Shown here: in pieces, positions 1 to 64,000 of the stretch
How positions within the stretch are numbered: the stretch's first letter is position 1
Layout: the number at the start of each line of letters is the position of its first letter
Program-made: the position numbers and the translations under genes
Assembly: GCA_041650935.1 (NCBI GenBank)
Contig: JBAZKH010000004.1
Span: 5,040 to 69,039 of the forward strand
Source: Candidatus Omnitrophota bacterium
Lineage (GTDB): Bacteria > Omnitrophota > Gorgyraeia > 2-01-FULL-45-10
Length of the DNA stretch: 64,000 nt
Reading direction: 5' to 3'
The notes under the pieces: generated by a model
The model's input: only the letters and a program-made list of their open reading frames with translations
Told to the model about the DNA's origin: nothing
Databases searched by the model: none

Positions 1-330
1 CTTAACTGGGCGGCAAGGTCCTTGGGCTTTATGCTGCTCAGTACCCCGGCACATGAATTTGGCCACAGCATGCTTGCCCGGGACGCCCGGACAGAACGTC
101 ACATATTCTTAGGCTATGTAAAAGACGCCGAAGGTAACGCCGCAAAATACGGAGGGATCCTAGGCAATCTTTTAACAGCCTCTCTATTTGGCATAATAAC
201 AGCCGTCTCCATATGCTTTTCCGGCCAAATGAACGGGCTGCATTACTACGCATTATTTATCATAACCGCCAACCTATTTTCGATTCTTTCAGAACTTATA
301 GGTATACCCTTTGGCCGCGGAGACCTCTCA
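1..330 (+). other. Site-2-protease (peptidase M50)-like membrane module: HEFGH in a hydrophobic helix plus a downstream NLFSILSELIGIPFGRGD motif (compare NxxPxxxLDGG).
   Basis: HEFGH is encoded at 52-66 inside a TM segment. A second hydrophobic helix ending in ...IPFGRGD is at about 271-324. The spacing and context resemble the RseP/SpoIVFB family. Confidence 0.4.
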
Positions 331-3300
331 GTTACGAAGACCGCACCGGCGGAATCGGAATCTGCGCCTGCAACACAACCTGCGGAAACTATAACCCCGC
401 TTGCGCGTACCGGATGGCTGCTCAGCAGAGCGGCTATAGCTCTAAGTATTGGCGGCCTTATCGCCTATCCGGAGATATTATACGGCTACCTGCCTATATT
501 TATACAAGGATGGCTTATTATCGCTCTCTTAGCCGGTGTAAGCAAGATCAAAGATAAGTTCATCCTGAAGGCGGGGATATCATTTTTAGGCGTAGTAATG
601 ATAACCGGTATGTTCCAAGATATCGCAGTAAACGGCGTACTGCCGATAATGGCCGTTGAATCTGCCTGCAAATTTGCCGGCGCTCTCTTAGCCAGAAAGA
701 TCTTTACGAAAGAGCCTCTGAAGAAGACGATCGGCACCGCGACGAAATGGAGCCTGGGTCCGGCAGTGACCGACCAGTACTATTATAATCTCGTCCTATA
801 TCCTTTCCTGCAGGCGTCTTTCTCTAAAGCGCATTTCGGTGTTTGGGCGCCGTTATTAATGGCGTCATTCGACACGGCGCTGGCAACGCTGATCCTGCAT
901 ATGTGGCTTTCGGTAGCGGTTGGAACCATCCTGGTCGAAAATAAGGATATCTTTAAAGAGATGGCAAAGGCGCGCTCTGTCGCAAAGAAGGTCTATCCCT
1001 ACAATTTTCTCTTCTGGTTTACGGCGCTCCTGACGGGATGGATTATACTATATGCTTTTTCGCTCGACGCATCGTGGCTTAAAGTCATGCTTATGCCTTT
1101 TAAGATCGTATGGATAGGGGTTATTTCCGAGGTGATGAGGCGTAAATTCGAGACGGAAGAGTCCGCTCCGCCGGCCGGGACCAAAACCGTTGCCGGCGCC
1201 GGCCGGGTGGTTCGCGCCGTTTTGATAATGGTTACTTTTGGCATTGCATCGCTATTGTTTAATACCGGTACCGCCCTGGCAAATAAAGCGAACCAGCAGG
1301 AAACGCCAGCGGCGACCGTTGAAGAGGTTATGGACCTATCCGCCAAAGTCTATCCCGGCAGAGATGTGGAAGAAAAAGTGCGGGCCATGGATGCCGAAAA
1401 GCTTACTAATACGAGAGACAGGTTAAGAAAAATGTGGGAAAAGAAGCTGGCGGAGGAAGCAGAAAAGAAGCAGGATGTGCTGATAAAGGCCAGTGATCCG
1501 GCAGTGCAGGCTCAGTTTAGAAAAATAGCGGGTGAGAACGCGGTATATTTCAGCCCCGGCGTGGGATACGACACGACGACAGGCCTTGTATATAATCATA
1601 TAAAAGTAGATAACGGTATCATTGTAAGCAGGATGGGCTTTTTCAATGGGACCGACATCGGACTGTGCCTTGACTCCCTGAAAGATTCTGTAAAAGGCAA
1701 TATAAACATACCGGGAGTTACGCCTGTAAAGGCCGCGCAGATGATAAGAAAGACGCTTAATACCCTTTTAAAGATACAAAGGGATCCCAGGCTAAGTCAT
1801 AGAGGGCTATTTTACTGGTATCAGTTTAACGGGGAAAACATAAATGTAGATCCGGGCCATCCTATTGCTTCATCGGTCGATAATGGAAAGCTCAGCCTTT
1901 CTTTAGCGGCAGTAGCAGGCGGTTTGTTGAAGGAGAAAGGATGCCGGGATATAGTTCGCATGGCGCGCGAGATAATAAATGAACAAAATAAACCATTCAG
2001 GAACGCTGACGGCAGGATTGTAAACGGCGCCTGGGCAGAGCTTTACGATCCGGTTAAAGGTTTATTGCGGGCAGGTGTTGATAGTAACAGCAGCTTTCTT
2101 ACATATTGGATAGATAGAAAGACCAATGAATCCCGCTCGGCGGTCGCATGGGCTATCTTAAATTCCGGCGGTCAGGTGCCGATAAGCGCTTTTACGAACA
2201 TGGAAGCACCCGTCTGGCCTGAACCATATGAAACTCTGGGAGGGAAAAGCGTCAGCAGGGTCTTATCATGGAAGGGTTGCAAGTTTGAATTTGCCGATAC
2301 GTCTTTATGGATAGACGAGGGAGCTCTATCTTCCGCGTACCGCGAAGCAGCCTTGGAATTTCTCACGGTTATGATAGACAACAATATAGGAAGGGAAAAA
2401 TTGCCGGCTTTCAAGTCGGCAGCTTTTGGCCCAGACGGCACATACAGGACCTACGGAACGCATAGTTTGGCCGAAACGGAAGTGCGGTTCAATAATCAGG
2501 GAGAAGTCTGCGACGGGGTAGCGTCGCCCCACACTATAGGCCTGGCGCGTCTTATTTCACCCGATGTAGCGGCTACGCTAATGGCGCGGCTAATTGCCAA
2601 TTACCCTCAGCTTAATACACCGTTTGGATTATTGGACGGCATAGATACTAATGGAAATGTAGCTAATACCATATGCGGCCAAAACCAGGGTATGCTTGTC
2701 ATCGGATTGCAGGGACACGAAAACTCCAAAGATGTCGCCGCCTATTTACAATCGACCGGGCAATATAATCTGCTGAAGCAGATATATGCAGTTCAGGAAA
2801 TTACCGGTCTCCACAGTAACACAACACCCGAGGATGCGTTGCGCCTCATAATTGCCGCCGAAAAACGCCCGCACATAGCCATTCCCGATAAAAAACAGTC
2901 TCCCGCGCGGCATGCGCCCGCGCCGAAACCGGCGGCGGGTTATAACCTGCTGGCAGATTATGCCCTTTCTTCTTCTTCGGAAAACATGGGCGGCAAAGCG
3001 ATTATTTCATGGCACGGCGGTGTATTGACCGTAAAACATAATCCCGCAGACGGCGCCGGCCATAGTTATGCGGCAAACAATTTAAAGAAGCCGTATATAT
3101 TGGGAGAGGGCGAGGCGATCGAGATAAGGGGCCGCGGTAGTTTTACGCTGAAACTGGAAGGCTCTACGACGATACTCAGGAAAGTCGATCTCGATGGAAC
3201 GAACGGGGTATTTACGGTATCCGATCTGCCGGCCGGCATGAGTATAGGGATTATGGTTATAGATAATGTCAAGCCCGGCCCGCCGGTTATTATTAAAGAG

Positions 3301-6300
3301 ATACGGGTAATAAATACGCGGGGAAGCGTAAAGACAAGTCTCTTTAAGCCGGCAATTCCAGGTCTGAAGATTATGAGGGCCGCTGCAGGTTTGGGTATCT
3401 TCTTCGCCGCGCCGGCACTTTTACCGGCCGCGGAGGTAGCGGTCCGGAATACGCCCGGGGCCTCATTACCGTTATTTGCCGGCCTCGACCCGGCGGTTTA
3501 TGTAGCCTGCGGCGTTATAGGTTTTGTGGCGCTGTTATTAATAGGGTGCATGTCAGCCGGAATGATGCTTGATAAGAGCCGGCGGAAGGAATCTCATCAG
3601 GCGCAGTTTAATAGACTGGGATTGCAAGAGGCAAAAAAACCGACGGCACATGGGACTCCCGGTCTTCCAAAGAGCCCTGCAGGATCCGCGAAACCTCATG
3701 AGGAGACGGCAGGCGTTGCCTTGAAGGCGCCGGTTGCACCACCGGCTAGAGCGCCGGAAACGGTAAGCGTACCGCCTGCCGAAGCATCCGTAGAACATCA
3801 TACTGCCAGAGAGAAGACGGAAGAAGAGTTGAGGGAGGAAGGTAAGGCGCTAATAAATGGGTATTTCGCAACGATAAATGGCCACCTGGCTTACCTTGAA
3901 GGCCTGCGTAACAAATGCGCTGAAAAGAATACCGGTGCGGCGTGGAAAGAGTACGGGGAAGAGTATCAGGGCGTGAAGATGCTGATAGATGGGATAAGAG
4001 AAGATATAAAGAAGGCATACAGGGCGATATCCAGGGAAAAAAGCAGTATAGAAAAAAGCATAGTAAAATTCCTGACAGAGGCTAATGTGAAACTTAAAAA
4101 CCTTGCCCCCGGGCATGTTACCGGCGCCGGAGACCAAAGGTTCGGAACTACAGGCATGGTCCCGGCCGTATGGAAAAAAGTCATTCCCGTTTTAAGAAAT
4201 TGGGGTTTGCCAGCCAGGGTAATAGCGGCCATGGGCGGGTTCGAGGAGATCTTCTTTAGTTCAATAGTCGTCGGATGCCCGGGAGTTGCCGGAAAACTCA
4301 TCGGCGGCGCGTTCGGTCACGTAGGGATCGGAACATATACCGGCTTAGCGATCGGCTCGCTCCTAAGCGCCTGGCTATTCCGCAGGGCGCATGCGAAAGG
4401 AGTCTATCATTACGATGCCGGCGGAGAGCTGACCCGCGGCCCGCCGTCGGCCAGGGCTATAACTATCCTTGGTGTTGCTTTACGTCTCGCATATTTTATT
4501 CCAGCTCTGCTATTACCTCTAAATGTCCCGCCGCTGCTTTTATGGGCCCCTTTCTTTACCGCCGCTATCCACGCTATTTATAACAGCATTCTTGCGCCGG
4601 GTCTTGGCCTTGCGCTGGGGATAGCAAACATGCGGCACGCAATAAATTCTAACGAGAAAAGCGTACAGGGCAAGATAAACAGGGTAATAGAGAAGATACT
4701 CGCGATTCCGACTATTCAGCAGCATGGCGATGAGGCGGCTAAGTTTTTGAACGGTTTCGCCGATTCGATGCCGCTTCTTCATAAGGGCGAAGCGTCGGAA
4801 GAGCGGTTGTATGAGCAGATGCTTATAGTATACCAGTATTACAGATCCGCCCCAAAAGAAATCAAGTTTAACAACCCTTATGATGAAGACGGCCGCTCTT
4901 TTGGACATACCGATATTATATTCGTCGGGGAGAACAGGAATAATCTTGAATCGGAGGTAATGAAAATTATTAAAAAGAATTGCGCCGTCGAATCGAAATG
5001 GGCGTATGTATACGGCGATACCATAATCATAGTCTTCGAAGCAATAAAGAAGAAAGGCGTCTATGGCACATTGAACCGGCAAGGCATGCGTGCCATAAGG
5101 CGCGATGTCGAGAACCTTATAAACGTAGGAGGAGAACGCAGGAAGATCGCGATTGAAGGTACGGCATCCGATGTCCACAAGATCATCATCGGCGCGGCGC
5201 ACAAGCTCGATTTAATACACAGTGTGGATGTCTATGGATCTAATTTAGCCCATCCGTGGGACAAGCCTTACATAGCAGGGCTGAAGATAAAAAATGAGGT
5301 TCGGTACTTTATAAGCACTATGCTGGAGATAATAGCTGCCTTTGCCGCCGCCGGCGGGCCGGAAAGCACGGAAGCGCAGATTTTGTCTTCGCTGATAGAA
5401 CCGTCAATAACCCTGATAGAGAACCGCGGCAAACGATGCGAGATATGCTTCAAGTCGTGTATCGACGAGGAGATCCGCCGCTACCCCGGTAAACGGGATG
5501 AGCTTCGCAGACTGAAGGCTCGCGTCATGAAGGAGTTTAAAAAGCGTAATAACGTTAAGAAAGACGACGTAGAGAAAGAGATCCAGCTTTTTAACAGGGC
5601 GGTAGAAGGGGTTGTGCGGGAACTCGATGAGATGATTTGGCGGTTTAAGCGCGGCACTACGGGAAGCTCGAAGAGCATCGCCAGTGCATATGAAGTTGTC
5701 AAAGGCGCGTTCCTGGAATACGATCCCGCAAGCTGTGAAAAAATCAAGTCATGGATACGCGGCACGGACGGCCCCGCTAATCTCAGGGGTAAGAATGCTA
5801 TTACGATCGTCGAGCATCAGGCGCGTAACTATAAAAAATGTTATGACAAAACGCCCGCCAAACACCATGAGTTTAAGAGCACTATGTATGAGATGTACAC
5901 TATGTGGAATATGCTCTTGAACCAGCTCCACCGGGTGAGGGCCCTGGATGGCGGGATCGATGCCGTATCGCTTAAAGATCGTGTACGCGCAGAACAGAAG
6001 CGTTTGCAATATGCCATAATCCAGCTAAGGAGTGAGATAAGGGCATCGGCCAGCAGGCTATATCTCGAAGAATTTATCGATGATGTGAAGCGGCGCGCTC
6101 CCCGCATCATAAGGACGGGGGGTGTGACAGCGATGAGCGCAGTGGAGGATCTTGCAGGGGCCGCGGAAAGGTTGATAACCGGCGATAAAGATGTTTCCGA
6201 GACGGAGCGGGAGTCCAGGCGAAGCGGAGTGCGTCTTGTTGTCATGCGCCTTGCCGAGCTGATCGAGGGAGATCAGCTCGGGCCCATAGAGGTTAAGGGT

Positions 6301-9300
6301 AAAGAGGATATAGTCCTCTTCGTTGAGGCGATGGACCCGTCAAGGGTATGGCAGATAAAGCGTAACTGGGGTGACCGGGTAAAGACTATCGTGTGCCCGG
6401 TCGGAAGCTCTAACTCCCATTGGGTTGTGCTGGCGCGCCAGCTAGGTTTTAACGTCATAGCCGCCGCACGTTACAGGGCACGTAAAAGATTACCCATGAA
6501 CCCCTATGATATAGAGACGGGACAGCCTGTTTTGGTCGATACCGCGAGAGGGCTTGTAACTATTAACCCGAAAGAAGAGACTCTGAATAGTTACGCGGAG
6601 CGTAAAAAGATGCTTGGCTCAAGAGAGCGTTTCTACCTTTCGAAAGCCAAAGAGGATGCCTGCACCAAAGACGGTGCCAGGCTCAATGTTTTAGCGGATG
6701 TCGGCAACCTCGACCAGATCCCGGAGGTTATAAGCCGCGGCGCCGAAGGGGTAGGGTTATACAGGACCGAGTGGCTTTACGACGGCGCGCGGAGGCTGAC
6801 GGAAGACGAGATGACAAAGATTTTTGTAAAGGCGTCGGAGAAACTCGCCGCCGGTAAGCCTCTGACCCTGCGCCTTCTCGATATGCGCGAGGACAAGCTT
6901 CCCTCGACGCTTGCCCCCAGCAGTTACGGAGGGTGTGACTATTACTTTTCTGATCAGGAAGGGACCAGGGTGGCGATAGAAGAGTTGAGGGCAATGATGA
7001 AGGCTTACGCCAAAAGCAGGAAGAAGAATATCGAGATACTATTTCCCATGGTCTCCTCCGACGATATACCTATGATCAAAAAAATCGTCGAAGGGCAAAA
7101 GAGAATGTTGATAAATGAAGGTATCCCTGTCGAGGCGCTCAACGGAATTAAAATAGGCGGCATGATAGAGACGCCCGAAGCGGCCAGAGATGCGGAAAGG
7201 CTATTCGAGTATTTCGATTTCATCAAAGTCGGCATGAACGACTTCTACACGGAATCGAAACCCGGCACCGACAGGGAATCCGACAAAGACGACGAATATT
7301 TTACGACGCTCAACCCCGTGATACTGGGGCGGCTTGTGCATGTAGCGAAAGCGGCCAGGATAGCGCGAAAGTCTCTCGGTTTTTGCGGCATGTGGGCCAG
7401 TTCCCCGCGGTTTGCCCTATTCCTATTGCGGCTTACGCGTATATACCCGGACATTTCTATTACATCCGAAATAGAGGAATTACCCCGGCTTAAGGCGATA
7501 ATCAGGCGCTCTACGGTCAGAGAATGCCTGCAGTTATTCAGGCCCGTGCGTTCGATCGCGGATGCAAAGACTCCTGTCTCTTCCTCGGACCTTCTGGATA
7601 AAATGGCGCGCAAAAAGGAGAAGCAGGTGGAGGCTAGGATATTGCAGAGCGCCGAATACAGGAGATGGAAGGTGGAGGGCGCGGAGGCTAAGTTACAGGC
7701 TGGCGCGTGGACGGGCCTGGCTGAGCGATTCGGTATACGTAATTACTCGCCTTTTATACACGCACCCTTCTTGGAGGAACTTGCCAAAGTGTGTCTGCCG
7801 CTGTATATAGCCGGGAGCGTATCCTGGGCGGTATTAGGCATTGCCGCGTTTGTCTTTGTCGCGTTACACATCTTTAACGAGCCCCTGCCGTTTGCGCCGC
7901 GGAATATAGATCCTAAGGAAGCCGCGGGCGGGCTAGTTGCGGAACGTCCGGTAAGAATCATGGCCTCAAGCGGGGAAGTCTTCGATTTCCGGTATCAGAA
8001 AGTTCCGAAAGAAGGAAAAGCGGCTTTTACGCTGACCGCGCATGATAGCGCCGGCAGAGCCGTGGGATTTATAGACGTGGTCCGCGATGCGTACGGCCAA
8101 AACGCGGTATATGGGCCTTTTTCTCACGACCTGCATAGCGGCCTTAAATCCGATTATGGTTTATATGTAAGAGATGAATATAGGAATGGGGGTATTGCGA
8201 CCGGCCTGCTTATCCTCGCCATGGCAATAGCCCAGTCCAGGGGGAATGACACTTTTATACTAGGATGCCCGAATATAGACCAGAATATTTCCATGGAGAT
8301 ACTTGTCAACAAGCTTTCCGGGCAAGGAGTCATATTTTATAAGAGTAGTATGGGCAAGTATTGTGTTTCGCTGGTTGGTATCAGGGACAAGCTTCCCATT
8401 GCGTTACCATATGTGGTAATAGGCGATAAGGATAAGAAGTTTATAGAGCGTCCATGGGTTATCCTAAGCTGGTTTGCCAGAGTGTTTACCGCGCCGCTCG
8501 TCGCGGCGTCGGCCGGCATAGCGATACCTGTATTCGGCCCGTCATTATTCGATAAACTGGGCCTTGTCTATATGTCCGGATTTTCCTCCAACGCCTCCGG
8601 AGCGACGATCCTCGCCATGCTCGTTCACCTGGGGATCAATGCTTTAGCGGCATTGGTGAATAAGACGTCCGGCGCAAAGTCCGGATACGCCGCGTGGGCT
8701 GGGAAATTTTACGGAAGGAGCGGATCGCCGTCGGACGATCCTCTGTCGGTGAGGATAAAACAATACGTAAAGGGCGAGCCATTTGACGAACTAGCGCAAT
8801 ACATCGCGCATAAAACCGCGCCGGCTAATAAATTTGCCGGCGCTATCCGGAGATTCACAAGCCGTTTCTCCTCCAGGATAACTCCGGATGAAAAAGCCCA
8901 TCTTGAGAGATTTGCTTCGATGCTTTATATCATGGGCAGGAACGGCGCAGGGTTGTCGGAGATATTCAGGTCCGGGATTTCCGCCGATACTCGCGCCGCA
9001 TTACAGCAGAATAGACGTATACTAGCGCTGATAGACAACTATAACGATATTGTGAAGGAGATGGTCAAAGTGCCCGCCGGGCCGTTGGAACCGGCCTGGT
9101 CTATGGAACATGTCGCGGACATATTCGCAAGGCTCCATGATGAAGGTTCGACAGGCGCGGCGGAGAAGAAGTATATCCGCAAGATGCGCAAAGAGTTAGG
9201 CGAATTTTTAATCGCCAGTCCCAGCTTCAACTCTTATCTGGGAAATTTAAAGAGCAGGTTAATGGAAGCTGTTATGGAAGAGAGGGGCTGGGGTAAAGCG

Positions 9301-12300
9301 GTTGCATGTTTCGAGGACCTGATCAGGAGCGATACGGCGCGGCATTGCCTTAACGACCTGGATTTATTGTTAGCCGCGAAGAGTGATAAGTATATCATGC
9401 CGTACGATATCGAAACTATCGTAAAACTGGTGATGATAGGCCTGGCGGATAGGGACGGTATGATTATATGTCACACGGCCGAAGCGGCATTGAATGCTAT
9501 CCTTGAAGAGGCGTATAACCCTAAGTATTCCAATAGTAAAAAGCGCGATCTTATATTAAATACCGTTCGCAATACAAAAGTTATGATAGACGGCCGGGAA
9601 GAGACGGTCCTGAGCCTTGTGACCCGGAATGCGGTCGAAGGCAATGTGCTTATCCGCGCGGAAGCCCTTGAAACACTCAAGCTCTTAGGCGAACCCGGGC
9701 CGAAAGGCGGGACAGGCCCCGAACCGCTCGGCCCTTCGGGCTTCGGATCCGGGGCGGGCATAAGCGCTAAGTCGCTCCTGCCGATATTTATCGCGCTTAC
9801 ATTATTTGTCAGTATGGGCGCTAAAGGTGACGTTCCCATCTGGGAACTGCTGTGGAATATCGCAAAGAGTTATCCGGGCCCTATGCTTCTCTTTATAGCC
9901 GCTGTATTATTTATCCTAGCTAGTTTGATTAAAGAGCCGGACGCGACCATAAATAAGGCTAAAACCGCCAAGCCTGCCGACGTATCCAAACCGCCGGAAG
10001 TACCAAGTAGTGAGCCCGCTGTAGCGTATGAACCCGGTACATTGAACGATAAATCCGGGCGGATCAGTGTCATGGTATTTATATTCGGCGTGCTTCTAAT
10101 GGCGGGGAGCTGGATCTGCGTAAAATACGGCTATACCGGAGCGGCAGGTCTCTTGACCCCTCTTGCTATGTCCGGGCCGCATATGGCGATTCCGGTTGTA
10201 TTTGCCATAATATTCTCGGCTATAGGATTCTCCTCCGGGGGATTTGTCTCTTTTCTTTCTCTGGCCGCGTCTTCCGCCGCGAAGATATTTTTATGTACGG
10301 CAGTCAAGAATAATTACTATCATAATATATTGGCCATGATGCCGGGTTCGATATTCAACTATTCCGACATGGCGGCGTATGCTATCGGCGCGATAGTCAT
10401 ATATCTGGCATATCCGGATAAAAGATCCATTAGGGGGGCATTTATCTTCCCGCTCCTTATTATAGCGGCCATATTGGCAGGTTTCGAGATCATGCGTCCC
10501 GGTTCTCCCGTACCGGCGTGGCATGGCTTCTCTTGGGAGACGATCAAGTCGTCGCCGTTGCAGAACCTTGTGCCGAAAGGTTTCTCCGCGGCTATGCTTA
10601 CCGGTTTTGCCTTTATCGGAATGGCCGCGCAATTTAATGGCATAGGGAAGAAGCGGCCGGCTTCTTCTCCGGATTCCCCCGATGGTGATCCGCATCGTCG
10701 TCTTCGCAGGGATTACATTATATATGGAGCGGTTTTCCACGCTCTTAGTTTTGCCGCGTTTGGGTATTTGTCGGTACTGCTCGTCTCTTCCAGCAGCACT
10801 GTCTTACTGCGCAGTATAGCCGCTCCCGGCGTCCTGTATTTCCTGGCGCAATTCGCCTCTACGATGAGTTTTGTGGCTTATGGTATAGGGTTATTGCCTC
10901 CGATGGAAAAGTTTTTCATATCGACGCATGAAAAGATGCGCCGGTGGTTTGTCAGCGAGCCGCTCGCATGGACCGTCCAATATATAATATCGCCGTTCTG
11001 GGTGTTGCCGTATATGGTGATATCGTTTGGTAAGCGCGCAGGCGCGATAGAGGCCGCGGCGGATAATGAGCGCAGGATCTCTGAGCTGGAGGCGGAAGAG
11101 GTCGTCGAAAGAGAGTTCCCAGGTGAGAGTGTGCCTGTAAAAGAGACTTTAAAGAGATTTTTAACCGCGTACAAGATGCTGGTTCGGGGGCATAGCACTA
11201 TCAACAAAGTAAAATTCATTTATGCCGGGAATAAAGAATCTCCGGGTAATATCAAGAGGGTGATCGATGCTGTTACGCAGTCTCTTGCCCGGGAATCCGG
11301 CATTATTATGGATCAGCCGGAGATAGAACGCGCCATCGAGCTTTCTAAAGCGGCGCTTGCGCTCGAGTATATAACTAAAGGCAGTCCGGTACTTATCAAA
11401 GCCAATAAGAGTTTTTCGGATAAGGCCGAAAAATTAATTATAAGAGCACATAAAGCTCTTGGGGTGATCTCGATATTACTGATTTTCTCCCACGCATTTT
11501 TAGCAAATATCACCATCACTAGCATAGGATTCCTGGGCCTCGCTTTTGCAATAGGCGGATTTGCCGCTATTATGGCAGTACGTTTTGCGCCCGACGGGCT
11601 GATAAGAAAAAAGGGGCTGGAACTGCTTTCCGCATCGGATATCCCGGATCTTTATAGAAGAGCTATTATCGATAAAGTTATCGCTATGCTGGCGGACGGC
11701 AGACTGCCCCGGAAGTCTTATGAGGATAGCGTGATCAATAGTTTATCGCGGGTAGCAAAGACAGATTCCGATACGGAAAGTATCAGGCAATATTTGGATA
11801 CTCGCTTAATGACCGAAGGGAATATATTTACTCGCAGGAGACTGGAGGAGTACGTGACACTCACTGTGAACGTGGGCCCCAAACCACTCGGCCCTTCGGG
11901 CCTCGGATTCGGGGCAGGCCCCAAACCACTCGGCCCTTCGGGCCTCGGATTCGGGGCAGGCCCCAAACCACTCGGCCCTTCGGGCCTCGGACTGCGCCCA
12001 GAACCGGATGGTTCTGGGTCCGGGGCAGGCCCCGAACCACTCGGTCCTTCGGACCTCGGATTCGGGGCAGGCATGATACCGGCCCTGAGGTGGATATTCC
12101 AGAGGACGCAAAATACGCGGCTAAAGTATCTGGGCATGACCGAGCGCGGCCAGGCCGTGTGGGAGCAAGCCGTATTCACTGCTATTACTAATTTGCTTTC
12201 CTGGACAGGCTGGTACGGCGGGACGATCGGAGCCATCTTTATTAGCTGGTCTGTATTTTATGCGAGCCATTTGGGGAGCGTAGGCGGAGTAAGAGCCCCT

Positions 12301-15300
12301 CCGGCAAGCGCCATATTTCGCGTGTATTTATTGAATGTATTAAGCCTTTCTGCTATTACTCCTTTCGGCGGTATCACAGGTCTTGTATTAAATATCCTGC
12401 AATTTGCGGTAGTTTCAGCCATTCATTACAGATGGAATATCGGATACCTTGCTTCTACAACTAAAGAACCCCCTGCAGAATTAAAGGTGCCGGCCGATTT
12501 AAAAAGAGATATCATGATCTCTTTCGCAAGCGTAAGCATGTTCTTTGGAATTCTTGGAATTATTAATTTAGGCGGTTTTGTATCTATAGGTATGCTAATT
12601 GGCGGTATCGCTGTCATGGTATTCTATATCCTTAAAAGGGAATCCGATGAAGAAAGGGATCTGGTCAACAAGCGGATGGAATTGATGATACCCCATGAAC
12701 TCGTCGGGCGCATGCATAGTATGCTGCACGATTATTATAGCAAAATAGCTCCGGTCGGCGGTAACAGCTTTTTACAGCCCGTAATCCTTGTGGACAAAGA
12801 GTGTAAAGATAGAGTGATAAAAAGGCTGAGGTTTGATTTGGACATTTACGACGAAATGGAAAGGCATATAAACAGCACATGGCGTTCGCCGCGCGCTGTA
12901 AGAGAAGCGGCCCTTCTCCCCGTAGAAGCGCGTCACAAAAAATGGCGTGAAACTATCATAGCGCAGTTAGGGCTTAAGTATGAAGCGAGGGAACGAAGGG
13001 GCTTAAGCATAACAGGTATTTACGATGTTGCCGGAGATGTTGACGAAGAGTATATACGCATGATCGGGGACCTGGCCCTGGATTACCGTGTAAATCCAAT
13101 CCTGGTGACTACGGACGAAAAAGTTGCCGACCGGCTGATTAGAAATATGCGCGCGTCGGGCGTAGTGAAGTTTGACTTACGAGTCGGCTCGCCGGAACCC
13201 GTTGAAAATTATGAGGCTCCAAATATGCTCGAAATGCTCTCACCTGCCATCCGGGGAAAACTCGGCCGATTGTTATCGGAAAGGTTCCGTCCGGATCATT
13301 GGCATCCCGCGGCGGGGGTTATATTTGTAGACGACGCTGATGTGGAACCTGTGATGAAAGCCTTGGAAGAGGAACTGAAGTACCGGGTACCTTTTAATGT
13401 GATAAGAGGTAACTTATTATATTCCAGCGATGATCGCACAAAAGCCGGAAAGGAAAAGAGGCGGAGATATTACAGGGAACTTCAAGATGAGTTGGGAGTA
13501 AACGGTGATTTCCATTTCGAACCTGTCGCGTTAATAATAACCCGGGGGATGGATGAAGGATACGCGGCAATGCTTATGGGCTCAGATGCGAACAAGGAGT
13601 TTGCGCCTGTCTTGATAGTTCCGTCGGGAGCAAGAGCCGCGAAAGGTTTCGAAAAACTGGGCTCATCCAACCGGGTGGATTTCACATTTTACATGGATCT
13701 TAGAAGCGAAAAGTCCAGGCAGAAGGATCCGCTCCCTGAAAATAGTATCGCCGCGCATGCGGTAAAAGCGTGGGAAGAGCCTTTTGCCTGCGCCGGTTTT
13801 GCCGGAGGCCTTCCTTTTGGCTCGTCTGCCGCCGCAGTGCCTCATCTCGCGCCGGAATATAGGTATATAGGCGGGGCGGCGGGTTTTTTTGCGTCGGCGC
13901 CTTTCCTTATTGCTCAGCAGGGAACCCTCGGTCTGGCACTTGCGGTAATAATACCGGTCATCATGTTTCTGCCGGGATGGGGATTCCATGAACTTGGGCA
14001 CATAATAAACAGGGATTCCGCGAGAAACTCTTCCGATGAGATGTATGGCGGCCCGCTAGCCAGCGCTATATTATTTGCCATAACATCCGCCGCCGCGATA
14101 TTCTTTGCCTTCTCACCGGTCCAGGTACCGGTCATATTTACCAAAGTACCGCTGGCCGCTATCCTTACTTCCGCCGCCGCGAGTTACTTTGTCCACATCT
14201 TCGCGGATGAGAATGCGCTCATTATCAAACTGCGCTCCTCCGGGCTTGTTAAAAGGGCGGATAATTTTTATAAGCGCGGCGCCGCAGAGTTTTCGAACGG
14301 AAATTACATAGGAGCCATGCTTTTGTTCGATAAATCCATATGCGGTTACACCAGGATCGTCGAGAAATTTTCTTTTGTCCCCACCGGCTGTAAGGGCAAT
14401 ATTCTTTCGATGTTCCGGATGATGAAATCCATTATACGCTCGATCGAGATCAACGAACCTGGTGACGGCGAGAAGTCTCAATACCGTGATATTTGGAGAG
14501 GTTGTGATCACCGCATGACCAATTGCCTGAAGCTGATCGATTCGCATAGTAAGATATCCGCCCCGGCCAGAGAGATATCGATCCTGGAATTCCTTGCTGA
14601 CGATGAAGATGGCTCGGTCCAGCTCGCGCCGCGGTATATATTCGGCGGTATAGTTTTGGGCATAGCCGTCGCGGCGCCTCTTCTCTTTTTAGAGCTGGGA
14701 TGGTGGCCGCTTGCCTTAGACCTGGCGGTGATTACATCAATAGCTTCATTTACCGTGGGCTGGGTTGCCCATGAGCTTGGCCACTGGATAGGCGGAGATT
14801 TCGGCAGGACTAACGTCAAGGAGATGCGCGCCGGGCCGGCGGCGAGTCTCGCATTATTCGTAATAACATCCGCCGCCGCGATAATTTCATTTCTGTCACA
14901 CGCCCGGATATCGTTGATTTATCTGGACGTGCCGCTCTATAGCCTGTTTGCTTCCGCCGCCGCCAATTACCTGGTCCATATATTTGCCGACGGGGGCGCG
15001 CTATTCAGCGCCCGCGGTAAAGTTTCTCCGGAAGGATTGCTCGAAGAAGCGATCGGTCATTATGACGGAGGCGTAAAAGCTTTCAATGAGGATGATTATC
15101 TTGGGGCGATGATGGCGTTCGATAAAGCGATCTTAATATATAGCGAAGCATTAAAGCGATTCTCGATCGTACCGCCAGGCTGTGAGAGGATATTGAGAAA
15201 TATGTTACGGAAGATGGAAGAGATCGAGAAATTTATCAGTGGCAGGAAGTGGGATGAACAGATATACGAACCTTATTTAAAGCGATGGATACACTGCCAT

Positions 15301-16947
15301 AACCATTTGATCCATTATTTGGATATGGTCGCGACGTCGGGAAAAGTAAACGTTTCAAATGATAATACGTCCCGCCGCGGGTTGGGCGACGACGGATATT
15401 TTACACCCCGGGGTGTAATTCTCCTGCCCGCGGTCTTAGCGCTTGTTGCGGCTGTAAAAGAGGCCGGCTTTAAGTTTCCAAGTTTTAACGTGGATATCAG
15501 CCAGGTGCCGGCCGGCTATATAGTTACCTATGCTGTAGCAGGCGCTATTATTCTGTACTTTGCCGTCAAGATTTTAAGAGAGGCATATAAGATCATCGTT
15601 ACCGCGTTAAAGATTGCGGTAGGGTTAGCCCTGGTTTACGGTATCCTTGCCTACGCGGTCCCGTATATCACCGCGCACTGGCCGCAGATTACCGCTTCTT
15701 TCGGCGGACTGATGGAATGGCTCAACTCTTTAAAGAAGACCGGCGCCGCCGCGTTGTGGCTCGCGCCGGCCGGGCTCGGGGCAGCTATCTTGGGCTCAAT
15801 AATCGATATGCGAAGTTTTATGAATGGTGAAGAGGCGGGCCCCGCCCCAAGGAAACTCCTTATCGGGACGACGTCCGAAAAGATATACGATGAACTGAAG
15901 CCCAGAGTAGGCAGTGCCGGATTCCCGCAAGATATAGTTGCTGATGTGGTCTTGCTCAAAGATACGGTGTCTGCGGCTAAAGAATTGTCCGCCCGGGCCA
16001 GGGAGCAAAACCTCACAGGTGTCCTGGTCGACGACACGATCTCCATCGAGAATACAAGGACGGAACAATTCAAGCAAGACCTGGCCGAGGTTAAATTAAC
16101 AAGGGATTACGATATCGTATTCCGGGCGACGACGATAGATAATAGCGTCCGCGACCGGATAGACGATGTTATTAAAGCGCTCCTGCCGAGGCTCGGTAAG
16201 GTCGACTTCGACAAGGCAATACGCGAATATCAGAAGAAACATGCGGCTAAAGGCTTCAGCCTGGAAGAGGCCGAGAGGCTGGCTACATTGCGCAGGCTCG
16301 TTACGGAGCGCAGGGTCGATGAAAGGGTGAAGGATGCATATTACACCCCGGTCCCGGCCATCGATAGGTCTAGCCTGGCCAAACCGGTAGTCATAGTTAC
16401 AAGCGAGGATACGGCCCTCTCCGACCCGTACACCGTCGAGAACATGGACGAGGCCGCAAAACAGGGCATAGTAAGCTACATTGTCGGCGGAGACGATATA
16501 AAGAACGCGGAAGATATGCTCTTATTCTTACGCGCGGGCGGTTATGCGGGAGATGGCAGTATGGCCAGGTTCGTGAACAAGCACGACTACGCCTCCTATA
16601 GCGCGATGATGGATGCGATTGCGGGCCAGACTGGCACTTCCAGAGAATTCATAGGCGTGCGGGCCGCTAAGGGCGAACTTATGAAAGATGGTGAAAAGCC
16701 GGGCGCCGAAAAGTTCCTCGAGATCGAAGAGATAGAAGTGAATAATACCAGGGTCCTTGCCGCCATACACTCATACTCGGTGCTGGTCAACCTGGTTGTG
16801 GACGGGGCGGGCAAACTACCTCCGGGCGTTACCGATGAGCGTCAAGTTAGCGGTAAGTTCAGGTTTAACCCGATCCTGCCGATAGGCATAGATAAGGAGA
16901 TTGCAACATACAGGCACGCGATGCTCTTACTCAGCAGCGCCGCATAA
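1..16947 (+). CDS. Giant multidomain polytopic membrane protein, 5'-partial (at least 5,647 aa). It has M50-like HExxH modules, a GH144/DUF3131-like domain, a PEP-utilising-enzyme module, a GNAT-like domain and Gly/Pro tandem repeats.
   Basis: The reading frame is open from nt 1 (no stop before the first Met at 22) to TAA at 16945-16947. Many long hydrophobic segments alternate with recognisable soluble-domain motifs. A REP hairpin follows the stop. Confidence 0.8.
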   Translation, partial: LNWAARSLGFMLLSTPAHEFGHSMLARDARTERHIFLGYVKDAEGNAAKYGGILGNLLTASLFGIITAVSICFSGQMNGLHYYALFIITANLFSILSELIGIPFGRGDLSVTKTAPAESESAPATQPAETITPLARTGWLLSRAAIALSIGGLIAYPEILYGYLPIFIQGWLIIALLAGVSKIKDKFILKAGISFLGVVMITGMFQDIAVNGVLPIMAVESACKFAGALLARKIFTKEPLKKTIGTATKWSLGPAVTDQYYYNLVLYPFLQASFSKAHFGVWAPLLMASFDTALATLILHMWLSVAVGTILVENKDIFKEMAKARSVAKKVYPYNFLFWFTALLTGWIILYAFSLDASWLKVMLMPFKIVWIGVISEVMRRKFETEESAPPAGTKTVAGAGRVVRAVLIMVTFGIASLLFNTGTALANKANQQETPAATVEEVMDLSAKVYPGRDVEEKVRAMDAEKLTNTRDRLRKMWEKKLAEEAEKKQDVLIKASDPAVQAQFRKIAGENAVYFSPGVGYDTTTGLVYNHIKVDNGIIVSRMGFFNGTDIGLCLDSLKDSVKGNINIPGVTPVKAAQMIRKTLNTLLKIQRDPRLSHRGLFYWYQFNGENINVDPGHPIASSVDNGKLSLSLAAVAGGLLKEKGCRDIVRMAREIINEQNKPFRNADGRIVNGAWAELYDPVKGLLRAGVDSNSSFLTYWIDRKTNESRSAVAWAILNSGGQVPISAFTNMEAPVWPEPYETLGGKSVSRVLSWKGCKFEFADTSLWIDEGALSSAYREAALEFLTVMIDNNIGREKLPAFKSAAFGPDGTYRTYGTHSLAETEVRFNNQGEVCDGVASPHTIGLARLISPDVAATLMARLIANYPQLNTPFGLLDGIDTNGNVANTICGQNQGMLVIGLQGHENSKDVAAYLQSTGQYNLLKQIYAVQEITGLHSNTTPEDALRLIIAAEKRPHIAIPDKKQSPARHAPAPKPAAGYNLLADYALSSSSENMGGKAIISWHGGVLTVKHNPADGAGHSYAANNLKKPYILGEGEAIEIRGRGSFTLKLEGSTTILRKVDLDGTNGVFTVSDLPAGMSIGIMVIDNVKPGPPVIIKEIRVINTRGSVKTSLFKPAIPGLKIMRAAAGLGIFFAAPALLPAAEVAVRNTPGASLPLFAGLDPAVYVACGVIGFVALLLIGCMSAGMMLDKSRRKESHQAQFNRLGLQEAKKPTAHGTPGLPKSPAGSAKPHEETAGVALKAPVAPPARAPETVSVPPAEASVEHHTAREKTEEELREEGKALINGYFATINGHLAYLEGLRNKCAEKNTGAAWKEYGEEYQGVKMLIDGIREDIKKAYRAISREKSSIEKSIVKFLTEANVKLKNLAPGHVTGAGDQRFGTTGMVPAVWKKVIPVLRNWGLPARVIAAMGGFEEIFFSSIVVGCPGVAGKLIGGAFGHVGIGTYTGLAIGSLLSAWLFRRAHAKGVYHYDAGGELTRGPPSARAITILGVALRLAYFIPALLLPLNVPPLLLWAPFFTAAIHAIYNSILAPGLGLALGIANMRHAINSNEKSVQGKINRVIEKILAIPTIQQHGDEAAKFLNGFADSMPLLHKGEASEERLYEQMLIVYQYYRSAPKEIKFNNPYDEDGRSFGHTDIIFVGENRNNLESEVMKIIKKNCAVESKWAYVYGDTIIIVFEAIKKKGVYGTLNRQGMRAIRRDVENLINVGGERRKIAIEGTASDVHKIIIGAAHKLDLIHSVDVYGSNLAHPWDKPYIAGLKIKNEVRYFISTMLEIIAAFAAAGGPESTEAQILSSLIEPSITLIENRGKRCEICFKSCIDEEIRRYPGKRDELRRLKARVMKEFKKRNNVKKDDVEKEIQLFNRAVEGVVRELDEMIWRFKRGTTGSSKSIASAYEVVKGAFLEYDPASCEKIKSWIRGTDGPANLRGKNAITIVEHQARNYKKCYDKTPAKHHEFKSTMYEMYTMWNMLLNQLHRVRALDGGIDAVSLKDRVRAEQKRLQYAIIQLRSEIRASASRLYLEEFIDDVKRRAPRIIRTGGVTAMSAVEDLAGAAERLITGDKDVSETERESRRSGVRLVVMRLAELIEGDQLGPIEVKGKEDIVLFVEAMDPSRVWQIKRNWGDRVKTIVCPVGSSNSHWVVLARQLGFNVIAAARYRARKRLPMNPYDIETGQPVLVDTARGLVTINPKEETLNSYAERKKMLGSRERFYLSKAKEDACTKDGARLNVLADVGNLDQIPEVISRGAEGVGLYRTEWLYDGARRLTEDEMTKIFVKASEKLAAGKPLTLRLLDMREDKLPSTLAPSSYGGCDYYFSDQEGTRVAIEELRAMMKAYAKSRKKNIEILFPMVSSDDIPMIKKIVEGQKRMLINEGIPVEALNGIKIGGMIETPEAARDAERLFEYFDFIKVGMNDFYTESKPGTDRESDKDDEYFTTLNPVILGRLVHVAKAARIARKSLGFCGMWASSPRFALFLLRLTRIYPDISITSEIEELPRLKAIIRRSTVRECLQLFRPVRSIADAKTPVSSSDLLDKMARKKEKQVEARILQSAEYRRWKVEGAEAKLQAGAWTGLAERFGIRNYSPFIHAPFLEELAKVCLPLYIAGSVSWAVLGIAAFVFVALHIFNEPLPFAPRNIDPKEAAGGLVAERPVRIMASSGEVFDFRYQKVPKEGKAAFTLTAHDSAGRAVGFIDVVRDAYGQNAVYGPFSHDLHSGLKSDYGLYVRDEYRNGGIATGLLILAMAIAQSRGNDTFILGCPNIDQNISMEILVNKLSGQGVIFYKSSMGKYCVSLVGIRDKLPIALPYVVIGDKDKKFIERPWVILSWFARVFTAPLVAASAGIAIPVFGPSLFDKLGLVYMSGFSSNASGATILAMLVHLGINALAALVNKTSGAKSGYAAWAGKFYGRSGSPSDDPLSVRIKQYVKGEPFDELAQYIAHKTAPANKFAGAIRRFTSRFSSRITPDEKAHLERFASMLYIMGRNGAGLSEIFRSGISADTRAALQQNRRILALIDNYNDIVKEMVKVPAGPLEPAWSMEHVADIFARLHDEGSTGAAEKKYIRKMRKELGEFLIASPSFNSYLGNLKSRLMEAVMEERGWGKAVACFEDLIRSDTARHCLNDLDLLLAAKSDKYIMPYDIETIVKLVMIGLADRDGMIICHTAEAALNAILEEAYNPKYSNSKKRDLILNTVRNTKVMIDGREETVLSLVTRNAVEGNVLIRAEALETLKLLGEPGPKGGTGPEPLGPSGFGSGAGISAKSLLPIFIALTLFVSMGAKGDVPIWELLWNIAKSYPGPMLLFIAAVLFILASLIKEPDATINKAKTAKPADVSKPPEVPSSEPAVAYEPGTLNDKSGRISVMVFIFGVLLMAGSWICVKYGYTGAAGLLTPLAMSGPHMAIPVVFAIIFSAIGFSSGGFVSFLSLAASSAAKIFLCTAVKNNYYHNILAMMPGSIFNYSDMAAYAIGAIVIYLAYPDKRSIRGAFIFPLLIIAAILAGFEIMRPGSPVPAWHGFSWETIKSSPLQNLVPKGFSAAMLTGFAFIGMAAQFNGIGKKRPASSPDSPDGDPHRRLRRDYIIYGAVFHALSFAAFGYLSVLLVSSSSTVLLRSIAAPGVLYFLAQFASTMSFVAYGIGLLPPMEKFFISTHEKMRRWFVSEPLAWTVQYIISPFWVLPYMVISFGKRAGAIEAAADNERRISELEAEEVVEREFPGESVPVKETLKRFLTAYKMLVRGHSTINKVKFIYAGNKESPGNIKRVIDAVTQSLARESGIIMDQPEIERAIELSKAALALEYITKGSPVLIKANKSFSDKAEKLIIRAHKALGVISILLIFSHAFLANITITSIGFLGLAFAIGGFAAIMAVRFAPDGLIRKKGLELLSASDIPDLYRRAIIDKVIAMLADGRLPRKSYEDSVINSLSRVAKTDSDTESIRQYLDTRLMTEGNIFTRRRLEEYVTLTVNVGPKPLGPSGLGFGAGPKPLGPSGLGFGAGPKPLGPSGLGLRPEPDGSGSGAGPEPLGPSDLGFGAGMIPALRWIFQRTQNTRLKYLGMTERGQAVWEQAVFTAITNLLSWTGWYGGTIGAIFISWSVFYASHLGSVGGVRAPPASAIFRVYLLNVLSLSAITPFGGITGLVLNILQFAVVSAIHYRWNIGYLASTTKEPPAELKVPADLKRDIMISFASVSMFFGILGIINLGGFVSIGMLIGGIAVMVFYILKRESDEERDLVNKRMELMIPHELVGRMHSMLHDYYSKIAPVGGNSFLQPVILVDKECKDRVIKRLRFDLDIYDEMERHINSTWRSPRAVREAALLPVEARHKKWRETIIAQLGLKYEARERRGLSITGIYDVAGDVDEEYIRMIGDLALDYRVNPILVTTDEKVADRLIRNMRASGVVKFDLRVGSPEPVENYEAPNMLEMLSPAIRGKLGRLLSERFRPDHWHPAAGVIFVDDADVEPVMKALEEELKYRVPFNVIRGNLLYSSDDRTKAGKEKRRRYYRELQDELGVNGDFHFEPVALIITRGMDEGYAAMLMGSDANKEFAPVLIVPSGARAAKGFEKLGSSNRVDFTFYMDLRSEKSRQKDPLPENSIAAHAVKAWEEPFACAGFAGGLPFGSSAAAVPHLAPEYRYIGGAAGFFASAPFLIAQQGTLGLALAVIIPVIMFLPGWGFHELGHIINRDSARNSSDEMYGGPLASAILFAITSAAAIFFAFSPVQVPVIFTKVPLAAILTSAAASYFVHIFADENALIIKLRSSGLVKRADNFYKRGAAEFSNGNYIGAMLLFDKSICGYTRIVEKFSFVPTGCKGNILSMFRMMKSIIRSIEINEPGDGEKSQYRDIWRGCDHRMTNCLKLIDSHSKISAPAREISILEFLADDEDGSVQLAPRYIFGGIVLGIAVAAPLLFLELGWWPLALDLAVITSIASFTVGWVAHELGHWIGGDFGRTNVKEMRAGPAASLALFVITSAAAIISFLSHARISLIYLDVPLYSLFASAAANYLVHIFADGGALFSARGKVSPEGLLEEAIGHYDGGVKAFNEDDYLGAMMAFDKAILIYSEALKRFSIVPPGCERILRNMLRKMEEIEKFISGRKWDEQIYEPYLKRWIHCHNHLIHYLDMVATSGKVNVSNDNTSRRGLGDDGYFTPRGVILLPAVLALVAAVKEAGFKFPSFNVDISQVPAGYIVTYAVAGAIILYFAVKILREAYKIIVTALKIAVGLALVYGILAYAVPYITAHWPQITASFGGLMEWLNSLKKTGAAALWLAPAGLGAAILGSIIDMRSFMNGEEAGPAPRKLLIGTTSEKIYDELKPRVGSAGFPQDIVADVVLLKDTVSAAKELSARAREQNLTGVLVDDTISIENTRTEQFKQDLAEVKLTRDYDIVFRATTIDNSVRDRIDDVIKALLPRLGKVDFDKAIREYQKKHAAKGFSLEEAERLATLRRLVTERRVDERVKDAYYTPVPAIDRSSLAKPVVIVTSEDTALSDPYTVENMDEAAKQGIVSYIVGGDDIKNAEDMLLFLRAGGYAGDGSMARFVNKHDYASYSAMMDAIAGQTGTSREFIGVRAAKGELMKDGEKPGAEKFLEIEEIEVNNTRVLAAIHSYSVLVNLVVDGAGKLPPGVTDERQVSGKFRFNPILPIGIDKEIATYRHAMLLLSSAA
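1500..2800 (+). other. DUF3131/GH144-like (alpha/alpha)6 glucanase-like domain inside ORF1.
   Basis: The segment ...SSVDNGKLSLSLAAVAGGLL... through ...TPFGLLDGIDTNGNVANTICGQNQGMLVIGL... parallels the stand-alone GH144-like proteins in this window (STVDTAILVAGALTAGEYF ... YGFRDSIN ... GIGEAMILLPIEN). Confidence 0.4.
6270..7500 (+). other. PEP-utilising-enzyme module: a phosphohistidine swivel domain followed by a PEP-binding TIM-barrel domain.
   Basis: CPVGSSNSHWVVLARQLGFNVIAAA (His codon at 6418-6420) ends ...VDTARGLVTINP, matching the GGRTSHAAIIARELGIP...vdG..G.v.vnP pattern. Downstream, AEGVGLYRTEWLY, IKIGGMIETPEAA, VGMNDFYTE and GFCGMWASSP match the Enzyme I / PEP synthase TIM-barrel motifs. 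Confidence 0.6.
7960..8350 (+). other. GNAT N-acetyltransferase-like domain.
   Basis: YVRDEYRNGGIATGLLILAMAIAQSRG (8180-8212) has the RxxGxA acetyl-CoA motif A in a typical beta-alpha context. Confidence 0.45.
11875..12069 (+). repeat. In-frame 42-nt tandem repeat array of about four units, encoding GPKPLGPSGLGFGA.
   Basis: Units 11875-11916 and 11917-11958 are nucleotide-identical. Unit 3 (11959-12000) is identical for 33 nt and then diverges. After a 27-nt insert, unit 4 (12028-12069) has 4 substitutions. A diverged solitary copy (EPLGPSGFGSGAG) lies at about 9715-9765. Confidence 0.9.
13940..14470 (+). other. M50-like HELGH membrane module, copy 2, first unit of an internal tandem duplication.
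   Basis: WGFHELGHIINRD (HELGH at 13987-14001) is followed by ...GPLASAILFAITSAAAIFFAF..., ...SYFVHIFADENAL and a helical ...NYIGAMLLFDKSICGYTRIVEKFSFVPTGC... tail. Confidence 0.45.
14720..15250 (+). other. M50-like HELGH membrane module, copy 3, second unit of the tandem duplication.
   Basis: VAHELGHWIGGD (HELGH at 14770-14784) is followed by ...GPAASLALFVITSAAAIISF..., ...NYLVHIFADGGAL (an xDGG-type motif) and ...DYLGAMMAFDKAILIYSEALKRFSIVPPGC..., collinear with copy 2. Confidence 0.45.
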
Positions 16948-16953
16948 CCTATA

Positions 16954-16983
16954 TTCTTGCCGGGTGAATTCACCCGGCAAGAA
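16954..16983. repeat. REP family A copy 1: a perfect palindrome ttcttgccgggtgaattcacccggcaagaa.
   Basis: It lies 7 nt after the ORF1 stop. The same 24-nt core recurs at 33879 and 34585, both flanking a RAYT gene. Confidence 0.7.
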
Positions 16984-17010
16984 AGTGGTAATTGCGTAAA
17001 ATGTAAAAAA

Positions 17011-17087
17011 CACTACTGCGCGCCACCGCGGTAGTGGGTTAACTTTGCTCTTGCAGCCCCGCCAAGCGGTTGCAGAGCAAAGTTAAC
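17011..17087 (+). other. Two further stem-loops in the ORF1-ORF2 intergenic region.
   Basis: The first has cactac...gtagtg arms (17011-17036). The second has a 13-bp stem gttaactttgctc / gagcaaagttaac (17038-17050 / 17075-17087) enclosing an inner ccgc...gcgg hairpin. Confidence 0.5.
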
Positions 17088-17090
17088 CAT

Positions 17091-17112
17091 ATTTCCACCC
17101 CGGGGTGGAAAT
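17091..17112. repeat. REP family B copy 1: palindrome atttccaccccggggtggaaat.
   Basis: It is a perfect 22-nt palindrome. The same core recurs immediately after the ORF2 stop at 26675-26692. Confidence 0.6.
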
Positions 17113-17141
17113 TAAAATATAAAATAGTTAGTTTTTTTGTA

Positions 17142-17169
17142 TTGACATACCAGCTTAATATGGTAAACT
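17142..17169 (+). promoter_or_regulatory. σ70-like promoter for ORF2.
   Basis: -35 TTGACA (17142-17147), a 16-nt spacer, then extended -10 TGgTAAACT (17161-17169). RBS AAAGGAG at 17208-17214, 8 nt before the ATG at 17223. Confidence 0.4.
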
Positions 17170-17222
17170 TATTACACTATTTATTAATGTTAAAAAAGTT
17201 AGATATTAAAGGAGATAGAACT

Positions 17223-20200
17223 ATGATGCGAAAATTAATTTCGGTTCTAGTAATCCAGTCTTTCCTTCTCTCTAACATCGCGTTCGCGGAAACCCTTCAA
17301 ACCAAACCCAATACGCCGCAAAATACCCAAACTCTTACAAATGCTTCGAGTATCGCAATCGAAAAAGAGTACGGGCTCATCAAGTCCAGGTTTATGGGCA
17401 ATTCCAACAAACTGATAGTAAATATCCAGGACGCCCATTGTAACTATGAGGCACAGACCAATATAGTCCGTATCTTAGAGACGCTTATAAAGAATCATAA
17501 TCTCAGCCTGATATCGGTCGAAGGCGCGGACGGCATCATCGATACGACATGGTTCAAGGCTTTCCCGGATGAAGAGGTGCGCAAAGAGGTCGCGACCTAC
17601 TTCATGAAGAAAGGCGAGATCACCGGTCCGGAATTCCTATCCATAACCCAGAACTATGCGATAAAATTATTCGGCGCGGAAGATAGAGCCGCCTATATAC
17701 AGAATTTAAACGCGTTTACATCCAGTTATCCGCTCAAGGCCGATACCGAAAAGTACTATAATTCGATAAAAGGCGCCCTCAATAAATTAAAAGGTTTCAT
17801 ATATTCTAACGAACTGCGGGCGATGGACGCCAAAGCCGCGGATTACGACTCAAAGAAGATGCAATTTAACGATTATATACGCTTTTTACAGGAGATGGCC
17901 GAGAGGCGTAAGCTTAACGTAAGAAGCTACGAGAACTTCTTCAGGCTCGTAAGCGTACTCGGCTACGAGAAGAAGATAGACTTCAACGTAACCGACAGGG
18001 AAAGAAGCGCCCTCATCGACGAACTCTCCAAGCTCCTGGATAAGGACGGCTTGAGCGACATGGTGGCGCAGTCGATAGCGTTCAAGTCGGGCAAGATATC
18101 GTCCGTGGACTTTTATGCCTATCTAAAGAAATGCACTATCGATAAGAATATCGACCTCGCTAAGAAGTACCCCAACCTCTACAACTATATAATATATAAC
18201 TCCGTATATTCCAAGATCGATAACGAACGGCTCTTCACCGAGATAAAGACGGTAGAGACCGATATAAAGGAACGGCTCTTCACGAACGACGACCAGAGGA
18301 CGCTCGATAAACTGTCGCGCCATATCGATATCCTGATCGGCATGGTGAATATAAAACTATTGAACGGCGATTTTAACTATTACCAGACGCACAAGGATGA
18401 CTTTACGCACGACTCTTTCGCCGGCTTTATAAAGAAGAAGGGCGAGCAGTACGGCCTTGCCTATGCCCTCGAGCCTCCGAGCGATGCGGTCGCGAAGGCT
18501 ATGCCGAAGCTCGAAGACTTCTACATGATCGCCACAAAGCGCGATAAGGCGCTGGTCGAGAATACCTTAAAGGAGATGGACAGGGAGAAACAGTCGATAG
18601 CGGTGCTCGTTACGGGCGGTTTCCATTCCGAAGGCATGTCCAGACTGCTCGAGAAGAGCGGCGTATCATATATAGTAGTATGCCCGACCATCACAAAGGA
18701 TGTACCATCGCCTTATATCCAGATACTTACGAACCAGAGAACGCCAATAGAAGATATATTGACGGCCCCGGACACAGCGAAACAGCGCATGCTTGCTCCG
18801 ATAAGCCGGGCACAGCTCGTTACGATGGAGCCCAAGAAACTCAAAGTATTCTTAAGGGCCTCTCCCGTAGAAGACGCCAAGACAAAAGACCTCATAGAAA
18901 GAGTCATAGACAATAATGTGGAGTTCAGGGATGACTGGTTCTTTGCCATTATGAGGGATTGGCTCAGGAAGACAGTGGCTGTTAATCCCAACCATCGCTT
19001 AACGCGCGAAAAGGCGGCTATGCTGGAGGCATACATGATGGGTATGCAGCTCAGCCTCGAAAATTGTCTGCATGAAACATGGCCGCGCCAGTCCGATGCC
19101 AAGATTACCGCCCAGGCGAAAAAGATGCTGGAAGCGATAGCGGCAACGCCCGGGTTCAATGATGCGTTTGAGCGGGCATTCACTGCCGTTGCGCCCAAAG
19201 CCGAACTCGATATGATACGAGCAAGTGCTAAGCCGGCAGGCAAAATATCTCTTGCCGAAGCCTACTCCTCACCCGAATTATTCAATGCATACATATTACA
19301 GGCGATGAAAGAGTTGACGAAAGTTATCCCTGAGCTCCCGCGTATTATGAGCGAATACTCTGCATGGAGAACAGCCGAAGTAGAGCCGCTAGAGGCACAA
19401 CTCGCAGATATGCAAAAGCGCTTTGATGGCATGGAATCCGATCCGCAAGCCGACGCTACAGCCGTTGCCGCGCTCAAGGAAGAGATAAGGGTTCTCACCA
19501 AGAAGATCGGGGATATGATAAAGAAGAAGGTCGAGCCTGTAGATGATCTTATTTCCGAAAAGTATAATCAGTCTGTCGCCGAGTCATATGTCGGTTCTCT
19601 CGAGAATATATCGACCGATAACTTTTTTAAGGATATACCATTACTCGAAGACTTCATGAAATCACCGGAATTTCCTCAATATCTTGAGCAGGCACGCGCA
19701 TTGACCGCCAGTACCGAATGCGGTTATATTGACACATTCGCCGGCGCGGCCTCGCGTCTGTTTGGTGAAGGCCAGAAAGCCGACCCTACCAAATCGCACG
19801 CCGCAGCCGATGTCTATGATATTGCCGACAGGATGGGTAAAAAGATACCCGCGGATGGCATCAAGGACCTTAGCGTAATCACACGTATAGCCGTCCAGAG
19901 ATGGCTTAATATAGAGGAAGAGCTAAAGAAAAAATACGAGCGAGCCGGTATAAAAAAGACGGATAAACAAATTATTAAAGAACGGCAAAAGATCATACGG
20001 AACAGGCCGTGGACTATTATAATAAACGACGAAAGCGGTTTTCCGCTTATGCAGGAGATAATAAAGAATAATTTTTACGGTCATAATCCCGAACACGTGC
20101 TTTTTGTGGTCCAACCTACATTCCACGGATATGGTTTTAATGCATCGGGAAAACCTATATGCATGACGAATACCAAGCCTACCCCTGTCGGGCATGGCTC

Positions 20201-23200
20201 CGGCACTATGCAGGTCGTCGCGAATAACAGGGCTTTCTGGATAGACGCCAAAGGCGCTATTCATAATATTAAGGAAGACGCGGAGTCTTATCTGCGCAAA
20301 AGAACGGGAGTGAAGTACTGGATACAGGGCCGCGTAAATGATTTGATAGTAATGGGGTATTCGTCATCACCCCATCCGACCCTTTCGCCGTATGATATCG
20401 ACATGGGCATCATGGCCCTTGCGCTCAAGATGATGGGAAATCCCGACAGGCTCGATGAGGGCAAGAACGCGGTATTGGAGCAGACCCGTACGGATCCGAG
20501 GATAAAGGGCGGGACGCCTCTGGCGCTTAATGGAAAACATTTCTTGATGGAAAAAGTCGCAATGAATGCCAAGACCAGAAAAGTCGTTATAGGCCCCAAT
20601 CCACAGAACAGGTTCTATATCTATTATAAATGGATCGCCCTGCAGGAGATGAAGAAGCAGGGGCTCCCGGTCTATTTCAGGTTCCGGGACGGATTTATAT
20701 ATCCGGAGACGGTTACCGGCGACCTCACAATGCTGAAAAATATGAACGCAGGTTTCGCGATGGAGGCTTCACGTCAACTCGACGATTTTAAGAATCCGGA
20801 GACGGCGGACCAGGCCGTTGAGGCCAGTGATAGGCAGGATAAAAGGCCCGGCTTCGCAAGATGCATCGATGAGTTAAGGGCGTCCCAGAAAGATACCAGG
20901 ATCACCGGTATAGAATTGGTCCCAGATATAGCAAGGCACGTCGGCGCCGGCCCCGCCGGGACTCAAGCCCAGGGCGGGACAGGCGCGATACGCGCTAACG
21001 GTGAAGGCGTCTCGGCCGAGGATCATGGCGTCAGGACGAGCATCGCAGGCATACCTGCTGAGAAAAGGCTCTATGCCGAACGGACCCTGAACGGAATAAT
21101 TAGGAAGTTGATAGATTTTAATAGGCAGGCCGCTTCGCTTTTGCCCTATCATAATGTAGATAGTTATTCTGACCGGACGATACCCGAACTAGCGAAGGAA
21201 AACAATGTAGGCGTTAAAGGGGCCGATCTTGATAAGGTAAAAGAGTTGCAAGGAAAAGTGGAAACCAAATTCCCGGGGTTGAATTTTGTCATACTGAGAG
21301 GGCTTAAAGAAGAACTTGTAAAAAATAATATTACGCCGGACCTTTACTTCCATTACGGCCATATTAGAAGCTCCATATATGTGGATGAGGTTGACTTCCT
21401 GTATCTCTTATCGCTTCCGGACGGTTTAGATCTTATGATGGAGGCAATATGCCATGAAGTAGAGCATATAAAAAATCCGCAGCGTAACGGCGAGACGGAT
21501 GTCGAATACGAAGCGAGGATCGAGGGTATCGCATTGACAAAGAACGTCCGCGCGGCGCTTAACGAAAGAGACCTTGTCAATAATGTGCAGAAATTATCAA
21601 GAGTAGGGAATGGTATAGTGGCAGGTGCCGGTCTTACGGACATACATGGACGAAAATTCACACCCGACGGGCGTTTCTTTACCGCCGACGGCGAGATGAC
21701 GGAAGGCCTGAAAAAGTTTATGGACAGCCTCGACGAAGCGTCCGTCCAGCAGGCGCTCGAAGCGGGCATTATGTATTACGATATCCGTTCACCGTTCTGG
21801 AGAGACGGCGCCGACAAAGGGCATCCCGAATTTGCTGTTGCTTTTGCCTTTGCTTTCGCGAAAAAACTTCAGCAGAAGACCGGAAAAAAAGACGGCATAG
21901 TCCTTCACATAGGAGTCGATTGCTATAATAAACACTTTGAAGCGGCCCAGATTTTTGTGGATGCCATATTGCGCACCGGTATATGCGATAACGGAGGCGG
22001 TATCTATTACTGGGGCGTGATAAACGGCGGAGATATGCGTAATTATGCCCAACTCTATGATGCGGTAAACGGCACCGGCGGTAACTGGGCATTTTTTACC
22101 ATGAGTCATGTTAAAAATGACTTTTTAGGCGCAAAACTGGGTATCGATTCCCAGGTCTACTGCGGTCCTGAAGTGCGGCATTGCGAAGGCGTCACAAGCG
22201 GCACGTTGACCGATGCTATTGAGGAAAGAGATTTTGCTCCAATTAAGCATACAAAACCGGAAGGGAACATTGTGACCATTTCCAAGTTCCTGGATAATAA
22301 TATACAGGTAGCCGCGGATATGATCCGGGCAACTTCTGCCCCGAAGAATACTCCTACGAAAGAACTTCTGAAAGGCGCCAAGCTTTGTGTCGACATGAAT
22401 GGAAGCCCGATAGGTAAGAATCTCGTTGATATACTTAATGCTTTGGGCGCGGATGTAATGGTCGATAACGGAGTGCTTGAGCCTGATTATAAGACTGACT
22501 ATATAATCGATCCCAATGAGCATAAAAAAGATGCGATGAAGCGCCTGCGGGCTAAAGCCAAAGAGATCGGCCGTGTCATATTAGCAGTTGATCCCGACGG
22601 TGACAGAGGTTCTATAGTAGCCGTGGGGCCGGACGGTAACCCCGTATCGCTAAGCGGCGCGAAACTCTTGCTCTTAAGTATGGAACAACTCGCCATCAGC
22701 TATTATAAGCAGGGAAAGACGCTCACTATCATAAACGATATGAGGACTGGAGTGAGCGCGCGTGATCTGGCGAATGCGATCAATGATAAATATAGGAAGG
22801 AACTGGGGGGTAAGGATTTAGTCAGGGTCATTCCCCACGAGGCAGGATATCCTTTCTTTATGAGAGGCATGGCCGCGCTTCCTGCGGACCTGGCCGTAGA
22901 AAATACGACACATGCCTTTACTAACCCCATGACCAATACAAACTGGGGAGCGCCAAAAGATTATAAGCGGCCCGATGGAAAAGGATATCAGGGCGGGGAC
23001 AATGCCGCGCTTTATCTCATATCTTTATTGGGCGCCATGGTCCATCAGTGGGATGGTAGAAACCCGGTTGAACAGCTTGACTGGATAGAGAAGAATTACA
23101 ACCTCAGGCCGACGGTCGATGAGGAAAGAAAGCCTGCACTGGCAAAAGAAGACGATAGATTTAAATACATGGTTGCTGACAGGATGAAAGAGCTGGCCGA

Positions 23201-26200
23201 TCAATGGTTTGCGGGTGATGAACGGTTCCTAGTCAATTTTAACGACCCTAAAGTAACGGTGGTAAGCGGAGTCCATATAACCAATAGCATTACGGGGGCC
23301 ATGATGCTGGTGAGGTTCTCCAATACAGGAGCGACCTTTACAATATCCGGCGAAGCATATAAGGGCGTGGAAGGCCACGAGACAGATGAGCTTTATGAAA
23401 TGTTGGGGTTAGGGCAGCTTATCATTAAAACGGCAGTGGAGCAATTACAGGCGGAAGGCAATAATTTTACATTTGATCTGGCAGATGCCTCCGACCTGGC
23501 AGGAAAATTTGACGTAAACAGGTACTTCCCGCAAGGGTTACCCGGCGTGGCGAATGGACTCGCCGCTTCGGATCTTGAGAAAGCACTCGGTAAGTCTGAC
23601 AAAGTAGTTTTGCTCGGCAATGCCGAGGTAGCTACTTATGCGGCACGGTGCGGCACAGATAAGGCTATGGCCATTCCACACGGGTTCTTTAATATTAACC
23701 CTCAAGCCGCGGCGCCGAAAGATCTAACCATCAGTGTAGTGGGCTCGGTGACCACATGGTCGGATATGAGGTGGGTAAAAGACGTTGTAGGCTTGGTGAA
23801 GGAGATTAGAAGGCGGTCTGTTGAAACAAAAGCTCTTGGTTATGTGGCCGGTAAATTTGTTCCGTATAAGAATCCGGACGGAACCGTCGTAGATGAATTG
23901 AGAGAGTTAAGAACGAACCCGGACTGCATTATATTGAAAGCAGAAGATCTGGAGAGTGCATATAGGCAAACAGGCGGATTTACCGATCTAGCTTCATTTA
24001 AAACATGGCTATGGGAACGATCGGACGGAGGCAAAATTGTAATTGTCGACGGTGAAATAAATAAGGAAGAAGTGAAAAAGTTGCAGGCGTCTCTGGTTGA
24101 TTTCAATACTCAGATGTACAGGGAGTTATTGAATGGTTTCGAGCCTAAGGTAGAATATTCCGGCACTCTTCACGAGAATCCGGGTAGCTCGATTCCCGTG
24201 GTTTTTGAATCTCCTTCTATGACGGATGTCGCGTCAGAAGGTCTCAATATGGTAACTGTTAAGTTTGGACCCGACGGCAAGGTAGATTTTTCAGGGGCGG
24301 CGCAACGTATTATCGAATTGATAGGAAACCCTGCAATGTATAACGAACAACGCGCCCAGAGTTTAGCGGCGGCGCAGAAGTTGACAATGGCAGACGTCGC
24401 TTCCAGATATTTGGATGTTGCAAGAAAAGCGGCCTCAAAGAAGCCGGGCGAGGCCATACGTATCGCTATCGTTACGCCTATTTCTTTGAGAAACTACGGA
24501 GAAATATTGAATAACGGTTTTAGCGCATTAAACGCGGAAAACATAGTCGTGGATCTACTTGTGCCAAACGACAGTGAGGCTATGGGTGCGTTTGTTGCAC
24601 GAGTAAAAGACGGCCATTACGATGTCAATATACTACAGCTGCATGGAGCGCACACTGAAAAGCCTGTAGCTTTTGAGGATTTTGGAGATACTAAGAATGT
24701 CCTCCTCGTTCACAGGCCGGAAGAGGTTTTGGCGAGGGAGAAGACGGGCGTGACTCCGGATCGGGCTACTCGCGATAAAACGACGGATGCGTCGCGCTCA
24801 GACGGCACGATCGACAAGAACCAGGCGAAGATCGTAGACCTGTCAGGTTACGCGGGGCTCGACATAAAACTGACGAGCGGGACCGGGGAGCTGATTTTAG
24901 GCGGGAATATAGTATCCGAGCCGAAATGGGTAAGACCGCTCGCGGCCGCCGGCAACAGCATAATGAATCCGGGTGCCATAACAAGCGTGAATCGCGATAG
25001 GGTCGTATACTACGGGTATAGGAACGTGGCGGCCCGGCAGAGCGCCTCGGCTGTAGATCATAACCACCTGAGGTTCGATATAACGGTGCTTCAGCCCGGC
25101 GTTGTAGCGGCGGGCGCCGACGAAGAATTCATAATGACGAAAGGGCACATCCATCCCAGCCGCCGGGTAGTGTTTACCGATACGACTTCGCAGCCTGCTC
25201 CGGTCTGGTATCCCGAATTCTACGAAGTATGGAGCGGATACGCGCTATATGTCCAGCAGGGCAGGAATCCCGAAACCGGCGAGTTCGAAGTCGAGGTTAC
25301 ATTCGCTAAGCCCGGCGACAAGGTACTGCTCAAGCCCGGTTATTCGCACAGGACGGTCAATATAGGTAATGAGCCGCTTGTTATGGCGAACTGGATAGCC
25401 GAAGACGTCGGAGGGAAGAACGCGAGAGTAGAAGGCGAAGAGAGGTACGATGTAAGTAAAAAACCCGCGGAAACTGTCGCGCCTGCAGTGAGGCCGGACT
25501 TCTCGGAGATAGAGCGGAAGAATGGATATGCTTATTGGGTAGAACGTACTCCGGAAGGCGGCATCCGTTTCGAATTTAATCCGAATTATTCACCCGCCGA
25601 GGACCTTGGTTACGGGCCGCGGCGCGCGCAGCTTCGTTACGCGACGCCTGCCGCCGCAATACCGGCGCTCGGCCTTTCGAATAGCGAGCCGATGTATAAG
25701 CAAGCCGCTAATAGCGCGCTTAGCAGTTTCTTAAGAGGCGGCATGTCGGCTCCGGAAAGACGGGCCGAGTATAATGAATTGGCGGCTGCGGCATCTAATA
25801 AGGAAACAAAGGCAACGTTTGAAAGCAAGATACGGCAAGCTTTACCGGATGTTACGGTTACGGCTCCTCCGTCGAAGGGTGGGGCAAAAGCCGTGGAAAG
25901 CGATACTGCGGCAATTACGGATGACATAGATCCATTCGTAATTAAAACAGTGGAAGATGCTACGGGCGGCAAGCCTCTTACAGGGCCTAATGCCATAGAG
26001 ATCATGGCCAGCATTAAGCATGAAGGCGCGCTTTTGTGGTCGATTCTAGAGGATATCAGTAAAAAGAAGTTTGCCGGGAAAAAGGTCAAGCAGGTCGTCC
26101 TTTTGAGGGACACCGACCTTTATCCTACAAGCCTGGCACATTCGGGCGAAGATGCCGTGAAAAAGTATCTTGGGGATACGCTAATAGAAGTGTCCGGCAG

Positions 26201-26666
26201 AGGAAGCAGCCTCCTGGATAATGCGCGTAGGCAGCTGACTCAGCTTATTGACGTGGAGGGTAAAACCCCGGGTGAGGATTTTGTAGTGGTTACCTTGACG
26301 GGAAATAATACCTTGGCCGAGATTTCCGGGGTACAAGCGGAAAACCTGACTCCGGAGGTCTTAAACGGTAATGAAAAGATCAAAGATCTCGGCAAAATAT
26401 TAAGCATCCAGACGACGGAAGGGCATATACTGCCGCCGATAATCGGTTTATATGCCGTCGCATTGCGTCTTGCCAACGATACAGGTGAAGAGAATATATT
26501 GCGGTGCCTTAATAGCATCGCGTGGAATGGCCGGCCCAACCAGCCATTTACCGTAGCTGACCTGGCTCGAGGCGTACTTGTAATATTGCCGAGGGTCGGC
26601 CCGGTCAACTACACCGAGGTCGTAGAGGCATTTAAAGCGGCGGAAGCGGTACTGCGGGCATTATAA
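17223..26666 (+). CDS. Giant secreted or membrane-anchored multidomain protein (3,147 aa). Domain order: signal peptide, TraB/GumN-like, UDP-sugar pyrophosphorylase-like, phosphohexomutase-like, cupin-type phosphoglucose-isomerase-like.
   Basis: Start ATG with a good RBS. N-terminus MMRKLISVLVIQSFLLSNIAFA|ETLQ is a Sec-type signal peptide. Single ORF to TAA at 26664-26666. A REP and an intrinsic terminator follow. Confidence 0.85.
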   Translation: MMRKLISVLVIQSFLLSNIAFAETLQTKPNTPQNTQTLTNASSIAIEKEYGLIKSRFMGNSNKLIVNIQDAHCNYEAQTNIVRILETLIKNHNLSLISVEGADGIIDTTWFKAFPDEEVRKEVATYFMKKGEITGPEFLSITQNYAIKLFGAEDRAAYIQNLNAFTSSYPLKADTEKYYNSIKGALNKLKGFIYSNELRAMDAKAADYDSKKMQFNDYIRFLQEMAERRKLNVRSYENFFRLVSVLGYEKKIDFNVTDRERSALIDELSKLLDKDGLSDMVAQSIAFKSGKISSVDFYAYLKKCTIDKNIDLAKKYPNLYNYIIYNSVYSKIDNERLFTEIKTVETDIKERLFTNDDQRTLDKLSRHIDILIGMVNIKLLNGDFNYYQTHKDDFTHDSFAGFIKKKGEQYGLAYALEPPSDAVAKAMPKLEDFYMIATKRDKALVENTLKEMDREKQSIAVLVTGGFHSEGMSRLLEKSGVSYIVVCPTITKDVPSPYIQILTNQRTPIEDILTAPDTAKQRMLAPISRAQLVTMEPKKLKVFLRASPVEDAKTKDLIERVIDNNVEFRDDWFFAIMRDWLRKTVAVNPNHRLTREKAAMLEAYMMGMQLSLENCLHETWPRQSDAKITAQAKKMLEAIAATPGFNDAFERAFTAVAPKAELDMIRASAKPAGKISLAEAYSSPELFNAYILQAMKELTKVIPELPRIMSEYSAWRTAEVEPLEAQLADMQKRFDGMESDPQADATAVAALKEEIRVLTKKIGDMIKKKVEPVDDLISEKYNQSVAESYVGSLENISTDNFFKDIPLLEDFMKSPEFPQYLEQARALTASTECGYIDTFAGAASRLFGEGQKADPTKSHAAADVYDIADRMGKKIPADGIKDLSVITRIAVQRWLNIEEELKKKYERAGIKKTDKQIIKERQKIIRNRPWTIIINDESGFPLMQEIIKNNFYGHNPEHVLFVVQPTFHGYGFNASGKPICMTNTKPTPVGHGSGTMQVVANNRAFWIDAKGAIHNIKEDAESYLRKRTGVKYWIQGRVNDLIVMGYSSSPHPTLSPYDIDMGIMALALKMMGNPDRLDEGKNAVLEQTRTDPRIKGGTPLALNGKHFLMEKVAMNAKTRKVVIGPNPQNRFYIYYKWIALQEMKKQGLPVYFRFRDGFIYPETVTGDLTMLKNMNAGFAMEASRQLDDFKNPETADQAVEASDRQDKRPGFARCIDELRASQKDTRITGIELVPDIARHVGAGPAGTQAQGGTGAIRANGEGVSAEDHGVRTSIAGIPAEKRLYAERTLNGIIRKLIDFNRQAASLLPYHNVDSYSDRTIPELAKENNVGVKGADLDKVKELQGKVETKFPGLNFVILRGLKEELVKNNITPDLYFHYGHIRSSIYVDEVDFLYLLSLPDGLDLMMEAICHEVEHIKNPQRNGETDVEYEARIEGIALTKNVRAALNERDLVNNVQKLSRVGNGIVAGAGLTDIHGRKFTPDGRFFTADGEMTEGLKKFMDSLDEASVQQALEAGIMYYDIRSPFWRDGADKGHPEFAVAFAFAFAKKLQQKTGKKDGIVLHIGVDCYNKHFEAAQIFVDAILRTGICDNGGGIYYWGVINGGDMRNYAQLYDAVNGTGGNWAFFTMSHVKNDFLGAKLGIDSQVYCGPEVRHCEGVTSGTLTDAIEERDFAPIKHTKPEGNIVTISKFLDNNIQVAADMIRATSAPKNTPTKELLKGAKLCVDMNGSPIGKNLVDILNALGADVMVDNGVLEPDYKTDYIIDPNEHKKDAMKRLRAKAKEIGRVILAVDPDGDRGSIVAVGPDGNPVSLSGAKLLLLSMEQLAISYYKQGKTLTIINDMRTGVSARDLANAINDKYRKELGGKDLVRVIPHEAGYPFFMRGMAALPADLAVENTTHAFTNPMTNTNWGAPKDYKRPDGKGYQGGDNAALYLISLLGAMVHQWDGRNPVEQLDWIEKNYNLRPTVDEERKPALAKEDDRFKYMVADRMKELADQWFAGDERFLVNFNDPKVTVVSGVHITNSITGAMMLVRFSNTGATFTISGEAYKGVEGHETDELYEMLGLGQLIIKTAVEQLQAEGNNFTFDLADASDLAGKFDVNRYFPQGLPGVANGLAASDLEKALGKSDKVVLLGNAEVATYAARCGTDKAMAIPHGFFNINPQAAAPKDLTISVVGSVTTWSDMRWVKDVVGLVKEIRRRSVETKALGYVAGKFVPYKNPDGTVVDELRELRTNPDCIILKAEDLESAYRQTGGFTDLASFKTWLWERSDGGKIVIVDGEINKEEVKKLQASLVDFNTQMYRELLNGFEPKVEYSGTLHENPGSSIPVVFESPSMTDVASEGLNMVTVKFGPDGKVDFSGAAQRIIELIGNPAMYNEQRAQSLAAAQKLTMADVASRYLDVARKAASKKPGEAIRIAIVTPISLRNYGEILNNGFSALNAENIVVDLLVPNDSEAMGAFVARVKDGHYDVNILQLHGAHTEKPVAFEDFGDTKNVLLVHRPEEVLAREKTGVTPDRATRDKTTDASRSDGTIDKNQAKIVDLSGYAGLDIKLTSGTGELILGGNIVSEPKWVRPLAAAGNSIMNPGAITSVNRDRVVYYGYRNVAARQSASAVDHNHLRFDITVLQPGVVAAGADEEFIMTKGHIHPSRRVVFTDTTSQPAPVWYPEFYEVWSGYALYVQQGRNPETGEFEVEVTFAKPGDKVLLKPGYSHRTVNIGNEPLVMANWIAEDVGGKNARVEGEERYDVSKKPAETVAPAVRPDFSEIERKNGYAYWVERTPEGGIRFEFNPNYSPAEDLGYGPRRAQLRYATPAAAIPALGLSNSEPMYKQAANSALSSFLRGGMSAPERRAEYNELAAAASNKETKATFESKIRQALPDVTVTAPPSKGGAKAVESDTAAITDDIDPFVIKTVEDATGGKPLTGPNAIEIMASIKHEGALLWSILEDISKKKFAGKKVKQVVLLRDTDLYPTSLAHSGEDAVKKYLGDTLIEVSGRGSSLLDNARRQLTQLIDVEGKTPGEDFVVVTLTGNNTLAEISGVQAENLTPEVLNGNEKIKDLGKILSIQTTEGHILPPIIGLYAVALRLANDTGEENILRCLNSIAWNGRPNQPFTVADLARGVLVILPRVGPVNYTEVVEAFKAAEAVLRAL
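17390..18700 (+). other. TraB/GumN (Tiki-like) family domain.
   Basis: N-terminal ...KLIVNIQDAHCNYEAQTNIVRIL...ISVEG and C-terminal ...SIAVLVTGGFHSEGMSRLLEKSG match the family hallmarks (LVGTAHVS... and ...VVGAGHLxG). Confidence 0.45.
19650..20700 (+). other. UDP-sugar pyrophosphorylase (UDPGP family)-like region.
   Basis: FAGAASRLFG (19737-19766) resembles the AGGQGTRLG nucleotide loop. PVGHGSG (20184-20204) resembles the P(P)GHGD motif of UGPase/UAP enzymes. Confidence 0.4.
21700..23350 (+). other. Alpha-D-phosphohexomutase (PGM/PMM)-like region.
   Basis: TMSHVKNDFLGAKL (Ser-His at 22104-22109) resembles the TASHNPxxxNGxK phosphoserine loop. AVDPDGDRGSIV (22591-22608) matches the metal-binding DxDGDR loop. 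Confidence 0.5.
25000..25450 (+). other. Cupin-type phosphoglucose isomerase-like signature.
   Basis: TKGHIHP...PEFYEV (TxGHxH...ExY) and KPGYSHRTVNIGNEPL (Px3Hx3N) are the two cPGI signature motifs, found in order within one cupin-sized segment. Confidence 0.45.
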
Positions 26667-26674
26667 TCATCTCT

Positions 26675-26692
26675 TTCCACCCCGGGGTGGAA
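26675..26692. repeat. REP family B copy 2: palindrome ttccaccccggggtggaa.
   Basis: Begins 9 nt after the ORF2 stop. Identical core to 17091-17112. Confidence 0.6.
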
Positions 26693-26703
26693 GCCATGTG
26701 AAT

Positions 26704-26740
26704 TGTGGGGGAGGCCAAAAACCTCCCCCACAGTTTTTTT
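26704..26740 (+). terminator. Rho-independent terminator after ORF2.
   Basis: An 11-bp GC-rich stem tgtgggggagg / cctcccccaca with loop ccaaaaa, followed by TTTTTTT (26734-26740). Confidence 0.75.
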
Positions 26741-26762
26741 GGGATATTTATTCCTGTCCATA

Positions 26763-26771
26763 TGCTATAAT
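26763..26771 (+). promoter_or_regulatory. Extended -10 element TGcTATAAT for the HAMP-protein / GH144 operon.
   Basis: TG at 26763-26764 and TATAAT at 26766-26771, with only a weak -35. It lies 28 nt before the ATG at 26799, which has RBS AAAGGAAAA. Confidence 0.3.
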
Positions 26772-26798
26772 TATACTAATAAACGAAAGGAAAACGGT

Positions 26799-27485
26799 AT
26801 GGCGGCGGCATATAAAAGGAAGAATTATTTCATCAATAAACCCTTTCAGCTTAAGTATACCATTCTGATAGTGGGGGCGCTCCTGGCGGTGATGCTTGCG
26901 AGCGGTTTCGGCCTTTATATGGGGATGTGGGGCTCGATAATCGAGAACTTCTCGAAGTTCAAGGTCTCGCAGAGCCTGGAGAACGTGAACCGCATTACCG
27001 ATTACGAGGCGGCGCGCTACCGGAAGGGCGATTACCGTCTGGAGAAGATATTCCGCGAGGCGGAACTCTTGAGCGATCAGGAGCGGACGACACTTAAAGA
27101 GGCGCTCCGTTCCGTCAACAGGTCGCTCGTCCCGAAGATTGTTATCCTCACCGCGTTGATATTCCTCGCCGGGATATTCCTGTCGCACAAGATAGCCGGT
27201 CCCATGTACCGGATAGAGCGGTCGGCCGAGGCGATCCGGCACGGCGACCTGCGGGTGAATTTTAAGATAAGAAAGAATGACGAGATGAAGGATGCCGCCG
27301 CCGCGCTCGAAGAGATGGTCGAGACGCTACATAGCGATGTCAAGAGGATGAAGGCCGAGTCGATCGCCCTCGAAGAGAAGATGGATTCGCTTGTCAAAAT
27401 GGGCGCGATACCCGAAAACGAAATTACCCGCCTGAAAGAGATATTGAACAGCATAGACTCGGTGTTATCGAAATATAAGACGTGA
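26799..27485 (+). CDS. Small two-TM membrane protein with a HAMP domain and a coiled-coil tail, with no output domain.
   Basis: ATG at 26799 with an RBS. The track's longer start at 26703 lies inside the terminator hairpin. AGPMYRIERSAEAIRHGDLRVNFKIRKNDEMKDAAAALEEMVETL is a canonical HAMP domain. The stop overlaps the next gene's start. Confidence 0.6.
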   Translation: MAAAYKRKNYFINKPFQLKYTILIVGALLAVMLASGFGLYMGMWGSIIENFSKFKVSQSLENVNRITDYEAARYRKGDYRLEKIFREAELLSDQERTTLKEALRSVNRSLVPKIVILTALIFLAGIFLSHKIAGPMYRIERSAEAIRHGDLRVNFKIRKNDEMKDAAAALEEMVETLHSDVKRMKAESIALEEKMDSLVKMGAIPENEITRLKEILNSIDSVLSKYKT

Positions 27486-28726
27486 TGAAAAGACCGTTAT
27501 TGACGATATTGCTGATGATGACGATTTTGCCCGCTGTCTCTGCCCATACTGTCCGGGCGGAGGAGCTTTCGTTCCTGGACAAGCTGGAATATGACAGCAT
27601 AAAGTATTTTGCCGGAGAGGCCAACCGGGCAAACGGCCTTATTAAAGACTCATCGCGTCCCGGCGCGCCTGCGAGTGTCGCCGCCGTAGGCTTCGGGTTG
27701 ACCGCGCTCTGTATCGCGGATGCCCGCGGCTGGCTCGAGAGCGGCCAGGCGTACGAACGCGCGCTAAAGACGCTGGTCGCGTTCCGCGACGAGATCCCGA
27801 ACGAGCGCGGTTTCTTCTACCACTTCCTCGACATGAGGACGGGCCAGCGGACCTGGCGGTCGGAGCTCTCCTCGATCGACACGGCGCTCTTCCTGGCCGG
27901 TGCGCTCTTCGCGGGCGAGTATTTCAAAGGGACCGAGGTCGAGACCGTCGCGGGCCAGATATACGACAGGGTCGACTGGCCGTGGATGATGAACGGCCGC
28001 AAAGTTATCTGTATGGGCTGGACGCCCGAAAACGGGTTTCTGCCTTATTATTGGGATTCCTACAGCGAGGCGATGATACTATACGCGCTCGCGATAGGGT
28101 CTGCAACGCACCCGATCGACCCGGAATCGTGGTATGAATGGTCCCGCCCGGCGGATTCATACAAGGGCTACAAACTGATCTACTGTTATACGGGCAGTAT
28201 ATTTACCTACCAGTATTCGCACGCTTGGATAGATTTCCGCGGGCTGGTCGAGAACAGGACGGGCACGGACTATTATGCGAATTCCGCGAATGCCGTAAAA
28301 GCTAACCGCGAATTTTGCATAGATAATTCCGACTTATACAAAAGCTACGGCGCGGATAGCTGGGGCTTGACGGCATGTATCGGACCCGTTGGCTACAAGG
28401 GGTATGGCGCCAAGCCCGGAGAGGCTTTAAACGACGGGACGATAGCCCCGGCGGGCATAGCCGGTTCCATAGTATTCGATTGGCAGGATTCGATAAACGG
28501 CCTGGAGTATCTATACAGGGAGCACGGCGGTTTTCTATATGGGAAGTACGGTTTCAAGGATGCGTTCAATCTCGACAAGACGTGGTGGGCGGAGGAGTAC
28601 CTGGGTATCGATGTGGGCATAACGGTCATAATGGTCGAGAACTATCAGACGGGCCTTGTCTGGGAAAAGTTCATGCAGCTTGAGCCGGTAAAGAAGTGGG
28701 TGAGCCTCTGCTTTTCCAAACGCTAA
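27485..28726 (+). CDS. Secreted DUF3131/GH144-like glycoside hydrolase (putative endo-β-1,2-glucanase-like).
   Basis: ATG overlaps the upstream stop (tgATG); an alternative GTG lies at 27482. Signal peptide MKRPLLTILLMMTILPAVSAHTVRA. Motifs SSIDTALFLAGALFAGEYF, YQYSHAWIDFRG and YGFKDAFNLDKTWWAEEYLGIDVGITVIMVENYQ are shared with the other GH144-like proteins here. Confidence 0.8.
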   Translation: MKRPLLTILLMMTILPAVSAHTVRAEELSFLDKLEYDSIKYFAGEANRANGLIKDSSRPGAPASVAAVGFGLTALCIADARGWLESGQAYERALKTLVAFRDEIPNERGFFYHFLDMRTGQRTWRSELSSIDTALFLAGALFAGEYFKGTEVETVAGQIYDRVDWPWMMNGRKVICMGWTPENGFLPYYWDSYSEAMILYALAIGSATHPIDPESWYEWSRPADSYKGYKLIYCYTGSIFTYQYSHAWIDFRGLVENRTGTDYYANSANAVKANREFCIDNSDLYKSYGADSWGLTACIGPVGYKGYGAKPGEALNDGTIAPAGIAGSIVFDWQDSINGLEYLYREHGGFLYGKYGFKDAFNLDKTWWAEEYLGIDVGITVIMVENYQTGLVWEKFMQLEPVKKWVSLCFSKR

Positions 28727-28742
28727 GATCCTGCCAGGAGGC

Positions 28743-28770
28743 TTGACAAATATACAATATATGATAAGAT
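28743..28770 (+). promoter_or_regulatory. σ70-like promoter giving a near-leaderless transcript for the outer-membrane protein gene.
   Basis: -35 TTGACA (28743-28748), a 16-nt spacer, then extended -10 TGaTAAGAT (28762-28770). The predicted TSS is about 28777, 2 nt before the ATG at 28779. Confidence 0.45.
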
Positions 28771-28778
28771 TAATAAAA

Positions 28779-30128
28779 ATGAAGATATTAGCCATTACCT
28801 TTTGTGCCATCCTTTTCGCAAGCCCCGTCTTTTGCGCGGATGGCACTACCGTCTCCTCTGTGGAACCCGATATCCCGCCTGCCAAAGGAATAACTATTAC
28901 CAAGAACGGCATGATTAAAGAAGTTACGCCCGTAGAAGAACCGGTCCTCAAGAGGATAGATATAAATAAGATAGGCGTTACGCCTTACTATCCTACCTTC
29001 GAAGGATTGAGGCTGGCGAAGTACTTTACCGTCGCCCAGCGTGTGGAAATATTCCAGGAGCCGCGGCCGATCGACTCGTATATCCTGGATGCCAAGAAGA
29101 TCCGATGGCTGCACTGGAACCAGCCCTGGAACTGCGATGATAATTACAGGCTCCAGATAGTGCCTATATTTACAAGGGCCTACGGCACCGAAATTACGAT
29201 GAGCGACCCCCGGAATAAAGATGCCCAGTGGCGCTACACGCACGATTACCGCGATATATACCAGAACCAGTTCCCCATCTATCGCCTGAACCCCCGGCAG
29301 CTTACGCAGTTTACGGGGGTAGATACCCCTTACAGGATAAATACCAATTATAAACGTGAAGAATGGGACCAGAATGAGATACTCTGGATGTACGCTAAGA
29401 GGATCGAGCCTATAGATTGGCTCACGACGCTCAACTTCGGCTACCGGTATTCGACGATGGACGCCAAGAATGATGGTTCGACATCTTCCTATTACGAGAA
29501 CAGGCATACTTATTTTACATATTTTTCGGTGGCGCCTACCAATACATGCGAATTATTTGGACAGTTCGAATATTTTAAATCCAAGCGCCCGCACGCCGCC
29601 TTTATCTACAGCCCGGACCACTTCTTCTATGCCGGTGAGCTGAGGATGAAGTCTGCCGACATGAAGACGAGCGTTATACCCAGGATGAGCTATTCGATCG
29701 ATTACTACTGGCCTACCAAGAATACGTTCAGTAAATACGAGATGCAGATAAGGGCCGGCCACGAATTTACGCCGAAATTGAGCTGGACGAATACGGTCAG
29801 GGCCAATTTCGCTTTCAGGGACGAGCCCGATAACATGGCCCCTATGTATACGCGCCGGGGCGCTAACCCCGTACACGATATGGCGGGCTGGGTCGGAGAC
29901 GAAGTGCGCTTACAGTATAATTTCTACGACAAACTATGGTACCAGGGCGGCGTCGATTACGCGGCCGGTACGAACATGTGCGATTTCGACAACGGCGGCT
30001 TCCTGGCGGGCCTTGAATATTACGCGCCCGGGCTTATCAGGGTCGACGTCGGCTATAGGGGTAATTACTACTATAACATATCGGATTACCTCTCCTCGAT
30101 ATATTTCAAAGTTTACTTCTTCATGTAG
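28779..30128 (+). CDS. Outer-membrane β-barrel-like protein (putative glycan porin or OMP).
   Basis: Signal peptide MKILAITFCAILFASPVFCADG. The mature part is Tyr/Gly/Asn-rich with alternating hydrophobic patterning and an aromatic C-terminus ...YFKVYFFM. The start is chosen because the TTG at 28743 and the ATG at 28761 sit inside the promoter elements. Confidence 0.55.
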   Translation: MKILAITFCAILFASPVFCADGTTVSSVEPDIPPAKGITITKNGMIKEVTPVEEPVLKRIDINKIGVTPYYPTFEGLRLAKYFTVAQRVEIFQEPRPIDSYILDAKKIRWLHWNQPWNCDDNYRLQIVPIFTRAYGTEITMSDPRNKDAQWRYTHDYRDIYQNQFPIYRLNPRQLTQFTGVDTPYRINTNYKREEWDQNEILWMYAKRIEPIDWLTTLNFGYRYSTMDAKNDGSTSSYYENRHTYFTYFSVAPTNTCELFGQFEYFKSKRPHAAFIYSPDHFFYAGELRMKSADMKTSVIPRMSYSIDYYWPTKNTFSKYEMQIRAGHEFTPKLSWTNTVRANFAFRDEPDNMAPMYTRRGANPVHDMAGWVGDEVRLQYNFYDKLWYQGGVDYAAGTNMCDFDNGGFLAGLEYYAPGLIRVDVGYRGNYYYNISDYLSSIYFKVYFFM

Positions 30129-30163
30129 AATAGTGTAGCCTATGTAATAATGTCATGGCAATC

Positions 30164-30191
30164 TGCAGGGCACACTTAAGTGTGCCCTGCA
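30164..30191. repeat. Palindrome family C copy 1: tgcagggcacacttaagtgtgccctgca.
   Basis: A perfect 28-nt palindrome between the OMP and SBP genes, preceded by aatagtgta...gtaataat. It is related to 47121-47152. Confidence 0.6.
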
Positions 30192-30208
30192 AAATTAGAG
30201 GGCCTTTT

Positions 30209-31498
30209 GTGAATAGAAAACTCGCAGCGACAGTTTTTACGGCGCTCTTTTTGTTTTGCTTTTCCGGATGCGCCAAAGAAGGGGGCCTGTCCCAGGGCGC
30301 GGCAAAGCCCGTAGAGATCGAAGTGGCGTTCTGGGGCGCGCCCGACGAGATAAATATCATAACGGGCATGATAGAGCGGTGGCAGGCCAAGCACCCCGAG
30401 ATACTCGTAAAGCTTCAGCATACCCCTTACCGCGGTTATGTGGATAAACTCCTCACAAGAATAGCCGGCCGCGCCGCGCCGGACATCATCTGCACCGAGG
30501 TCGATCTATTCGTTACGTTCCAGACGAAGAATGTCCTGCTCCCCCTCGACGAATATGTAAAGAACGACCCGGAGTTCGACGCCAAAGCCTTTTATCCCGA
30601 GATAATAAAGAGATTCACCGTCGGCGGTAAGTTATACGCCATGCCCAGGGATACCGCTCCGTTTGCCTGCGTATATTATAATAAGAAGTTATTCGACGAG
30701 GCGGGCGTGCCTTATCCTTCGGATGATTGGGATGTAAATGATATGCTCGATAAGGCCAAGCGGCTTACCAAATATGATAAGGACGGCAGGGTCACGCAAT
30801 ACGGGTTCTACGCCTGGGCGTGGCAGAATTTTGTCTACGCCTTCGGCGGGAGCCTGGTCGACGATGTTAAGGCTCCCACAAGGTGCACGCTCGATTCGAA
30901 AGAGGCTGTAGCGGGACTACAGTTCTACGCCGACCTCATAAATAAACACAAGGTCCATCCGTCCTCGATAGCGATGACGAACCTGGCTATGGGCGTTCAG
31001 GCGATGTTCATGACGGGCAGGCTCGCGATGTTCTCGTCGGGCATCTGGGAGACTCCGGGCCTGAGGAAGACGAAAGAGTTCGATTGGGATGTCGCCATGT
31101 TTCCGAAAGGCTCGAAAGGCGTACGCGGCATGGGAACGGGCGGATCCGGTTACTGCATACTTAATACAACGCGGCATCCGAAAGAAGCCTACCAGGTCAT
31201 AAAGGCCCTGACGGGTAAAGACGCCGAGAGCATGCTCGCGGATACGGGACTTGCCCAGCCGGCGCTTGTCGAGATAGCTCAAGGCGTTCACTGGCTCGGC
31301 AGCGACCTGCCGCCCAGGAACAAGCGGATGCTCGACGAGGCGATGAAGTACGTCGTCTATTCCCCATTCCACCCCAAATGGAGGGAACTCCAGGACCTTT
31401 ACATCAATCCCCAATTCGACCTGCTATTCAGCGGAAAACGGACGGCCGCGGAAGCGGTAGCCGGCTTCATCAAGAAAGTAAATGACTCCCTTAAATGA
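30209..31498 (+). CDS. Extracellular solute-binding lipoprotein of a carbohydrate ABC transporter (family 1 SBP).
   Basis: GTG at 30209 with RBS AGAGGG at 30197-30202. The track's ATG at 30155 lies before the palindrome. Lipobox ...LFCFSGC. Typical sugar-SBP sequence features (...GGKLYAMPRDTAP..., ...FSSGIWE...). Confidence 0.8.
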   Translation: MNRKLAATVFTALFLFCFSGCAKEGGLSQGAAKPVEIEVAFWGAPDEINIITGMIERWQAKHPEILVKLQHTPYRGYVDKLLTRIAGRAAPDIICTEVDLFVTFQTKNVLLPLDEYVKNDPEFDAKAFYPEIIKRFTVGGKLYAMPRDTAPFACVYYNKKLFDEAGVPYPSDDWDVNDMLDKAKRLTKYDKDGRVTQYGFYAWAWQNFVYAFGGSLVDDVKAPTRCTLDSKEAVAGLQFYADLINKHKVHPSSIAMTNLAMGVQAMFMTGRLAMFSSGIWETPGLRKTKEFDWDVAMFPKGSKGVRGMGTGGSGYCILNTTRHPKEAYQVIKALTGKDAESMLADTGLAQPALVEIAQGVHWLGSDLPPRNKRMLDEAMKYVVYSPFHPKWRELQDLYINPQFDLLFSGKRTAAEAVAGFIKKVNDSLK

Positions 31499-33867
31499 GT
31501 AAATTCAAGACCAGATACGGCTATTTTACCGATGACGGGAAAGAGTTTGTCATAACCCGTCCCGATACGCCGCGGCCGTGGATAAATATACTCTCGAACG
31601 GCAGTTACGGGGCAATTATGTCGCAGACGGGCTCCGGTTACAGCTGGTGGAGAAATTCCGCCGTTGCCAGGATGACCCGCTGGTTCCAGGACCTTGTGTG
31701 CGACGACATGGGCAGGTATATCTTTATAAAGGACCGCGGCAATAAGAATTTTTGGTCGCTTGCCTGGAAGCCGCTATGCCCGAAATTCGATTTTTACGAG
31801 GTACGTAACGGCATAGGTTACACTACGATTACTTCGAAGCTATACGATATACGGGCTTCCGAGACGGTCTTTATCCCGCCGGACGAGGATCTTGAGATAT
31901 GGCGGATAACGATAAGGAACGAGGGCCCGCGCAAGCGGCGGCTAAGCCTTATAACATACCTCGAGTGGTGCCTCGGCAATTCCGACGATACCCACCGGGA
32001 ATTCCAGAAGACTTTCATAGCGACCCGGTTCGATAAAAATTTAAATGCCATATTTGCGCGGAAGAAGAAACATCTCGTCCCAAAATATATATCGACGGGC
32101 ATGGCCGAATATCCGCTTTCCGGGTTCGCGTCCATAAGCAAAAAGTGCGCTTCTTACGAAGGCGATAAGGAACGGTTCTTCGGCCTGTACAGGTCGATAG
32201 CCAATCCCGTTGCGCTTGAGAATGATAAGCTTTCGAATACCGTCGGAGAATGGTATGATCCGATTTCGAGTCTCCAGGTAAATATCGACCTGAAGCCCGG
32301 CGAAAAGAAGACGATTATCTATACGATCGGCCACATGGCCGATGAGCGGACGGCGAGGGCCATGATCAGGAAGTACCATAGCGTCAAAGCCGCCGATAAG
32401 GCATTTGAAAGGACGAAGAAGTTCTGGGCCGATCTCTTCGCGGGGCTCGAAGTCAAGACTCCCGACGACGCGTTCAATATCCTTACGAATAGATGGCTCA
32501 AATACCAGACGATCGCCGGCAGGCTGTGGGCAAAGACGGCGTATTACCAGTTCTCCGGCGGTACCGGCTTCAGGGACCAGCTGCAGGATTCGCAGGTCTT
32601 CCTTCCCCTGAGGCCTGCGCTATGCAAGAAGCAGATACTGGAGCACGCCGGGCATCAATTTAAAGACGGCACGGTCCACCACTGGTGGCACCAGCTTACG
32701 AAGATAGGCGCGCCTACGGATATGACGGATAACCTTCTCTGGATGGTCTATATACTATTGAGTTATCTCGAGGAGACAAAAGATTTCGGCGCCCTGGACG
32801 AGCGGATAGCGTATCTGGACGGCCCGGCGGGCACTCTCTACGAACATTGCTGTAAGGCCATAGACAGGGTTCTCTCGCGCTTTTCTAAGCGCGGCCTGCC
32901 GCTAATCGGAGCGGGCGACTGGAATGACGGGTTTAACCTCATCGGGGCGGGTTGGAAGGGCGAGAGCACGTGGCTCGGGCAGTTCCTCTACGGCATCCTT
33001 ATTAAATTCGCGGATATCGCCGGGAGACGGAAGGACAGGAAGCGGGCGAGGAGTTACATTGCCCGCGCGCGGCGGCTCAAAGACGCTGTAAACAGGTATT
33101 GCTGGGATGGGGAATGGTACTTTGCCGCGACAAGAGATGACGGAAAAGTCGTAGGCAGCCGCAAGTGTAAAGAAGGTAAAATATATCTTATGACTCAGAC
33201 CTGGGGTGTCTTTAACGACGTCTCGACCGAGGAACGCAAAGTTAAGTCGATGAACTCCGTCTGGAAGCGCCTGCAAAAAGAGTACGGCCCGCTTTTAATA
33301 GCGCCCGGTTTCACGGTCCCTGACGAACATATCGGCTACATTACGCGGTATGCTCCAGGAGTGCGGGAGAACGGCGCTGTCTATACGCACGCGGCGTGCT
33401 GGGCGGTATTGGCGGAGTGCGTGCTCGGCCGCGGCGACAGGGCATACGAAATGTACTCGAGTTTCTGCCCGGTAAAGCGCGGTATGGATCCCGACCTCTA
33501 CAAGTGCGAGCCGTACGTTACCCCCGGTAATACAAACGGCCCGCAGGCCGCCGATTACGGCGCGGGCGGATGGACCTGGTATTCGGGTTCCGGCGGCTGG
33601 CTCTACAGGGTATCGACCAACTGGATCCTTGGCGTGCGGCCGACTTACGAGGGGCTGCTCATCGATCCGTGTATCCCTTCGAAATGGGATGGTTTCACAA
33701 TGAAACGGCGATACGGCAACGCTACATATAATATCGAAGTGAAGAATCCGCGGCATCTTTCGCGAGGCGTCAAGGAAGTTTTTCTAGACGGAAAAATGCA
33801 AAATTCCAACCTGATAAAAGACTTGAGCGATGATAAACCCCACCATATCAAGATCATCCTTGGTTAA
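31495..33867 (+). CDS. GH94 family glycoside phosphorylase, probably a cytoplasmic β-1,2-oligoglucan / cellobiose-type phosphorylase.
   Basis: ATGA overlap with the SBP stop. N-terminus MSKFKTRYGYFTDDGKEFVITRPDTPRPWINILSNGSYG is typical of GH94. GTGFRDQLQD at 32566-32589. Catalytic-acid motif GDWNDG at 32914-32931. No signal peptide. Confidence 0.85.
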   Translation: MSKFKTRYGYFTDDGKEFVITRPDTPRPWINILSNGSYGAIMSQTGSGYSWWRNSAVARMTRWFQDLVCDDMGRYIFIKDRGNKNFWSLAWKPLCPKFDFYEVRNGIGYTTITSKLYDIRASETVFIPPDEDLEIWRITIRNEGPRKRRLSLITYLEWCLGNSDDTHREFQKTFIATRFDKNLNAIFARKKKHLVPKYISTGMAEYPLSGFASISKKCASYEGDKERFFGLYRSIANPVALENDKLSNTVGEWYDPISSLQVNIDLKPGEKKTIIYTIGHMADERTARAMIRKYHSVKAADKAFERTKKFWADLFAGLEVKTPDDAFNILTNRWLKYQTIAGRLWAKTAYYQFSGGTGFRDQLQDSQVFLPLRPALCKKQILEHAGHQFKDGTVHHWWHQLTKIGAPTDMTDNLLWMVYILLSYLEETKDFGALDERIAYLDGPAGTLYEHCCKAIDRVLSRFSKRGLPLIGAGDWNDGFNLIGAGWKGESTWLGQFLYGILIKFADIAGRRKDRKRARSYIARARRLKDAVNRYCWDGEWYFAATRDDGKVVGSRKCKEGKIYLMTQTWGVFNDVSTEERKVKSMNSVWKRLQKEYGPLLIAPGFTVPDEHIGYITRYAPGVRENGAVYTHAACWAVLAECVLGRGDRAYEMYSSFCPVKRGMDPDLYKCEPYVTPGNTNGPQAADYGAGGWTWYSGSGGWLYRVSTNWILGVRPTYEGLLIDPCIPSKWDGFTMKRRYGNATYNIEVKNPRHLSRGVKEVFLDGKMQNSNLIKDLSDDKPHHIKIILG

Positions 33868-33878
33868 TTACCATGTCC

Positions 33879-33910
33879 TTGCCGGGTGAATTCACCCGGC
33901 AAATTTTTTT
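33879..33910. repeat. REP family A copy 2 (ttgccgggtgaattcacccggcaa) plus a T7 run. It acts as the terminator for the GH94 gene and contains the RAYT stop codon.
   Basis: The palindrome is at 33879-33902 and TTTTTTT at 33904-33910. On the minus strand the RAYT reading frame ends ...KKFAG-TGA inside the REP. Confidence 0.7.
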
Positions 33911-34554
33911 GAGATTGCTGTTTGTCTCTGATATTCAATGTTTTCCTTAACAAACTTTTCGTAACTAGTACTATCCAGAGTTAAATATTCACCAAAATTA
34001 CATATTTTTTCATGAGAATCAATAGATCCTATGTATTCTTTGAAGGAAGAATACTTCCAATCTTCAGGGTTTTCAACAAGATATGCTGTGACTGGATTTA
34101 AGTGAAGGTAGCGGGTGAGGTGCAGTAATTGTTCGTCATTTTTTATTAAAACATTACCGAATCGGTTTTCCCATAATGGCCCCTTACGCTCATACTTTAT
34201 ATTGAAGTATCTACTATAGCTATTTAATATATGCCGCATATAATTCGATATTCCATCTTGACGAACTTCTTTTAGAACTAGATGGATGTGCGTGGGCATA
34301 ATACAATAACAAACAAGGTTGGTGCATTGCGGAGAAGGGTTGGATGCTAGAAATTCATCTTTTGCTTTTGCGTCAGCACAGATTTTACGAAATTCACGAA
34401 AAGTACAGGGAGATTTATCGTGTAAATAGAAACGGATCAGATCCAAAATTAATCGATAATCATTTTCGTTATTGAATATTTTAAAATCAGCGATGCTTTT
34501 ATTATATACATGATATAAGCCATCCATAAACAACGGAATCTCTCGTATTGGCAT
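33892..34554 (-). CDS. REP-associated tyrosine transposase (RAYT; IS200/IS605 TnpA-like Y1 HUH enzyme).
   Basis: HUH motif CYCIMPTHIHLVL and the catalytic-Tyr helix ...HLTRYLHLNPV (YxxxNP). AGGAGG RBS 5 nt upstream of the ATG (34554). Flanked by REP-A copies. The gene is markedly AT-rich relative to its neighbours. Confidence 0.8.
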   Translation of the reverse strand: MPIREIPLFMDGLYHVYNKSIADFKIFNNENDYRLILDLIRFYLHDKSPCTFREFRKICADAKAKDEFLASNPSPQCTNLVCYCIMPTHIHLVLKEVRQDGISNYMRHILNSYSRYFNIKYERKGPLWENRFGNVLIKNDEQLLHLTRYLHLNPVTAYLVENPEDWKYSSFKEYIGSIDSHEKICNFGEYLTLDSTSYEKFVKENIEYQRQTAISKKFAG

Positions 34555-34969
34555 AACATCCTCCTGTTTTATTCTTACTTTTACCCTTACTCTTGCCGGG
34601 TGAATTCACCCGGCAAGAGTAAGGTCTCTCATCTATAAGGACGCAAAAAGGGGCAAATTTGTTGCAATTTTTTTTAAATAAGCTTACTTCGAATTTTTCC
34701 CCGACGGGAAATGAATGTTGTGTAACTCTGATAGTGCACAGATATGTTACGCAGTCCAAATTCGTTAAGATTTCAAAAAGATAGACTTTGCTGCTTGACA
34801 AACTTCCCTTATATGCTAAACTAAACACAATGTCGCCCTCCTTCGCTAACTGACTTAAGATAACGGAAAGCTTCGGAGGGTGTTCTAATACAGAAAACAA
34901 TAACGAATGCTTGGCAAAGTTGCCAGGCATTTTTGTTTTATAAGTAAAGTAATTTATTAAGTCAGTCAA
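34502..34969 (-). CDS. Hypothetical small protein upstream of the RAYT on the same strand. Doubtful.
   Basis: A 155-codon ORF, mostly in the AT-rich spacer where random ORFs are rare. It reads through REP-A3 and overlaps the RAYT start by 52 nt. No recognisable motifs. Confidence 0.15.
   Translation of the reverse strand: MTDLINYFTYKTKMPGNFAKHSLLFSVLEHPPKLSVILSQLAKEGDIVFSLAYKGSLSSSKVYLFEILTNLDCVTYLCTIRVTQHSFPVGEKFEVSLFKKNCNKFAPFCVLIDERPYSCRVNSPGKSKGKSKNKTGGCYANTRDSVVYGWLISCI
34585..34624. repeat. REP family A copy 3: a 40-nt perfect palindrome ccttactcttgccgggtgaattcacccggcaagagtaagg.
   Basis: It lies 31 nt upstream of the RAYT start and completes the REP-RAYT-REP arrangement. Confidence 0.75.
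34795..34822 (+). promoter_or_regulatory. σ70-like promoter candidate for ORF3, implying a leader of about 160 nt.
   Basis: -35 TTGACA (34795-34800), a 16-nt spacer, then extended -10 TGcTAAACT (34814-34822). The architecture matches the ORF2 promoter. Confidence 0.35.
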
Positions 34970-34989
34970 ACCTGAGGAGCAGACTAATA

Positions 34990-37900
34990 ATGAAACGAAT
35001 AAATCGAGCGATTTCAGTCTTAATTTTAACCTCCTTTATATTCAATACTGCCGTATCGGACTTTGCTTACGGTGCGCCGATAAATTTAAAACCTTCCGTT
35101 GATAAACTTGCCCCGTCGTCTAAGTTCTGTGATCTGACCGGACGTATAGATAACCAGGATATTGCGAGGGTAGAGATGACCCTCGAGAGCCTGGTCTGGA
35201 AGGCGAGGAAATCCGACGGCACGCTCGATATCGAAAAGCTCATTAAAAACTCCAATGAATCTAGCGACAGCCTTTTCAAATCCCCCGTAAGGTTCGGAGA
35301 GGGGCTCCAGTTCTTCCCGCGCGAAGCAAAAGACTTACCCGGCGGATGCTGGCGTATTACCGCAAAGATAAACGACCGCCAAAATTTCAGCGGCAAAGGC
35401 TTTAGGACATATTATGCGGTACTTCCTGCGCATACCGATGCGCTCGGCGGATTCCCTGTAAGGGGTTATAAAGTAGAAGAGTGGCCGGCGGTAGAGAAAG
35501 AGATATTGGAGCGCGGGAAAACGCCTGACAGGGCGTCCGAAAGGTCCGAAGACGCTAAAGCGATCAACCGTTATAAAGAGAGTAACGAACGGATTATATC
35601 GACTTTTATCCGCGAACGTCTCTATGCGGGTGATTTCGCCGAAATAGAGGGGAGGGCCCATGCGCTCGACTGGGACGCGGAGTATCCGAACAGGATATCG
35701 CCTGATAGCAATCATAATGCCGCATACTGGACTAAAGATATAGAAGATATCTTCCGTAGTAATTCCAGGGAATTTTTTGATCTATTCGGCATAGAGTTCG
35801 ATAAAGTCTTCGGGAAGAAAAATTTCGTATTCATGAAGATCCCCAGGGGGATGGAAAGGCAGCTCGATATTATCGAGAACGGCGAAAGAGTACCGGTAAG
35901 AAGCCGCACGAGCAATAATGCCGTATACTTCTTCCTGAATGAAGATGATTTTAATGAGATCGGCAATTTATCGGCTTCTCATGATGTTGCACAGCTTCGG
36001 GAGCTTGTTATTAGCAGTATGCTGTTAAGTTTTATTCACGAGACAGGCGCCGCCTGCGGCCTGCCATTTTCCGTCCTGGAAGGCGGATTGGTCCAAAGCG
36101 ATCTGGACATAGCCTATAATACTTACTGGAGAATATTTACCGCGGCAACTTTAGAACCTATCGACGTACCGAAGGCTCGCCTCGCCGAAAAATTTTCCAA
36201 CCTTAAAAATCTAAAAGCCGTCGACCTTGATATTCTGCGCGGAGTGAATTTAGCCGGCGAGGAGTACAACCGTGACCTTGCGGCGGCAGTGTTTCCAAAA
36301 ACAGCGCGCGAAGCGACACGCGCACAAGATCTCCCGGGCGATCTGTTCCAGAGTTATGTACGCAGTAATGTGAATAATGTTACCGGGTTGGCTGCGTATG
36401 TGGAAAGCCGCCCGGCGCATGAGAGACCCGCTATTACCCAGAATATCCGCCGCATCCTGAGGGGTTTTCCCGTTGCCCGCAGGGCATTTAACCGCGCCAT
36501 AGCAGATAGCGCTATGAAGAACGCCGATAGCAGGTTAAAAGAGCTCGCCGCGGCCGTCCTGGACGATCGCGATATAAGAGGTTTCGATTTTTCTGTCCGA
36601 TACACCAATACCGGCAGGATTCCCGAGTACTACGAGACATTGCTGATAGATTTTGTAAACCCGCTAAGGCCCGGAGACAGCCAGGAGTTTGTGATTTCGC
36701 TGGTTGCGGGAACCGTAGGCTTGAAGGCCCTGTGGAATGGAGAACCTTACTACTATAGTAGCTTCTCCTCCGGCGGCGTACTGACTACTACCATAACAAA
36801 TGAATTCAAAGCCCGCCTGGCCAAAGTCAAAGAGGAGAATGCGTGGCAGGATTGGGCGCGTATTACGGACGAAGAAGCCGCCGAACAGCCCATTCCGCAA
36901 CCGAAAGGGCCTGTTGCCGGGGAATCCCTCACAAATCAGTCAAAAAGGAAGGTTCAGGAACTTGCTCTGGCGTCCAGGCGCGCTGCAAGGAAGGCCGCTA
37001 GAGAGCTAAAATGGGCCACAGGTTTAGTAGATGACGCAGAACCTCAAGATGCGGAGCCGGCGCTTCTCGCAGAGCCCGCCAAACCCGCGGCAAACCTGGC
37101 AACGATTGACGCTAAACATGCATATTTTTCTGAACTTCACCGGAAAGCCGGGGAGTTAGGCAAGAAAGCTGTGGTCGAGCTTCAGTTCCTTGAGGCCGAC
37201 GGCCGGATAGGCAGAGAGACCGTAACGCTTCCTATTGGTGAAGTCTCCAGGAATATGGATTGCCTGGTAGATTATCTTGCGACATTGCTTAACGTCAGGG
37301 GGCTAATAAACGGCGCAACAAAAGTTGCCGTTCTGACGAAAGAAACCGATGCCGGAGACATTATAGCGCGTTTACGCGAGCACCTGAGGGCGAATTTCGG
37401 AAAGACGGAATTTATGATGTCGTTCGGCCAGGGGATCAGCTTTACCAGGAAACCACTGAAGGCTGAAGCCCGAACCGAAAATAAGGCTAAGACTGTTCCG
37501 GTTGATTATGATAAAGGCGTCGGTGTTGGTTTTGACCTGGGCGGCCAGGGGATAAAATGGGCCCAGAGAACAAAGCCCGGCGAAAAGCCTGCTACCGGTC
37601 GTGTAGATATGGAAGAGCTTATGCGGCCCGGCGCTCTGGCTGGTTTCATCGAGCAAAAGATCAAAGAGACCGAGGAGTCGACGGGCCAGAAAGTAAGTCC
37701 AGGTCACCCCTGTATTATTACCATACCGGGTCCGGTTACACCGGATGGGCGTATAGTACTTATCACTAACCTGGAAAAGACAAGGCCTGGTACCCAGAAG
37801 GAACTTGAAGAGTTGCAGGCAAAGTATCCTCGCGGGACGATCCAGTTCCAGAATGATGCCAATGTGCCCGGCCACTTCTATACTGTATCCCAAAATATAA

Positions 37901-40900
37901 AAGGAAACGTTATCTTCAATACTCTCGGGACAGGCCTGGGGCTTGCGGTCCTCAAAGATCAAAAGTTGGGGCTGGGGCCGATGGAGGCTCATATAAAGAT
38001 GACCTCGGCGCCGGACGCCATTTATCATGATGGTTTTGGCATGAGTGGCGACCTTGAATCCTACGCGAATGCCGAGTTCGTGGTATGGAGAGCGAAGCAG
38101 CTTTGCGCGGAAAGAGGCGTTAGATGGATAGACGGCGCTTCCCCTAAAACCATTGCCAAATGGCTGGACCATCCTGTAGTAGATGCCGAAAAATATCTTA
38201 TTGCCAAAGATGTGTTTATGGAATTCGGAGAGAATCTCACCGTTCTTTATTCTGAAATTGCGCGTGTCCAGGAGGAAAACGAATGGACGGTCGTATGTAT
38301 AGGAGGTATTGCTCAGGGTAAAGCTATAGAAGCGATAATAAAGGGAGTGAACGCAGCGGTTAAGACGAAATATCCGCATTTAAAATTAAATATCAAAACT
38401 TTCCCCGAAGCCGCTTACGCAGGTGCCATAGGCGCTCTCAATCTGGGTATTCAGGCCGCCGCAGAGACAGCGAAAACTACTGTCGAAGCCGCGCGGAATA
38501 CCGGCGGAGACGGCCAGGCGTACGGTGATAGCAATAAGTCTACGGTGGAAGTTATTCGCGCAGCCGAATCTAAGTGGGGCGGAGAGCTCTGGAAAAAAGA
38601 AGAGCTCAAGGCATTTGTAGATGAAAAGTTTGATGCCGTAACGGCGCTTTCCGCCGGCCCGATCTTTGTGCCGAGATCCGTAGTCCCAAATGAGGCGAGG
38701 GTGGGCTTGACACCTATCGGCATCGCATTTTTACGCGCCATAGGTGTTAAAAATCCCATTTATGTCCAAGTGGGTTGCGGTGTTAATCGCGGCACAGGCG
38801 AAGTCTATTTTTCCGACGATGAATACCGTCGGGCAGGGGCCGAGGTGCTTACCTGGGATGCTTTTGTGGCGAAAGCGCAAAGCGTTGACCGGAAGACTGT
38901 AGTCAATACAAAAGATCCGCAAGAATCCGAATTCCCGATCCTCAAAGGAGCGACTTTATTTGCGTATTTACACCTGGCGGCGCATCCGGAGCTTGCCCGA
39001 AGGCTATGCGATGTCATTGAAACAGGTATTGGTTACGAAACGATCGCTTTCTATGACAACGGAGTTTTACGCACTCCCGTTCTTCGCCCGGCAAGCCGTC
39101 CGACAGGCTGGTTATCCGCGCTTCGTTATTTAGAAACGGTGCGTGCGAAAAAAGAAGGACTGGATTTAAAGTCACCCGCGGTGCAAGTTCAGATGGGGCG
39201 TTGGTATAATGAAGACGCCGGGCAGTATCCTATGATGCCGCGACATACTACAGGAGCCCTTTCCGGCAAGACGGTAGTTGTTTTAGGCGGAGGGGAAGTA
39301 GGCTCAAGCGCCGCATTTGCGGCCGCCGACATGGGAGCCGCTGTTTATGTCACCGAAATCAATAGCAATCGTATTACCGAACTTGAGCAGATGATAGCCG
39401 AACGGCGCATAAGAGGCGCCGCGGGTTCCGTAGAAGTGGTCGCGAGAGACCAGAGAACGCCTATCGGCCAGGACGGGATCGGCAAGCATTTGTGGGAAGC
39501 CGACGCCATAATCGGCGCCTGTTATGTCGAAGGTTCCAGGCCTCCCGTTGAGATCGACTATACGCTTTACCGGGCACTTGTTGAACATGGCAACCTTGAG
39601 TATATGGCGGATCCCCCGATTGACCAGGGAGGAAGTATCGCGATAAGGCCCGGCCCGGAAGCTTCTGTTGAGCATACTGTTGAGCATACTTATGAGGATG
39701 GCTGGATAATAGAAGACGGTGTCTCGATCTTTACCGTGAGGAATATACCGAGCCTTCTGTCGCTTCAAGTTTCTCTCGGCCTTGAGCGGGCCAAGATGCC
39801 GTATCTTGTAGCGTCTCTCATGGGGCTCGAAAAAGCGATCGCTGCTTTCCCCGAGTTTGCCAGGGGCGTTAATGTTTATAAGGGGGCAGTAACCCAAGAG
39901 AATGTTGCCAGAGACATCGGCAAAGAGTATCTTCCGCTGGATACCGCTCTTTCCGGCGCAGGGTTGGGCGCGAGGCCGACAGCCGAGTATGTACTGCCGG
40001 CAGGTATTAAGGTAAATGATGTGAATGGCGCGATAAATGTAAAAGTATTCGAGCGCGAGGCATCCTTTAGTGTTTCGGATAATGCCGCAGTGATCGAGCA
40101 AAAATTAAGGGATATTTTAACGCCTTACAACATGCGGATCGGGGAAGGATGTTTAATTAACACTTATTTAAAACGTAAAGTGCTGCTCCCGAAGTTTGTG
40201 CGCAGTGCCGAAGGACTTCGCGCCGTTATCGCGGAACTGTTCGGCAGGATAAGCATTACGCTGCCCGGCCGAAAAGACAGGATCGAGATAACGAATTCTG
40301 CCAGTGTGGTTACCGCTCAACTTAACATAAGTGAAGCATTCAGGGGTAGCGGTATAGATGCATATGCAATAGGCGGCGATATGGTTACGTTGACACGCCC
40401 CGGCGTGAGCAGGATTAACGTCCCCGTACCGTTAGAACCGGCCAAACTCCAGGAAGCCTTCGAAACGCTATATGGAGAAACTCCGGCTAGTGACGTGCCT
40501 GTAGCAGGGACGACGCTTTCACTGAAAGATATTGTCAGGCATGATGTATTGAACGCGCTCTTAAACATGGCCATCAACTATTCCCGTGGAAGAAATGATA
40601 ACTTTATAAAGCATGAATATGATGGCGATGCTGAAATCTACTGGATTAAAGGAGGCGATTTCCGCGGTCTGCTGCAGTATTTGCTTGATTGCAAGCGTGA
40701 AGACCTGAAAATGGCAAAACGGTCTGTCGAAAACGATACCGAGTTATTCACTCTACTCATGCGCAATATCTTGAGCAGGTCTTATATATCCAACGAGATA
40801 CGCGTGATGTATGATTTAAGCTCATTTGCAGAACAGGTCGACAGCATGTTTTTGCTGGACTACCAACTGTCGGGGCAATTTGAACACTTCGGAGTCGGCT

Positions 40901-43900
40901 CCGGTGTTTCCACCGGCCCCATAAGGATCTTTATGTCTTCAGGCATGAGAGAGCATAAAGATGAGATCATTGCTCACGTCAAGGCCGAACGGGCACTCCA
41001 CTGGGCGGTCATCAATAAGTATTTTAAAGGCAACCTCAATAACTATCGGGAATGGAGAAAAAGCAGGATATCTATTAAGATCAATGTCGAGATAGAAGCC
41101 GAAAATTATACGGAGAAAAAAGGTGCCGTTACCTTATTACAAATCGATTCAGGAAGTAAACAGTTAACTTATAACGAATTTGCGGAAGAGGCCCATAAAA
41201 CGGCCGATGTTATTGCGAATGTTTCCCGTTTCAAAGAAATCTACAAGCGGCAGGGGGGAAGAAATACATCTCTTCTGCATGGGGAAGTTTCGGTTGCCGG
41301 CACCGCCTCCGGGCAGGATGGAGGCAAGCCGGATGAAAGGAAGAAAGATCTCGCTGGCATGGTTAGAAGCCTGACCAAGGCTGGCAAGAGCCCGGAAGAC
41401 GCGATCATAATTATCGCGATGGAAGGCCTGCGTAAATTTACTATAGATAAGTATAAAAGTGTTTATGAGTTACAAAGATCGCGAGGGGTATTAAAGCTCG
41501 ATCCCCTTGCCGGCAGCGATTCTACCGTGAGGGATAACATCTACCGTGGTTCCAATTCGCTCGAGAGCCGGCATTTAATCGCGCCTATCTATGGCGAGGT
41601 TAATGTAAAGGGCAGGTCTGTGCGCGCATGGCAACTGACAAGGCGCGGCGCGGAGATGGCAGAAGCGATAAGGATAATAAGGATCACCATGCAGGATATT
41701 ATGACAACGAGCGAGTCTATGCGTGGTGAGATCGAGGATGGCGAAGCGAAATCTGTCGCTAAAGCACTAGAAAGCGAATGCAGACAGGTTTTCGATCTCA
41801 AAGGTCCGGAATTTTTTGCAGAAATGGGGAGTCCGATAAATTTTGCAAATGCGCTTTACACAGCGCATTTGTCGAGACTTATAACCGTTTTAAGCGGCCT
41901 GAGCGCCAGGGAACATTCGGATTATTTTGGGAAACTGTCCAATAAACTGCGTGGTTATCGTGATGCGCTTCGGACGGGCGCGGACAAATTTGCGGCATCC
42001 CTTAAAGGAGAATTTTCCGGGGGCTCGCGCATCGATTTACCCAAAGCTGCCGACGCCGGCGCGATAGGCGGCGCTTCCAATATGGGTGTCCAGGCGGCTG
42101 TGCGTGCAGGGACGGAAAGCGCAAGCGAGCCGCAGCCGGCTAGTGACGCGCCTGTGGCGGAAGACGACAAAATGTCGTCTATTTCGCGTCTTACGAAAAT
42201 TTTAGACAGGGCACGGGAGGAAGGGATAAGGAATGCCCTGTTTGTCTTCGATATCGGCGGGACCCTTACAGGATGGAACGATGTTAAAGTCAATGAAATG
42301 GGAGGATATCCCGAAGTAAACAAGAGCCTGGAATCTTTATTGAAGAATGGGTACTATTCCGGCGTGCCGGATTTTGCGCAGGTTGTTTCACTTCTGGCAA
42401 GATATGGACACAAGGTGGGATTTATAACTACCGCAACGCTGGAGGAGACTGTAGGGATATTGCATGAGACCATGAGGGTGGAAGATTTGAATAGTGTGGC
42501 GTTAATAGTCGCGAAAAAATCGAACTCGCAATATATTCCTTCCCTTGCGGGCAGGTTTGGTATCCCGGCCGGTTTAGCAACAAGCGGTGAGCTCATCAAT
42601 CATTTACAAACGGCATATCCCGGCATGGTGGTTGAGTTAAGCGCCCTTCCAAAGCCGGAGATCGTAACGTCTGTGCCAAGAGTTGAAGATCTGCTTGATA
42701 AATATCCCGTCATTGCCATAGGTGATAGAGAAGAGGATTGTTCTTGGACGCAGGCCCTAAGCATGGCCGCAGGCGTTCGGGTCCCGTCCATCGGTAAAGA
42801 CGCTATAAATAATGTTGCCAAGACGGCCGCCGCGGGAATAGAGCTTTTATTGGAAAAGGACCAGCCTGCCGCGCCGGCGAGTAGTACCGGAGAAACAGCG
42901 GAAGTAGGGGGCCTTGGCCGTTTTATCGATAGTTCCGATCTGGGAGAGCACTACCGCGCTGTTATGGATGAAAATCCCGGGCCGACGGATCGTATCAGCA
43001 TTATAGTGAGCGGCAGGATAAGCCAATTAGATGGAAGCAGTGATCCCGTTTCCTATAATATAATCATCGGTAACGGGTGTATTGAGATTTGGGAACGTGA
43101 CGCATGGGACGTAAGATGGTATCCGGTTAAAGCGGAGATGACAGGGGCAAGACAGCTTACCTTGAGAGGTTCTGGTAAATCCGAAGTTGTCAAATTACCT
43201 GCGAGAATATTTGATCTTGTGGCGGCTATTAATAATGTCCTGGGACATAGATTTGTAAGCGTCCCATCGGTGAAGTTATCCAAAATAGCCGAGGAATCAG
43301 AAATAGAAGACCATGGCAGCCGGCCGGCGCCGCAAAATTCGTCGAAGGCAGCGGCCCTTGCGAAGACGTGCGCGGAAATTAAAGCTATGAGCGAAATAGC
43401 GCCGCAGATAGGCGACATAGCCGAACTTGCCGGAAAACAGATGGACAGGGAAAAGGACGGGAAGTATACCCTAGCTGTGCCGCCGGAAATGTTCAAGAAT
43501 AAGTGGGAGTTCAATAAACGCCGCAGGGAGTATGGCGACAGGTTCAACCTGGTCGAGACGAGTGCGCTTACGGCATCGGCGGAGACGTTTGTTAATAATC
43601 TGTTGAATCCCAAAACCATTCCGGAAGATCAAAGAAGCAAAACGATTGCGCTTGTACCGAAGAGTTTATCCAGAGATGACCTGGCAAGGCTCAAGGATGC
43701 CAAGATAAGATTTATCCCGGTCAGCGACCAACTGGCAAGCGTGAAAAGCTATCCTGAAGACGACAGGAAAATATTCCAGGTAAATACTTTTGCCGCCATG
43801 CATTCTTTGCGTCACGTAAACGATTCGCACGATACCGCATCCGTAGTTTATAGGATATCGGCTTTCTACGCATTACGCCATATTACTTCAAAAGACGGCG

Positions 43901-44043
43901 TTAAGATCAGTATAGAGGATTTCATCAAGGCAGTCGTCGATGGAAATGTCGACATATTGATCGATGTCTGTTTCGAGCCGGTCCGTCCGAAAGACGCGGA
44001 GAAAGAGCATGATATGGTTTCGAAACCTCTGATATTTGCGTAA
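34990..44043 (+). CDS. Giant secreted or anchored multidomain protein (3,017 aa). It has a ROK/glucokinase-like ATPase, an alanine-dehydrogenase/transhydrogenase-like NAD module and a degenerate HAD-like module.
   Basis: ATG at 34990 with RBS GAGGAG at 34974-34979. Signal peptide MKRINRAISVLILTSFIFNTAVSDFAYGAP. Single ORF to TAA at 44041-44043. Confidence 0.85.
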   Translation: MKRINRAISVLILTSFIFNTAVSDFAYGAPINLKPSVDKLAPSSKFCDLTGRIDNQDIARVEMTLESLVWKARKSDGTLDIEKLIKNSNESSDSLFKSPVRFGEGLQFFPREAKDLPGGCWRITAKINDRQNFSGKGFRTYYAVLPAHTDALGGFPVRGYKVEEWPAVEKEILERGKTPDRASERSEDAKAINRYKESNERIISTFIRERLYAGDFAEIEGRAHALDWDAEYPNRISPDSNHNAAYWTKDIEDIFRSNSREFFDLFGIEFDKVFGKKNFVFMKIPRGMERQLDIIENGERVPVRSRTSNNAVYFFLNEDDFNEIGNLSASHDVAQLRELVISSMLLSFIHETGAACGLPFSVLEGGLVQSDLDIAYNTYWRIFTAATLEPIDVPKARLAEKFSNLKNLKAVDLDILRGVNLAGEEYNRDLAAAVFPKTAREATRAQDLPGDLFQSYVRSNVNNVTGLAAYVESRPAHERPAITQNIRRILRGFPVARRAFNRAIADSAMKNADSRLKELAAAVLDDRDIRGFDFSVRYTNTGRIPEYYETLLIDFVNPLRPGDSQEFVISLVAGTVGLKALWNGEPYYYSSFSSGGVLTTTITNEFKARLAKVKEENAWQDWARITDEEAAEQPIPQPKGPVAGESLTNQSKRKVQELALASRRAARKAARELKWATGLVDDAEPQDAEPALLAEPAKPAANLATIDAKHAYFSELHRKAGELGKKAVVELQFLEADGRIGRETVTLPIGEVSRNMDCLVDYLATLLNVRGLINGATKVAVLTKETDAGDIIARLREHLRANFGKTEFMMSFGQGISFTRKPLKAEARTENKAKTVPVDYDKGVGVGFDLGGQGIKWAQRTKPGEKPATGRVDMEELMRPGALAGFIEQKIKETEESTGQKVSPGHPCIITIPGPVTPDGRIVLITNLEKTRPGTQKELEELQAKYPRGTIQFQNDANVPGHFYTVSQNIKGNVIFNTLGTGLGLAVLKDQKLGLGPMEAHIKMTSAPDAIYHDGFGMSGDLESYANAEFVVWRAKQLCAERGVRWIDGASPKTIAKWLDHPVVDAEKYLIAKDVFMEFGENLTVLYSEIARVQEENEWTVVCIGGIAQGKAIEAIIKGVNAAVKTKYPHLKLNIKTFPEAAYAGAIGALNLGIQAAAETAKTTVEAARNTGGDGQAYGDSNKSTVEVIRAAESKWGGELWKKEELKAFVDEKFDAVTALSAGPIFVPRSVVPNEARVGLTPIGIAFLRAIGVKNPIYVQVGCGVNRGTGEVYFSDDEYRRAGAEVLTWDAFVAKAQSVDRKTVVNTKDPQESEFPILKGATLFAYLHLAAHPELARRLCDVIETGIGYETIAFYDNGVLRTPVLRPASRPTGWLSALRYLETVRAKKEGLDLKSPAVQVQMGRWYNEDAGQYPMMPRHTTGALSGKTVVVLGGGEVGSSAAFAAADMGAAVYVTEINSNRITELEQMIAERRIRGAAGSVEVVARDQRTPIGQDGIGKHLWEADAIIGACYVEGSRPPVEIDYTLYRALVEHGNLEYMADPPIDQGGSIAIRPGPEASVEHTVEHTYEDGWIIEDGVSIFTVRNIPSLLSLQVSLGLERAKMPYLVASLMGLEKAIAAFPEFARGVNVYKGAVTQENVARDIGKEYLPLDTALSGAGLGARPTAEYVLPAGIKVNDVNGAINVKVFEREASFSVSDNAAVIEQKLRDILTPYNMRIGEGCLINTYLKRKVLLPKFVRSAEGLRAVIAELFGRISITLPGRKDRIEITNSASVVTAQLNISEAFRGSGIDAYAIGGDMVTLTRPGVSRINVPVPLEPAKLQEAFETLYGETPASDVPVAGTTLSLKDIVRHDVLNALLNMAINYSRGRNDNFIKHEYDGDAEIYWIKGGDFRGLLQYLLDCKREDLKMAKRSVENDTELFTLLMRNILSRSYISNEIRVMYDLSSFAEQVDSMFLLDYQLSGQFEHFGVGSGVSTGPIRIFMSSGMREHKDEIIAHVKAERALHWAVINKYFKGNLNNYREWRKSRISIKINVEIEAENYTEKKGAVTLLQIDSGSKQLTYNEFAEEAHKTADVIANVSRFKEIYKRQGGRNTSLLHGEVSVAGTASGQDGGKPDERKKDLAGMVRSLTKAGKSPEDAIIIIAMEGLRKFTIDKYKSVYELQRSRGVLKLDPLAGSDSTVRDNIYRGSNSLESRHLIAPIYGEVNVKGRSVRAWQLTRRGAEMAEAIRIIRITMQDIMTTSESMRGEIEDGEAKSVAKALESECRQVFDLKGPEFFAEMGSPINFANALYTAHLSRLITVLSGLSAREHSDYFGKLSNKLRGYRDALRTGADKFAASLKGEFSGGSRIDLPKAADAGAIGGASNMGVQAAVRAGTESASEPQPASDAPVAEDDKMSSISRLTKILDRAREEGIRNALFVFDIGGTLTGWNDVKVNEMGGYPEVNKSLESLLKNGYYSGVPDFAQVVSLLARYGHKVGFITTATLEETVGILHETMRVEDLNSVALIVAKKSNSQYIPSLAGRFGIPAGLATSGELINHLQTAYPGMVVELSALPKPEIVTSVPRVEDLLDKYPVIAIGDREEDCSWTQALSMAAGVRVPSIGKDAINNVAKTAAAGIELLLEKDQPAAPASSTGETAEVGGLGRFIDSSDLGEHYRAVMDENPGPTDRISIIVSGRISQLDGSSDPVSYNIIIGNGCIEIWERDAWDVRWYPVKAEMTGARQLTLRGSGKSEVVKLPARIFDLVAAINNVLGHRFVSVPSVKLSKIAEESEIEDHGSRPAPQNSSKAAALAKTCAEIKAMSEIAPQIGDIAELAGKQMDREKDGKYTLAVPPEMFKNKWEFNKRRREYGDRFNLVETSALTASAETFVNNLLNPKTIPEDQRSKTIALVPKSLSRDDLARLKDAKIRFIPVSDQLASVKSYPEDDRKIFQVNTFAAMHSLRHVNDSHDTASVVYRISAFYALRHITSKDGVKISIEDFIKAVVDGNVDILIDVCFEPVRPKDAEKEHDMVSKPLIFA
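37510..38450 (+). other. ROK / glucokinase-like ASKHA sugar-kinase domain.
   Basis: VGFDLGGQGIKWA (the phosphate-1 DxGGT-type loop, from 37525), FQNDANVPG (the ROK NDAN motif), NTLGTGLGLAV (the phosphate-2 GTGxG loop) and ...CIGGIAQG... Confidence 0.55.
38680..39800 (+). other. Alanine dehydrogenase / pyridine-nucleotide transhydrogenase-like N-terminal and NAD(H)-binding domains.
   Basis: ...RVGLTPIGIAFLRAIG... followed by KTVVVLGGGEVGSSAAFAAADMGAAVYVTEINSNRITELE (a GxGxxG Rossmann fingerprint at 39275-39316). Confidence 0.5.
42200..42830 (+). other. HAD-like module with a degenerate motif I.
   Basis: LFVFDIGGTLTGW (42247-42267) is DxGGTL rather than DxDGTL. Downstream ...VIAIGDREEDCSWTQ... 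resembles a GDxxxD motif IV. It may be non-catalytic. Confidence 0.3.
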
Positions 44044-44056
44044 CCTTTGCTTTCTC

Positions 44057-44077
44057 CCCGGCAAGAAGCTTGCCGGG
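44057..44077. repeat. REP-A-related hairpin cccggcaag-aag-cttgccggg, with the REP-A arms in swapped order.
   Basis: A 9-bp stem with a 3-nt loop, 14 nt after the ORF3 stop. The arms are identical to those of REP-A but arranged as at a REP-REP junction. Confidence 0.5.
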
Positions 44078-44088
44078 ATAAGCCTGTA

Positions 44089-44097
44089 TGGTATAAT
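44089..44097 (+). promoter_or_regulatory. Extended -10 TGgTATAAT, giving a leaderless transcript for the response-regulator gene.
   Basis: TATAAT at 44092-44097 with TG at 44089-44090. The ATG at 44104 is 7 nt downstream, so the TSS falls at or near the A of the ATG. No RBS is possible. Confidence 0.4.
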
Positions 44098-44103
44098 ATC
44101 CCT

Positions 44104-44787
44104 ATGCGAATACTCGTTATCGAAGACGAGCGGAAGATAGCCGATTTCATCAGGCGCGGCTTAAAAGAAGAAGGCTATGCCGTCGATACTTCTTACGACG
44201 GCGAGAACGGCCTATTTCTCGCCAAGACCAATAACTATGACCTCATCCTTCTCGATCTTATGCTCCCTAAAATAGACGGTATTACGGTCTGCAAAAAGCT
44301 GAGAGCGGATAAGATCGTATCGCCTATCATAATGCTTACCGCCAAAGACGCCGTAAAGGATAAGGTCACAGGCCTCGACGCCGGCGCCGACGATTATCTG
44401 ACAAAACCATTTGCCTTCGAGGAGCTATTGGCCAGGATCCGCGCAATATTAAGGAAGAAGGGCGAACAGGAACAGGCGACGCGTCTTGCGGTCGGCGATC
44501 TTTCACTCGACCTCACGACGCATAAAGTTACCAGGGCGGGGAAAGATATAGAGCTGACTTCAAAAGAATTTGCGCTGCTGGAATACCTTATGAGAAACGC
44601 CGGCAAGGTTGTGACCAGGACGATGATATCCGAGCACGTCTGGGATATAGATTTCGACACGTTCACCAACGTCATAGACGTCTACATCAATTATCTCCGT
44701 AATAAAATAGACTCCGACGCCAGAGTGAAGCTCATCCAGACCGTGAGGGGAAGAGGATATATACTGAAAAGTGATAATGACAAATGA
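44104..44787 (+). CDS. OmpR-family response regulator (receiver plus winged-helix DNA-binding domain).
   Basis: MRILVIEDERKIADFIRRGL...DLILLDLMLPKIDG...LTAKDAVKDKVTGLDAGADDYLTKPF... followed by a trans_reg_C-like C-terminus ...LEYLMRNAGKVVTRTMISEHVW... Confidence 0.85.
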   Translation: MRILVIEDERKIADFIRRGLKEEGYAVDTSYDGENGLFLAKTNNYDLILLDLMLPKIDGITVCKKLRADKIVSPIIMLTAKDAVKDKVTGLDAGADDYLTKPFAFEELLARIRAILRKKGEQEQATRLAVGDLSLDLTTHKVTRAGKDIELTSKEFALLEYLMRNAGKVVTRTMISEHVWDIDFDTFTNVIDVYINYLRNKIDSDARVKLIQTVRGRGYILKSDNDK

Positions 44788-44811
44788 CAAAATCCGAATG
44801 ACAAATTAATC
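44772..44811 (+). promoter_or_regulatory. Conserved direct-repeat element, copy 1: gtgataatgacaaatgacaaaatccgaatgacaaattaatc. It spans the response-regulator stop codon.
   Basis: 35 of 41 positions are identical to 63513-63552. Three TGACAAA half-sites at about 14-nt spacing. An inverted copy tttgtcattg lies at 44825-44834. The element sits between the response-regulator and kinase genes. Confidence 0.4.
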
Positions 44812-44860
44812 ATTAAATATCAAATTTGTCATTGAACACCGTATTCTTGGGCAAAAATAT

Positions 44861-46336
44861 ATGTTCTACAAGTCCATCCGCTTCAAGGTATCGATCGTCT
44901 ACATGGCCATACTGGCCATCACGCTCTCCATATTCAGCACGCTCCTGTATCACCAGGTGAGCAAATCCCTCTACGATAATATCGATGCTATCTTAAGTTC
45001 GCGCGCCGAAGGTATAGTCTCGGCTATCGGCACGTACTGGTCGACAGAACGGCTGGGCACGGCCCGTTACGGCGCGGCGGCGCAGATACCTCCGCCTGCC
45101 GGAGAGAATGCCGATTTCGCGACCATTGCCCAGCGCTGGGTCGAGGCGCGGTCAAAGGACCCGAAGCTCCTCAATATCATAGTCCAGATATTCGATGCCA
45201 GGGGAGATATAGTCACCTCATCGAAGAATACTCAGGGCATAACGAGCGTCTCCGACTCCACCCTCTACGCGGCACTCCAGGGCAAGAGCACGTTCGATAC
45301 GCTTACGACGTCATTTCCCACGAAAAAGATGCAGGTATTCCGCGTCTACATTACGCCCGCGCTCCAGGACGAGCGGGTGGAATATATCGTCCAGGTCGCC
45401 AGTCCGCTCGATTCGATAATAGACGCCCTGAATACCCTTAAAGTCACGGTCTTCATACTCTTCCCGATAACGGTTTTGATCACCGGGGTCATGGGCGCAT
45501 TCCTGGCGAAGCTTACCCTGCGGCCGGTAGACAGCATGATACGCACGATACATAATATAACCGTCGAGAATATGAAGATGAAGCTGGCGATCCCCAACAC
45601 CAAAGACGAGATACAGAAACTCGCCGAAACTTTTAACGATATGCTCGGCCGGCTCGATATAGCTTTCACTTCCCAGCGGCATCTTTTTGAAAACCTTTCG
45701 CATGAGCTGAAGACCCCGCTCACGATACTTAACGGCGAGTTCGAGGTCATCCTTAAGAAGATGCGTTCCCCGGCGGATTATGAGGCCGTCCTGCGTTCGA
45801 GCCTCGAAGAGATCAATAAGATGACACGGCTGGTGGAGAATCTCCTTCTCCTGGCGAGTTTCGAATCGAAAAATTTCATGCCGGAGAAAAAGACGCTCGA
45901 CCTGACGGCCTTGCTGAAGGGCGTAAGCGACAATATGCGCAGGCTGGCCGAAAGGAAGAAGATAGCCATATCGTTTACGGCCAAAGAGGCGGTCGGGATA
46001 GTCGGCGATGAAAAAGAGCTGAAGCAGCTCTTCCTTAATATAATAGATAATGCCGTTAAGTATACCCCCGATGGCGGCCGGATAAGCGTGAGCGTTGAAA
46101 AGTCCTATGAGTCGGCCAGGATCGTCATAAGCGATACGGGTGTCGGCATCCCATCGGGCGATACAGTGCACATATTCGACAGGTTCTATCGTGTCCAGGA
46201 TACGAGATCGAGCTGCGGTTTTGGTCTCGGATTGAGCATAGCCAAGGCCGTTATAGACTCCCATAACGGCTCCGTTAAGGTAGAGAGCGCCCCGGGAGAA
46301 GGAAGTTCCTTCATTATTACCCTGCCATTGCGATAG
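44861..46336 (+). CDS. Sensor histidine kinase (two TM helices with a periplasmic loop, then HAMP, HisKA and HATPase_c).
   Basis: H-box HELKTPL (45701-45721). N-box ...IIDNAVKYTP... G-boxes DTGVGIP and GFGLGLSIAK. TM segments at the N-terminus and at about residue 190. Confidence 0.85.
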   Translation: MFYKSIRFKVSIVYMAILAITLSIFSTLLYHQVSKSLYDNIDAILSSRAEGIVSAIGTYWSTERLGTARYGAAAQIPPPAGENADFATIAQRWVEARSKDPKLLNIIVQIFDARGDIVTSSKNTQGITSVSDSTLYAALQGKSTFDTLTTSFPTKKMQVFRVYITPALQDERVEYIVQVASPLDSIIDALNTLKVTVFILFPITVLITGVMGAFLAKLTLRPVDSMIRTIHNITVENMKMKLAIPNTKDEIQKLAETFNDMLGRLDIAFTSQRHLFENLSHELKTPLTILNGEFEVILKKMRSPADYEAVLRSSLEEINKMTRLVENLLLLASFESKNFMPEKKTLDLTALLKGVSDNMRRLAERKKIAISFTAKEAVGIVGDEKELKQLFLNIIDNAVKYTPDGGRISVSVEKSYESARIVISDTGVGIPSGDTVHIFDRFYRVQDTRSSCGFGLGLSIAKAVIDSHNGSVKVESAPGEGSSFIITLPLR

Positions 46337-46406
46337 CCAATATTAGAATCTTTTAATCTTTCTCTAATTGGGATTTAATGGCCTATTGTGTATACTTTTA
46401 CTAAAA

Positions 46407-46445
46407 GCCTTAGACTCCGCTCAGGATTTTATCCAGAGTATGGCC
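46407..46445 (+). promoter_or_regulatory. Shared upstream motif, copy 1: agccttagactccgctcagg-attttat-ccagagtatggccg.
   Basis: GACTCcGCTCAGG, a 7-nt spacer, CCaGAG, then TATCCAGA and GGCCG. It is related to 51236-51275 and partly to 57481-57505. Confidence 0.3.
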
Positions 46446-46470
46446 GAGGGCTAAAAGAAAGGGGGAGGGT

Positions 46471-47091
46471 ATGGTTAAAAAGCTTGTATATATAGCTATG
46501 CTCATAGCTATGGTTTGCGCTATGGCGCTGCCGTCGGCAAATGCCGCCGATAAGGCCGCGACAGCAGGTCCCGCGGGCGAGCTTCTTGTTGCGGATTTCG
46601 AGTCCGGGGAGAAGCCGAACAATATCGGCGGTGACTTCGGTGCGTGGAACAAAGATCCCACCGATTTTTCGCAGGGCTGCAGCGAGGCCTTTGACAGTGT
46701 CAACAGGTATGGCACCAAAGGATTCGCCATGAAGCTCGAATACAGCGTTGAATCCAAGAATCCCGCATATAACGGATTCTGGATGTTCCTTCAGAACCTG
46801 GATGCTACAAAGTACGATAACGTAGCGTTAAGGGTAAAAGGTGATGCGAAGACCGGTTATACCACGGTATTCAAAATCGAGCTTAAGAACGCGGCGAAGC
46901 AGGTCGGCCGTTATTATGTAACAAACATAACGGACCAGTGGCAGGATATCGTGATCCCGCTCAAAGAGTTCAAGGGTATCACCGACTATTCTAACCTCAC
47001 AGAGTTTGTAATCGTCTTTGAAGACAGGATTGCCTCCAATAAGAAGGGCGTAATCTACATCGACGATATCAGATTCACGAAGAACAAATAA
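46471..47091 (+). CDS. Secreted stand-alone CBM-like β-sandwich protein.
   Basis: RBS GGGGGAGGG. Signal peptide MVKKLVYIAMLIAMVCAMALPSANA. The body is collinear with the N-terminal domains of the 47199 and 57517 proteins (...LEYSV...NGFW...VKGD...KIE...WQ...IPL...VIYIDDIRF). Confidence 0.7.
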   Translation: MVKKLVYIAMLIAMVCAMALPSANAADKAATAGPAGELLVADFESGEKPNNIGGDFGAWNKDPTDFSQGCSEAFDSVNRYGTKGFAMKLEYSVESKNPAYNGFWMFLQNLDATKYDNVALRVKGDAKTGYTTVFKIELKNAAKQVGRYYVTNITDQWQDIVIPLKEFKGITDYSNLTEFVIVFEDRIASNKKGVIYIDDIRFTKNK

Positions 47092-47120
47092 AAATAGTGA
47101 ATAGTGTATAGTAAATAAAT

Positions 47121-47152
47121 ATTGTAGGGCAGGCTTAAGCCTGCCCTACAAT
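47121..47152. repeat. Palindrome family C copy 2: attgtagggcaggcttaagcctgccctacaat.
   Basis: A perfect 32-nt palindrome, preceded by aatagtgaatagtgtatagtaaataaat. It shares the gggcaNNcttaagNNtgccc core and upstream flank with 30164-30191. Confidence 0.6.
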
Positions 47153-47198
47153 AATGTGCAGAAAGATAGCTACGTACTACCTCTGTAAAAGGATAGCA

Positions 47199-49460
47199 AT
47201 GAAGCGCATAGCCGCTCTTATACTACTCTTCGGACTGATCCTAGATATACCATCATCCGCATCCGCGCAGAATAAAGCGCAGAAATTCGTTGCACCCATT
47301 ATTGTAAGCGATTATACAGACGGGACAATTACAAACTCTCTCGGCGGCATATCCGGCGGGAAAGAGACGCTGCCGGGTGTGCTCTACGCCGCGGCCACTC
47401 CCGATGAGTGCTCTACGCGCGGCGCTTCGGGTTATTCGCTGCAGCTCGATTATGATGTCTCTAAGCTAGGAGAATACGCGTTTTACTGGATGAAGCTCGG
47501 CGGGGAGATACCCGGCCGCGATAAGGCCACAAAGACGCTCGACCTGACCGGTTATAGTTACATTACCTTCTGGGTGAAGGGCGCGCAGGAGGGCGGAGAC
47601 CTGAAGATAGAACTCCATCAGGATATAGACGCTAACGGCATCTTCGAATTCGGCAAGGATATTACAAGCTGCGTATACGCCAAAGGCTACCTTAAGAGCG
47701 GCACCATTACCAAAGAGTGGCAGAAGCTCGTGATACCGTTAAAAAATTTTACTTTAATTACAGACTGGAAACGGATCCTGGAATTTGTCATTGTCCTTGA
47801 GAACAAAGCGGGCAATGCGGCGGGAACGGTATATATAGACGATATCCTTTTTGGTTACAGGCCGGCCGATGTTTTGGAGAGCCTGGGCACAGAGGATCTG
47901 AAAGCCCCGGCGGAATCTTCTTTCACGGTGAACGGCGTCAATTCCAAAAGATGCGCCGCGTTTGCCGGCACCACAACGCTGGCTATAAAAGCGGAAGATG
48001 TAAATAACAACCCGTTCATCGAAAGCGTCAGGTTTGAGTATTCGGTGGACAAGGGCGCGAACTGGCGGATCATAGGCTGCGATTACAACGTCTCCAAGAA
48101 CGTATATAAAGTAGAGTGGCAGCCCGATAATTCCAGACAGCTTTACAATTATGAAATAAGGGCCGTTGCTTCCAGCGTGGGAGGCGTCGAAAAGGCCACG
48201 GGCGTCCTGATAGACTGTCCCGTCAAGCCGATAACGGACGATGAGTTCCTGGACCTGGTCGAGCGTAAAGCGTTCGACTTCTTCAAGGACCACCAGAATC
48301 CGGTTACAGGCCTCTTCGCCGATACATCCGGCGGCGGGGACGCGAGCATCGCCTCGACCGGTTTTGGCATGGCGGCTCTTTGTGTCGGCGCCCAGCGGGG
48401 TTGGATCGACAAGAAGGAAGCTAAGGCGCGCGTCCTTACGGCGCTGAACATGTTCCTTCCCAAAGGACCGGAGGCCGAACCGCTTGCCGACGGAAGATAC
48501 GGTTTCTTCTACCATTTCCTGAATGCGCATAACGGCAAAAGGGCCGGCAGGAGCGAGATATCGACCGTCGATACCGCAATACTGGTTGCCGGGGCGCTCA
48601 CCGCGGGTGAATATTTCGGCCAGGACGTGAAAGCCAGGGCGGAAGAGATATATAAACGGGTCGAGTGGGAAAAATTTTTGTGTACAACGAAAGGCGGATG
48701 GTATAACTGTTATTCGATGGGATGGTCGCCCGAGAGAGGGTTCCTCGATTCTTACTGGGATTATTATACGGATGAAGTTGTACTCATAACGCTCCTTGCC
48801 ATAGGTTCCCCGACCCACCCCGCGCCGCCGGATGTTTTTTACGCGTGGGCCAGGAACAAAGATGCTTATAAGGACGGGAAACCGTTTATCTACAGCTGGC
48901 ATGGCAGTCTCTTCTCTTATCAGTATGCCAATATATGGTTCGATTTCCGCGGCATAGCCGACAAACAGGGTGTGAACTGGTTCGAGAATTCGACGAACGC
49001 GACATTGGCAAACAGACAATTTTGTATCGATAATGCCGACAAACTTAAAGGCATGGGCCCGAATATGTGGGGGATAACTTCGATGTCCAGGCCGGAGGGT
49101 TATACAATGCATTTCGGCGTCCCCCCTACGGGAAACGGCGAACCCGAATACGACAACACCGTATCGCCCACAGGGCCGGCCGGGTCGATCGTATTTACGC
49201 CGTATCTTTCGTTGTCGGCCCTGAAGCATATGTACCTGACATATCCGAGGCTCTGGGGCCAGTATGGGTTCAGGGATTCGATCAATGCCGGACGCAGCTG
49301 GTACGCCTTTACATATTACGGTATAGGCGAGGCGATGATACTTCTGCCGATAGAGAATTTCCGTTCCGGATTTATCTGGAAGAATTTTATGAAGAATACG
49401 TATATAAAGGATGCGCTTACGAAAGCCGGTTTCACCAAGGCGAAAGGGGCACTAAAGTGA
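47199..49460 (+). CDS. Secreted CBM-like domain + Ig-like linker + DUF3131/GH144-like glucanase-like domain.
   Basis: ATG at 47199 with RBS AAAAGGA. The track's ATG at 47154 is inside the palindrome. Signal peptide MKRIAALILLFGLILDIPSSASA. C-terminal motifs STVDTAILVAGALTAGEYF, YQYANIWFDFRG and YGFRDSINAGRSWYAFTYYGIGEAMILLPIEN. Confidence 0.8.
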   Translation: MKRIAALILLFGLILDIPSSASAQNKAQKFVAPIIVSDYTDGTITNSLGGISGGKETLPGVLYAAATPDECSTRGASGYSLQLDYDVSKLGEYAFYWMKLGGEIPGRDKATKTLDLTGYSYITFWVKGAQEGGDLKIELHQDIDANGIFEFGKDITSCVYAKGYLKSGTITKEWQKLVIPLKNFTLITDWKRILEFVIVLENKAGNAAGTVYIDDILFGYRPADVLESLGTEDLKAPAESSFTVNGVNSKRCAAFAGTTTLAIKAEDVNNNPFIESVRFEYSVDKGANWRIIGCDYNVSKNVYKVEWQPDNSRQLYNYEIRAVASSVGGVEKATGVLIDCPVKPITDDEFLDLVERKAFDFFKDHQNPVTGLFADTSGGGDASIASTGFGMAALCVGAQRGWIDKKEAKARVLTALNMFLPKGPEAEPLADGRYGFFYHFLNAHNGKRAGRSEISTVDTAILVAGALTAGEYFGQDVKARAEEIYKRVEWEKFLCTTKGGWYNCYSMGWSPERGFLDSYWDYYTDEVVLITLLAIGSPTHPAPPDVFYAWARNKDAYKDGKPFIYSWHGSLFSYQYANIWFDFRGIADKQGVNWFENSTNATLANRQFCIDNADKLKGMGPNMWGITSMSRPEGYTMHFGVPPTGNGEPEYDNTVSPTGPAGSIVFTPYLSLSALKHMYLTYPRLWGQYGFRDSINAGRSWYAFTYYGIGEAMILLPIENFRSGFIWKNFMKNTYIKDALTKAGFTKAKGALK

Positions 49461-51235
49461 AAAAGATAACGTTAGCGGTTTTAGCGATAGTACTCGCGGC
49501 AACGGCCTTCGCAGCCGAGCCGGCAAATTTCGACGATGAACTTGCCCGCATAGCTCATGCCGATTCCGACGCAGCCATAATGAAGATCACCGAAGAGGCG
49601 ATCGCGAAATGCGCGGCGGCGGCGGATTTCGAAAAACTTGCCTTGAGCATAAAGAATTTCGTTTCCGAGAAGTCCGATTTCAAGTATTCGAACGCGTTAT
49701 ATTATGCCATCGCAAAGACCAGGATAGACGAGCTCACGTTCCTTTCCCAGAAGAATGACATAGAATCCGGCAGGCTCTATATGTCCCTGAACGAAAGTTA
49801 CCGCATCGAGGCGGCCGATTATATCGATAAGGTGCTCGGTAACGCGAAATCGAAAGACCTCGCCCTGGACGCGTATCTCCTGAAGTTCCTTACGATAAAG
49901 GATGAATTCCAGCCGCAGAGGACGGAAGCATTCCTAGATGAGATGGCGGATAGGATCGCGAAATATTCCGACGACGGCGCGCTCAACAGGCGCCAGCTCT
50001 CGCGCATAGCGGGTGAATTGACGGATAAGGGGTCCGGTAATTATGCCATGAAGTTAAGGATCTCGTATGCTCAGAAGGTCGACCCGAAATCGGCCCAGGA
50101 GGTATTGGAGGATATACGCAGGGACGGCGACAAAAGCTTTGCTCAAGGCAACATGAGGGGCGCCGCCGCGTTATACGATACGTACATAAATTCGGCGCAG
50201 TCATATTTCAATAAAGAGGCCATGGGCGCCAAGGTCATGGAGATAGCGGAGCGGTACTTCGGTTCCAACAGGTACCGCGATGCGAGAAAATATTATGAGC
50301 TGTTTGCGCAGGGCTATCCGGATTCCAAAGTCATAGATTACTGCAAATATAAGACGGCGCTCTGTTATTGCTATGAGAAGGATTATGCCAATGCTGTTGC
50401 TAACCTCGAAAGTTTCCTGGGGACTTACCAGAATTCCGTATGGTTTGACCGCGCCTTCGAGACGCTTTGCCGCATATATTTCGGCGAATTCCCGAAAGAG
50501 AAAGCCGCTGCCGGGCTCCAGAAACTGATCGACAATTATTACCGGAAGAATATAGGCGATTACGCTTATCTGCTCCTGGGGGCTCTCTATTACTCGGACA
50601 AAGAGTATGACAAAGCGGCCGAGTACCTCAAGAAAGTGGATATCAACAGCGTCTATTCGTACGCGGCCGAGATATTAAGCGCCGATATAAAAGATATAAA
50701 GAACGGCAGCAACCCTTCGTATAGTTTCGGCGGGAAAGATAAATACAGGATGTGGGAACCGGGAAAGCCTAGTAAAATAGATATGGTTCCTATGGCGGCC
50801 GGGGACGCGAGCGCGTGGATTAAAGGCGGCGGCAAAGGCGAGGACAAGAAACTGGAAGTTACTTATAACGAGGCCGGGGCCGCGCAGATTACAGTCCCGC
50901 CCGGCACTAAGGTAAAATTCGCTCTCTCTACGCTTATAGACGACGACCGCTTCGCAGAATATCTGCAGGATAAAGAGGATTTGAGCAGGCTTCCCAAGAA
51001 GGTAAAAGATGAGGACGAAAAAGATTTCATTGCGCTCCAGTGGAAGAGTGAGGGCGGGCGGTTTGTAGATGAGAGACAAACAAGGGACAAGATATGGCAG
51101 GCTCCGGATGAACCGGGCGCCTATAAGATATCTGTCCTTGCCGACGACCTGGGCCTTGTCCGCACACCTGATAAAGGTGTAAGAAAGGACCCGGCCAAGG
51201 AAGTCGCAATTATCGTGAATGTCGTAAAATCATAG
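49457..51235 (+). CDS. Secreted TPR-like repeat protein.
   Basis: GTG at 49457 overlaps the upstream TGA (GTGA), with RBS AAAGGGG. Signal peptide VKKITLAVLAIVLAATAFA|AEP. Helical repeats (...YYELFAQGYPDSKVIDYCKYKTALCYCYEKDYANAVANLESFL...). Confidence 0.7.
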   Translation: MKKITLAVLAIVLAATAFAAEPANFDDELARIAHADSDAAIMKITEEAIAKCAAAADFEKLALSIKNFVSEKSDFKYSNALYYAIAKTRIDELTFLSQKNDIESGRLYMSLNESYRIEAADYIDKVLGNAKSKDLALDAYLLKFLTIKDEFQPQRTEAFLDEMADRIAKYSDDGALNRRQLSRIAGELTDKGSGNYAMKLRISYAQKVDPKSAQEVLEDIRRDGDKSFAQGNMRGAAALYDTYINSAQSYFNKEAMGAKVMEIAERYFGSNRYRDARKYYELFAQGYPDSKVIDYCKYKTALCYCYEKDYANAVANLESFLGTYQNSVWFDRAFETLCRIYFGEFPKEKAAAGLQKLIDNYYRKNIGDYAYLLLGALYYSDKEYDKAAEYLKKVDINSVYSYAAEILSADIKDIKNGSNPSYSFGGKDKYRMWEPGKPSKIDMVPMAAGDASAWIKGGGKGEDKKLEVTYNEAGAAQITVPPGTKVKFALSTLIDDDRFAEYLQDKEDLSRLPKKVKDEDEKDFIALQWKSEGGRFVDERQTRDKIWQAPDEPGAYKISVLADDLGLVRTPDKGVRKDPAKEVAIIVNVVKS

Positions 51236-51275
51236 GAGCCCTTCGACTCAGCTCAGGGCTGTATCCTGAGCGCCG
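51236..51275 (+). promoter_or_regulatory. Shared upstream motif, copy 2: gagcccttcgactcagctcagg-gctgtat-cctgagcgccg.
   Basis: A perfect 7-bp inverted repeat GCTCAGG / CCTGAGC with a 7-nt spacer, then TGTATCCTGA and GCCGCCG. It lies 21 nt before the ORF4 ATG, where the RBS is AGGAGAG. Confidence 0.3.
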
Positions 51276-51295
51276 CCGAAGGATAGGAGAGTTTT

Positions 51296-54200
51296 ATGAT
51301 CGAGTGCTGCAGAAAAAAATGTTTTTCCCTGTTGATCCCGGTTATTTTACTAACTGTCTGCGCCACGGCCGCGTTTGCCGATGAGGGCCGCCGGTCCTCG
51401 ATCGTGACGGACCCGACCGGCTTCAGTATCCTGGAGGCCGGTGAAAAAGGCATGTTCAACATGGGGCCTGCCATGGGCGATGTGACGAGCGAGCGCGAAG
51501 AATTTATCAATAAAGACGTCCTGAAATTCGATTACACAATATTTGGCGGCGCGATAGTCGGCGTATGGACGAAGAGTTTTCCTCCGAGGCTGGGACCGAA
51601 GCTGGTTGACGCTGTGAGGATCGGCGTAAAAATTTCGACGAAAGAACAACTGCGCCAGATATCGGTAAAGGCGGAGATAAAAGGCAAGAATGCCGTCCAG
51701 ACGATACCGCTGCGTCTTGAAAATGGATGGATACATGTGCGTGAGGCGGTCGACTGGAACAGGATAGGCGCTCTCAATGAGGCTGTATTTGTGGTCAGCC
51801 CTATGGTAACGAATAAGAAGCTCGATGGGATCATCTATTTTGAGCTCGATTTCTACAAGATGACATTTCTGGAGAAGCGCCTTGCCGCAATAAAGGACGT
51901 TATAGTCCTGGCGCTGGCGCTTTTCTTAATTTTGGCAGCCGGATTTTTAGGCAGGCTATTCGTCCGGAAAAGCGGCGATGGCCGTGCGGTGTCGGGCATC
52001 AAACGGGATTTCCTGTACGGTATAACAGCCGTCTTGATCGCAAGCGCCGGTCTCGGTATATATGCCATGGGAATGGAGAACCCCCTCAATACCGGCCTTC
52101 GTTTCGATTTCGTGATAATTGCGTTCCTGGGTCCGGCAATAGCAGAAATTTTTAAACGCGGCCTCACCGGAAGACACCTCACACCCGGTGAAGTTTTTCA
52201 GAATGTTTTAATCTCGGGTTTCCTTGCCGCCGCTTCAAGCAGGATGACTCTCTTGCAGGCCCCTTCTTCATGGGTCCAGCTTATCATGTTCAATAATTTT
52301 GCGGCAGCCCTTACCTTTATAATATATCATGCGGCCAATGGGCGGGCGCTTGCAGTGCATGGTAAACACTTAAGGCCTATTACCGTAGCGCTTATCGGCG
52401 GAACGCCGTATATATTCAACTGGCTTCTTCTTCTGGAAAGTTCCGGCATTGTGGAGGCTATCGGTAACGCCTTTACTTTCGGCATATGGGTATACTGGTC
52501 TGATATATTACAGAATATAGGAAGGTTTATAGTAATATTCGTCTTTAACGAAATCATCGCCAACGGTATCAGTCTTGCGTTGAGGGAGAGGGTGCTCAAA
52601 CCCGCAAAGGCCCATATAGCCATCTTTTTGGTCTCCGTGGGCGTTGTGATAGCCCCGATTATTGCCGACCTCGGCTCGACAGCGGCGATAGCGTCGCTGC
52701 CGGCATTCCTGAAGGCTGTCGCGTGTATCCTGACAAGCATGCTGTCTTTCGGCGGTCTATGGGCGGAGGTCTACCTGATCACCGGAATGTTTCTGGATAG
52801 CGGGAAACTTATAGCGCCCTCGGCCGAAACATTGGTGAGGCATGTAAACGCCGGCACGAAGAAGGGTATGGCATTCAGCGCGATTGTGATGGCGATCCTC
52901 TTTGCGCTTAGCATGGTGATCGCGGCGCCGATATCGCAAAAAGTAATTAGCGGGATACCTCTTGTGATCGGGATTATAGTCGGAGCTATCATCTTCCCGT
53001 TTGCCAAGACTATTATGGAGACCTTCGACGGCAGCCTGCCGTTTTTCGAGAGGACGCGTTACAGTTATAAAGACGTGTCATTATATGCCAGAGGCGCAGT
53101 CGTAGGATTCGGCTTCGCCTACGCCCTTAGTAAGGGTATGGTGGGCCGCCCGATGGGCGACAGGGTCCTCTTCGGTTTTATCATAGGTATCTTGTCGTCC
53201 GGCGGGGTGAGTTTCCTGAGAGATGTGGTCTGGGCCTTTAAAGGCCAGGGCCGCGTCCACACCTGGAAGCTCTATTTCGTCGATTCCATATTCGGCGCGT
53301 TTATAGGGAGCGCCGCGGCGTTCTATATGGACGCCCTGCAGGTCCCGGTTATCGTCGATAAATTTAAACTCTATGTAAGTTCCGGATTCCAGGCGATGGA
53401 GTACATAACCTACCCGCTTATCAATAACAATAAATGGGGCAATATAAACCTCGGCGCCTATACCGGCGGAGTGAAGCTGTTGTATACAGAGTCTTTGGCC
53501 GGCGTCATCAACTGGTCGATCGCGGCATGGCTCTTTGCCATAAACAAAGTCTTTATGCAGGCGTATTTCGAGAAAGACAAGACGCCTATAAAATTCTTCT
53601 TCTCGAAGGCAGGATTTGCCCAGCTCGTCGAGCACATGATATATGTTTTGCGGTGGGGCCTCTGGATGTCGCCGATCATATTTACCGGGTTGCGCATGAT
53701 GCCCGACCCGACGTGGTATAACCAGGACGGAGCCATCCGCACCATCTTTGCCACCTTCAATAATATTACTATGTCGCCGGAGGGTTTCAGGCAGTGGAGC
53801 CTGCAGGTATTTATATGGATAATGGCCTTCGATTTCTTCCGGGTACTTATCTGGATGGACCATATGGGACTGCGTGTCGCGACGCTGGTCAATTTGAGCT
53901 TCCTCGGCCTCGACAGGCTCGATGAGAAACTGGCCAGGTTCATAGGCCCGGCCGCGGCACAGAGATATATTCCCGACGCCGTCAAGCGCTTCGCGACATG
54001 GGCGCCGCTCTTGATTCCTTTTTATATTCCGCGCGGCAGGGAGTGGGACCAGGTGTGGGATACTTCGCAGGCGATGCAGAATGCGGCTATGTCCAGGAAG
54101 GGAATGGTTGCCGTGTTCCAGGATTTTCCGGCCCTTGAAAAAATACTTATCCTCGCAGGAGCAGTGATCCTATTTACCGCCGTCTCGTTCGGCGTGCGCG

Positions 54201-57200
54201 CCCTGCACCGCCGCCGCAAGGCCCGCAGCGGTGAGAGTTACGAGATGTCCAACATGGAATACAGGGTGATACTTAGAAATACCGGGGAGATATTCAGCGA
54301 GGGTATTCACAAGGAATGCGACGTGACCAGGCGCTCTTACGACCCGATGGACCCTTGCGGAAGGATACTCTTTATTATGGATGCGGCCGAGAAACCCGAT
54401 AGCGCAAAACGCTTCTGGCCGGTCGTCGGAAATTTCCCGCAAGGCAAATTCGAGGCCTCTTCTATCGAAAAGAAGGCAGATGCCTTCAATATCCTCAATA
54501 CATCCAACGGTATCAGGACGACCGTAAAGATCGGCCTGCCCGACAAAGAGAGCACGGTGGAGATATGGGAAGTTACCGTAGAGAATACGACGGATAAGGC
54601 GCGCCGGATCAAAGTTGTGCCGTATCTGGAATGGGTGCTCGTCGGAGGGATTCACGACAGGTTCCATACGCAGTACGCAAGGTTATATCCCGAGATGGAG
54701 TATGCGGCCCAGGCCAACGCTATCCTCGCTTATCAGAAGAGCGCTAAGACGATGGGACTATTGGCGAGCGATATTCCGCCGGAAGGTTTTCTTACTTCAC
54801 GCATCGATTTTATCGGCCGGAGCCGGAGTATCTGGTCGCCGCGGATCGCCCAGACTATGGATTTCCTGGGAGCCGGGGATACGAACCCTTATCCGACGTT
54901 CGATCCGATAGGGAGCCTTGCGGTAAATGCGGAATTGCAGGCCGGGGGTTCTATAAAGATGCGTTTTGCAATAGGTTTTACAAAGAATAGGAAGATGGCG
55001 CTCGAGATGATAACAAGGTTCCTGAAGCCGGCTGTGTCCAAGGCGGCTGTTGCGCCGGAGAAGAAGAAAGAGCTTTTGATAGGCCACGGCGAGATCCCCC
55101 CGGGGACGCCGCAGCCGTACTCGACATTTACCGATAACGGCAGGCGGCTCGTCGTCCATACGCCGTTTACGCCGCGGCCGGTCGATCATGCCGTGTCGAA
55201 TGCCATACATTCCATAATGGTCACCAACCGCGGCCTTCACACGTCGTCCAACGGCAATTCACAGCAGAACCGCCTGACGCCGGATTGGCCGGATATAGTT
55301 ACAAAAGAGATACCGACCGAGGCGTTCTATCTATACGACCCGGACGCCAAAGAGTGGTATTCGCCGACCTATCTTCCGCTCGCCGATGGCAGCGCGAAGA
55401 ACGAATCGGAGTTCGGCGTGGACGGGACGGCAGTCTTCCGCATGTCCCGCGGGGACATTGCGACGGAGCTGACGGTATTCGTTCCGCCGGATGATCCCGC
55501 AGGCATCTATCTATTAACGATAAGGAATAACGCAAAACGCGAAAAGCGCCTGCGTATCGTGCCGTATTTCCAGATGGTTCTGGGGTTCCAGCCCGAAAGA
55601 GCGGGTCCTCTGGTGATGCGTTACGATAAGACATTGCAGACACTCTTCTTCTCTAACCCGCGCAACATCTTCCGTACAGGATGGGCCTTTGTCTCCACAT
55701 CGATGCGGCAGGTGCGCGTAGAGACGAATCGCGGCAGATTTTTCGGCAAGGGACGCGATGTTGTGCATCCGTTCATGGTCAAGGAAGGCTCGCCGGACAG
55801 GAAACAATCCGGCGATGAGTCGCAGGTGGCATCTTTCTTAAGCGAGGTGCGGATACCAGCCGGAGGAGAATATACGCTCGCGGTCGTTATGGGACAGACC
55901 GACGAATGCAAGGACGCGCGTAAGATCATCGAGAAGTATAAAGACCTCGACGCCGCGCGTAAGAGCCTTGAGGATACAAAGAAGTGGTGGTTAAGTCTCA
56001 TGGGAACGCTAGAGGTCCAGACCAACTCTCCGGAGTTCGACCGTTACCAGAACTGGCTTAAATACCAGGCTCTCGCGGAGCGCATATGGGCCCGCCGGGG
56101 TTTTTACCAGACGAGCGGCGCTTACGGTTTCAGGGACCAGCTGCAGGATACCGTGAATCTTATATGGGTCGATCCGGCCCTGGCGCGCAAGCAGATAATA
56201 TTACATGCCTCTCAGCAGTTTATCGAAGGCGACGTATTCCACTGGTTCTTTACATTGACAGACGGCCGTACTGCATTTTCGTGCCGGTCGCATGCCTCCG
56301 ATAACCCGATATGGCTGGTATGGGGCGTTGCGGAGTATATAAAAGCAACGGGGGATTCGTCGATCCTGGACGAGATGGCTTCGTACGTGGTATCGCAATT
56401 CCCGTTTGCAAAGCTTCCCAAGAATAAACAGGGATGGGGCCACCTGTATCACAGGACGACCCGCGCGGATACTGTCTACAGACACTGCGTAAAGTCGCTC
56501 GACCTCATACTGAATGATCGTATGGGCAAGAACGAACTGCCGCTTATCCAGACCGGCGACTGGAATGACGGTCTCGACGAGATAGGCAGCGAGGGGCGGG
56601 GCGAGAGCGTATGGCTCGGCTTCTTCCTATATTATATATTGAGGGACATGCTCGGTGTGATCGAGCTAAAAGAAGGCCCGAAACGCAGGGCGCATTACGC
56701 TGCCAGGATGGAGGCGCTAAAAGCCGCTTTAGAAAAGACATGGCGCTCGGACCGTTACCTCAGGGCGATCCATGACGACGGCACCGAGATCGGCATAAAA
56801 GGCAGCGGCGTCTGGGAGATAGACGCGCTTACCGCGTCGTGGGCCGTCATGAGCGGTATAAATTTCGAAAGGGGCCTTACGATATTCAATACCGCCCTTA
56901 GCATTCTTGAAAAAGATAACGCGATACTTTTGGGATGGCCCGCCCTGCGCGAAGATACCAAGCCGTATCTCGGCCGCTCGAGCAAGTACCCCGAAGGCGT
57001 CCGCGAGAACGGCATGTATTGCCATGGCGTCCAGTGGCTCGTAAAGGCCGCGAGGATCCTGGCGGAAGAATTCGACAAGAGAAATCAGGCCGCCGAAGCG
57101 GATGAGTATAGAAAGACCGCTTACAGGCTCTGGCTCAAGGTCTCGGCGATCCCGCGCGTAAAAGAGATGGAACTCTACGGGGGACAGCCGAACAAACAGT

Positions 57201-57430
57201 CCGCCGATATACTCACTACCTTCGACCGCGGCCGCATGATATGGCACGGTTATACCGGCGCTGCCGGATGGATGCTGCGCCAGGCTTTTGAAGGCGTCGT
57301 CGGTGCGTCGCTTGTCAAGAATGAGCTCATCCTGCCCAAGGACCTCGATAAGCCAAGAGGCGACCTTAAGGTAAAGAGCGTGCGCCGCGACATAACGAAA
57401 AGCCCGATCAAAGATCTGAAACCCTGTTAA
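51296..57430 (+). CDS. Giant membrane protein (2,044 aa): signal peptide + CBM-like domain + large polytopic membrane region + C-terminal GH94 domain. It is like the cyclic-β-1,2-glucan-synthase C-terminus, but lacks a recognisable GT84 domain.
   Basis: Signal peptide MIECCRKKCFSLLIPVILLTVCATAAFA|DEG. About 700 residues of stacked TM helices. C-terminal YGFRDQLQD (56122-56150) and GDWNDG (56554-56571). Confidence 0.85.
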   Translation: MIECCRKKCFSLLIPVILLTVCATAAFADEGRRSSIVTDPTGFSILEAGEKGMFNMGPAMGDVTSEREEFINKDVLKFDYTIFGGAIVGVWTKSFPPRLGPKLVDAVRIGVKISTKEQLRQISVKAEIKGKNAVQTIPLRLENGWIHVREAVDWNRIGALNEAVFVVSPMVTNKKLDGIIYFELDFYKMTFLEKRLAAIKDVIVLALALFLILAAGFLGRLFVRKSGDGRAVSGIKRDFLYGITAVLIASAGLGIYAMGMENPLNTGLRFDFVIIAFLGPAIAEIFKRGLTGRHLTPGEVFQNVLISGFLAAASSRMTLLQAPSSWVQLIMFNNFAAALTFIIYHAANGRALAVHGKHLRPITVALIGGTPYIFNWLLLLESSGIVEAIGNAFTFGIWVYWSDILQNIGRFIVIFVFNEIIANGISLALRERVLKPAKAHIAIFLVSVGVVIAPIIADLGSTAAIASLPAFLKAVACILTSMLSFGGLWAEVYLITGMFLDSGKLIAPSAETLVRHVNAGTKKGMAFSAIVMAILFALSMVIAAPISQKVISGIPLVIGIIVGAIIFPFAKTIMETFDGSLPFFERTRYSYKDVSLYARGAVVGFGFAYALSKGMVGRPMGDRVLFGFIIGILSSGGVSFLRDVVWAFKGQGRVHTWKLYFVDSIFGAFIGSAAAFYMDALQVPVIVDKFKLYVSSGFQAMEYITYPLINNNKWGNINLGAYTGGVKLLYTESLAGVINWSIAAWLFAINKVFMQAYFEKDKTPIKFFFSKAGFAQLVEHMIYVLRWGLWMSPIIFTGLRMMPDPTWYNQDGAIRTIFATFNNITMSPEGFRQWSLQVFIWIMAFDFFRVLIWMDHMGLRVATLVNLSFLGLDRLDEKLARFIGPAAAQRYIPDAVKRFATWAPLLIPFYIPRGREWDQVWDTSQAMQNAAMSRKGMVAVFQDFPALEKILILAGAVILFTAVSFGVRALHRRRKARSGESYEMSNMEYRVILRNTGEIFSEGIHKECDVTRRSYDPMDPCGRILFIMDAAEKPDSAKRFWPVVGNFPQGKFEASSIEKKADAFNILNTSNGIRTTVKIGLPDKESTVEIWEVTVENTTDKARRIKVVPYLEWVLVGGIHDRFHTQYARLYPEMEYAAQANAILAYQKSAKTMGLLASDIPPEGFLTSRIDFIGRSRSIWSPRIAQTMDFLGAGDTNPYPTFDPIGSLAVNAELQAGGSIKMRFAIGFTKNRKMALEMITRFLKPAVSKAAVAPEKKKELLIGHGEIPPGTPQPYSTFTDNGRRLVVHTPFTPRPVDHAVSNAIHSIMVTNRGLHTSSNGNSQQNRLTPDWPDIVTKEIPTEAFYLYDPDAKEWYSPTYLPLADGSAKNESEFGVDGTAVFRMSRGDIATELTVFVPPDDPAGIYLLTIRNNAKREKRLRIVPYFQMVLGFQPERAGPLVMRYDKTLQTLFFSNPRNIFRTGWAFVSTSMRQVRVETNRGRFFGKGRDVVHPFMVKEGSPDRKQSGDESQVASFLSEVRIPAGGEYTLAVVMGQTDECKDARKIIEKYKDLDAARKSLEDTKKWWLSLMGTLEVQTNSPEFDRYQNWLKYQALAERIWARRGFYQTSGAYGFRDQLQDTVNLIWVDPALARKQIILHASQQFIEGDVFHWFFTLTDGRTAFSCRSHASDNPIWLVWGVAEYIKATGDSSILDEMASYVVSQFPFAKLPKNKQGWGHLYHRTTRADTVYRHCVKSLDLILNDRMGKNELPLIQTGDWNDGLDEIGSEGRGESVWLGFFLYYILRDMLGVIELKEGPKRRAHYAARMEALKAALEKTWRSDRYLRAIHDDGTEIGIKGSGVWEIDALTASWAVMSGINFERGLTIFNTALSILEKDNAILLGWPALREDTKPYLGRSSKYPEGVRENGMYCHGVQWLVKAARILAEEFDKRNQAAEADEYRKTAYRLWLKVSAIPRVKEMELYGGQPNKQSADILTTFDRGRMIWHGYTGAAGWMLRQAFEGVVGASLVKNELILPKDLDKPRGDLKVKSVRRDITKSPIKDLKPC
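51390..51860 (+). other. CBM-like β-sandwich at the ORF4 N-terminus.
   Basis: ...VLKFDYTIFGGAIVGVWTKSF...AVRIGVKIS...IIYFELDFY follows the pattern of the other CBM-like domains in this window. Confidence 0.3.
54240..57430 (+). other. GH94 (glycosyl transferase family 36-type) phosphorylase-like domain of ORF4.
   Basis: Collinear with the 31495 GH94 protein: the N-terminal β-sandwich ...YRVILRNTGE..., the (alpha/alpha)6 core with FRDQLQD, and the catalytic DWNDG loop. Confidence 0.6.
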
Positions 57431-57463
57431 TTCTGCAGGGGGAGAAGGGTCCTGACATAAACC

Positions 57464-57505
57464 TTGCCTTGCATCCGGTAATCTGATATCCTGATGGCCG
57501 CAACT
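57464..57505 (+). promoter_or_regulatory. Promoter candidate and shared motif, copy 3, for the 57517 gene.
   Basis: -35 TTGCCT (57464-57469), a 17-nt spacer, then TGaTATCCT (57484-57492). ...TATCCTGAtGGCCGCaa parallels TATCCTGAgcGCCGCcg (copy 2) and TATCCAGAgtatGGCCGag (copy 1). Confidence 0.35.
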
Positions 57506-57516
57506 AACGGGGCAAA

Positions 57517-59565
57517 ATGAAGATTATTGCGAGAATTATCGTATTAAGCATGCTCTTGGCCGCTATAGACTCACCTTTGGTATTTTGCGAAAAAGATACT
57601 GCGAAAGAACCTTCCTATATAGTAATAGCCGATTTTAGCAATCCCCATCTGATCAATAATCTTAACGGCGAATCCGGCACATGGGAAAAGAATCCCGAGG
57701 ATAGATCGCAGTGGATAACTGCGTCGATCGACGATGTGACCCGCCGCGGCGAATCCGGGTCCTCGCTGAAACTGGAGTACAGCGTTGCTTCGCCCAATGA
57801 TGCGGTCAATGGTTTCTGGACGCAGCTCAGGGATTTCGACGCCTCGGGTTATGACCATTTCGAGTTTTGGGTAAAGGGGGACGAGAAGAGAGGATTTACA
57901 ACGACTTTCAAGATTGAATTTAAAAAATTCCAGAAGAGCTGGGTAGACCAGGCGGAAGAGACGGTTACCGGTACATATATAGTGAAGGGCGTTACATCCG
58001 AATGGCAGAAGGTATCGATTCCTCTGAATGTAATGAGCGGCATATCGGATTGGAAGGGCATGAGAGAGATGGTGATAAGCTTCGAGCGGAAGCGCATAAA
58101 TTCGCTCGAAGGCACTTTGTATTTCGACGACTTCGCTTTTGTCCGCACAGGTAACCCTGGCCCCGGTATAAATGATATAGTCGCGCACAAAAAGCAGAAG
58201 GCGGACATCCCTCTGGAGACGGAGGAGTTTGCCAGGTTCCTCATAGCGCGCCTGGGCGGATTTCCCGCCAAGGTCTTCGTCAAGAAAGAGTTTCCCAGGA
58301 CGGACACGGCGTTCCTGAAAGAGATTGCCAGGGATACGTGGAAATACTTCGATCTCATCGTCGACAAACAATACGGCCTGCCGCTCGATTACATAAAGTT
58401 TAATGAAACCATGACCGTTTCGAAAGATACCCGCGTCGGGGACTACACAAGCGTTACCGATATCGGCCTTTACCTGATGTGCGTAATATCCGGCTATGAC
58501 CTGGGTTTTATTACGAAAGAGGAGGCCGTCAGGCGTCTTGGCCTTACGCTCGCTTCCATAGAGAATCTTGAAAAGTATCATAATTTTCCATATAACTATT
58601 ATGATATTACGATCTTCCAGCGGACAAGCAACTTTATATCTTACGTCGACAGCGGATGGCTTGTTGCCGGTATCATCGTCACAAAGAACGCGTTTCCGAA
58701 GGAACTCGGCGCGCGGTGTCAAAAACTGATCGACAGCATAGATTTCGCCTTTTTCTACGATCCCGTGGAAGAAGAGATGTATCACGGTTTTTACACAAAT
58801 ATCGATTATTATTCGGAATACCATTACGGTGCGTTTTATACTGAGCCCAGGGCAGTGAGTTATATAGCTATAGGCAAAGGAGACGTTCCCAAACAGCATT
58901 GGTTTTCGCTCGACAGGACTATTCCAGAAACGTGGTATTGGCAGACGCAGAAACCCAAGAACAGGAAAGAGAAGACCTATCTTGGCTGTAAGACGATGGG
59001 CGGTTATTATGAATATGAAGGCGCGAAGTTCGTCCCGAGCTGGGGCGGGAGTATGTTCGAGGCGCTTATGCCGACGCTTATATTAGAGGAAAGACGCCTT
59101 GCGCCGAAAGGACTGGGACTTAACGATGAGGTCCATGCGCGGATACAGGCCAAATACGCGCTCGAGAAACTGAACTATCCCGTCTTCGGCATGTCGCCGT
59201 CGTGCGTGCCTGCCAACGGGTATTCGGAATACGGCGTAAAGCTTCTGGGCATGAAAGGGTATAAGACGGGTGTCGTTACGCCTCACGCCTCTTTTTTAGC
59301 GCTCGAATTCATCCCGAAAGAGTGCATTAAAAACCTGCGCACGATCCTGGCAAAATATAATGCCTACGGCGAATACGGCTTTTATGATGCGATAGATGTC
59401 AATACCGGTAAAGTTGCCGTAGAGTATCTCTGTCTCGACCAGGCGATGTCGCTGGTCGCTATAAATAATTACCTCAATAACGGCGCCATCCGCAAAAGGT
59501 TCCACGCCGACCCCATAGCCAAGAAAGCCGAAGAACTGCTCAAAATCGAAAAAATCTTCGAATAG
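57517..59565 (+). CDS. Secreted CBM-like domain + DUF3131/GH144-related six-hairpin glycoside-hydrolase-like domain.
   Basis: Signal peptide MKIIARIIVLSMLLAAIDSPLVFC. The N-terminal domain is collinear with the 46471 protein (...LEYSV...NGFW...VKGD...KIE...WQKVSIPL...TLYFDDFAF). C-terminal ...TSVTDIGLYLMCVISGYDLGF... and ...YGFYDAIDVNTGKVAVEYLCLDQAMSLVAINNYL parallel the GH144-like proteins. Confidence 0.75.
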   Translation: MKIIARIIVLSMLLAAIDSPLVFCEKDTAKEPSYIVIADFSNPHLINNLNGESGTWEKNPEDRSQWITASIDDVTRRGESGSSLKLEYSVASPNDAVNGFWTQLRDFDASGYDHFEFWVKGDEKRGFTTTFKIEFKKFQKSWVDQAEETVTGTYIVKGVTSEWQKVSIPLNVMSGISDWKGMREMVISFERKRINSLEGTLYFDDFAFVRTGNPGPGINDIVAHKKQKADIPLETEEFARFLIARLGGFPAKVFVKKEFPRTDTAFLKEIARDTWKYFDLIVDKQYGLPLDYIKFNETMTVSKDTRVGDYTSVTDIGLYLMCVISGYDLGFITKEEAVRRLGLTLASIENLEKYHNFPYNYYDITIFQRTSNFISYVDSGWLVAGIIVTKNAFPKELGARCQKLIDSIDFAFFYDPVEEEMYHGFYTNIDYYSEYHYGAFYTEPRAVSYIAIGKGDVPKQHWFSLDRTIPETWYWQTQKPKNRKEKTYLGCKTMGGYYEYEGAKFVPSWGGSMFEALMPTLILEERRLAPKGLGLNDEVHARIQAKYALEKLNYPVFGMSPSCVPANGYSEYGVKLLGMKGYKTGVVTPHASFLALEFIPKECIKNLRTILAKYNAYGEYGFYDAIDVNTGKVAVEYLCLDQAMSLVAINNYLNNGAIRKRFHADPIAKKAEELLKIEKIFE

Positions 59566-59618
59566 GAAAATTTTCGCTATTATTCTCAAATCTCTTATGA
59601 TACAATATAGGCATAGCG

Positions 59619-59647
59619 GGACAGATATCGAGGGGAGGTATCTGTCC
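59619..59647 (+). other. Stem-loop ggacagata / tatctgtcc with an RBS-like loop (tcgaggggagg), between the 57517 gene and the permease gene.
   Basis: A 9-bp perfect stem with an 11-nt purine-rich loop. It is followed by ttaatt rather than a T-run. It could be a terminator, a processing site or an RBS-sequestering element. Confidence 0.35.
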
Positions 59648-59665
59648 TTAATTGGAGCTACTTAA

Positions 59666-60610
59666 TTGACGAAATTAAAAAGTTCTGAAAAAGAAGCTAT
59701 CTCCGGATACCTGTTCATCCTTCCGAATTTTTTAGGGTTCCTTGTCTTTACTCTTCTGCCGGTCATATTCTCTCTGGTCTTCAGTTTCGTCAGGTGGGAC
59801 CTGCTCTCCGCGCCGGTATTTATCGGCTTCAGTAATTTCATAAGTCTTCTCGGGTTCCATAAAGAGGGGGCGGGCTGGATTGCCAACGATCCGCTATTCT
59901 GGAAGTGTTTCGGCAATACTCTTTACCTTATGATGATAATCCCCCTGGAGATAATGGCCTCCCTTATCGTTGCGCTCGTCATGAACCATAAAATGAAAGG
60001 CATGAACTTTTTTAAGACCGTCTTTTTCCTGCCCACGATCACGAACGGCGTTGCTATATGCCTTTTGTGGTACTGGATATATAATACGGATTTTGGGTTG
60101 ATAAATACCGTGATGGTAAATGCCGGCAGAGCGCTTGGCATACATATAAACGGCATCCCGTGGCTCACTTCTACGCTGTGGTCCAAGCCGTCTTTGATGA
60201 TGATGGGACTGTGGATAATGATCGGCGGCTACAACATGATCCTGTTTCTTGCCGCGCTGCAGGGGGTGCCGAGAGAGCTTTATGAAGCTGCGGAGATAGA
60301 TGGGGCGGGTTCATGGGAGAAGTTCTGGTCGATAACGTGGCCCATGATAAGCCCGACAACCTTTTTCGTCACGATAATGGCCGTTATAGGCGGGTTCCAG
60401 GGCGGGTTTATGCAGGCCTATATAATGACGGGCGGCGGACCGGAATATTCGACTACTACGCTCGAGTACCTGATATACAACCATCTCTATAGCTGGCATA
60501 ACGTCGGATATGCCGCCGCCATAGCGTGGTTTGTCTTTATAGTCATATTTTTAGTGACGCTGTTCAACTGGCGGTTCGGCGGCAAGCTCGTACAATATGC
60601 GCATTATTAA
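59666..60610 (+). CDS. Carbohydrate ABC transporter permease (MalF/UgpA-like).
   Basis: TTG start with GGAG 9 nt upstream. Six TM helices. The EAA loop ...LYEAAEIDGAGSWEKFWSITWP... Confidence 0.8.
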   Translation: MTKLKSSEKEAISGYLFILPNFLGFLVFTLLPVIFSLVFSFVRWDLLSAPVFIGFSNFISLLGFHKEGAGWIANDPLFWKCFGNTLYLMMIIPLEIMASLIVALVMNHKMKGMNFFKTVFFLPTITNGVAICLLWYWIYNTDFGLINTVMVNAGRALGIHINGIPWLTSTLWSKPSLMMMGLWIMIGGYNMILFLAALQGVPRELYEAAEIDGAGSWEKFWSITWPMISPTTFFVTIMAVIGGFQGGFMQAYIMTGGGPEYSTTTLEYLIYNHLYSWHNVGYAAAIAWFVFIVIFLVTLFNWRFGGKLVQYAHY

Positions 60611-60627
60611 GGGCATGAGGGATAACG

Positions 60628-61512
60628 ATGCGTGATGAAGTCTCGCTGGCTAAAAGGGTAAGACATTCGAACGCGCGGAAGACCTTTAAGAAGGTCTTCA
60701 TGTATCTTTTCCTTATAGCCGGCGGCATTACTATGGTACTGCCTTTCCTGTGGATGGTATCGACGTCGCTTAAATCGAACAATTCCATCTTCGCTTTCGA
60801 CATGACCAGTATACAATGGGTACCACGGCCGGTATACTGGCAGAATTATTTTGATGTTTGGAAAGTCGTGCCGTTCGCGCGATTTTACATCAACAGCATA
60901 TTTGTATGCGTCGTTGTCACGTTCGGCCAGGTCGCGACGAGCGCCCTGGCGGCATACGCGTTCGCGCGGCTGAAGTTCCCCGGCAGGGACAAGCTCTTCT
61001 TCGCGTATCTGGCGACTATGATGATCCCCGGCTCGGTGACGATGATACCGGTATTTACCATGATGAGCGTATTCGGCTGGATCGACAGCTATAAGGCGCT
61101 TATAATACCGGCCATATTCTCTGCTTACGGGACGTTCCTCCTGCGGCAATTCTTCATGACATTACCGCGCGACCTGGAAGACGCCGCCAAGATCGACGGC
61201 TGCAGCCTGTGGGGGATATTCTGGCGTGTCATACTCCCGCTTTCGCATACGGCGCTGGCAACGCTTACGATATTCGTTTCGCTCGGCAACTGGGTGAGCT
61301 TTATGTGGCCGCTGCTCGTCACGAATTCGATTGAGAAGAAGACACTGCCGATAGGGCTGGCGTATTTCCAGGAACTCTACCAGTATGCGCAGCCGGAGTG
61401 GGGGCTTTTGATGGCGGGCTCACTCATAACGATGGTTCCTATAATCATAATATTCCTCTTCAACCAGCGTTTCTTTATCGAGGGGATCAAACTTACGGGA
61501 ATGAAAGGATAA
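60628..61512 (+). CDS. Carbohydrate ABC transporter permease (MalG/UgpE-like).
   Basis: RBS GAGGG 6 nt upstream. The EAA loop ...LEDAAKIDGCSLWGIFWRVILP... Six TM helices. Confidence 0.85.
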   Translation: MRDEVSLAKRVRHSNARKTFKKVFMYLFLIAGGITMVLPFLWMVSTSLKSNNSIFAFDMTSIQWVPRPVYWQNYFDVWKVVPFARFYINSIFVCVVVTFGQVATSALAAYAFARLKFPGRDKLFFAYLATMMIPGSVTMIPVFTMMSVFGWIDSYKALIIPAIFSAYGTFLLRQFFMTLPRDLEDAAKIDGCSLWGIFWRVILPLSHTALATLTIFVSLGNWVSFMWPLLVTNSIEKKTLPIGLAYFQELYQYAQPEWGLLMAGSLITMVPIIIIFLFNQRFFIEGIKLTGMKG

Positions 61513-61529
61513 GCTGCAATATAGAGACG

Positions 61530-62288
61530 ATGAGTAAAATTGTTGAGACTATGACAAATCCGTTTAAAAAAGAACGCGTCCGCGCGTCCGCCCAGGAAGA
61601 GATCGCGAAGATATACCTTAAGGTTTCCGACAAGAGTAAAAGTAAAAAAGAGCGGGTGGTGTCGAAATTTCCATGGCTCGTTGCGGCAGCGGCAGTTGTT
61701 ATCGCGCTTGCGACGCTTCTATTCAAGAGTAATATAGATGTCAGGATAAGGATACTGGGCGAGATACCGTCGATCGGTTTCGAGGGTACCGACAAATTCG
61801 GCAGTCTTCGCGAAAAAGGCCTGTATCTGGTCAGGGGCAGCGAGCTTAATACGTACCTGGTCAAGAACGCCGATTTTACCGGTGATGCGCGGACCTTCAG
61901 CAAAGCCGGCGACGGCGCGCTCATCCTGTGTAATTCGAGGGGCAGCGGCTGGGCGAATTACGAGATATCCATGAGAGATCCTGTAAATTTGCGCAAGCTC
62001 GATCTTAAGTATATGGCTAAAGGCGGCGCCGGTGACGAGTACCTTACTGTAGTCATAGTCGATTCCGACAACAGGTCGTACAGGATAGAGAAAGATATAG
62101 TTTCGAAATTGTCGAAAGATTGGCGGCCCTATACTATAAATTTTAAACCTTTAAGCAACGCCATAGACCTGGCGAATATAATAAAGGTAAGGTTCGAATT
62201 CGGGACATTGACGGCGGGAAACAGTTCTACGTCGACACTTTTTTTAAAAGATGTATGTGTCGTTAAAACCAAGAGGATGGGGCTATGA
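61530..62288 (+). CDS. Membrane-anchored protein with an extracytoplasmic CBM-like β-sandwich.
   Basis: A single TM FPWLVAAAAVVIALATLLF after a charged N-terminus. C-terminal ...GWANYEISM...YLTVVIVDSD...WRPYTINF...IKVRFEFG...LFLKDVCVV. The start is uncertain: the alternative is the ATG at 61551, and the track's 61398 overlaps the permease. The stop overlaps the ROK gene's ATG. Confidence 0.5.
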   Translation: MSKIVETMTNPFKKERVRASAQEEIAKIYLKVSDKSKSKKERVVSKFPWLVAAAAVVIALATLLFKSNIDVRIRILGEIPSIGFEGTDKFGSLREKGLYLVRGSELNTYLVKNADFTGDARTFSKAGDGALILCNSRGSGWANYEISMRDPVNLRKLDLKYMAKGGAGDEYLTVVIVDSDNRSYRIEKDIVSKLSKDWRPYTINFKPLSNAIDLANIIKVRFEFGTLTAGNSSTSTLFLKDVCVVKTKRMGL

Positions 62289-63511
62289 CAAAAGGCTCTA
62301 ATGTCTTTAGTTTTCATATTACGCAGGACAGGGAGAGGAGGAACCTCGCCATACTCGAGCTTATCCGCAAACGCGGCCCGGTCTCCAGGGCGGAGATATC
62401 GAGGATCCTCGGATCGAATATCGTTACGGTTACTAACTACGCCGACTATTATATCAACAAGAAGATAATACTCGAGGTTGGCCTCGATATGTCATCCGGG
62501 GGCAGGCGGCCCGAGCTTCTGGAATTGAGCCCGAAGAGCGGCTATGTTGTCGGCGTCGACGTCAGCCCTGCGAATATAATGGCGATAGTGGCCGATCTCA
62601 AGGTTAACGCCGCGGCGAAAGTCAGGATGCCCAGGCCGTCGACGAACATGGAAGAGCTGATCGCGCCGGTTGCCAGAATAGTAAAAGAGGTAATGGAAAA
62701 GAGTAAGATAAGCAAGCCCGATATTAAGAATATAGGTATGGGCATCTCCGGTATCATAGATTATCCTTCCGGCACGATCCGCGATACGGATCCTACCAGG
62801 GGCAGGACGCGCGTAAGTTTCCTGAAGTTCGCGAAAGCGATCGAACAGGAGTTCGACATGCCTGTATATATAGGTAACGACGCTTCCTGCGCCGCGTTCG
62901 GAGAGCGGACGCTTAATCCCTCAGCCGACGTGGATAATATCGTATATGTATATTCGGATGTGGGATGCGGTATGGTAATAAACGGCGACGTCTATACGGG
63001 TTCGAGCGGCTGCGCGGGCGAGACGCAGATAGCTTACAACGGCCTCCAGGTCGACGAGGCCAGTTACGTCGAGGAGTTTACTCATCTCAGGCCGTGGGGA
63101 GTCGACCTTGGGATAGTTGCGGGTGCGCGCAAAGCGCTGGCGGATAAAGAGACCACCGCGATCGCGGATCTAGTCGGCGGTAAAGCGGAGAAAATAACGA
63201 AGGAGATCGTGATAGACGCCGCTAAGAAAGGCGATAAACTTGCCGCGGAACTCCTGGAGATTGCCGGGAAGAACCTGGGCGTGCGTATAGCCTATATGAT
63301 AAATTTCCTGAATCCTGCCATGATAATAATAGGCGGGGGCATGGAGACGGCAGGAGATTTTATCTTCGAGCCGGTCAAGCAGATGGTGAAGAAATTTGCG
63401 TTCGAAGAACCGGCGAGCATGGTTAAGATAGTGCCGAGCTTTCTGGGCGAGGATGCGATAGTGATGGGCGCCGCGGCGCTCGCGGCCAGGGAAGTGTTTA
63501 TAGAGGCATGA
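62285..63511 (+). CDS. ROK-family transcriptional regulator (N-terminal wHTH plus sugar-kinase-like domain).
   Basis: RBS GAGGA. N-terminal ...LAILELIRKRGPVSRAEISRILGSNIVTVTNYADYY. VVGVDVSPANIMA, IGNDASCAAFGE, and a Zn-motif-like ...GCGMVINGDVYTGSSGCAGE. Confidence 0.8.
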   Translation: MTKGSNVFSFHITQDRERRNLAILELIRKRGPVSRAEISRILGSNIVTVTNYADYYINKKIILEVGLDMSSGGRRPELLELSPKSGYVVGVDVSPANIMAIVADLKVNAAAKVRMPRPSTNMEELIAPVARIVKEVMEKSKISKPDIKNIGMGISGIIDYPSGTIRDTDPTRGRTRVSFLKFAKAIEQEFDMPVYIGNDASCAAFGERTLNPSADVDNIVYVYSDVGCGMVINGDVYTGSSGCAGETQIAYNGLQVDEASYVEEFTHLRPWGVDLGIVAGARKALADKETTAIADLVGGKAEKITKEIVIDAAKKGDKLAAELLEIAGKNLGVRIAYMINFLNPAMIIIGGGMETAGDFIFEPVKQMVKKFAFEEPASMVKIVPSFLGEDAIVMGAAALAAREVFIEA

Positions 63512-63512
63512 A

Positions 63513-63552
63513 GTATAATGGCAAATGACAAAATCCAAATGACAAATCAATC
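63513..63552 (+). promoter_or_regulatory. Conserved direct-repeat element, copy 2: agtataatggcaaatgacaaaatccaaatgacaaatcaatc, with a third TGACAAA at 63557-63563.
   Basis: It sits immediately after the ROK gene stop and 83 nt upstream of htpX. It is 35/41 identical to 44772-44811. It is followed by loose gatttgg/gatttga repeats up to the RBS. Confidence 0.4.
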
Positions 63553-63634
63553 GTCAATGACAAATATTTGGATTTAAACGATTGATTTGGATTTTGAAAT
63601 TGGGATTTGAAAATTGTGATTGGAGGGTTGCGCG

Positions 63635-64000
63635 ATGTGGAGTTTGAGGCTGCGGATGTGGTTACTTACGGTAGTCCTGTTTGCGATAATATACGCGATA
63701 ATATCGATGGTGAGCTATTCGCTCGGTATCGGCAACTTTTATTTTTACCTTATATTGTCGCTTGTTATGATGTTCGCCCAATATATGCTGGGGCCGAAAC
63801 TTATCGAGTGGTCCATGCAGGTGAGGTATCTCAAGGCCGGTGAACTGCCGGAGCTTCAAACGATGGTCCGTTCGCTTGCTATGGCCGCCAACATACCGGC
63901 GCCGCGTATAGGTCTCGCCAGGATTTCGGTACCCAATGCGTTTGCGTTCGGCCGTTCCATAAAGGATGGGAGAATTTGTGTTACCGAAGGCATAATGGGT
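63635..64000 (+). CDS. htpX: Protease HtpX homologue (M48 family), 3'-truncated by the window end.
   Basis: RBS GGAGGG at 63622-63627. MWSLRLRMWLLTVVLFAIIYAIIS... two N-terminal TM helices. ...ELQTMVRSLAMAANIPAPRIGLARISVPNAFAFGRS... matches the HtpX signature PNAFATG. Confidence 0.8.
   Translation, partial: MWSLRLRMWLLTVVLFAIIYAIISMVSYSLGIGNFYFYLILSLVMMFAQYMLGPKLIEWSMQVRYLKAGELPELQTMVRSLAMAANIPAPRIGLARISVPNAFAFGRSIKDGRICVTEGIMG

Follow-up and report, generated by a model that had tools for sequence, protein, structure and literature searches.

The gene that opens the locus analysed here, a 64,000-nt stretch of DNA from a Candidatus Omnitrophota MAG (hereafter, the window), raises the question of whether a protein of several thousand residues, in which membrane segments alternate with a glucanase-like domain, a PEP-utilizing module and HExxH motifs, is a real product, whether its architecture has no precedent, and what such a combination may do. 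The first part can be answered plainly. Reading frame 1 is uninterrupted for 5,648 codons (nt 1-16944) and then ends with TAA at 16945-16947; since an ORF of this length is impossible by chance, it is real, in accordance with the earlier note on this DNA, which had described an ORF of more than 5,600 aa truncated at its 5′ side. The truncation was also verified, because the full product at NCBI (MFA5143645.1, 7,316 aa, "putative PEP-binding protein", derived from a Candidatus Omnitrophota MAG; G1 in this report) has 1,668 aa upstream of the window, which encodes its C-terminal 77%. The absent N-terminus was recovered by an exhaustive HMMER search and carries a radical SAM domain and DUF7790. 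Residue n of the window corresponds to residue n+1668 of MFA5143645.1, and aa positions are window-based unless the full-length product is mentioned. The gene, its end and its downstream border are as follows.

1..16947, + strand: C-terminal portion of G1 with its stop codon
15808..16944, + strand: soluble C-terminal part, some 380 aa long, without significant family match (best AAA_33, E 0.02)
17011..17169, + strand: terminator-like hairpin (17011-17036) and promoter-like site (17142-17169), dividing G1 from the next giant gene

Hydropathy analysis gave 31-36 hydrophobic TM-like segments in the window part of G1, and their clusters alternate with soluble regions. The first cluster, and a repeat located before another cluster, are listed below.

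148..1284, + strand: first TM-like helix cluster, about 7-11 segments, the count being uncertain
11875..11991, + strand: perfect tandem repeat with a 42-nt unit in 2.8 copies (117 nt), encoding the GPKPLGPSGLGFGA linker directly before a TM cluster

A single related copy of the 42-nt repeat is present near aa 3242, and the k=31-based contig of the Logan assembly breaks within the tandem repeat.

The soluble domain after the first TM cluster is the glucanase-like one, and its position and candidate catalytic residues are as follows.

1489..2787, + strand: GH192-type (clan GH-S) beta-1,2-glucanase-like (alpha/alpha)6 domain, aa 497-929, assigned by its match to EeSGL1 (8XUJ)
1879-1881, + strand: candidate general base D627, aligned with EeSGL1 D149
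2128-2130, + strand: general acid E710, aligned with EeSGL1 E221

This domain matches residues 33-438 of the 8XUJ chain over its whole length (E 1e-40, 143 bits), and the VDNG motif around D627 and the NESR motif around E710 are conserved together with both catalytic acids. In EeSGL1, D149 (the candidate general base) and E221 (the general acid) have been validated by mutagenesis (Nakajima et al., Protein Sci 2025, PMC12102758). The GH144 Pfam model PF10091 (Glycoamylase) gave 13.4-15.2 bits on the G1 domain, under the cutoff of 27, and 77-230 bits on three genuine PF10091 proteins elsewhere in the window. On the basis of these alignments the domain is assigned to the GH192 type and not to GH144, so that the previously proposed six-hairpin beta-1,2-glucanase type is retained and its GH144 label is replaced. 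The alignment to EeSGL1 extends across the full (alpha/alpha)6 domain; EeSGL1, however, stands alone as a 438-aa enzyme and has a signal peptide, whereas the G1 domain is an internal module between TM clusters, with about 200 uncharacterised aa after it. Word-index homology searches gave no match for the N-terminal 1,400 aa or for the HExxH region, and such searches evidently lack sensitivity here, given that this N-terminal stretch includes the domain matched to 8XUJ. When the first 600 aa were searched against genome and metagenome contig collections, no relative was found and the source contig itself was also unmatched.

The PEP-utilizing module lies further downstream.

5530..7566, + strand: Enzyme-I-type PEP:protein phosphotransferase (EI) module, aa 1844-2522, supported by Pfam, TIGR01417, PDB matches and an AF2 model
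6418-6420, + strand: H2140, the phospho-His equivalent, in the EI swivel His domain, aa 2101-2184 (PF00391)
within 5530..7566, + strand: EI PEP-binding TIM barrel, aa 2217-2502 (PF02896)

The swivel-His domain and the TIM barrel were found where the earlier note had placed them, with E 1.1e-6 for the PEP-utilizers mobile domain (28.6 bits vs cutoff 23.1) and E 1e-37 for PEP-utilizers_C (130 bits vs cutoff 22.8). No ATP-grasp domain was detected in G1 by Pfam, as the note had also held. TIGR01417 gave E 7.5e-49 on the module; identities as PEP synthase (1e-19) or PPDK (1e-8) were rejected in favour of Enzyme I, because their scores are far weaker and the ATP-grasp domain is absent. The module stays under the NCBIfam equivalog cutoff for TIGR01417 (166.6 vs 341.7 bits) and under that for PRK11177 (134 vs 824). 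Among PDB sequences, those of EI match it at 1e-33 to 1e-36 and EIC domains at 1e-28 to 1e-30, and in the predicted model the barrel fold resembles 2xz7 and 2xz9 with TM-scores of 0.84-0.87. Upstream of the swivel domain, the EIN helical HPr-binding subdomain PF05524 scored 21.5 bits, under its cutoff of 24.4; the AF2 model of the module aligns with full-length EI 2hwg over 576 columns (E 1.4e-26) and, over 226-235 columns, with the EIN structures 1zym and 2eza (E 3e-5 to 1e-4), while model residues 38-170, upstream of the aligned part, have pLDDT <50. The view that an HPr-binding domain is missing is therefore not supported, and the module appears, as judged from these matches and the predicted structure, to be a complete Enzyme-I-type unit with a probable EIN-like region, a phospho-His domain and a barrel.

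Residue conservation was read from alignments to 2kx9 and 2hwg and from MAFFT columns. All ten residues checked are kept, namely the equivalents of H189, R296, R332, D335, K340, E431, N454, D455, R465 and C502, and H2140, which aligns with E. coli His189, is invariant in 41 sequences. Seven of these (R296, R332, E431, N454, D455, R465 and C502) we take to be the PEP/Mg2+ ligands and the proton donor (UniProt P08839). With this set intact the module is apparently active, and since all the checked catalytic residues are conserved, the idea that PEP-dependent phosphotransfer may be tethered to the membrane is a reasonable one. In comparison with PTS Enzyme I (PtsI/PtsP; E. coli P08839; 2HWG, 2KX9, 2HRO), the module shares the domain order of EIN helical and His domains, linker and PEP-binding barrel, the lack of an ATP-grasp domain, and the conserved H189, R296, R332, E431, N454, D455, R465 and C502 equivalents; it differs in having an identity of only 21-31%, about 150 additional helical residues in the N-terminal region and a replaced NPFLGWR loop, and in sitting inside a membrane giant with no evident HPr/EII partner. 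Concerning such partners, no HPr, EIIA, EIIB or EIIC domain was found by Pfam in G1 or in window ORFs of at least 200 aa, and no HPr active-site (His15) motif occurs in any of the six window frames or in the related giants. Our search of the literature on PTS in Omnitrophota gave nothing useful.

We next consider whether this architecture has no precedent, as had been supposed; it does have one, because multi-enzyme Omnitrophota giants were described in 2023 and 2026 and EI modules recur in others. West-Roberts et al. (2023) report giant polytopic Omnitrophota proteins with glycolytic enzyme domains and 'frequently pyruvate-diphosphate kinase domains' (bioRxiv 10.1101/2023.11.21.568195), and a 2026 preprint defines a class called 'multi-enzyme metabolic cluster', whose content includes radical SAM, PGM, ROK and GNAT (10.64898/2026.06.07.730766). 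The Archaeovorin-type or 'multi-enzyme metabolic cluster' giants share with G1 their occurrence in Omnitrophota, the many TM helices alternating with divergent enzyme modules, and carbohydrate-active enzymes nearby; the described set includes PEP/pyruvate-type, radical SAM and GNAT domains, of which GNAT is borderline in G1, and the giants next to G1 bear PGM, GPI and ROK modules. The differences are that G1 has 7,316 aa whereas the analysed sets comprise proteins of at least 30,000 aa (2023) and at least 10,000 aa (2026); that the SecA_DEAD, C39 and S8 domains of Archaeovorin-type giants were not detected by Pfam in the whole G1 protein; that the PEP module of G1 is of the Enzyme-I type with an intact active site and not a PPDK; and that G1 has a GH192-type glucanase and lies in a beta-1,2-glucan locus, neither of which is mentioned in the consulted passages of the two preprints. 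G1 is a real and unusual protein but belongs to an already described class of Omnitrophota giant multi-enzyme proteins. EI modules are embedded in at least 10 other large Omnitrophota-type proteins with the catalytic set kept in almost all; in each of ten other giant-embedded modules, at most one of the ten checked catalytic residues is altered. Apart from the EI module and the 126 N-terminal aa of the full-length product, which match internal parts of other giants, nothing detectable is common to G1 and the other EI-bearing giants, and for this reason the module combination of G1 need not be functionally coupled.

As to what G1 may do, the surrounding genes give the context. They encode GH144 enzymes with signal peptides, GH94 phosphorylases, an ABC importer for sugars, kinases of the ROK family and a two-component system, and the locus is one of beta-1,2-glucan metabolism. 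It holds two more giants, with PGM and GPI modules (G2) and with ROK and alanine dehydrogenase modules (G3); a BLAST comparison of the window's four giants found no paralogy, so that none is a duplicate of another. We consider it probable that G1 is a polytopic multi-enzyme giant serving as a membrane-anchored scaffold that links beta-1,2-glucan breakdown to sugar-phosphate and PEP/pyruvate chemistry. Such a scaffold would bring the breakdown steps beside that chemistry at the membrane: the GH192 module would cleave beta-1,2-glucan to sophoro-oligosaccharides, and the EI module would autophosphorylate on H2140 from PEP with release of pyruvate and pass the phosphoryl group to an acceptor, which may be an HPr-like protein with a gene of its own or a further module. 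Weighing against this reading are the search for a phospho-acceptor, which found none, the divergence of the EI module from canonical Enzyme I, the single TM segment predicted between it and the GNAT-like region described below, and an architecture not shared with the other EI-bearing giants. In addition, G2 and G3 start with classical Sec signal peptides and have no TM segment beyond these, so that their PGM/GPI and ROK/alanine dehydrogenase modules are predicted outside the cytoplasm, which undermines a simple cytoplasmic metabolon.

The EI module can also be seen as a regulatory device similar to EI-Ntr (PtsP), reading the PEP/pyruvate ratio and controlling neighbouring modules or partners by phosphorylation. 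Many PtsP-type proteins are in fact among its closest sequence relatives, neither a PTS permease nor HPr was found in the 64-kb window, and the conserved catalytic set would be needed for signalling as well. However, Pfam scans found no GAF or other sensory domain adjoining the module, EI-Ntr likewise needs an HPr-like acceptor (NPr), of which none was found, and the sequence alone does not separate a sensor from the membrane scaffold; we regard the sensor as an unlikely role.

A different role has to be weighed for the HExxH motifs, which are present at aa 18, 4663 and 4924, i.e. three against 0.1 expected by chance, in the following modules.

1..345, + strand: HExxH membrane module 1, truncated at the window edge, with HEFGH at nt 52-66; homologous to modules 2 and 3
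13843..14505, + strand: HExxH membrane module 2, HELGH at nt 13987-14001, then a helical soluble segment; recognized by module homology
14620..15297, + strand: HExxH membrane module 3, HELGH at nt 14770-14784, then a helical soluble segment; a tandem duplicate of module 2

The modules are mutually homologous, modules 2 and 3 with 40% identity (E 3e-38), and resemble M50/S2P proteases in that the HExxH ends a hydrophobic helix and two more hydrophobic helices follow. Module 3 carries in its third helix N-x8-DGG, which resembles the M50 motif NxxPxxxLDG; DGG follows only this HExxH, and its position is occupied by 'FADENAL' in module 2 and 'FGRGDLS' in module 1. Unlike M50, the modules lack the prolines of the second motif, and modules 1 and 2 have no DG. 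In no module did Pfam give a match to Peptidase_M50 (PF02163), even at E<=10, and the low-confidence AF2 model of module 3 (pLDDT 45-70 in the TM part) gave no PDB fold match at E<=1e-3, S2P included. The M50/S2P assignment was consequently rejected for want of HMM or fold support: of the three S2P-like HExxH...DGG modules claimed earlier, the three homologous HExxH modules remain, without the M50 family and with DGG in module 3 alone. A module matched M48 in Pfam below the family cutoff (E 0.0037), and the PDB sequence-profile search returned fragilysin only (E 0.013); a metzincin identity was also rejected, because the fragilysin match covers the HExxH helix only and the third ligand does not lie at a fitting distance.

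If these modules, or other proteases, cut the giant precursor into independent membrane-anchored enzymes, G1 would be a polyprotein. The excess of HExxH over chance and the weak zincin-type matches at the motif (M48 and fragilysin) are in line with this, repeated proline/glycine-rich linkers directly precede TM clusters, and proteolytic processing of Omnitrophota giants has been proposed by West-Roberts et al. On the other hand, no protease family is significant, M50 gave no match, the low-confidence model has no significant fold match, the HExxH modules were not found in the other EI-bearing giants, and no cleavage site is known. We judge a polyprotein to be improbable; in the membrane scaffold that we prefer, the HExxH modules would be zinc-binding sites and possibly processing proteases.

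A more ambitious extension takes the EI modules of Omnitrophota giants in general as energy-coupling heads, with PEP phosphotransfer independent of HPr/EII built into the giants, and G1-G3 with the GH144, GH94 and ABC proteins as one assembly line, which would carry beta-1,2-glucan through to fructose-6-phosphate and remove the pyruvate in the form of alanine. If true, EI-type modules might fill the hexose-entry steps reported missing in most Omnitrophota genomes. We think this extension quite improbable.

The signal peptides of G2 and G3 would suit a reading in which the metabolic modules of these giants, EI included, act outside the cytoplasm of the producer, in the periplasm, on the cell surface, or in contact with a host or prey cell and on its metabolites. 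The topology of G1 bears on this point, in particular around a possible GNAT domain.

8053..8262, + strand: possible GNAT acetyltransferase core, aa 2685-2754, borderline in Pfam, flanked by TM-like segments

The GNAT domain named in the earlier note survives as a borderline match with an R-N-G-G-I-A string (acetyl-CoA motif A being R/Q-x-x-G-x-G/A) but misses the PF00583 cutoff (20.1 vs 20.7 bits, E 8e-4), and the region has no match among PDB sequences. One predicted TM segment (aa 2597-2626) lies between it and the EI module, and read literally this would place the two, both cofactor-dependent, on opposite sides of the membrane; hydropathy and the positive-inside rule gave no fixed helix parity for G1 and hence no sidedness of its modules. 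Metabolic domains predicted to lie on the outer face are reported in both preprints (10.1101/2023.11.21.568195; 10.64898/2026.06.07.730766), and Omnitrophota are described as host-dependent or predatory. [quoted passage not shown]

That the giant ORF is an artefact, an assembly chimera or frameshift-free accident fusing unrelated genes, has a negligible probability: a perfect 117-nt tandem repeat lies within it, one short-k assembly breaks there and one ENA contig stops 7 nt upstream of the annotated G1 start, itself 5,004 nt upstream of the window, but the stop-free 5,648 codons are beyond chance, the 42-nt period keeps the reading frame, the independent Logan contig is 100% identical to window positions 11962-34614 (22,653 nt, covering the last 1,661 codons of G1), and a protein of another Omnitrophota MAG spans aa 1536-2351 with 71% identity and covers the first TM cluster with 31% identity, the order being kept.

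Few known proteins are larger than the Omnitrophota giants, and to our knowledge function has been shown for none of their modules. G1 is comparatively small and has two modules with intact and well-understood active sites, Enzyme I and GH192, each of which can be expressed alone; the question of whether embedded enzymes are real enzymes thus becomes directly testable. That the EI catalytic set is conserved in about ten copies embedded in giants speaks for selection on PEP-dependent phosphotransfer in these proteins, and the identity of the EI acceptor would tell whether a PTS-like relay can run without the usual HPr/EII chain. The locus, finally, connects the giants with beta-1,2-glucan as a single defined substrate, where earlier proposals spoke of generic 'cell-wall degradation'.

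The PEP-utilising module of G1, the giant gene at window nt 1-16947 (+; aa numbers are window residues), is, as judged from sequence matches, residue alignment and the alignment of an AF2 model to 2hwg and EIN structures, a complete Enzyme-I-type (EI) unit.

Matches of the Enzyme-I-type module of G1
aa 1844-1886, Pfam PEP-utilisers_N, 21.5 bits, below the 24.4 cutoff
aa 2101-2184, Pfam PEP-utilizers (mobile), E 1.1e-6
aa 2217-2502, Pfam PEP-utilizers_C, E 1e-37
NCBIfam PTS_I_fam, 7.5e-49 (166.6 bits, under the 341.7 equivalog cutoff)
NCBIfam PEP synthase, 1e-19
NCBIfam PPDK, 1e-8
PDB EI chains, 1e-33 to 1e-36

When aligned to 2kx9 and 2hwg, H2140 lies at the position of E. coli EI His189, the equivalents of R296, R332, D335, K340, E431, N454, D455, R465 and C502 are kept, and the NPFLGWR loop of E. 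coli EI is replaced; at the sequence level, the predicted active-site residues for PEP-dependent His autophosphorylation are shown to be intact. The AF2 model of aa 1820-2600 (mean pLDDT 72, with high confidence all the way from helical subdomain to barrel) can be aligned over 576 columns to 2hwg, a full-length phospho-EI (E 1.4e-26), and also to isolated EIN structures. The earlier note had described a swivel domain and barrel with neither ATP-grasp nor HPr-binding domain; the swivel and barrel stand and no ATP-grasp domain was detected in the module, but the alignments to 2hwg and EIN speak against such a truncation.

At E<=1e-30 an exhaustive search brought up 139 proteins. Most are ordinary PtsI/PtsP, yet large proteins with embedded EI modules rank near the top.

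Large proteins with embedded EI modules
P0084, 2,143 aa, 71% identity over 818 aa; NDK and NAGPA in place of the GH192 of G1
P0085, 5,098 aa, two EI modules
P0099, 5,158 aa, embedded EI
P0186, 6,642 aa, embedded EI
P0087 and P0088, ~1,300 aa, embedded EI
P0107, 1,751 aa, EI and GT2
P0113, 1,693 aa, embedded EI
P0115, 1,706 aa, EI and TPR repeats

All EI-bearing large proteins with a source name come from Candidatus Omnitrophota. The catalytic set is full or has one residue changed in nine of ten EI modules (complete or partial), the tenth being truncated, and, apart from EI itself and the 126 N-terminal residues, G1 has nothing detectable in common with the other EI giants. Because of this retention amid otherwise unshared sequence, EI seems to be a building block under catalytic constraint that recurs in different giants and has been shuffled among them.

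Frame 1 of G1 is open over nt 1-16944 and ends with TAA at 16945-16947 (5,648 codons). Since the translation begins within a conserved motif (…STPAHEFGH…), the window edge cuts the gene, and the 5' truncation reported earlier is borne out by the full product P0083 (NCBI MFA5143645.1, "MAG: putative PEP-binding protein", 7,316 aa, no partial flag), which was found at 100% identity in the exhaustive HMMER search and adds 1,668 N-terminal residues (P0083 residue n+1668 is window residue n). These contain a Radical_SAM domain (E 5e-13, CX3CX2C motif) and DUF7790 (E 4e-14), and are free of TM segments up to about aa 1143. P0083 aa 1-126 match internal segments of P0085 (aa 121-241, 46% identity) and P0186 (aa 482-615, 41%), and an ENA contig of the same region stops 7 nt upstream of the annotated start; on these grounds the true N-terminus may lie further upstream, the gene being longer than annotated or split. 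Exact look-ups gave the neighbours' proteins as NCBI MFA5143650-64, "[Candidatus Omnitrophota bacterium]", encoded on a contig of 178,311 bp.

An assembly artefact as the origin of this ORF is very unlikely, because an independent short-k assembly, Logan contig SRR8542065_49454, is 100% identical over 22,653 nt to window 11962-34614, its break at 11962 is explained by a start inside a perfect 42-nt tandem repeat (11875-11991, +, 2.8 copies, encoding GPKPLGPSGLGFGA units), and the repeat period preserves the frame. G1 has five PxPLGPSG units at two sites (11875-11991 and near nt 9720), and each site follows a helical segment (aa 3166-3253 or 3895-3987, homologous to each other) and directly precedes a TM cluster; such units were not found in G2-G4 of the window nor in other giants. 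A hydropathy scan gives 31-36 TM-like segments, in clusters between which lie soluble stretches of 200-1,000 aa. Of the soluble sequence, about 2,500 aa gave no significant match.

The glucanase-like domain noted earlier is upheld as a beta-1,2-glucanase type, but not as GH144, whose Pfam model is insignificant on G1 (13-15 bits, cutoff 27). G1 aa 497-929 match PDB 8XUJ (E 1e-40), which is EeSGL1, a characterised GH192 endo-beta-1,2-glucanase whose D149 and E221 have been validated by mutation (PMC12102758). These align to D627 (VDNG) and E710 (NESR); the putative residues for inverting beta-1,2-glucan hydrolysis are shown to be intact. Because GH192 members occur with and without signal peptides (PMC12102758), the family leaves the module's membrane side unfixed.

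The proposed GNAT domain is plausible: an R-x-x-G-x-A string is present, but the score is borderline (20.1 bits, with the cutoff at 20.7) and the PDB sequence search gave no support. Three HExxH motifs occur where 0.1 would be expected by chance, each ending a hydrophobic helix that two more follow. Together with the helical segments that trail them, modules 2 and 3 form a tandem duplication (40% identity, E 3e-38), with module 1 as a more divergent copy. The three membrane modules proposed as S2P-like are thus present, but M50 membership is unsupported: there was no M50 match, the only matches (M48, E 0.0037; fragilysin, 0.013) are confined to the HExxH helix, and a fold search with a three-sequence AF2 model, poor in its membrane part, gave no significant match. 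They were undetectable in other EI-bearing giants, and are best described as uncharacterised, putatively zincin-like membrane modules. The model is most confident in the soluble helical segments after modules 2 and 3 (14230-14505 and 15010-15297, +; pLDDT 74-87), which bear a weak likeness to MIT-type three-helix bundles (TM-score 0.75-0.78 over ~72 columns, though at E about 1).

As a whole, the window forms a beta-1,2-glucan locus, whose dense gene set lies at 27482-33867 and 46471-63511 (+).

Genes of the locus (all +)
17223-26666, giant gene G2, ~3,147 aa, PGM_PMM_II (E 8.8e-5), cupin-type glucose-6-phosphate isomerase (GPI; E 2.8e-20)
34990-44043, giant gene G3, 3,017 aa, NCBI MFA5143653.1, 'ROK family protein'
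51296-57430, 2,044 aa, ~13 N-terminal TM segments, then GH94 supersandwich and catalytic domains
27482-33867 and 46471-63511, three signal-peptide PF10091 (GH144-family) proteins
gene set, cytoplasmic GH94 phosphorylase, 790 aa
gene set, substrate-binding protein and two ABC permeases
gene set, CBM11/30 protein
gene set, ROK kinase
gene set, HAMP protein
gene set, OmpR/HisKA two-component pair

The 51296-57430 protein resembles the C-terminal half of cyclic beta-1,2-glucan synthase, and Pfam detected no glycosyltransferase domain in it. G2 and G3 each have a classical Sec signal peptide (in G2, MMRKLISVLVIQSFLLSNIAFA / ETLQ; in G3, N-terminal) and no other TM segment, and both are predicted to be exported, including the sugar-phosphate enzymes of G2. 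In G3, a ROK module occupies aa ~846-1152, and aa 1225-1655 form a full alanine dehydrogenase module (E 5e-31 to PDB 8hyh). No paralogy was found among the window's four giants, and a terminator-like hairpin and promoter-like site lie between G1 and G2. An IS200-type Y1 transposase ORF (33892-34554, -, E 3.8e-6) adjoins the window's only low-GC stretch (34001-36000, GC 0.417 against about 0.50 elsewhere), and the Logan contig stops just past it, pointing to a repeated mobile element. ORFs 47154-49460 and 49067-51235 (+) overlap by ~390 nt as listed; since the ENA call for the latter, a TPR protein, is 592 aa, the GTG at 49067 is upstream of its true start.

From this gene content we infer that G1 would be a membrane scaffold holding glucanase, EI-type phosphotransferase and other modules beside glucan uptake and phosphorolysis machinery. 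The glucanase would produce sophoro-oligosaccharides, and GH94 phosphorolysis would yield glucose-1-phosphate, which could be taken on to fructose-6-phosphate by the modules PGM, GPI and ROK; EI would convert PEP to pyruvate while phosphorylating a putative acceptor, and alanine dehydrogenase could take up the pyruvate. The weak points of this pathway are that neither HPr nor EII was found, that export is predicted for both G2 and G3, that EI and the GNAT-like region are one predicted TM segment apart if the helices are read literally, and that the module combination of G1 appears not to be conserved.

The earlier view that this is not a known architecture does not hold against the accessible text of two preprints, in which giants of this kind are already described: Omnitrophota 'Archaeovorins' (West-Roberts et al., 2023; bioRxiv 10.1101/2023.11.21.568195) and a 'multi-enzyme metabolic cluster' class whose content includes radical SAM, PGM, ROK and GNAT, with 94% of long proteins membrane-associated (10.64898/2026.06.07.730766); both raise the same sidedness puzzle. 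G1 fits with these giant multi-enzyme proteins, and its NCBI name is already PEP-binding. It is shorter than their size cutoffs, and no SecA, C39 or S8 domain was detected in it. Beyond what that text of both preprints covers, the PEP module is Enzyme-I-type with an active site conserved across giants, a GH192-type glucanase lies within G1, and the genes sit in a defined beta-1,2-glucan locus.

Follow-up and report, generated by a model that had tools for sequence, protein, structure and literature searches.

A 3,147-residue Omnitrophota protein that joins a Sec-type leader and a TIKI/TraB-type head to a set of sugar-phosphate enzymes

The window, a stretch of 64,000 nucleotides from a Candidatus Omnitrophota contig, carries an open frame at 17070-26666 (ORF scan) in which the ATG at 17223 is the likely start. 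The complete ORF (17223..26666, + strand) encodes 3,147 aa followed by a stop codon. It is preceded by a ribosome binding site, AGGAGA (17210..17215, +), 7 nt before the ATG, and by a promoter-like TTGACA-16-TAAACT (17142..17169, +), a TG-extended element picked out by its 10/12 consensus match alone. A 100% identical protein, NCBI MFA5143646.1, comes from a Candidatus Omnitrophota MAG and is encoded on a 178-kb contig. Frame, RBS and identical NCBI protein agree with the initial annotation, which had described a single 3,147-aa ORF. All of the motifs that it listed were located in the translation: AGAASRLFG (aa 840), PVGHGSG (988), TMSHV (1626), DPDGDR (1790), TKGHIH (2639), PEFY (2664) and PGYSHRTVN (2705). 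An Rfam search of the window gave no match. An assembly or gene-calling artefact was rejected, as dozens of relatives from many contigs and samples have the same head and tail at opposite ends and every domain junction recurs in other proteins. The gene is real, and its product is a fusion of a leader, a hydrolase-like head and four recognisable sugar-phosphate or sugar-nucleotide enzymes, two of which, phosphoglucose isomerase (PGI) and phosphohexomutase (PGM), have fully conserved active sites.

The leader peptide (aa 1-22, MMRKLISVLVIQSFLLSNIAFA|E; 17223..17288, +) was delimited by hydropathy and family column counts. Inspection shows a basic n-region, then a hydrophobic core, then an A-x-A site. 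The sole hydrophobic segment of the protein spans aa 5-23 and is followed by AFA|E; its Kyte-Doolittle peak of 1.76 is unique in the 3,147 aa, no second TM-like segment was seen by this measure, and 97 of 120 family members likewise lack a further hydrophobic segment. Column counts over 119 members show the n-h-c organisation of a Sec/SPase I leader: position 4 is K/R in 115 and position 14 is F in 116, the -1 residue of the putative cleavage site is A/G in 118 and the -3 residue is small in about 110, and conservation collapses beyond position 22. The consensus is [KR]-x2-3-[IV]-S-x-L-x2-[ST]-F-x2-[SY]-N-[IV]-x-F-A|. A Tat signal was rejected (the dibasic n-region, with RK, KK or KR, does not fit the twin-arginine consensus), as was a lipoprotein signal (no Cys follows the leader). 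The same leader is found on other giant enzyme fusions, namely the ORF at 34990 in the window and genes at loci L045, L029 and L084. BLAST shows no similarity among the window's four giant ORFs, and they have no family modules in common. Judged from sequence, it is moderately likely that the leader is cleaved and that the protein exits the cytoplasm.

The head (aa ~46-553; 17358..18881, +) has an α/β core of the TIKI/TraB/ChaN/Ere type, split by an all-helical insertion of ~300 aa (aa 155-455). Relatives with TIKI/TraB domains are mostly extracytoplasmic proteins or effector domains, and the effector domains HopBA1 and RRSP were among the best structural matches of the head. Its invariant residues are D70-x-H72, E100, R440-D441 and H468, the last within GGFH. 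The spacing from H72 to E100 is 28 residues, the same as in the 2His/2Glu motif of RRSP (PMC6254334), to which D70-x-H72, E100 and H468, invariant in 22 sequences, appear by motif to correspond, with Asp in place of the first Glu. A TIKI-type α/β fold is present at the N-terminus, whereas the TraB/GumN label of the initial annotation is without a PF01963 match: Pfam found no TraB/GumN in the head and ChaN (PF04187) weakly at E 0.099. A PDB search with the head profile returned nothing significant, and Foldseek gave the head model no significant match in the PDB, so the TIKI fold is unconfirmed there; the helical insertion drew α-pore-forming toxins in Foldseek at probability <0.2. Compared with the TIKI/TraB/PrgY/GumN/ChaN/erythromycin-esterase superfamily, which includes RRSP and HopBA1, the head differs in its first acidic residue, in the lack of a Pfam TraB/GumN match, in its ~300-aa helical insertion and in its fusion to ~2,600 aa of sugar enzymes. 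Searches with the whole protein and eight sub-segments gave no Pfam/NCBIfam identification for the head, the nucleotidyltransferase-like region, the HExxH module, the glycosyltransferase domain or the tail.

A linker without a recognisable domain (aa 554-790; 18882..19592, +; Pfam null) is conserved in the closest relatives only, according to the coverage plot. It is followed by a UDPGP-like module (aa 791-1260; 19593..21002, +), which aligned by hhalign with the Pfam-confirmed UDPGP modules of relatives at 94.3% probability (E 1e-7, 189-323 columns). Five unrelated control modules reached at most 1.3%; the adjacent HExxH module reached 45% over 15 columns because both alignments contain the boundary GAIR segment. 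PF01704 matched neither the protein nor any of 13 subfamily members, and a PDB profile search with the region gave weak UAP matches (E 0.2-0.6). A profile search of 5.8 billion proteins with the alignment of this region recovered no sequence, the query's own protein included, and is therefore uninformative. PVGHGSG (aa 988) aligns with the GHGD of confirmed modules, and the nucleotide-binding loop reads AGAASRL (aa 840) where those have GG.GTRL, the Arg being kept and the Gly and Thr replaced; the variant GAASR loop is conserved across the subfamily. We regard the region as a divergent UDPGP-family nucleotidyltransferase. The UDP-sugar pyrophosphorylase of the initial annotation therefore stands as a homology, while its UDP-glucose product is inferred, because Pfam fails and GAASR replaces GG.GTR. 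Nucleotide specificity and activity are likewise predictions for all transferase modules of the protein. A UDPGP or UDPGP-like module comes immediately after the head in 25 of the 120 relatives listed.

Next in order is a recurrent module, modC (aa 1252-1454; 20976..21584, +). It occurs in 35 of the 120 relatives listed, at times in two copies, and recurs between enzyme modules. Invariant in it are GAIR (1254-57), H1268 and H1411-E-x-x-H1415 followed by E1430. Neither Pfam, run on module members, nor a PDB profile search found relatives of modC, and from the HExxH+E pattern alone it may be a peptidase.

A divergent α-D-phosphohexomutase (PGM/PMM-like; aa ~1480-2099; 21660..23519, +) was recognised by profile similarity and invariant motifs. 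Pfam found no PGM/PMM domain I-IV above threshold in the protein, the single hit being PGM_PMM_II at 23.5-28.3 bits, below the 29.3 cut-off; stand-alone PGM relatives score above threshold for both domain II and domain III. The family profile matches P. aeruginosa PMM/PGM (PDB 1k35 and 4mrq) at E 6e-6. The invariant residues are S1628 (T-M-S-H), D1790/D1792/D1794-R1795, E1893..H1897 and R2031-x-S2033; the catalytic Ser, the DxDxDR metal loop and the E..H sugar loop align to PaPMM/PGM, and the R-x-S phosphate loop is invariant in the family. The phosphohexomutase assignment of the initial annotation is supported by this profile match and by the intact catalytic Ser and motifs.

The phosphohexomutase is followed by a GT-B (GT4-like) glycosyltransferase-fold domain (aa 2114-2515; 23562..24767, +) with the two-Rossmann arrangement of that fold. 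The domain is circularly permuted, since the N-terminal ~100 aa of stand-alone relatives correspond to aa 2412-2505 here. Pfam Glycos_transf_1/Glyco_transf_4 were not found in the protein or in five stand-alone relatives, except for one match at E 0.035, and a PDB profile search with the domain gave nothing significant, so that no sequence family was matched. The conserved KVEYSGTLH offers E-x6-E at best, and the canonical E-x7-E motif of GT4 is not evident. As a GT4-like retaining GT-B fold, the fused transferase would form α-, not β-linkages.

The last enzyme is a cupin-type PGI (aa 2571-2791; 24933..25595, +), matched by PF06560 at 72.8 bits in the whole protein and 79 bits in the segment (cut-off 20.7). 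Its metal ligands H2642, H2644, E2665 and H2709 are intact, and phmmer aligned it to Pyrococcus cupin-type PGI chains at E 2e-6 over TKGHxH, the Glu and HRTVNIG, as the cupin PGI signature in the initial annotation had indicated. With P. furiosus cPGI (PDB 1x82, 2gc0) it has PF06560, the metal site and HRTVNIG in common; unlike that free protein of ~190 aa it is a domain within a bacterial megaprotein, with a ~13-residue insertion between GHxH and Glu. The motifs are thus not chance matches: Pfam supports the cupin PGI, a profile the PGM and hhalign the UDPGP-like module. The possibility that these are pseudoenzymes was rejected, as the catalytic residues of PGM and cupin-type PGI are invariant. 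The enzyme set had been called collinear with the pathway; the enzymes are present, but they run in reverse order (nucleotidyltransferase, PGM, PGI), with the glycosyltransferase interposed between the last two.

The protein ends in a tail (aa 2956-3147, ending ...AFKAAEAVLRAL; 26088..26663, +). A tail HMM matches 69 of the 120 relatives listed, each match reaching the last residue, and HMM-negative relatives mostly end in the related motif P-x-x-P-[FY]-D...RR..[LM]WS[VL]. Pfam gave weak HAD-like hints in 3 of 12 tail members, and a PDB profile search with the tail gave nothing significant. The initial annotation contained neither this tail (aa 2956-3147) nor the HExxH module (aa 1252-1454) or the GT-B domain (aa 2114-2515).

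Leader and head are common to all 120 relatives listed and to all 80 genome loci, BLAST also finding the head in 118 of 119 other relatives, and most relatives share the C-terminal end. Between the constant head and end lie variable cassettes of sugar-phosphate enzymes, the Pfam domains of relatives comprising PGM, PGI, PFK, PGK, FBPase, transaldolase, CofD, ROK and NTP-transferase. All 80 loci are from Omnitrophota or PVC MAGs, with one or two per genome. By its sequences this is an Omnitrophota-restricted family whose ends are fixed and whose cargo is exchangeable.

GH144-type genes (PF10091) were confirmed at 27482, 47154 and 57517 and GH94 genes at 31495 and 51296, so the neighbourhood is as rich in GH94 and GH144-like genes as had been reported. 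The locus comprises GH144 enzymes with leaders, a GH94 phosphorylase without one, a solute-binding protein, ABC permeases and a ROK kinase. It is a catabolic β-glucan set of the type used for β-1,2-glucan utilisation. The downstream gene set is syntenic at loci L002, L009 and L019, and at L020 for the first downstream gene only. The initial annotation had linked the protein to β-glucan synthases, a link that is not supported: the window yielded no GT2 or GT84 synthase, the genes nearby are degradative and the internal transferase has a retaining-type fold.

The reading we prefer, with a little better than an even chance of being right, is that of an Omnitrophota-specific modular multi-enzyme protein acting as a hexose-phosphate hub behind a Sec-type leader. 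Its constant parts would be the leader with its SPase-I-type site, a TIKI/TraB-fold hydrolase head with an intact two-His/two-acid centre, and the C-terminal tail. The cassette of enzymes for sugar phosphates and nucleotide sugars that lies between the head and the tail would differ from member to member. Here the cupin PGI would interconvert F6P and G6P, the phosphohexomutase G6P and G1P, and the UDPGP-family nucleotidyltransferase would convert G1P and NTP to NDP-hexose, which the retaining-type GT-B transferase would use, or possibly G1P in its place, to make an α-glycoside or α-glucan. G1P is the likely entry point, because it is the product of the adjacent GH94 phosphorylase; from there carbon would flow either to F6P or to the NDP-sugar product. 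The head and the HExxH module may serve as processing or anchoring hydrolases. Counting against this reading are the domain order, which does not match the pathway order, the Pfam-negative nucleotidyltransferase with its altered loop, the glycosyltransferase domain that matches no sequence family, and the Foldseek result for the head.

The initial annotation had also remarked on a topological puzzle, a leader on enzymes of cytoplasmic type, and with a Sec-type leader and no other TM-like segment the puzzle is real. Export conflicts with the biochemistry, because NTP- and ATP-dependent modules have no substrate in a normal periplasm: the nucleotidyltransferase and a Leloir-type glycosyltransferase require NTP, and PFK, PGK and ROK in relatives are ATP-dependent. 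Another cell as the destination, or some other purpose for the leader, would remove the conflict. In a second explanation, possible although we think it doubtful, the protein is a cytoplasmic housekeeping or catabolic megaenzyme whose N-terminal helix is a tether or whose leader goes unused. GH94-derived G1P would pass through PGM and the cupin-type PGI to glycolysis, the nucleotidyltransferase and glycosyltransferase would supply storage or envelope sugars, and fusion would keep the enzymes together or be economical for a small genome. The modules here and in relatives (PFK, PGK, ROK, NTP-transferases) are classically cytoplasmic and nucleotide-dependent, no leader precedes either the GH94 (790 aa) or the ROK kinase of the locus, one or two copies per genome across the phylum fit a core function, and the 2026 preprint reports a stand-alone GPI for just 67 out of 176 complete genomes (bioRxiv 10.64898/2026.06.07.730766). 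However, the leader follows Sec/SPase-I rules, no second TM segment could return the chain, the positive-inside rule puts the bulk of the protein outside, and the relatives of the head function mostly outside the cytoplasm or as effectors (PMC6254334).

Delivery to another cell is an unlikely explanation, although it would meet the NTP/ATP need. The leader would export a metabolic polyprotein that a secretion system hands to a host or prey cell, where the TIKI head and the HExxH module would free enzymes that redirect host hexose phosphates, a logic resembling that of MARTX. Omnitrophota have been inferred to be epibionts or predators (PMC10066038), the effector domains named above are among the structures that best match the head, the HExxH module is found repeatedly between enzyme modules, and the leader is also found on other giant enzyme fusions. 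Against this, when the ORFs around the 80 loci were clustered, no secretion system and no partner other than the upstream giant gene proved to be conserved beside the family, and a Pfam scan revealed neither RTX repeats nor a CPD or translocation domain; the processing as proposed is conjecture, and TIKI-fold proteins also include ordinary periplasmic and cytoplasmic proteins. In a broader form of the idea, to which we attach the same low probability, such proteins would be 'metabolic effector polyproteins', in which a dedicated conserved leader exports blocks of nucleotide-dependent central-carbon enzymes to act outside the producer's cytoplasm. In the most radical form the enzymes would be set free by the TIKI head and the HExxH module within an attached cell, whether host or prey, and would rewire that cell's hexose-phosphate pool. 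The secreted or anchored line from F6P to UDP-glucose for nearby β-glucan synthases, as originally suggested, is very improbable: the protein does have PGI, PGM and a module of the UDPGP family and does lie in a β-glucan-related neighbourhood, but no GT2/GT84 was detected in the window, the neighbours (GH144, GH94, ABC uptake) are degradative, the fused transferase is a retaining GT-B and the nucleotide-binding loop is altered.

The architecture had been called undescribed, which is too strong, as Omnitrophota long proteins with PGM, GPI, FBPase, ROK and other sugar enzymes behind signal peptides or TM helices are reported in preprints of 2023 and 2026, both of which discuss the localisation paradox (bioRxiv 10.1101/2023.11.21.568195; 10.64898/2026.06.07.730766). 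There is no mention in either of a TraB/TIKI head, of UDPGP or of a cupin PGI. The protein resembles the 'multi-enzyme metabolic cluster' (2026) and Archaeovorin-type (2023) proteins in phylum and in having metabolic domains (PGM/PMM, GPI, ROK, GT1) tiled behind a signal peptide. The surveyed proteins are at least 10 kaa or at least 30 kaa long, and most of them have numerous TM helices and a C39 or S8 peptidase, whereas this one has 3.1 kaa and a leader only, and its family is defined by a head of TIKI fold and a tail at the C-terminus, features that the two preprints do not mention. Pfam found none of the C39/S8 peptidase or dockerin domains of those giants in it, so the multi-enzyme principle alone is shared. 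With MARTX toxins it shares a large predicted-secreted polypeptide, several independent enzyme modules and one TIKI fold (RRSP in MARTX); unlike them it has no RTX repeats or cysteine protease domain, and its cargo is central-metabolism enzymes, not toxins. New here are the definition of the family by leader, TIKI head and tail, the finding that other giant proteins have the same leader, and a small-scale case of the topological paradox.

Omnitrophota are a widespread phylum of ultra-small, probably host-dependent bacteria. The 10-147 kaa proteins of the preprints are beyond experimental handling, and in a 3.1-kaa protein the paradox takes a form that can be worked with: with one leader, no other membrane segment, four enzymes and a phylum-wide family, export and site of action become testable. 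Enzymes that stay inside would represent a new way to hard-wire sugar metabolism in reduced genomes, and enzymes that leave the cell a new kind of secreted metabolic machinery.

The same enzymatic logic is also encoded by separate genes, which speaks for the preferred reading. At one locus (L082) a stand-alone relative of the PGM domain (P0127), from the same divergent clade, is flanked by two NTP-transferases, with several glycosyltransferases, an epimerase and a ROK kinase nearby, and forms part of an operon-encoded nucleotide-sugar pathway. Compared with that operon (ROK, PGM/PMM, NTP-transferase, GT4/GT1), the giant protein has the steps fused, a cupin PGI added and an export-type leader in front.

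ORF 17223-26666 (+) is a real gene. It lies in an open frame spanning 17070-26666 (ORF scan, + strand), and translation from ATG 17223, 7 nt past AGGAGA, gives 3,147 aa identical to MFA5143646.1, which NCBI names 'glucose-6-phosphate isomerase family protein' and which comes from a 178-kb contig of a Candidatus Omnitrophota MAG. A promoter-like site, TTGACA-16-TAAACT (17142-17169), is a consensus match only. Between this gene and the preceding giant gene (16954-17112) are three perfect palindromes (15+15 nt, 15+15 nt with a 22-nt loop, and 11+11 nt) and an extra terminator-like hairpin at 17011-17036, none of which matched Rfam. The ORF was thus correctly observed in the initial annotation, and every motif quoted there was located in the protein where it had been placed.

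The cupin-type phosphoglucose isomerase (PGI, aa 2571-2791) scores 73-79 bits against PF06560 (cut-off 20.7), and its four metal ligands all have aligned counterparts in the Pyrococcus enzyme. The phosphohexomutase (PGM) module (aa ~1480-2099) gives only a sub-threshold Pfam match, to PGM_PMM_II. An exhaustive HMMER search placed it in a small clade of stand-alone relatives of 600-660 aa, whose domains II and III exceed the Pfam cut-offs. The clade profile matches P. aeruginosa PMM/PGM (E 6e-6) with the Ser, DxDxDR metal and sugar loops aligned, and the catalytic Ser and the metal-, sugar- and phosphate-loop residues are invariant across the clade. The next module, a GT-B domain (aa 2114-2515, window 23562-24767), had gone unnoticed. 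Related to it are stand-alone proteins, 385-480 aa long and without Pfam annotation; compared with them it is circularly permuted, the homologues' N-terminal ~100 aa (IRIAIVTP...QLHGAH...HRPEE) following the C-terminal ~300 aa. A conserved tail (aa 2956-3147), always terminal, ends the protein.

The UDPGP-like module (aa 791-1260) is more divergent. Pfam detects it neither in this protein nor in any of the 13 subfamily members, and the subfamily profile finds four UDP-GlcNAc pyrophosphorylase structures in the PDB at E 0.2-0.6 only. Relatives have Pfam-confirmed UDPGP modules in the same place, after the head, and hhalign matched the two sets of alignments with a probability of 94.3% (E 1e-7), pairing AGAASRL with the GG.GTRL loop, IINDES with IMTSD.T, PVGHGSG with GHGD and VLEQ..IKGG with VVEK..EKvG. 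Five unrelated control modules all gave 1.3% or less; the 45% obtained over 15 columns against the adjacent HExxH module arises because a boundary GAIR segment occurs in both alignments. The match and the low controls together argue that the module belongs, as a divergent member whose nucleotide-binding loop is altered, to the UDPGP fold family and is a putative nucleotidyltransferase. The recurrent HExxH module itself (aa 1252-1454), found in 35 of the 120 listed relatives and at times in two copies, has GAIR..G...H and H-E-x-x-H followed by a Glu as invariants. It has no relative in Pfam or the PDB, and from its motif is a putative peptidase.

The head domain (aa ~46-553) gave only a weak Pfam match to ChaN (E 0.099) and no match in a PDB profile search. 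An AF2 model built from 22 family sequences reached a pLDDT of 79.7, and by motif the invariant residues D70-x-H72, E100 and H468 mirror the 2His/2Glu centre of RRSP (PMC6254334), with Asp in place of the first Glu and an identical 28-residue His-to-Glu spacing. A Foldseek search did not confirm the fold, so the description of the head as 'TraB/GumN-like' is backed by one structural method and the motif. The head also contains an all-helical insertion of ~300 aa (aa 155-455, window 17685-18587), for which Foldseek returned α-pore-forming toxins (AhlB, ClyA, YaxA, SmhB) at non-significant probabilities (<0.2) and with poor TM-scores.

A whole-protein search found 251 relatives, of which 120 are listed and form the basis of the family counts. 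These are 1.8-5.4 kaa long, and all that have a source name are from Omnitrophota. The head is present in all 120 by module HMM (and by BLAST in 118 of the 119 other proteins), while the tail HMM matches 69, reaching the final residue, and most others close with a related C-terminal motif. Between head and tail, precomputed Pfam annotations show a variable cargo of PGM I-IV, UDPGP, cupin GPI, PGI, CofD, PFK, PGK, FBPase, transaldolase, NTP-transferase, ROK and epimerases. Among the listed relatives the PGM-like type occurs in one other protein and the GT domain in none, indicating that both modules were recruited from stand-alone genes. When one genome was scanned for each species, 80 loci came up, as a rule one to a genome but at times two. 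All lie in Omnitrophota MAGs, some of which bear the label 'uncultured Planctomycetia', and one locus sits on a complete 1.43-Mb chromosome.

The upstream giant ORF (22-16947, +; at least 5,641 aa, truncated at the start of the window) has a HEFGH motif at its beginning and a PEP-utilising enzyme core (PF02896, PF00391) at aa ~1837-2495, with no Pfam match outside that core. In at least 15 related loci its last ~320 aa recur directly 5' of the head gene, which makes this gene and the head gene a conserved pair. Downstream are genes for a HAMP protein, GH144, a product without assigned function, a solute-binding protein and GH94. This set is syntenic in three related loci (L002, L009 and L019), and a fourth (L020) has only the first gene in common. 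Farther on are a two-component system (response regulator and histidine kinase), CBM11, more GH144, a leader-bearing GH94 protein of 2,044 aa, ABC permeases and a ROK kinase. The glucan-type genes (27482-33867 and 44047-63511) include three of PF10091, which we take to be the Pfam family of GH144 endo-β-1,2-glucanases, a CBM11 protein, a solute-binding lipoprotein and two ABC permeases; leaders are present on the GH144 enzymes and the binding protein and lacking on the 790-aa GH94 phosphorylase and the ROK kinase. Presumably this is a β-1,2-glucan-type utilisation locus, with extracellular cleavage, uptake and cytoplasmic phosphorolysis to G1P.

The initial annotation had proposed a route from F6P through G6P and G1P to UDP-Glc that serves β-glucan synthases. 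This interpretation holds in part: its PGI, PGM and a divergent UDPGP-family module were identified, but no β-glucan synthase was detected in the window. The best-supported reading is a hexose-phosphate hub, in which G1P would come from GH94 phosphorolysis, or from F6P via the cupin-type PGI and PGM. This G1P could enter glycolysis; alternatively, the nucleotidyltransferase could activate it and the GT-B domain transfer it. The operon of a stand-alone PGM relative (GalT, GT2-HAD, GT4, GT1, two ManC-like NTP-transferases, an epimerase and a ROK kinase) has the same kinase/mutase/nucleotidyltransferase/transferase logic as separate genes, which is fused here.

The sole hydrophobic segment of the protein is aa 5-23, followed by AFA|E (Kyte-Doolittle scan). 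Across 119 members, position 4 is K/R in 115, Ser7 is found in 92, Phe14 in 116 and Asn18 in 91; -3 is small in ~110, -1 is Ala or Gly in 118, and conservation vanishes beyond -1. By these columns the leader appears to be a cleaved Sec signal peptide, yet one with unusually fixed residues within its hydrophobic core. An N-terminal hydrophobic segment occurs in 114 of the 120 listed relatives, and 97 lack any further strongly hydrophobic stretch. A near-identical leader is also found on ORFs without the head: the third giant ORF of the window (34990-44043, +; 3,017 aa, ROK and AlaDH/PNT domains), which opens with MKRINRAISVLILTSFIFNTAV... and also lacks the tail, and ORFs at three related loci, L045 (3415; 2,100 aa), L029 (20193) and L084 (1629; 622 aa). 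This sharing suggests a lineage-specific sorting signal common to several enzyme-fusion families.

The leader predicts export and cleavage, at odds with the nucleotide need of the transferase modules and of the ATP-dependent PFK, PGK and ROK of relatives. We regard export as moderately probable. A cell-envelope function remains as one way out, and is conceivable because PGM and cupin-type PGI need no nucleotide and a GT-B domain may act as a phosphorylase. A second, retention in the cytoplasm despite the leader, is rather unlikely. A third, delivery into a host cell as a special case of export, is improbable.

The kind of object and the localisation paradox were already known. West-Roberts et al. 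(bioRxiv 10.1101/2023.11.21.568195) described TIM, GPI, FBPase, PGM/PMM and aldolase domains in Archaeovorin-type giants predicted to be extracellular, and suggested a missed TM segment or extracellular sugar pre-processing. A 2026 preprint (bioRxiv 10.64898/2026.06.07.730766) defined 'multi-enzyme metabolic cluster' as a class, along with a Pfam module for sugar metabolism, and reported a signal peptide or TM helices on 94% of long proteins. Neither describes a 2-5-kaa family with a TIKI-fold head and fixed tail, its cupin PGI/UDPGP-type modules, the permuted GT-B domain or the shared leader motif. The present protein makes the giant-protein paradox accessible to experiment.

The 2,044-aa GH94 protein (51296-57430, +) has a classic signal peptide, ~980 initial aa without assigned function, two GH94 supersandwich domains and one GH94 catalytic domain; such an export signal on a phosphorylase adds a second topological puzzle to the locus. 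An IS200/Y1-transposase-like gene (33892-34554, -), the sole sizeable minus-strand gene of the region, lies in the window's lowest-GC stretch (0.417, 34001-36000), with the GH94 gene on one side and the third giant gene on the other. The GH144 ORF 47154-49460 and the TPR ORF 49067-51235 overlap by ~390 nt as listed, and the true start of the TPR gene probably lies farther downstream.

Follow-up and report, generated by a model that had tools for sequence, protein, structure and literature searches.

The window analysed here is a 64,000-nucleotide stretch of DNA from a Candidatus Omnitrophota metagenome-assembled genome (MAG). ORF and family searches recovered all genes that a first-pass annotation had listed, on the plus strand and tightly packed (Table 1); the range of 17223–57430 given there for the locus is incomplete, as it excludes G1 at one end and o682, both permeases, and the ROK gene at the other. 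The four giant proteins that it had described are borne out, with very long ORFs of at least 5,648 (G1), 3,146 (G2), 3,017 (G3), and 2,044 (G4) amino acids. The inventory further comprises two GH144 homologues, one GH189/GH193-like enzyme, one SGL-clan domain in G1, two GH94 domains of the type found in cyclic β-1,2-glucan synthase (Cgs), five CBM11-like modules (in o206, o768, o682, G4, and o296), an oligosaccharide ABC importer, a ROK family gene, and a two-component system. Seven domains from rare families associated with β-1,2-glucan are found inside 60 kb, in an arrangement that recurs in other genomes, and this co-occurrence is far beyond chance.

Table 1. Genes and domains of the locus (window coordinates, strand, and main properties).
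Feature	Position	Strand	Description
G1	1–16947	+	3' part of giant gene; runs off left edge
SGL-clan domain in G1	1402–2730	+	(α/α)6-like; aa 468–910
PTS enzyme-I-like domain in G1	6124–7539	+	PEP-utilising; NCBIfam E = 1.6e-48
G2	17226–26666	+	N-terminal signal or anchor sequence
G2-family N-terminal head	17226–18875	+	conserved; EreA/ChaN/TraB/Tiki-like fold; invariant H71, E99, H467
PGM domain in G2	21903–23405	+	phosphoglucomutase-like; motifs TMSH, DPDGDR, RFSNTG
GPI domain in G2	24978–25415	+	cupin-type glucose-6-phosphate isomerase; metal ligands kept (GHIH, E, H)
HAMP protein	26799–27485	+	small membrane protein; conserved 5' of first GH144 gene (o414)
o414	27482–28726	+	secreted GH144 endo-β-1,2-glucanase homologue
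o461	28779–30128	+	conserved secreted Tyr-rich protein
o447	30155–31498	+	lipoprotein substrate-binding protein (SBP) of CUT1-type oligosaccharide ABC importer
o790	31495–33867	+	cytoplasmic GH94 phosphorylase; catalytic motifs intact
IS200/Y1-transposase-like gene	33892–34554	-	
G3	34990–44043	+	signal peptide
ROK/polyphosphate-glucokinase-like domain in G3	37525–38445	+	
AlaDH/PNT-like domain in G3	38668–39897	+	
Response regulator and histidine kinase	44047–46336	+	OmpR-type and HAMP; pair conserved in other Omnitrophota genomes
o206	46471–47091	+	secreted stand-alone CBM11-like module
o768	47154–49460	+	secreted; CBM11-like module and GH144 endo-β-1,2-glucanase homologue
o722	49454–51235	+	exported TPR protein; conserved directly 5' of G4
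G4	51296–57430	+	signal peptide at N-terminus
CBM11-like module in G4	51380–51871	+	periplasmic
Membrane domain of G4	51872–54250	+	polytopic; ~800 aa
GP1-like β-sandwich in G4	54251–55105	+	
GH94 domain in G4	55121–57337	+	Cgs-type
o682	57517–59565	+	secreted; CBM11-like module and SGL-clan enzyme nearest to GH189/Cgs cyclase
o314, o294	59666–61512	+	two ABC permeases
o296	61530–62288	+	membrane-anchored; C-terminal CBM11-like module (hhalign 94%, E = 1e-7)
o408	62285–63511	+	ROK family; N-terminal HTH

Both o414 and o768 match PF10091 (E = 2.7e-68 and 4e-60, respectively), have the characterised XcSGL (8xul; E = 4.7e-75 for o414) as their nearest solved relative, and keep the general-acid glutamate. 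They account for two of the three secreted proteins previously described as GH144-like; o682, the remaining one, lies nearer to GH189/GH193. Its top matches are the GH189 domain of TiCGS and the middle domain of Cgs, and we consider it GH193-like because it has neither the nucleophile nor the specific insertion of GH189 and also lacks the His-His pair. It agrees with the published description of the GH193 (SkSGL) group in being nearest to GH189, lacking the α4–α5 insertion and nucleophile, and retaining the general-acid glutamate, but differs in its N-terminal CBM11-like module and in keeping the glutamate equivalent to E1400, a residue reported as highly conserved among Cgs (TiCGS paper). A GH144-like domain had also been proposed for G1, and this holds at the level of the SGL clan but not for GH144 proper: the Pfam match to PF10091 reaches only E = 0.028, while a local HMM made with 18 sequences of the SGL clan and of Cgs cyclases scores 28.9 bits, and the general-acid glutamate (TNESR) and the SW.G..FE motif (LSWKGCKFEF) are present.

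The GH94 assignments of o790 and G4 are confirmed by Pfam matches to the catalytic domain (E = 2e-110 and 4e-59, respectively); the GH94 catalytic motifs FRDQLQD, GDWND, RENG..H, and YTGxAGW are kept, and the closest solved relative of both domains is the C-terminal domain of Cgs. With the profile of the G4 family, Cgs reaches 496 bits and cellobiose phosphorylase 189 bits, a preference of about 300 bits for Cgs; o790 scores nearly equally against the two (550 and 496 bits) and does not match 5h3z of the known SOGP clade at E ≤ 1e-3. We infer the substrate of o790 from its gene context, not from its sequence.

G4 is the conserved centrepiece of the cluster and an undescribed membrane protein. 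Neither this family nor the β-1,2-glucan link turned up in the literature searched, and the membrane domain of G4 has neither a Pfam family nor a strong PDB fold match. G4 shares with Cgs, the solved structure that it matches best, the location in the inner membrane and, in its C-terminal ~1,060 aa, the layout of a GP1 β-sandwich followed by GH94, and the cyclase-domain relative o682 is encoded alongside. In one homologue (P0016), G4 and o682 are naturally fused with the o682 signal peptide as transmembrane link, a topology that fits GH94 inside and o682 outside. Unlike Cgs, G4 lacks the GT84/GT2 domain, the N-terminal domain, the in-chain cyclase, and the Rossmann-like insert; it has ~20 predicted helices compared to 6 transmembrane segments in Cgs and a periplasmic CBM-like module for which Cgs has no equivalent, and o682 is an exported protein devoid of the cyclase nucleophile.

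Among the genes for uptake and regulation, the sugar ABC transporter is represented by one SBP, whose best solved relatives bind other oligosaccharides, and two permeases, but its ATPase gene is absent from the window. With its signal peptide, 8.9% tyrosine content, and conserved aromatic C-terminus, o461 is plausibly the putative outer-membrane barrel that its sequence had suggested before. The ROK regulator and the two-component system are present as annotated, and o408 is likely a repressor.

The enzymes embedded in G1, G2, and G3 keep their catalytic motifs, including the His-domain and PEP-binding motifs of the PTS enzyme-I-like domain. G1 has ~40 hydrophobic segments and reaches at least 7,318 aa on the ENA contig, which itself is cut. 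G2 is a member of a large-protein family with varied cargo and more than 230 sequences, which have the N-terminal ~550 aa and partly also a C-terminal ~200 aa in common, and all members with a source name are from Omnitrophota; its cupin GPI domain matches Pfam with E of about 3e-20 to 6e-21, varying with the segment scanned. Regarding the "sugar-activation" enzymes of the first-pass annotation, no nucleotide-sugar enzyme is found among the proteins of this window, and UDP-glucose pyrophosphorylase domains are confined to relatives of G2 from other loci. The Sec-type signal sequences of G2 and G3 imply that their sugar-phosphate enzymes may not be cytoplasmic. G3 has essentially no homologues, and where the corresponding junction of the operon was read in other genomes, it is missing; the adjoining IS200-like gene and the low-GC patch around them suggest an insertion, probably a recent one, that carries G3. 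G1 and G2 fall into an already published class, the long multi-enzyme proteins of Omnitrophota ("Archaeovorins", West-Roberts et al. 2023; "multi-enzyme metabolic clusters", 2026 preprint) from the same phylum, with predicted export signals, PGM, GPI, ROK, and PEP-utilising domains in one polypeptide, and SBP, permease, and glycosyl hydrolase genes downstream, as West-Roberts et al. reported for most giant genes. However, G2, G3, and G4 have 2 to 3 kaa and stay far below the thresholds of 10 to 30 kaa in the published work, neither dockerin nor HEAT domains were detected in the copies of this window, and the published downstream hydrolases were not identified as β-1,2-glucan families.

Linkage of these genes is also seen elsewhere, as the order of the core operon is kept in four other Omnitrophota genomes. 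The view of a system built around megaproteins stands only in part. G1- or G2-like genes lie directly upstream in two other MAGs, with the order G1-like (a partial homologue), G2-like, HAMP, and GH144 in GCA_028699255.1 and G2-like, HAMP, and GH144 in GCA_026387175.1. In contrast, 10 kb read to either side of the operon in a complete genome contain no adjacent megaprotein; the G2-family gene of that genome is ~35 genes away, as counted by locus tags, in an unrelated context of PFOR and tRNA-synthetase genes. Furthermore, G3 is an orphan. The megaprotein link is lineage-specific.

Family matches and synteny in the four other genomes thus support well that β-1,2-glucan is the target, as proposed earlier. 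The proposed synthesis of this glucan is not supported: Pfam, NCBIfam, and PDB-sequence searches found no glycosyltransferase in the window proteins scanned, the GT84 and cyclase domains known from Cgs are missing in G4, and the separate o682 has no GH189 nucleophile. Uptake and catabolism are instead suggested by the importer, the cytoplasmic phosphorylase, and the ROK repressor. On sequence grounds, we see about an even chance that this cluster serves uptake and breakdown of β-1,2-glucan as a system conserved in Omnitrophota and organised like the maltodextrin system of E. coli. The exported o414 and o768 and the hydrolase-like o682, aided by the five CBM11-like modules, would open and shorten linear or cyclic β-1,2-glucan outside the cytoplasm, and the resulting oligosaccharides would be brought in by the probable outer-membrane barrel o461, the lipoprotein SBP, and the two permeases. 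In the cytoplasm, o790 would phosphorolyse them to α-glucose-1-phosphate (G1P) and glucose, with the genes controlled by the ROK repressor, the HAMP protein, and the two-component pair. In G4, the large membrane domain connects the glucan-binding module in the periplasm with the Cgs-type phosphorylase in the cytoplasm; most economically, G4 may thread glucan chains through the inner membrane, coupled to phosphorolysis or the reverse reaction. G1 and G2, with PGM, GPI, and SGL-like domains, would pass G1P on to fructose-6-phosphate and may feed from the cluster in this lineage.

This organisation is similar to known loci for β-1,2-glucan utilisation, the SOGP clusters of Listeria innocua and Lachnoclostridium phytofermentans and the SGL clusters of Chitinophaga pinensis and Xanthomonas, where an endo-β-1,2-glucanase and a GH94 phosphorylase likewise occur together with a regulator and an SBP-containing ABC importer. 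Compared to these loci, the Omnitrophota phosphorylase is Cgs/cellobiose-phosphorylase-like and not of the SOGP clade, a GH3 or GH1 β-glucosidase is missing from the cluster, and the membrane GH94 protein G4, the TPR protein, the CBM11-like modules, and the flanking megaproteins are additional. In E. coli, the maltodextrin system (LamB, MalE, MalFGK2, MalS, MalP, Pgm, and Glk) follows the same functional scheme of porin, periplasmic endo-enzyme, SBP-dependent importer, cytoplasmic phosphorylase, and finally PGM and glucokinase, but its families are unrelated, the linkage is another one, and G4 has no counterpart, so that the likeness is an analogy only.

The TPR protein and the possible outer-membrane barrel beside a membrane enzyme also fit exopolysaccharide secretion, which counts against uptake, as does the non-universal adjacency of the megaproteins. 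The near-equal scores of o790 against cellobiose phosphorylase and Cgs, its missing match to the SOGP clade, the other ligands of the nearest solved SBP relatives, and the signal sequences of G2 and G3 weigh in the same direction. G4 could then be a non-canonical β-1,2-glucan synthase-translocase that polymerises either from α-G1P, running phosphorolysis in reverse, or with a so far unrecognised transferase activity of its membrane domain, and passes the chain to the periplasm. The TPR protein and o461 would serve export, PGM, GPI, and ROK domains of the megaproteins would supply G1P, and SGL-clan enzymes would trim or remodel the product, as OpgG/OpgD and BcsZ do with glycans in other systems. 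The cytosolic part of G4 indeed matches Cgs far better than any free phosphorylase, UDP-glucose pyrophosphorylase and PGM domains are frequent in relatives of G2, and G4 homologues of Alphaproteobacteria (a Beijerinckiaceae genome) and a planctomycete-like contig stand alone without glucanase or importer genes, as would more readily be expected of a synthase that is self-sufficient. Periplasmic β-1,2-glucanases are needed for OPG biosynthesis according to PMC10514313. Nevertheless, this biosynthetic role seems rather unlikely given that neither a glycosyltransferase domain nor a nucleotide-sugar motif was detected, that o682 has no transglycosylase nucleophile, and that the cluster has features typical of catabolism, namely import via an SBP, a ROK repressor, and a phosphorylase free in the cytoplasm. 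We also know of no precedent for polymer export driven by a phosphorylase.

It is a somewhat more credible possibility, though still not the expected one, that G1, G2, and G3 are mere neighbours, i.e., general-purpose multi-enzyme proteins of Omnitrophota that run the hexose-phosphate metabolism of the organism itself on large scaffolds, at a position devoid of functional meaning. The megaprotein-free operon of the complete genome, the orphan G3 with its IS200-like gene, the varied cargo of the G2 family, and the phylum-wide spread of long multi-enzyme proteins (10.64898/2026.06.07.730766) all agree with this. However, G1 itself contains an SGL-clan domain, the order of megaprotein, HAMP, and GH144 genes recurs in two other MAGs, at least 7 contigs appear, from their identical lengths, to carry both the G2 and G4 families, and West-Roberts et al. 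report transport and hydrolase genes after most giant genes. By far the least probable option is another target such as cellodextrin, chitobiose, or laminarin. The similar scores of o790 against cellobiose phosphorylase and Cgs would allow it, as would the weak matches of the accessory modules to CBM11 and CBM30, which are known from the binding of β-1,4 and mixed-linkage glucans. Yet the G4 profile clearly favours Cgs, no GH5, GH9, GH16, or GH18-type enzyme is found in the window, and the characterised members of GH144, GH189, and GH192–194 covered by the literature read act on β-1,2-glucan only (PMC12102758), with four domains of this kind in the window. For uptake and breakdown as the preferred reading, Omnitrophota would thus hold a conserved cluster for the cutting, import, and phosphorolysis of a rare polymer, β-1,2-glucan, beside giant proteins.

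Searches against Pfam, NCBIfam and PDB sequences gave the domain inventory summarized in the table, which bears out the gene list of the first-pass annotation apart from the corrections given below. The span drawn around the system there leaves out several of the genes that it lists itself, and the "sugar-activation" enzymes it placed in the giant proteins do not include a nucleotide-sugar enzyme, of which the window has none. The outer-membrane barrel that it listed (o461) is only a candidate. All substantial ORFs lie on the plus strand, except for an IS200-like gene and the little minus-strand ORF next to it, and the junctions between window ORFs are short or overlapping. On neither strand of the whole window does any Rfam family attain its gathering score. 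A reading of the giant ORFs (G1 to G4) as artefacts of genetic code or assembly was rejected: Logan (SRR8542065) and ENA arrived at the stretch in independent assemblies, and the same genes are called in these and in NCBI/JGI assemblies, with the G4 protein identical to the NCBI entry of a Candidatus Omnitrophota MAG (contig of 178 kb). Likewise, over 100 full-length homologues of G4 exist, with 46–78% identity, and the catalytic motifs of the embedded domains are in frame, being intact in the PGM, GPI, ROK and EI-like domains of G1 to G3.

Gene order and features of the locus (window coordinates unless another locus is named; SBP, solute-binding protein)
Order	Feature	Position	Strand	Content
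1	G1	1–16947	+	PTS-EI-like PEP-utilising domain
	HEFGH in G1	52–66	+	aa 18
	HELGH in G1	13987–14001	+	aa 4663
	HELGH in G1	14770–14784	+	aa 4924
2	G2	17226–26666	+	PGM-like domain, cupin-type glucose-6-P isomerase
3	HAMP protein		+	membrane protein
4	o414	27482–28726	+	GH144
5	o461		+	secreted, Tyr-rich
6	SBP (o447)		+	lipoprotein
7	o790	31495–33867	+	GH94 phosphorylase
8	IS200-like gene	33892–36000 (region)	−	IS200/Y1-transposase-like, with another small minus-strand ORF beside it
9	G3	34990–44043	+	ROK/polyphosphate-glucokinase-like and AlaDH/PNT-like domains
	NAD domain of G3	38668–39897	+	aa 1227–1636
10	two-component system		+	OmpR-type regulator, histidine kinase
11	o206		+	CBM11-like
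12	o768	47154–49460	+	CBM-like module, GH144
13	o722		+	TPR
14	G4	51296–57430	+	see text
15	o682	57517–59565	+	CBM-like module, SGL-clan enzyme
	ABC importer	59666–63511	+	two permeases here, SBP as no. 6
16	permeases		+	two ABC permeases
17	o296	61530–62288	+	membrane-anchored, CBM11-like
18	ROK protein		+	with HTH
	L006, after operon	23041–26150		M48 peptidase, arginase, PvlArgDC
	L007, after operon	22424–24753		M48 peptidase, arginase, PvlArgDC
	L008, after G4 homologue	16209–18293		694-aa protein

Two of the three secreted proteins of the SGL (endo-β-1,2-glucanase) clan, o414 and o768, are clear members of GH144 (230 and 204 bits against PF10091, with a gathering cutoff of 27) and are putative β-1,2-glucan-specific hydrolases. 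Their best solved relative is Xanthomonas XcSGL (8xul; E 4.7e-75 and 8.6e-67), and CpSGL (5gzh) matches them at E 2.5e-48 and 4.1e-42. Following the residue roles described for GH144 enzymes (PMC10834661, PMC12102758), both keep the general-acid Glu (CpSGL E211/XcSGL E239) and carry Ile, a GH144-typical hydrophobic residue, at the position of TfSGL D446. The third protein, o682, is most similar to the cyclisation domain of cyclic β-1,2-glucan synthase (Cgs; TiCGS 8wy1, E 6e-44) and keeps the acid/base Glu (E1356) and the neighbouring E1400 in TEPR and SMFEAL motifs. At the site of the GH189 nucleophile (TiCGS E1442), however, o682 has Pro, as does the homologue fused to G4 in the protein P0016, and the His-His pair (H1536/H1537) is replaced by Leu-Asp in o682; nucleophile and pair are kept in 15 of 15 aligned true Cgs. 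The GH189 insertion of ~165 aa is missing as well (8wy1 chain residues 142 to 308 are skipped where o682 continues without a gap at 396–398), as are the long alpha5 helix and the extra alpha4–alpha5 helices, and o682 is therefore ruled out as a GH189 enzyme. Its sequence fits the published description of GH193, an inverting-glucanase group neighbouring GH189, a tentative assignment drawn from GH189-negative features. The "GH144-like" domain that had been noted in G1 stands at the level of the SGL clan only: aa 468–910 score 28.9 bits with a local HMM of 18 SGL-clan and Cgs-cyclase sequences, and the general-acid Glu and the SW.G..FE motif are present.

Both GH94 domains of the window, the free phosphorylase o790 and the C-terminus of G4, score above cutoff for PF17167 and PF06165 and keep the catalytic DWND Asp as well as the Arg, His and Thr motifs of the phosphate site. 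The best solved match of both is the C-terminal domain of Cgs (550 bits for o790, 371 for G4), but this preference is large for the G4 family profile (Cgs 496 vs cellobiose phosphorylase 189 bits) and small for o790 (550 vs 496 bits). No match of o790 to the 1,2-β-oligoglucan phosphorylase (SOGP) 5h3z was found at E<=1e-3, which rules out its placement in the SOGP clade. Given the small Cgs preference and the missing SOGP match, the assignment of β-1,2-glucan or sophoro-oligosaccharides as substrate of o790 comes from gene context, not from its sequence.

G4 consists of a signal peptide, a ~160-aa module, a ~800-aa region for which modelling gives about 20 helices (pLDDT 73), a final TM with a basic stretch, a β-sandwich and the GH94 domain. 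With hhalign (88%, E 3.5e-6), the ~160-aa module proves to be a relative of the CBM11-like modules in o206, o682 and o768; another such module, the fifth copy in the window, forms the C-terminus of the single-pass membrane protein o296 between the permeases and the ROK gene (hhalign 94%). The cytosolic part is laid out as GP1+GP2/3, as is known from the C-terminal domain of Cgs (PMC10901819). Yet G4 is ruled out as a Cgs orthologue, since neither GT84 nor GT2 was found in aa 1–1275 (Pfam E<=0.5, NCBIfam, PDB phmmer and profile searches) and neither the N-terminal domain of Cgs nor its in-chain GH189 cyclase was found in G4, the cyclase-like o682 being encoded separately. Permissive Pfam and NCBIfam scans of aa 1–1275 gave at most weak sub-threshold matches and nothing convincing, and hhalign of thirds and halves detected no internal repeat in the membrane domain, for which we can only infer a role.

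The source-named full-length homologues of G4 are nearly all from Omnitrophota, and their membrane part has dozens of invariant positions. With only the membrane domain as query, an exhaustive HMMER search retrieved 451 cluster representatives, and all five long ones that were scanned carry GH94. Family members with a name from outside Omnitrophota belong to a Deltaproteobacteria MAG, a Beijerinckiaceae bacterium and Gemmataceae. In P0016 (2,724 aa), G4 and an o682 homologue are fused with the o682 signal peptide as TM link, which fits a GH94 domain inside and o682 outside. Several longer homologues (2.4–2.7 kaa; P0011, P0014, P0025, P0043 and others) appear, judged by eye, to have a number of tandem periplasmic CBM-like modules. 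The Beijerinckiaceae and planctomycete-like homologues stand alone; downstream of the latter (locus L008) lies a gene for a 694-aa protein without Pfam match and with faint similarity to o682 around the SGL-clan motifs (BLASTP E=0.001), possibly a highly diverged partner from the SGL clan.

The operon order recurs in related genomes, for which the first-pass annotation had proposed a synteny comparison. Locus L006 (JGI) has SBP, GH94, (response regulator, histidine kinase), CBM11-like, GH144, TPR, G4, o682-like, two permeases, a small CBM-like gene and ROK, and L007 (complete genome CP070780.1) shares this order except that the CBM11-like gene follows the permeases. Further on, both loci continue with genes for an M48 peptidase, an arginase and a pyruvoyl-dependent arginine decarboxylase (PvlArgDC), a stretch before which the window ends. 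In GCA_028699255.1 the operon comes after relatives of G1 (PEP-utilising plus HEAT domains; 40% identity across ~1,050 aa) and of G2, and in GCA_026387175.1 after a G2-like protein and other large multi-enzyme proteins; in CP070780.1, the G2-family gene lies ~35 genes away by locus tags in unrelated context. No G3-like gene stands between GH94 and the next gene in L006 or L007. Because G3 has a single partial homologue among 5.8 billion proteins, is missing at this junction from those syntenic operons that were read across it and adjoins an IS200/Y1-transposase-like gene and a dip in GC content (41.7% where G3 begins vs ~50% elsewhere), it is most likely an insertion, seemingly recent, into a conserved operon, and we reject it as an integral part of the system. 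Directly after its ROK-like kinase, G3, whose signal peptide is of Sec type, has an alanine-dehydrogenase/transhydrogenase-alpha-like NAD domain; outside aa 846–1636, permissive scans with Pfam and NCBIfam gave no convincing match, weak sub-threshold hits at most.

G1 is open from the first base of the window and called with at least 7,318 aa on the ENA contig, whose end still cuts it, as the Logan contig is cut too, so that no more than the last part of a giant gene falls in the window. Its three HExGH motifs are found inside or next to groups of hydrophobic segments and recall site-2-protease/M50 or M48 membrane metalloproteases; the Pfam M48 match is weak (E=0.021). The G2 family comprises more than 230 proteins of 1.8–5.4 kaa, all source-named members being from Omnitrophota, which share an N-terminal part of ~550 aa (50–70% identity) and, in about one-third, a C-terminal part of ~200 aa around variable middles (PGM, UDP-glucose pyrophosphorylase, NTP-transferase, GPI, PFK, PGK, FBPase, transaldolase, CofD, ROK). 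No mutual similarity was detectable among G1, G2 and G3, and neither the C-terminal half of G1 nor the first ~1,500 aa of G2 gave a convincing match in permissive scans with Pfam and NCBIfam, weak sub-threshold hits at most. The class of multi-enzyme long proteins to which these three belong, by Omnitrophota origin and several unrelated metabolic domains per polypeptide, is already described: West-Roberts et al. (10.1101/2023.11.21.568195) reported giant Omnitrophota proteins with GPI, PGM/PMM, FBPase, aldolase and pyruvate-phosphate-dikinase domains, raised the same localisation puzzle and noted SBPs, permeases and glycosyl hydrolases downstream, and a 2026 preprint (10.64898/2026.06.07.730766) defined "multi-enzyme metabolic clusters" with PGM and ROK modules. 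G2 and G3, at ~3,000 aa, fall below the length thresholds of both studies (>=30,000 aa and >=10,000 aa, respectively), which compare to at least 7,318 aa for G1. Neither paper contains GH94, GH144 or "glucan" in the β-1,2 sense, and the literature searched held no paper combining Omnitrophota with GH94, GH144 or β-1,2-glucan in such a context.

The small genes together make up the classic Gram-negative pattern of oligosaccharide uptake, with a possible porin, a periplasmic endo-enzyme, an SBP-dependent importer and a cytoplasmic phosphorylase. The maltodextrin system has these same steps, followed by PGM and glucokinase, and this stepwise parallel favours a role of the cluster in uptake and catabolism of β-1,2-glucan, a reading by analogy that we hold with middling confidence. 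Among solved relatives of the SBP, the sophoro-oligosaccharide binder Lin1841 is only a mid-rank match. Neither the window nor the syntenic loci that were read contain an ATPase gene for the importer, which presumably relies on a shared ATPase of the MsiK type with its gene elsewhere. A biosynthetic cluster, which we consider less likely but still of real weight, would be in line with the Cgs-like cytosolic part of G4, the stand-alone occurrence of G4 homologues, the TPR protein together with the possible o461 barrel, and a precedent for periplasmic β-1,2-glucanases in OPG biosynthesis (PMC10514313), but no transferase is detectable and the transglycosylase nucleophile is missing from o682. 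Synthase-dependent exopolysaccharide secretion may offer counterparts for the TPR protein o722 (its periplasmic TPR scaffold) and for o461 (its outer-membrane β-barrel), whereas no GT2 or PilZ was found that could correspond to its inner-membrane GT2 synthase with c-di-GMP receptor. The first-pass view of a β-1,2-glucan synthesis, remodelling and uptake system built around megaproteins thus holds in part: the co-occurrence of genes that it described is confirmed, and uptake is the side that we favour.

Loci for β-1,2-glucan utilisation are of a known kind, and so are the megaproteins of Omnitrophota; new are their combination, a membrane GH94 family without GT, and the placing of the "downstream hydrolases" in β-1,2-glucan families. 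The architecture of the G4 family (CBM-like module, ~800-aa familyless membrane domain, Cgs-type GH94) is widespread, and we found no description of it. A bolder and quite improbable proposal is that this family represents a new class of membrane machine, in which a phosphorylase would drive the threading of β-1,2-glucan across the inner membrane without nucleotide-sugar GT or ATPase; it could work by processive import with phosphorolysis or as a G1P-dependent synthase-exporter. Many Gram-negative bacteria produce β-1,2-glucans, cyclic or osmoregulated periplasmic, which are rare elsewhere, and Omnitrophota are uncultured, possibly host-dependent nanobacteria suspected to be predators or epibionts. 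If the proposal is true, the whole Omnitrophota cluster would harvest the periplasmic β-1,2-glucans (OPGs, cyclic glucans) of Gram-negative hosts. The activity of G4, once worked out, would widen what is known of polysaccharide translocation and put right a frequent mis-annotation. For the "glycosyl hydrolases downstream of giant genes" of Omnitrophota, specific, assayable enzyme families can now be named, and a conserved β-1,2-glucan system in these bacteria gives a concrete, testable idea of their food or product.
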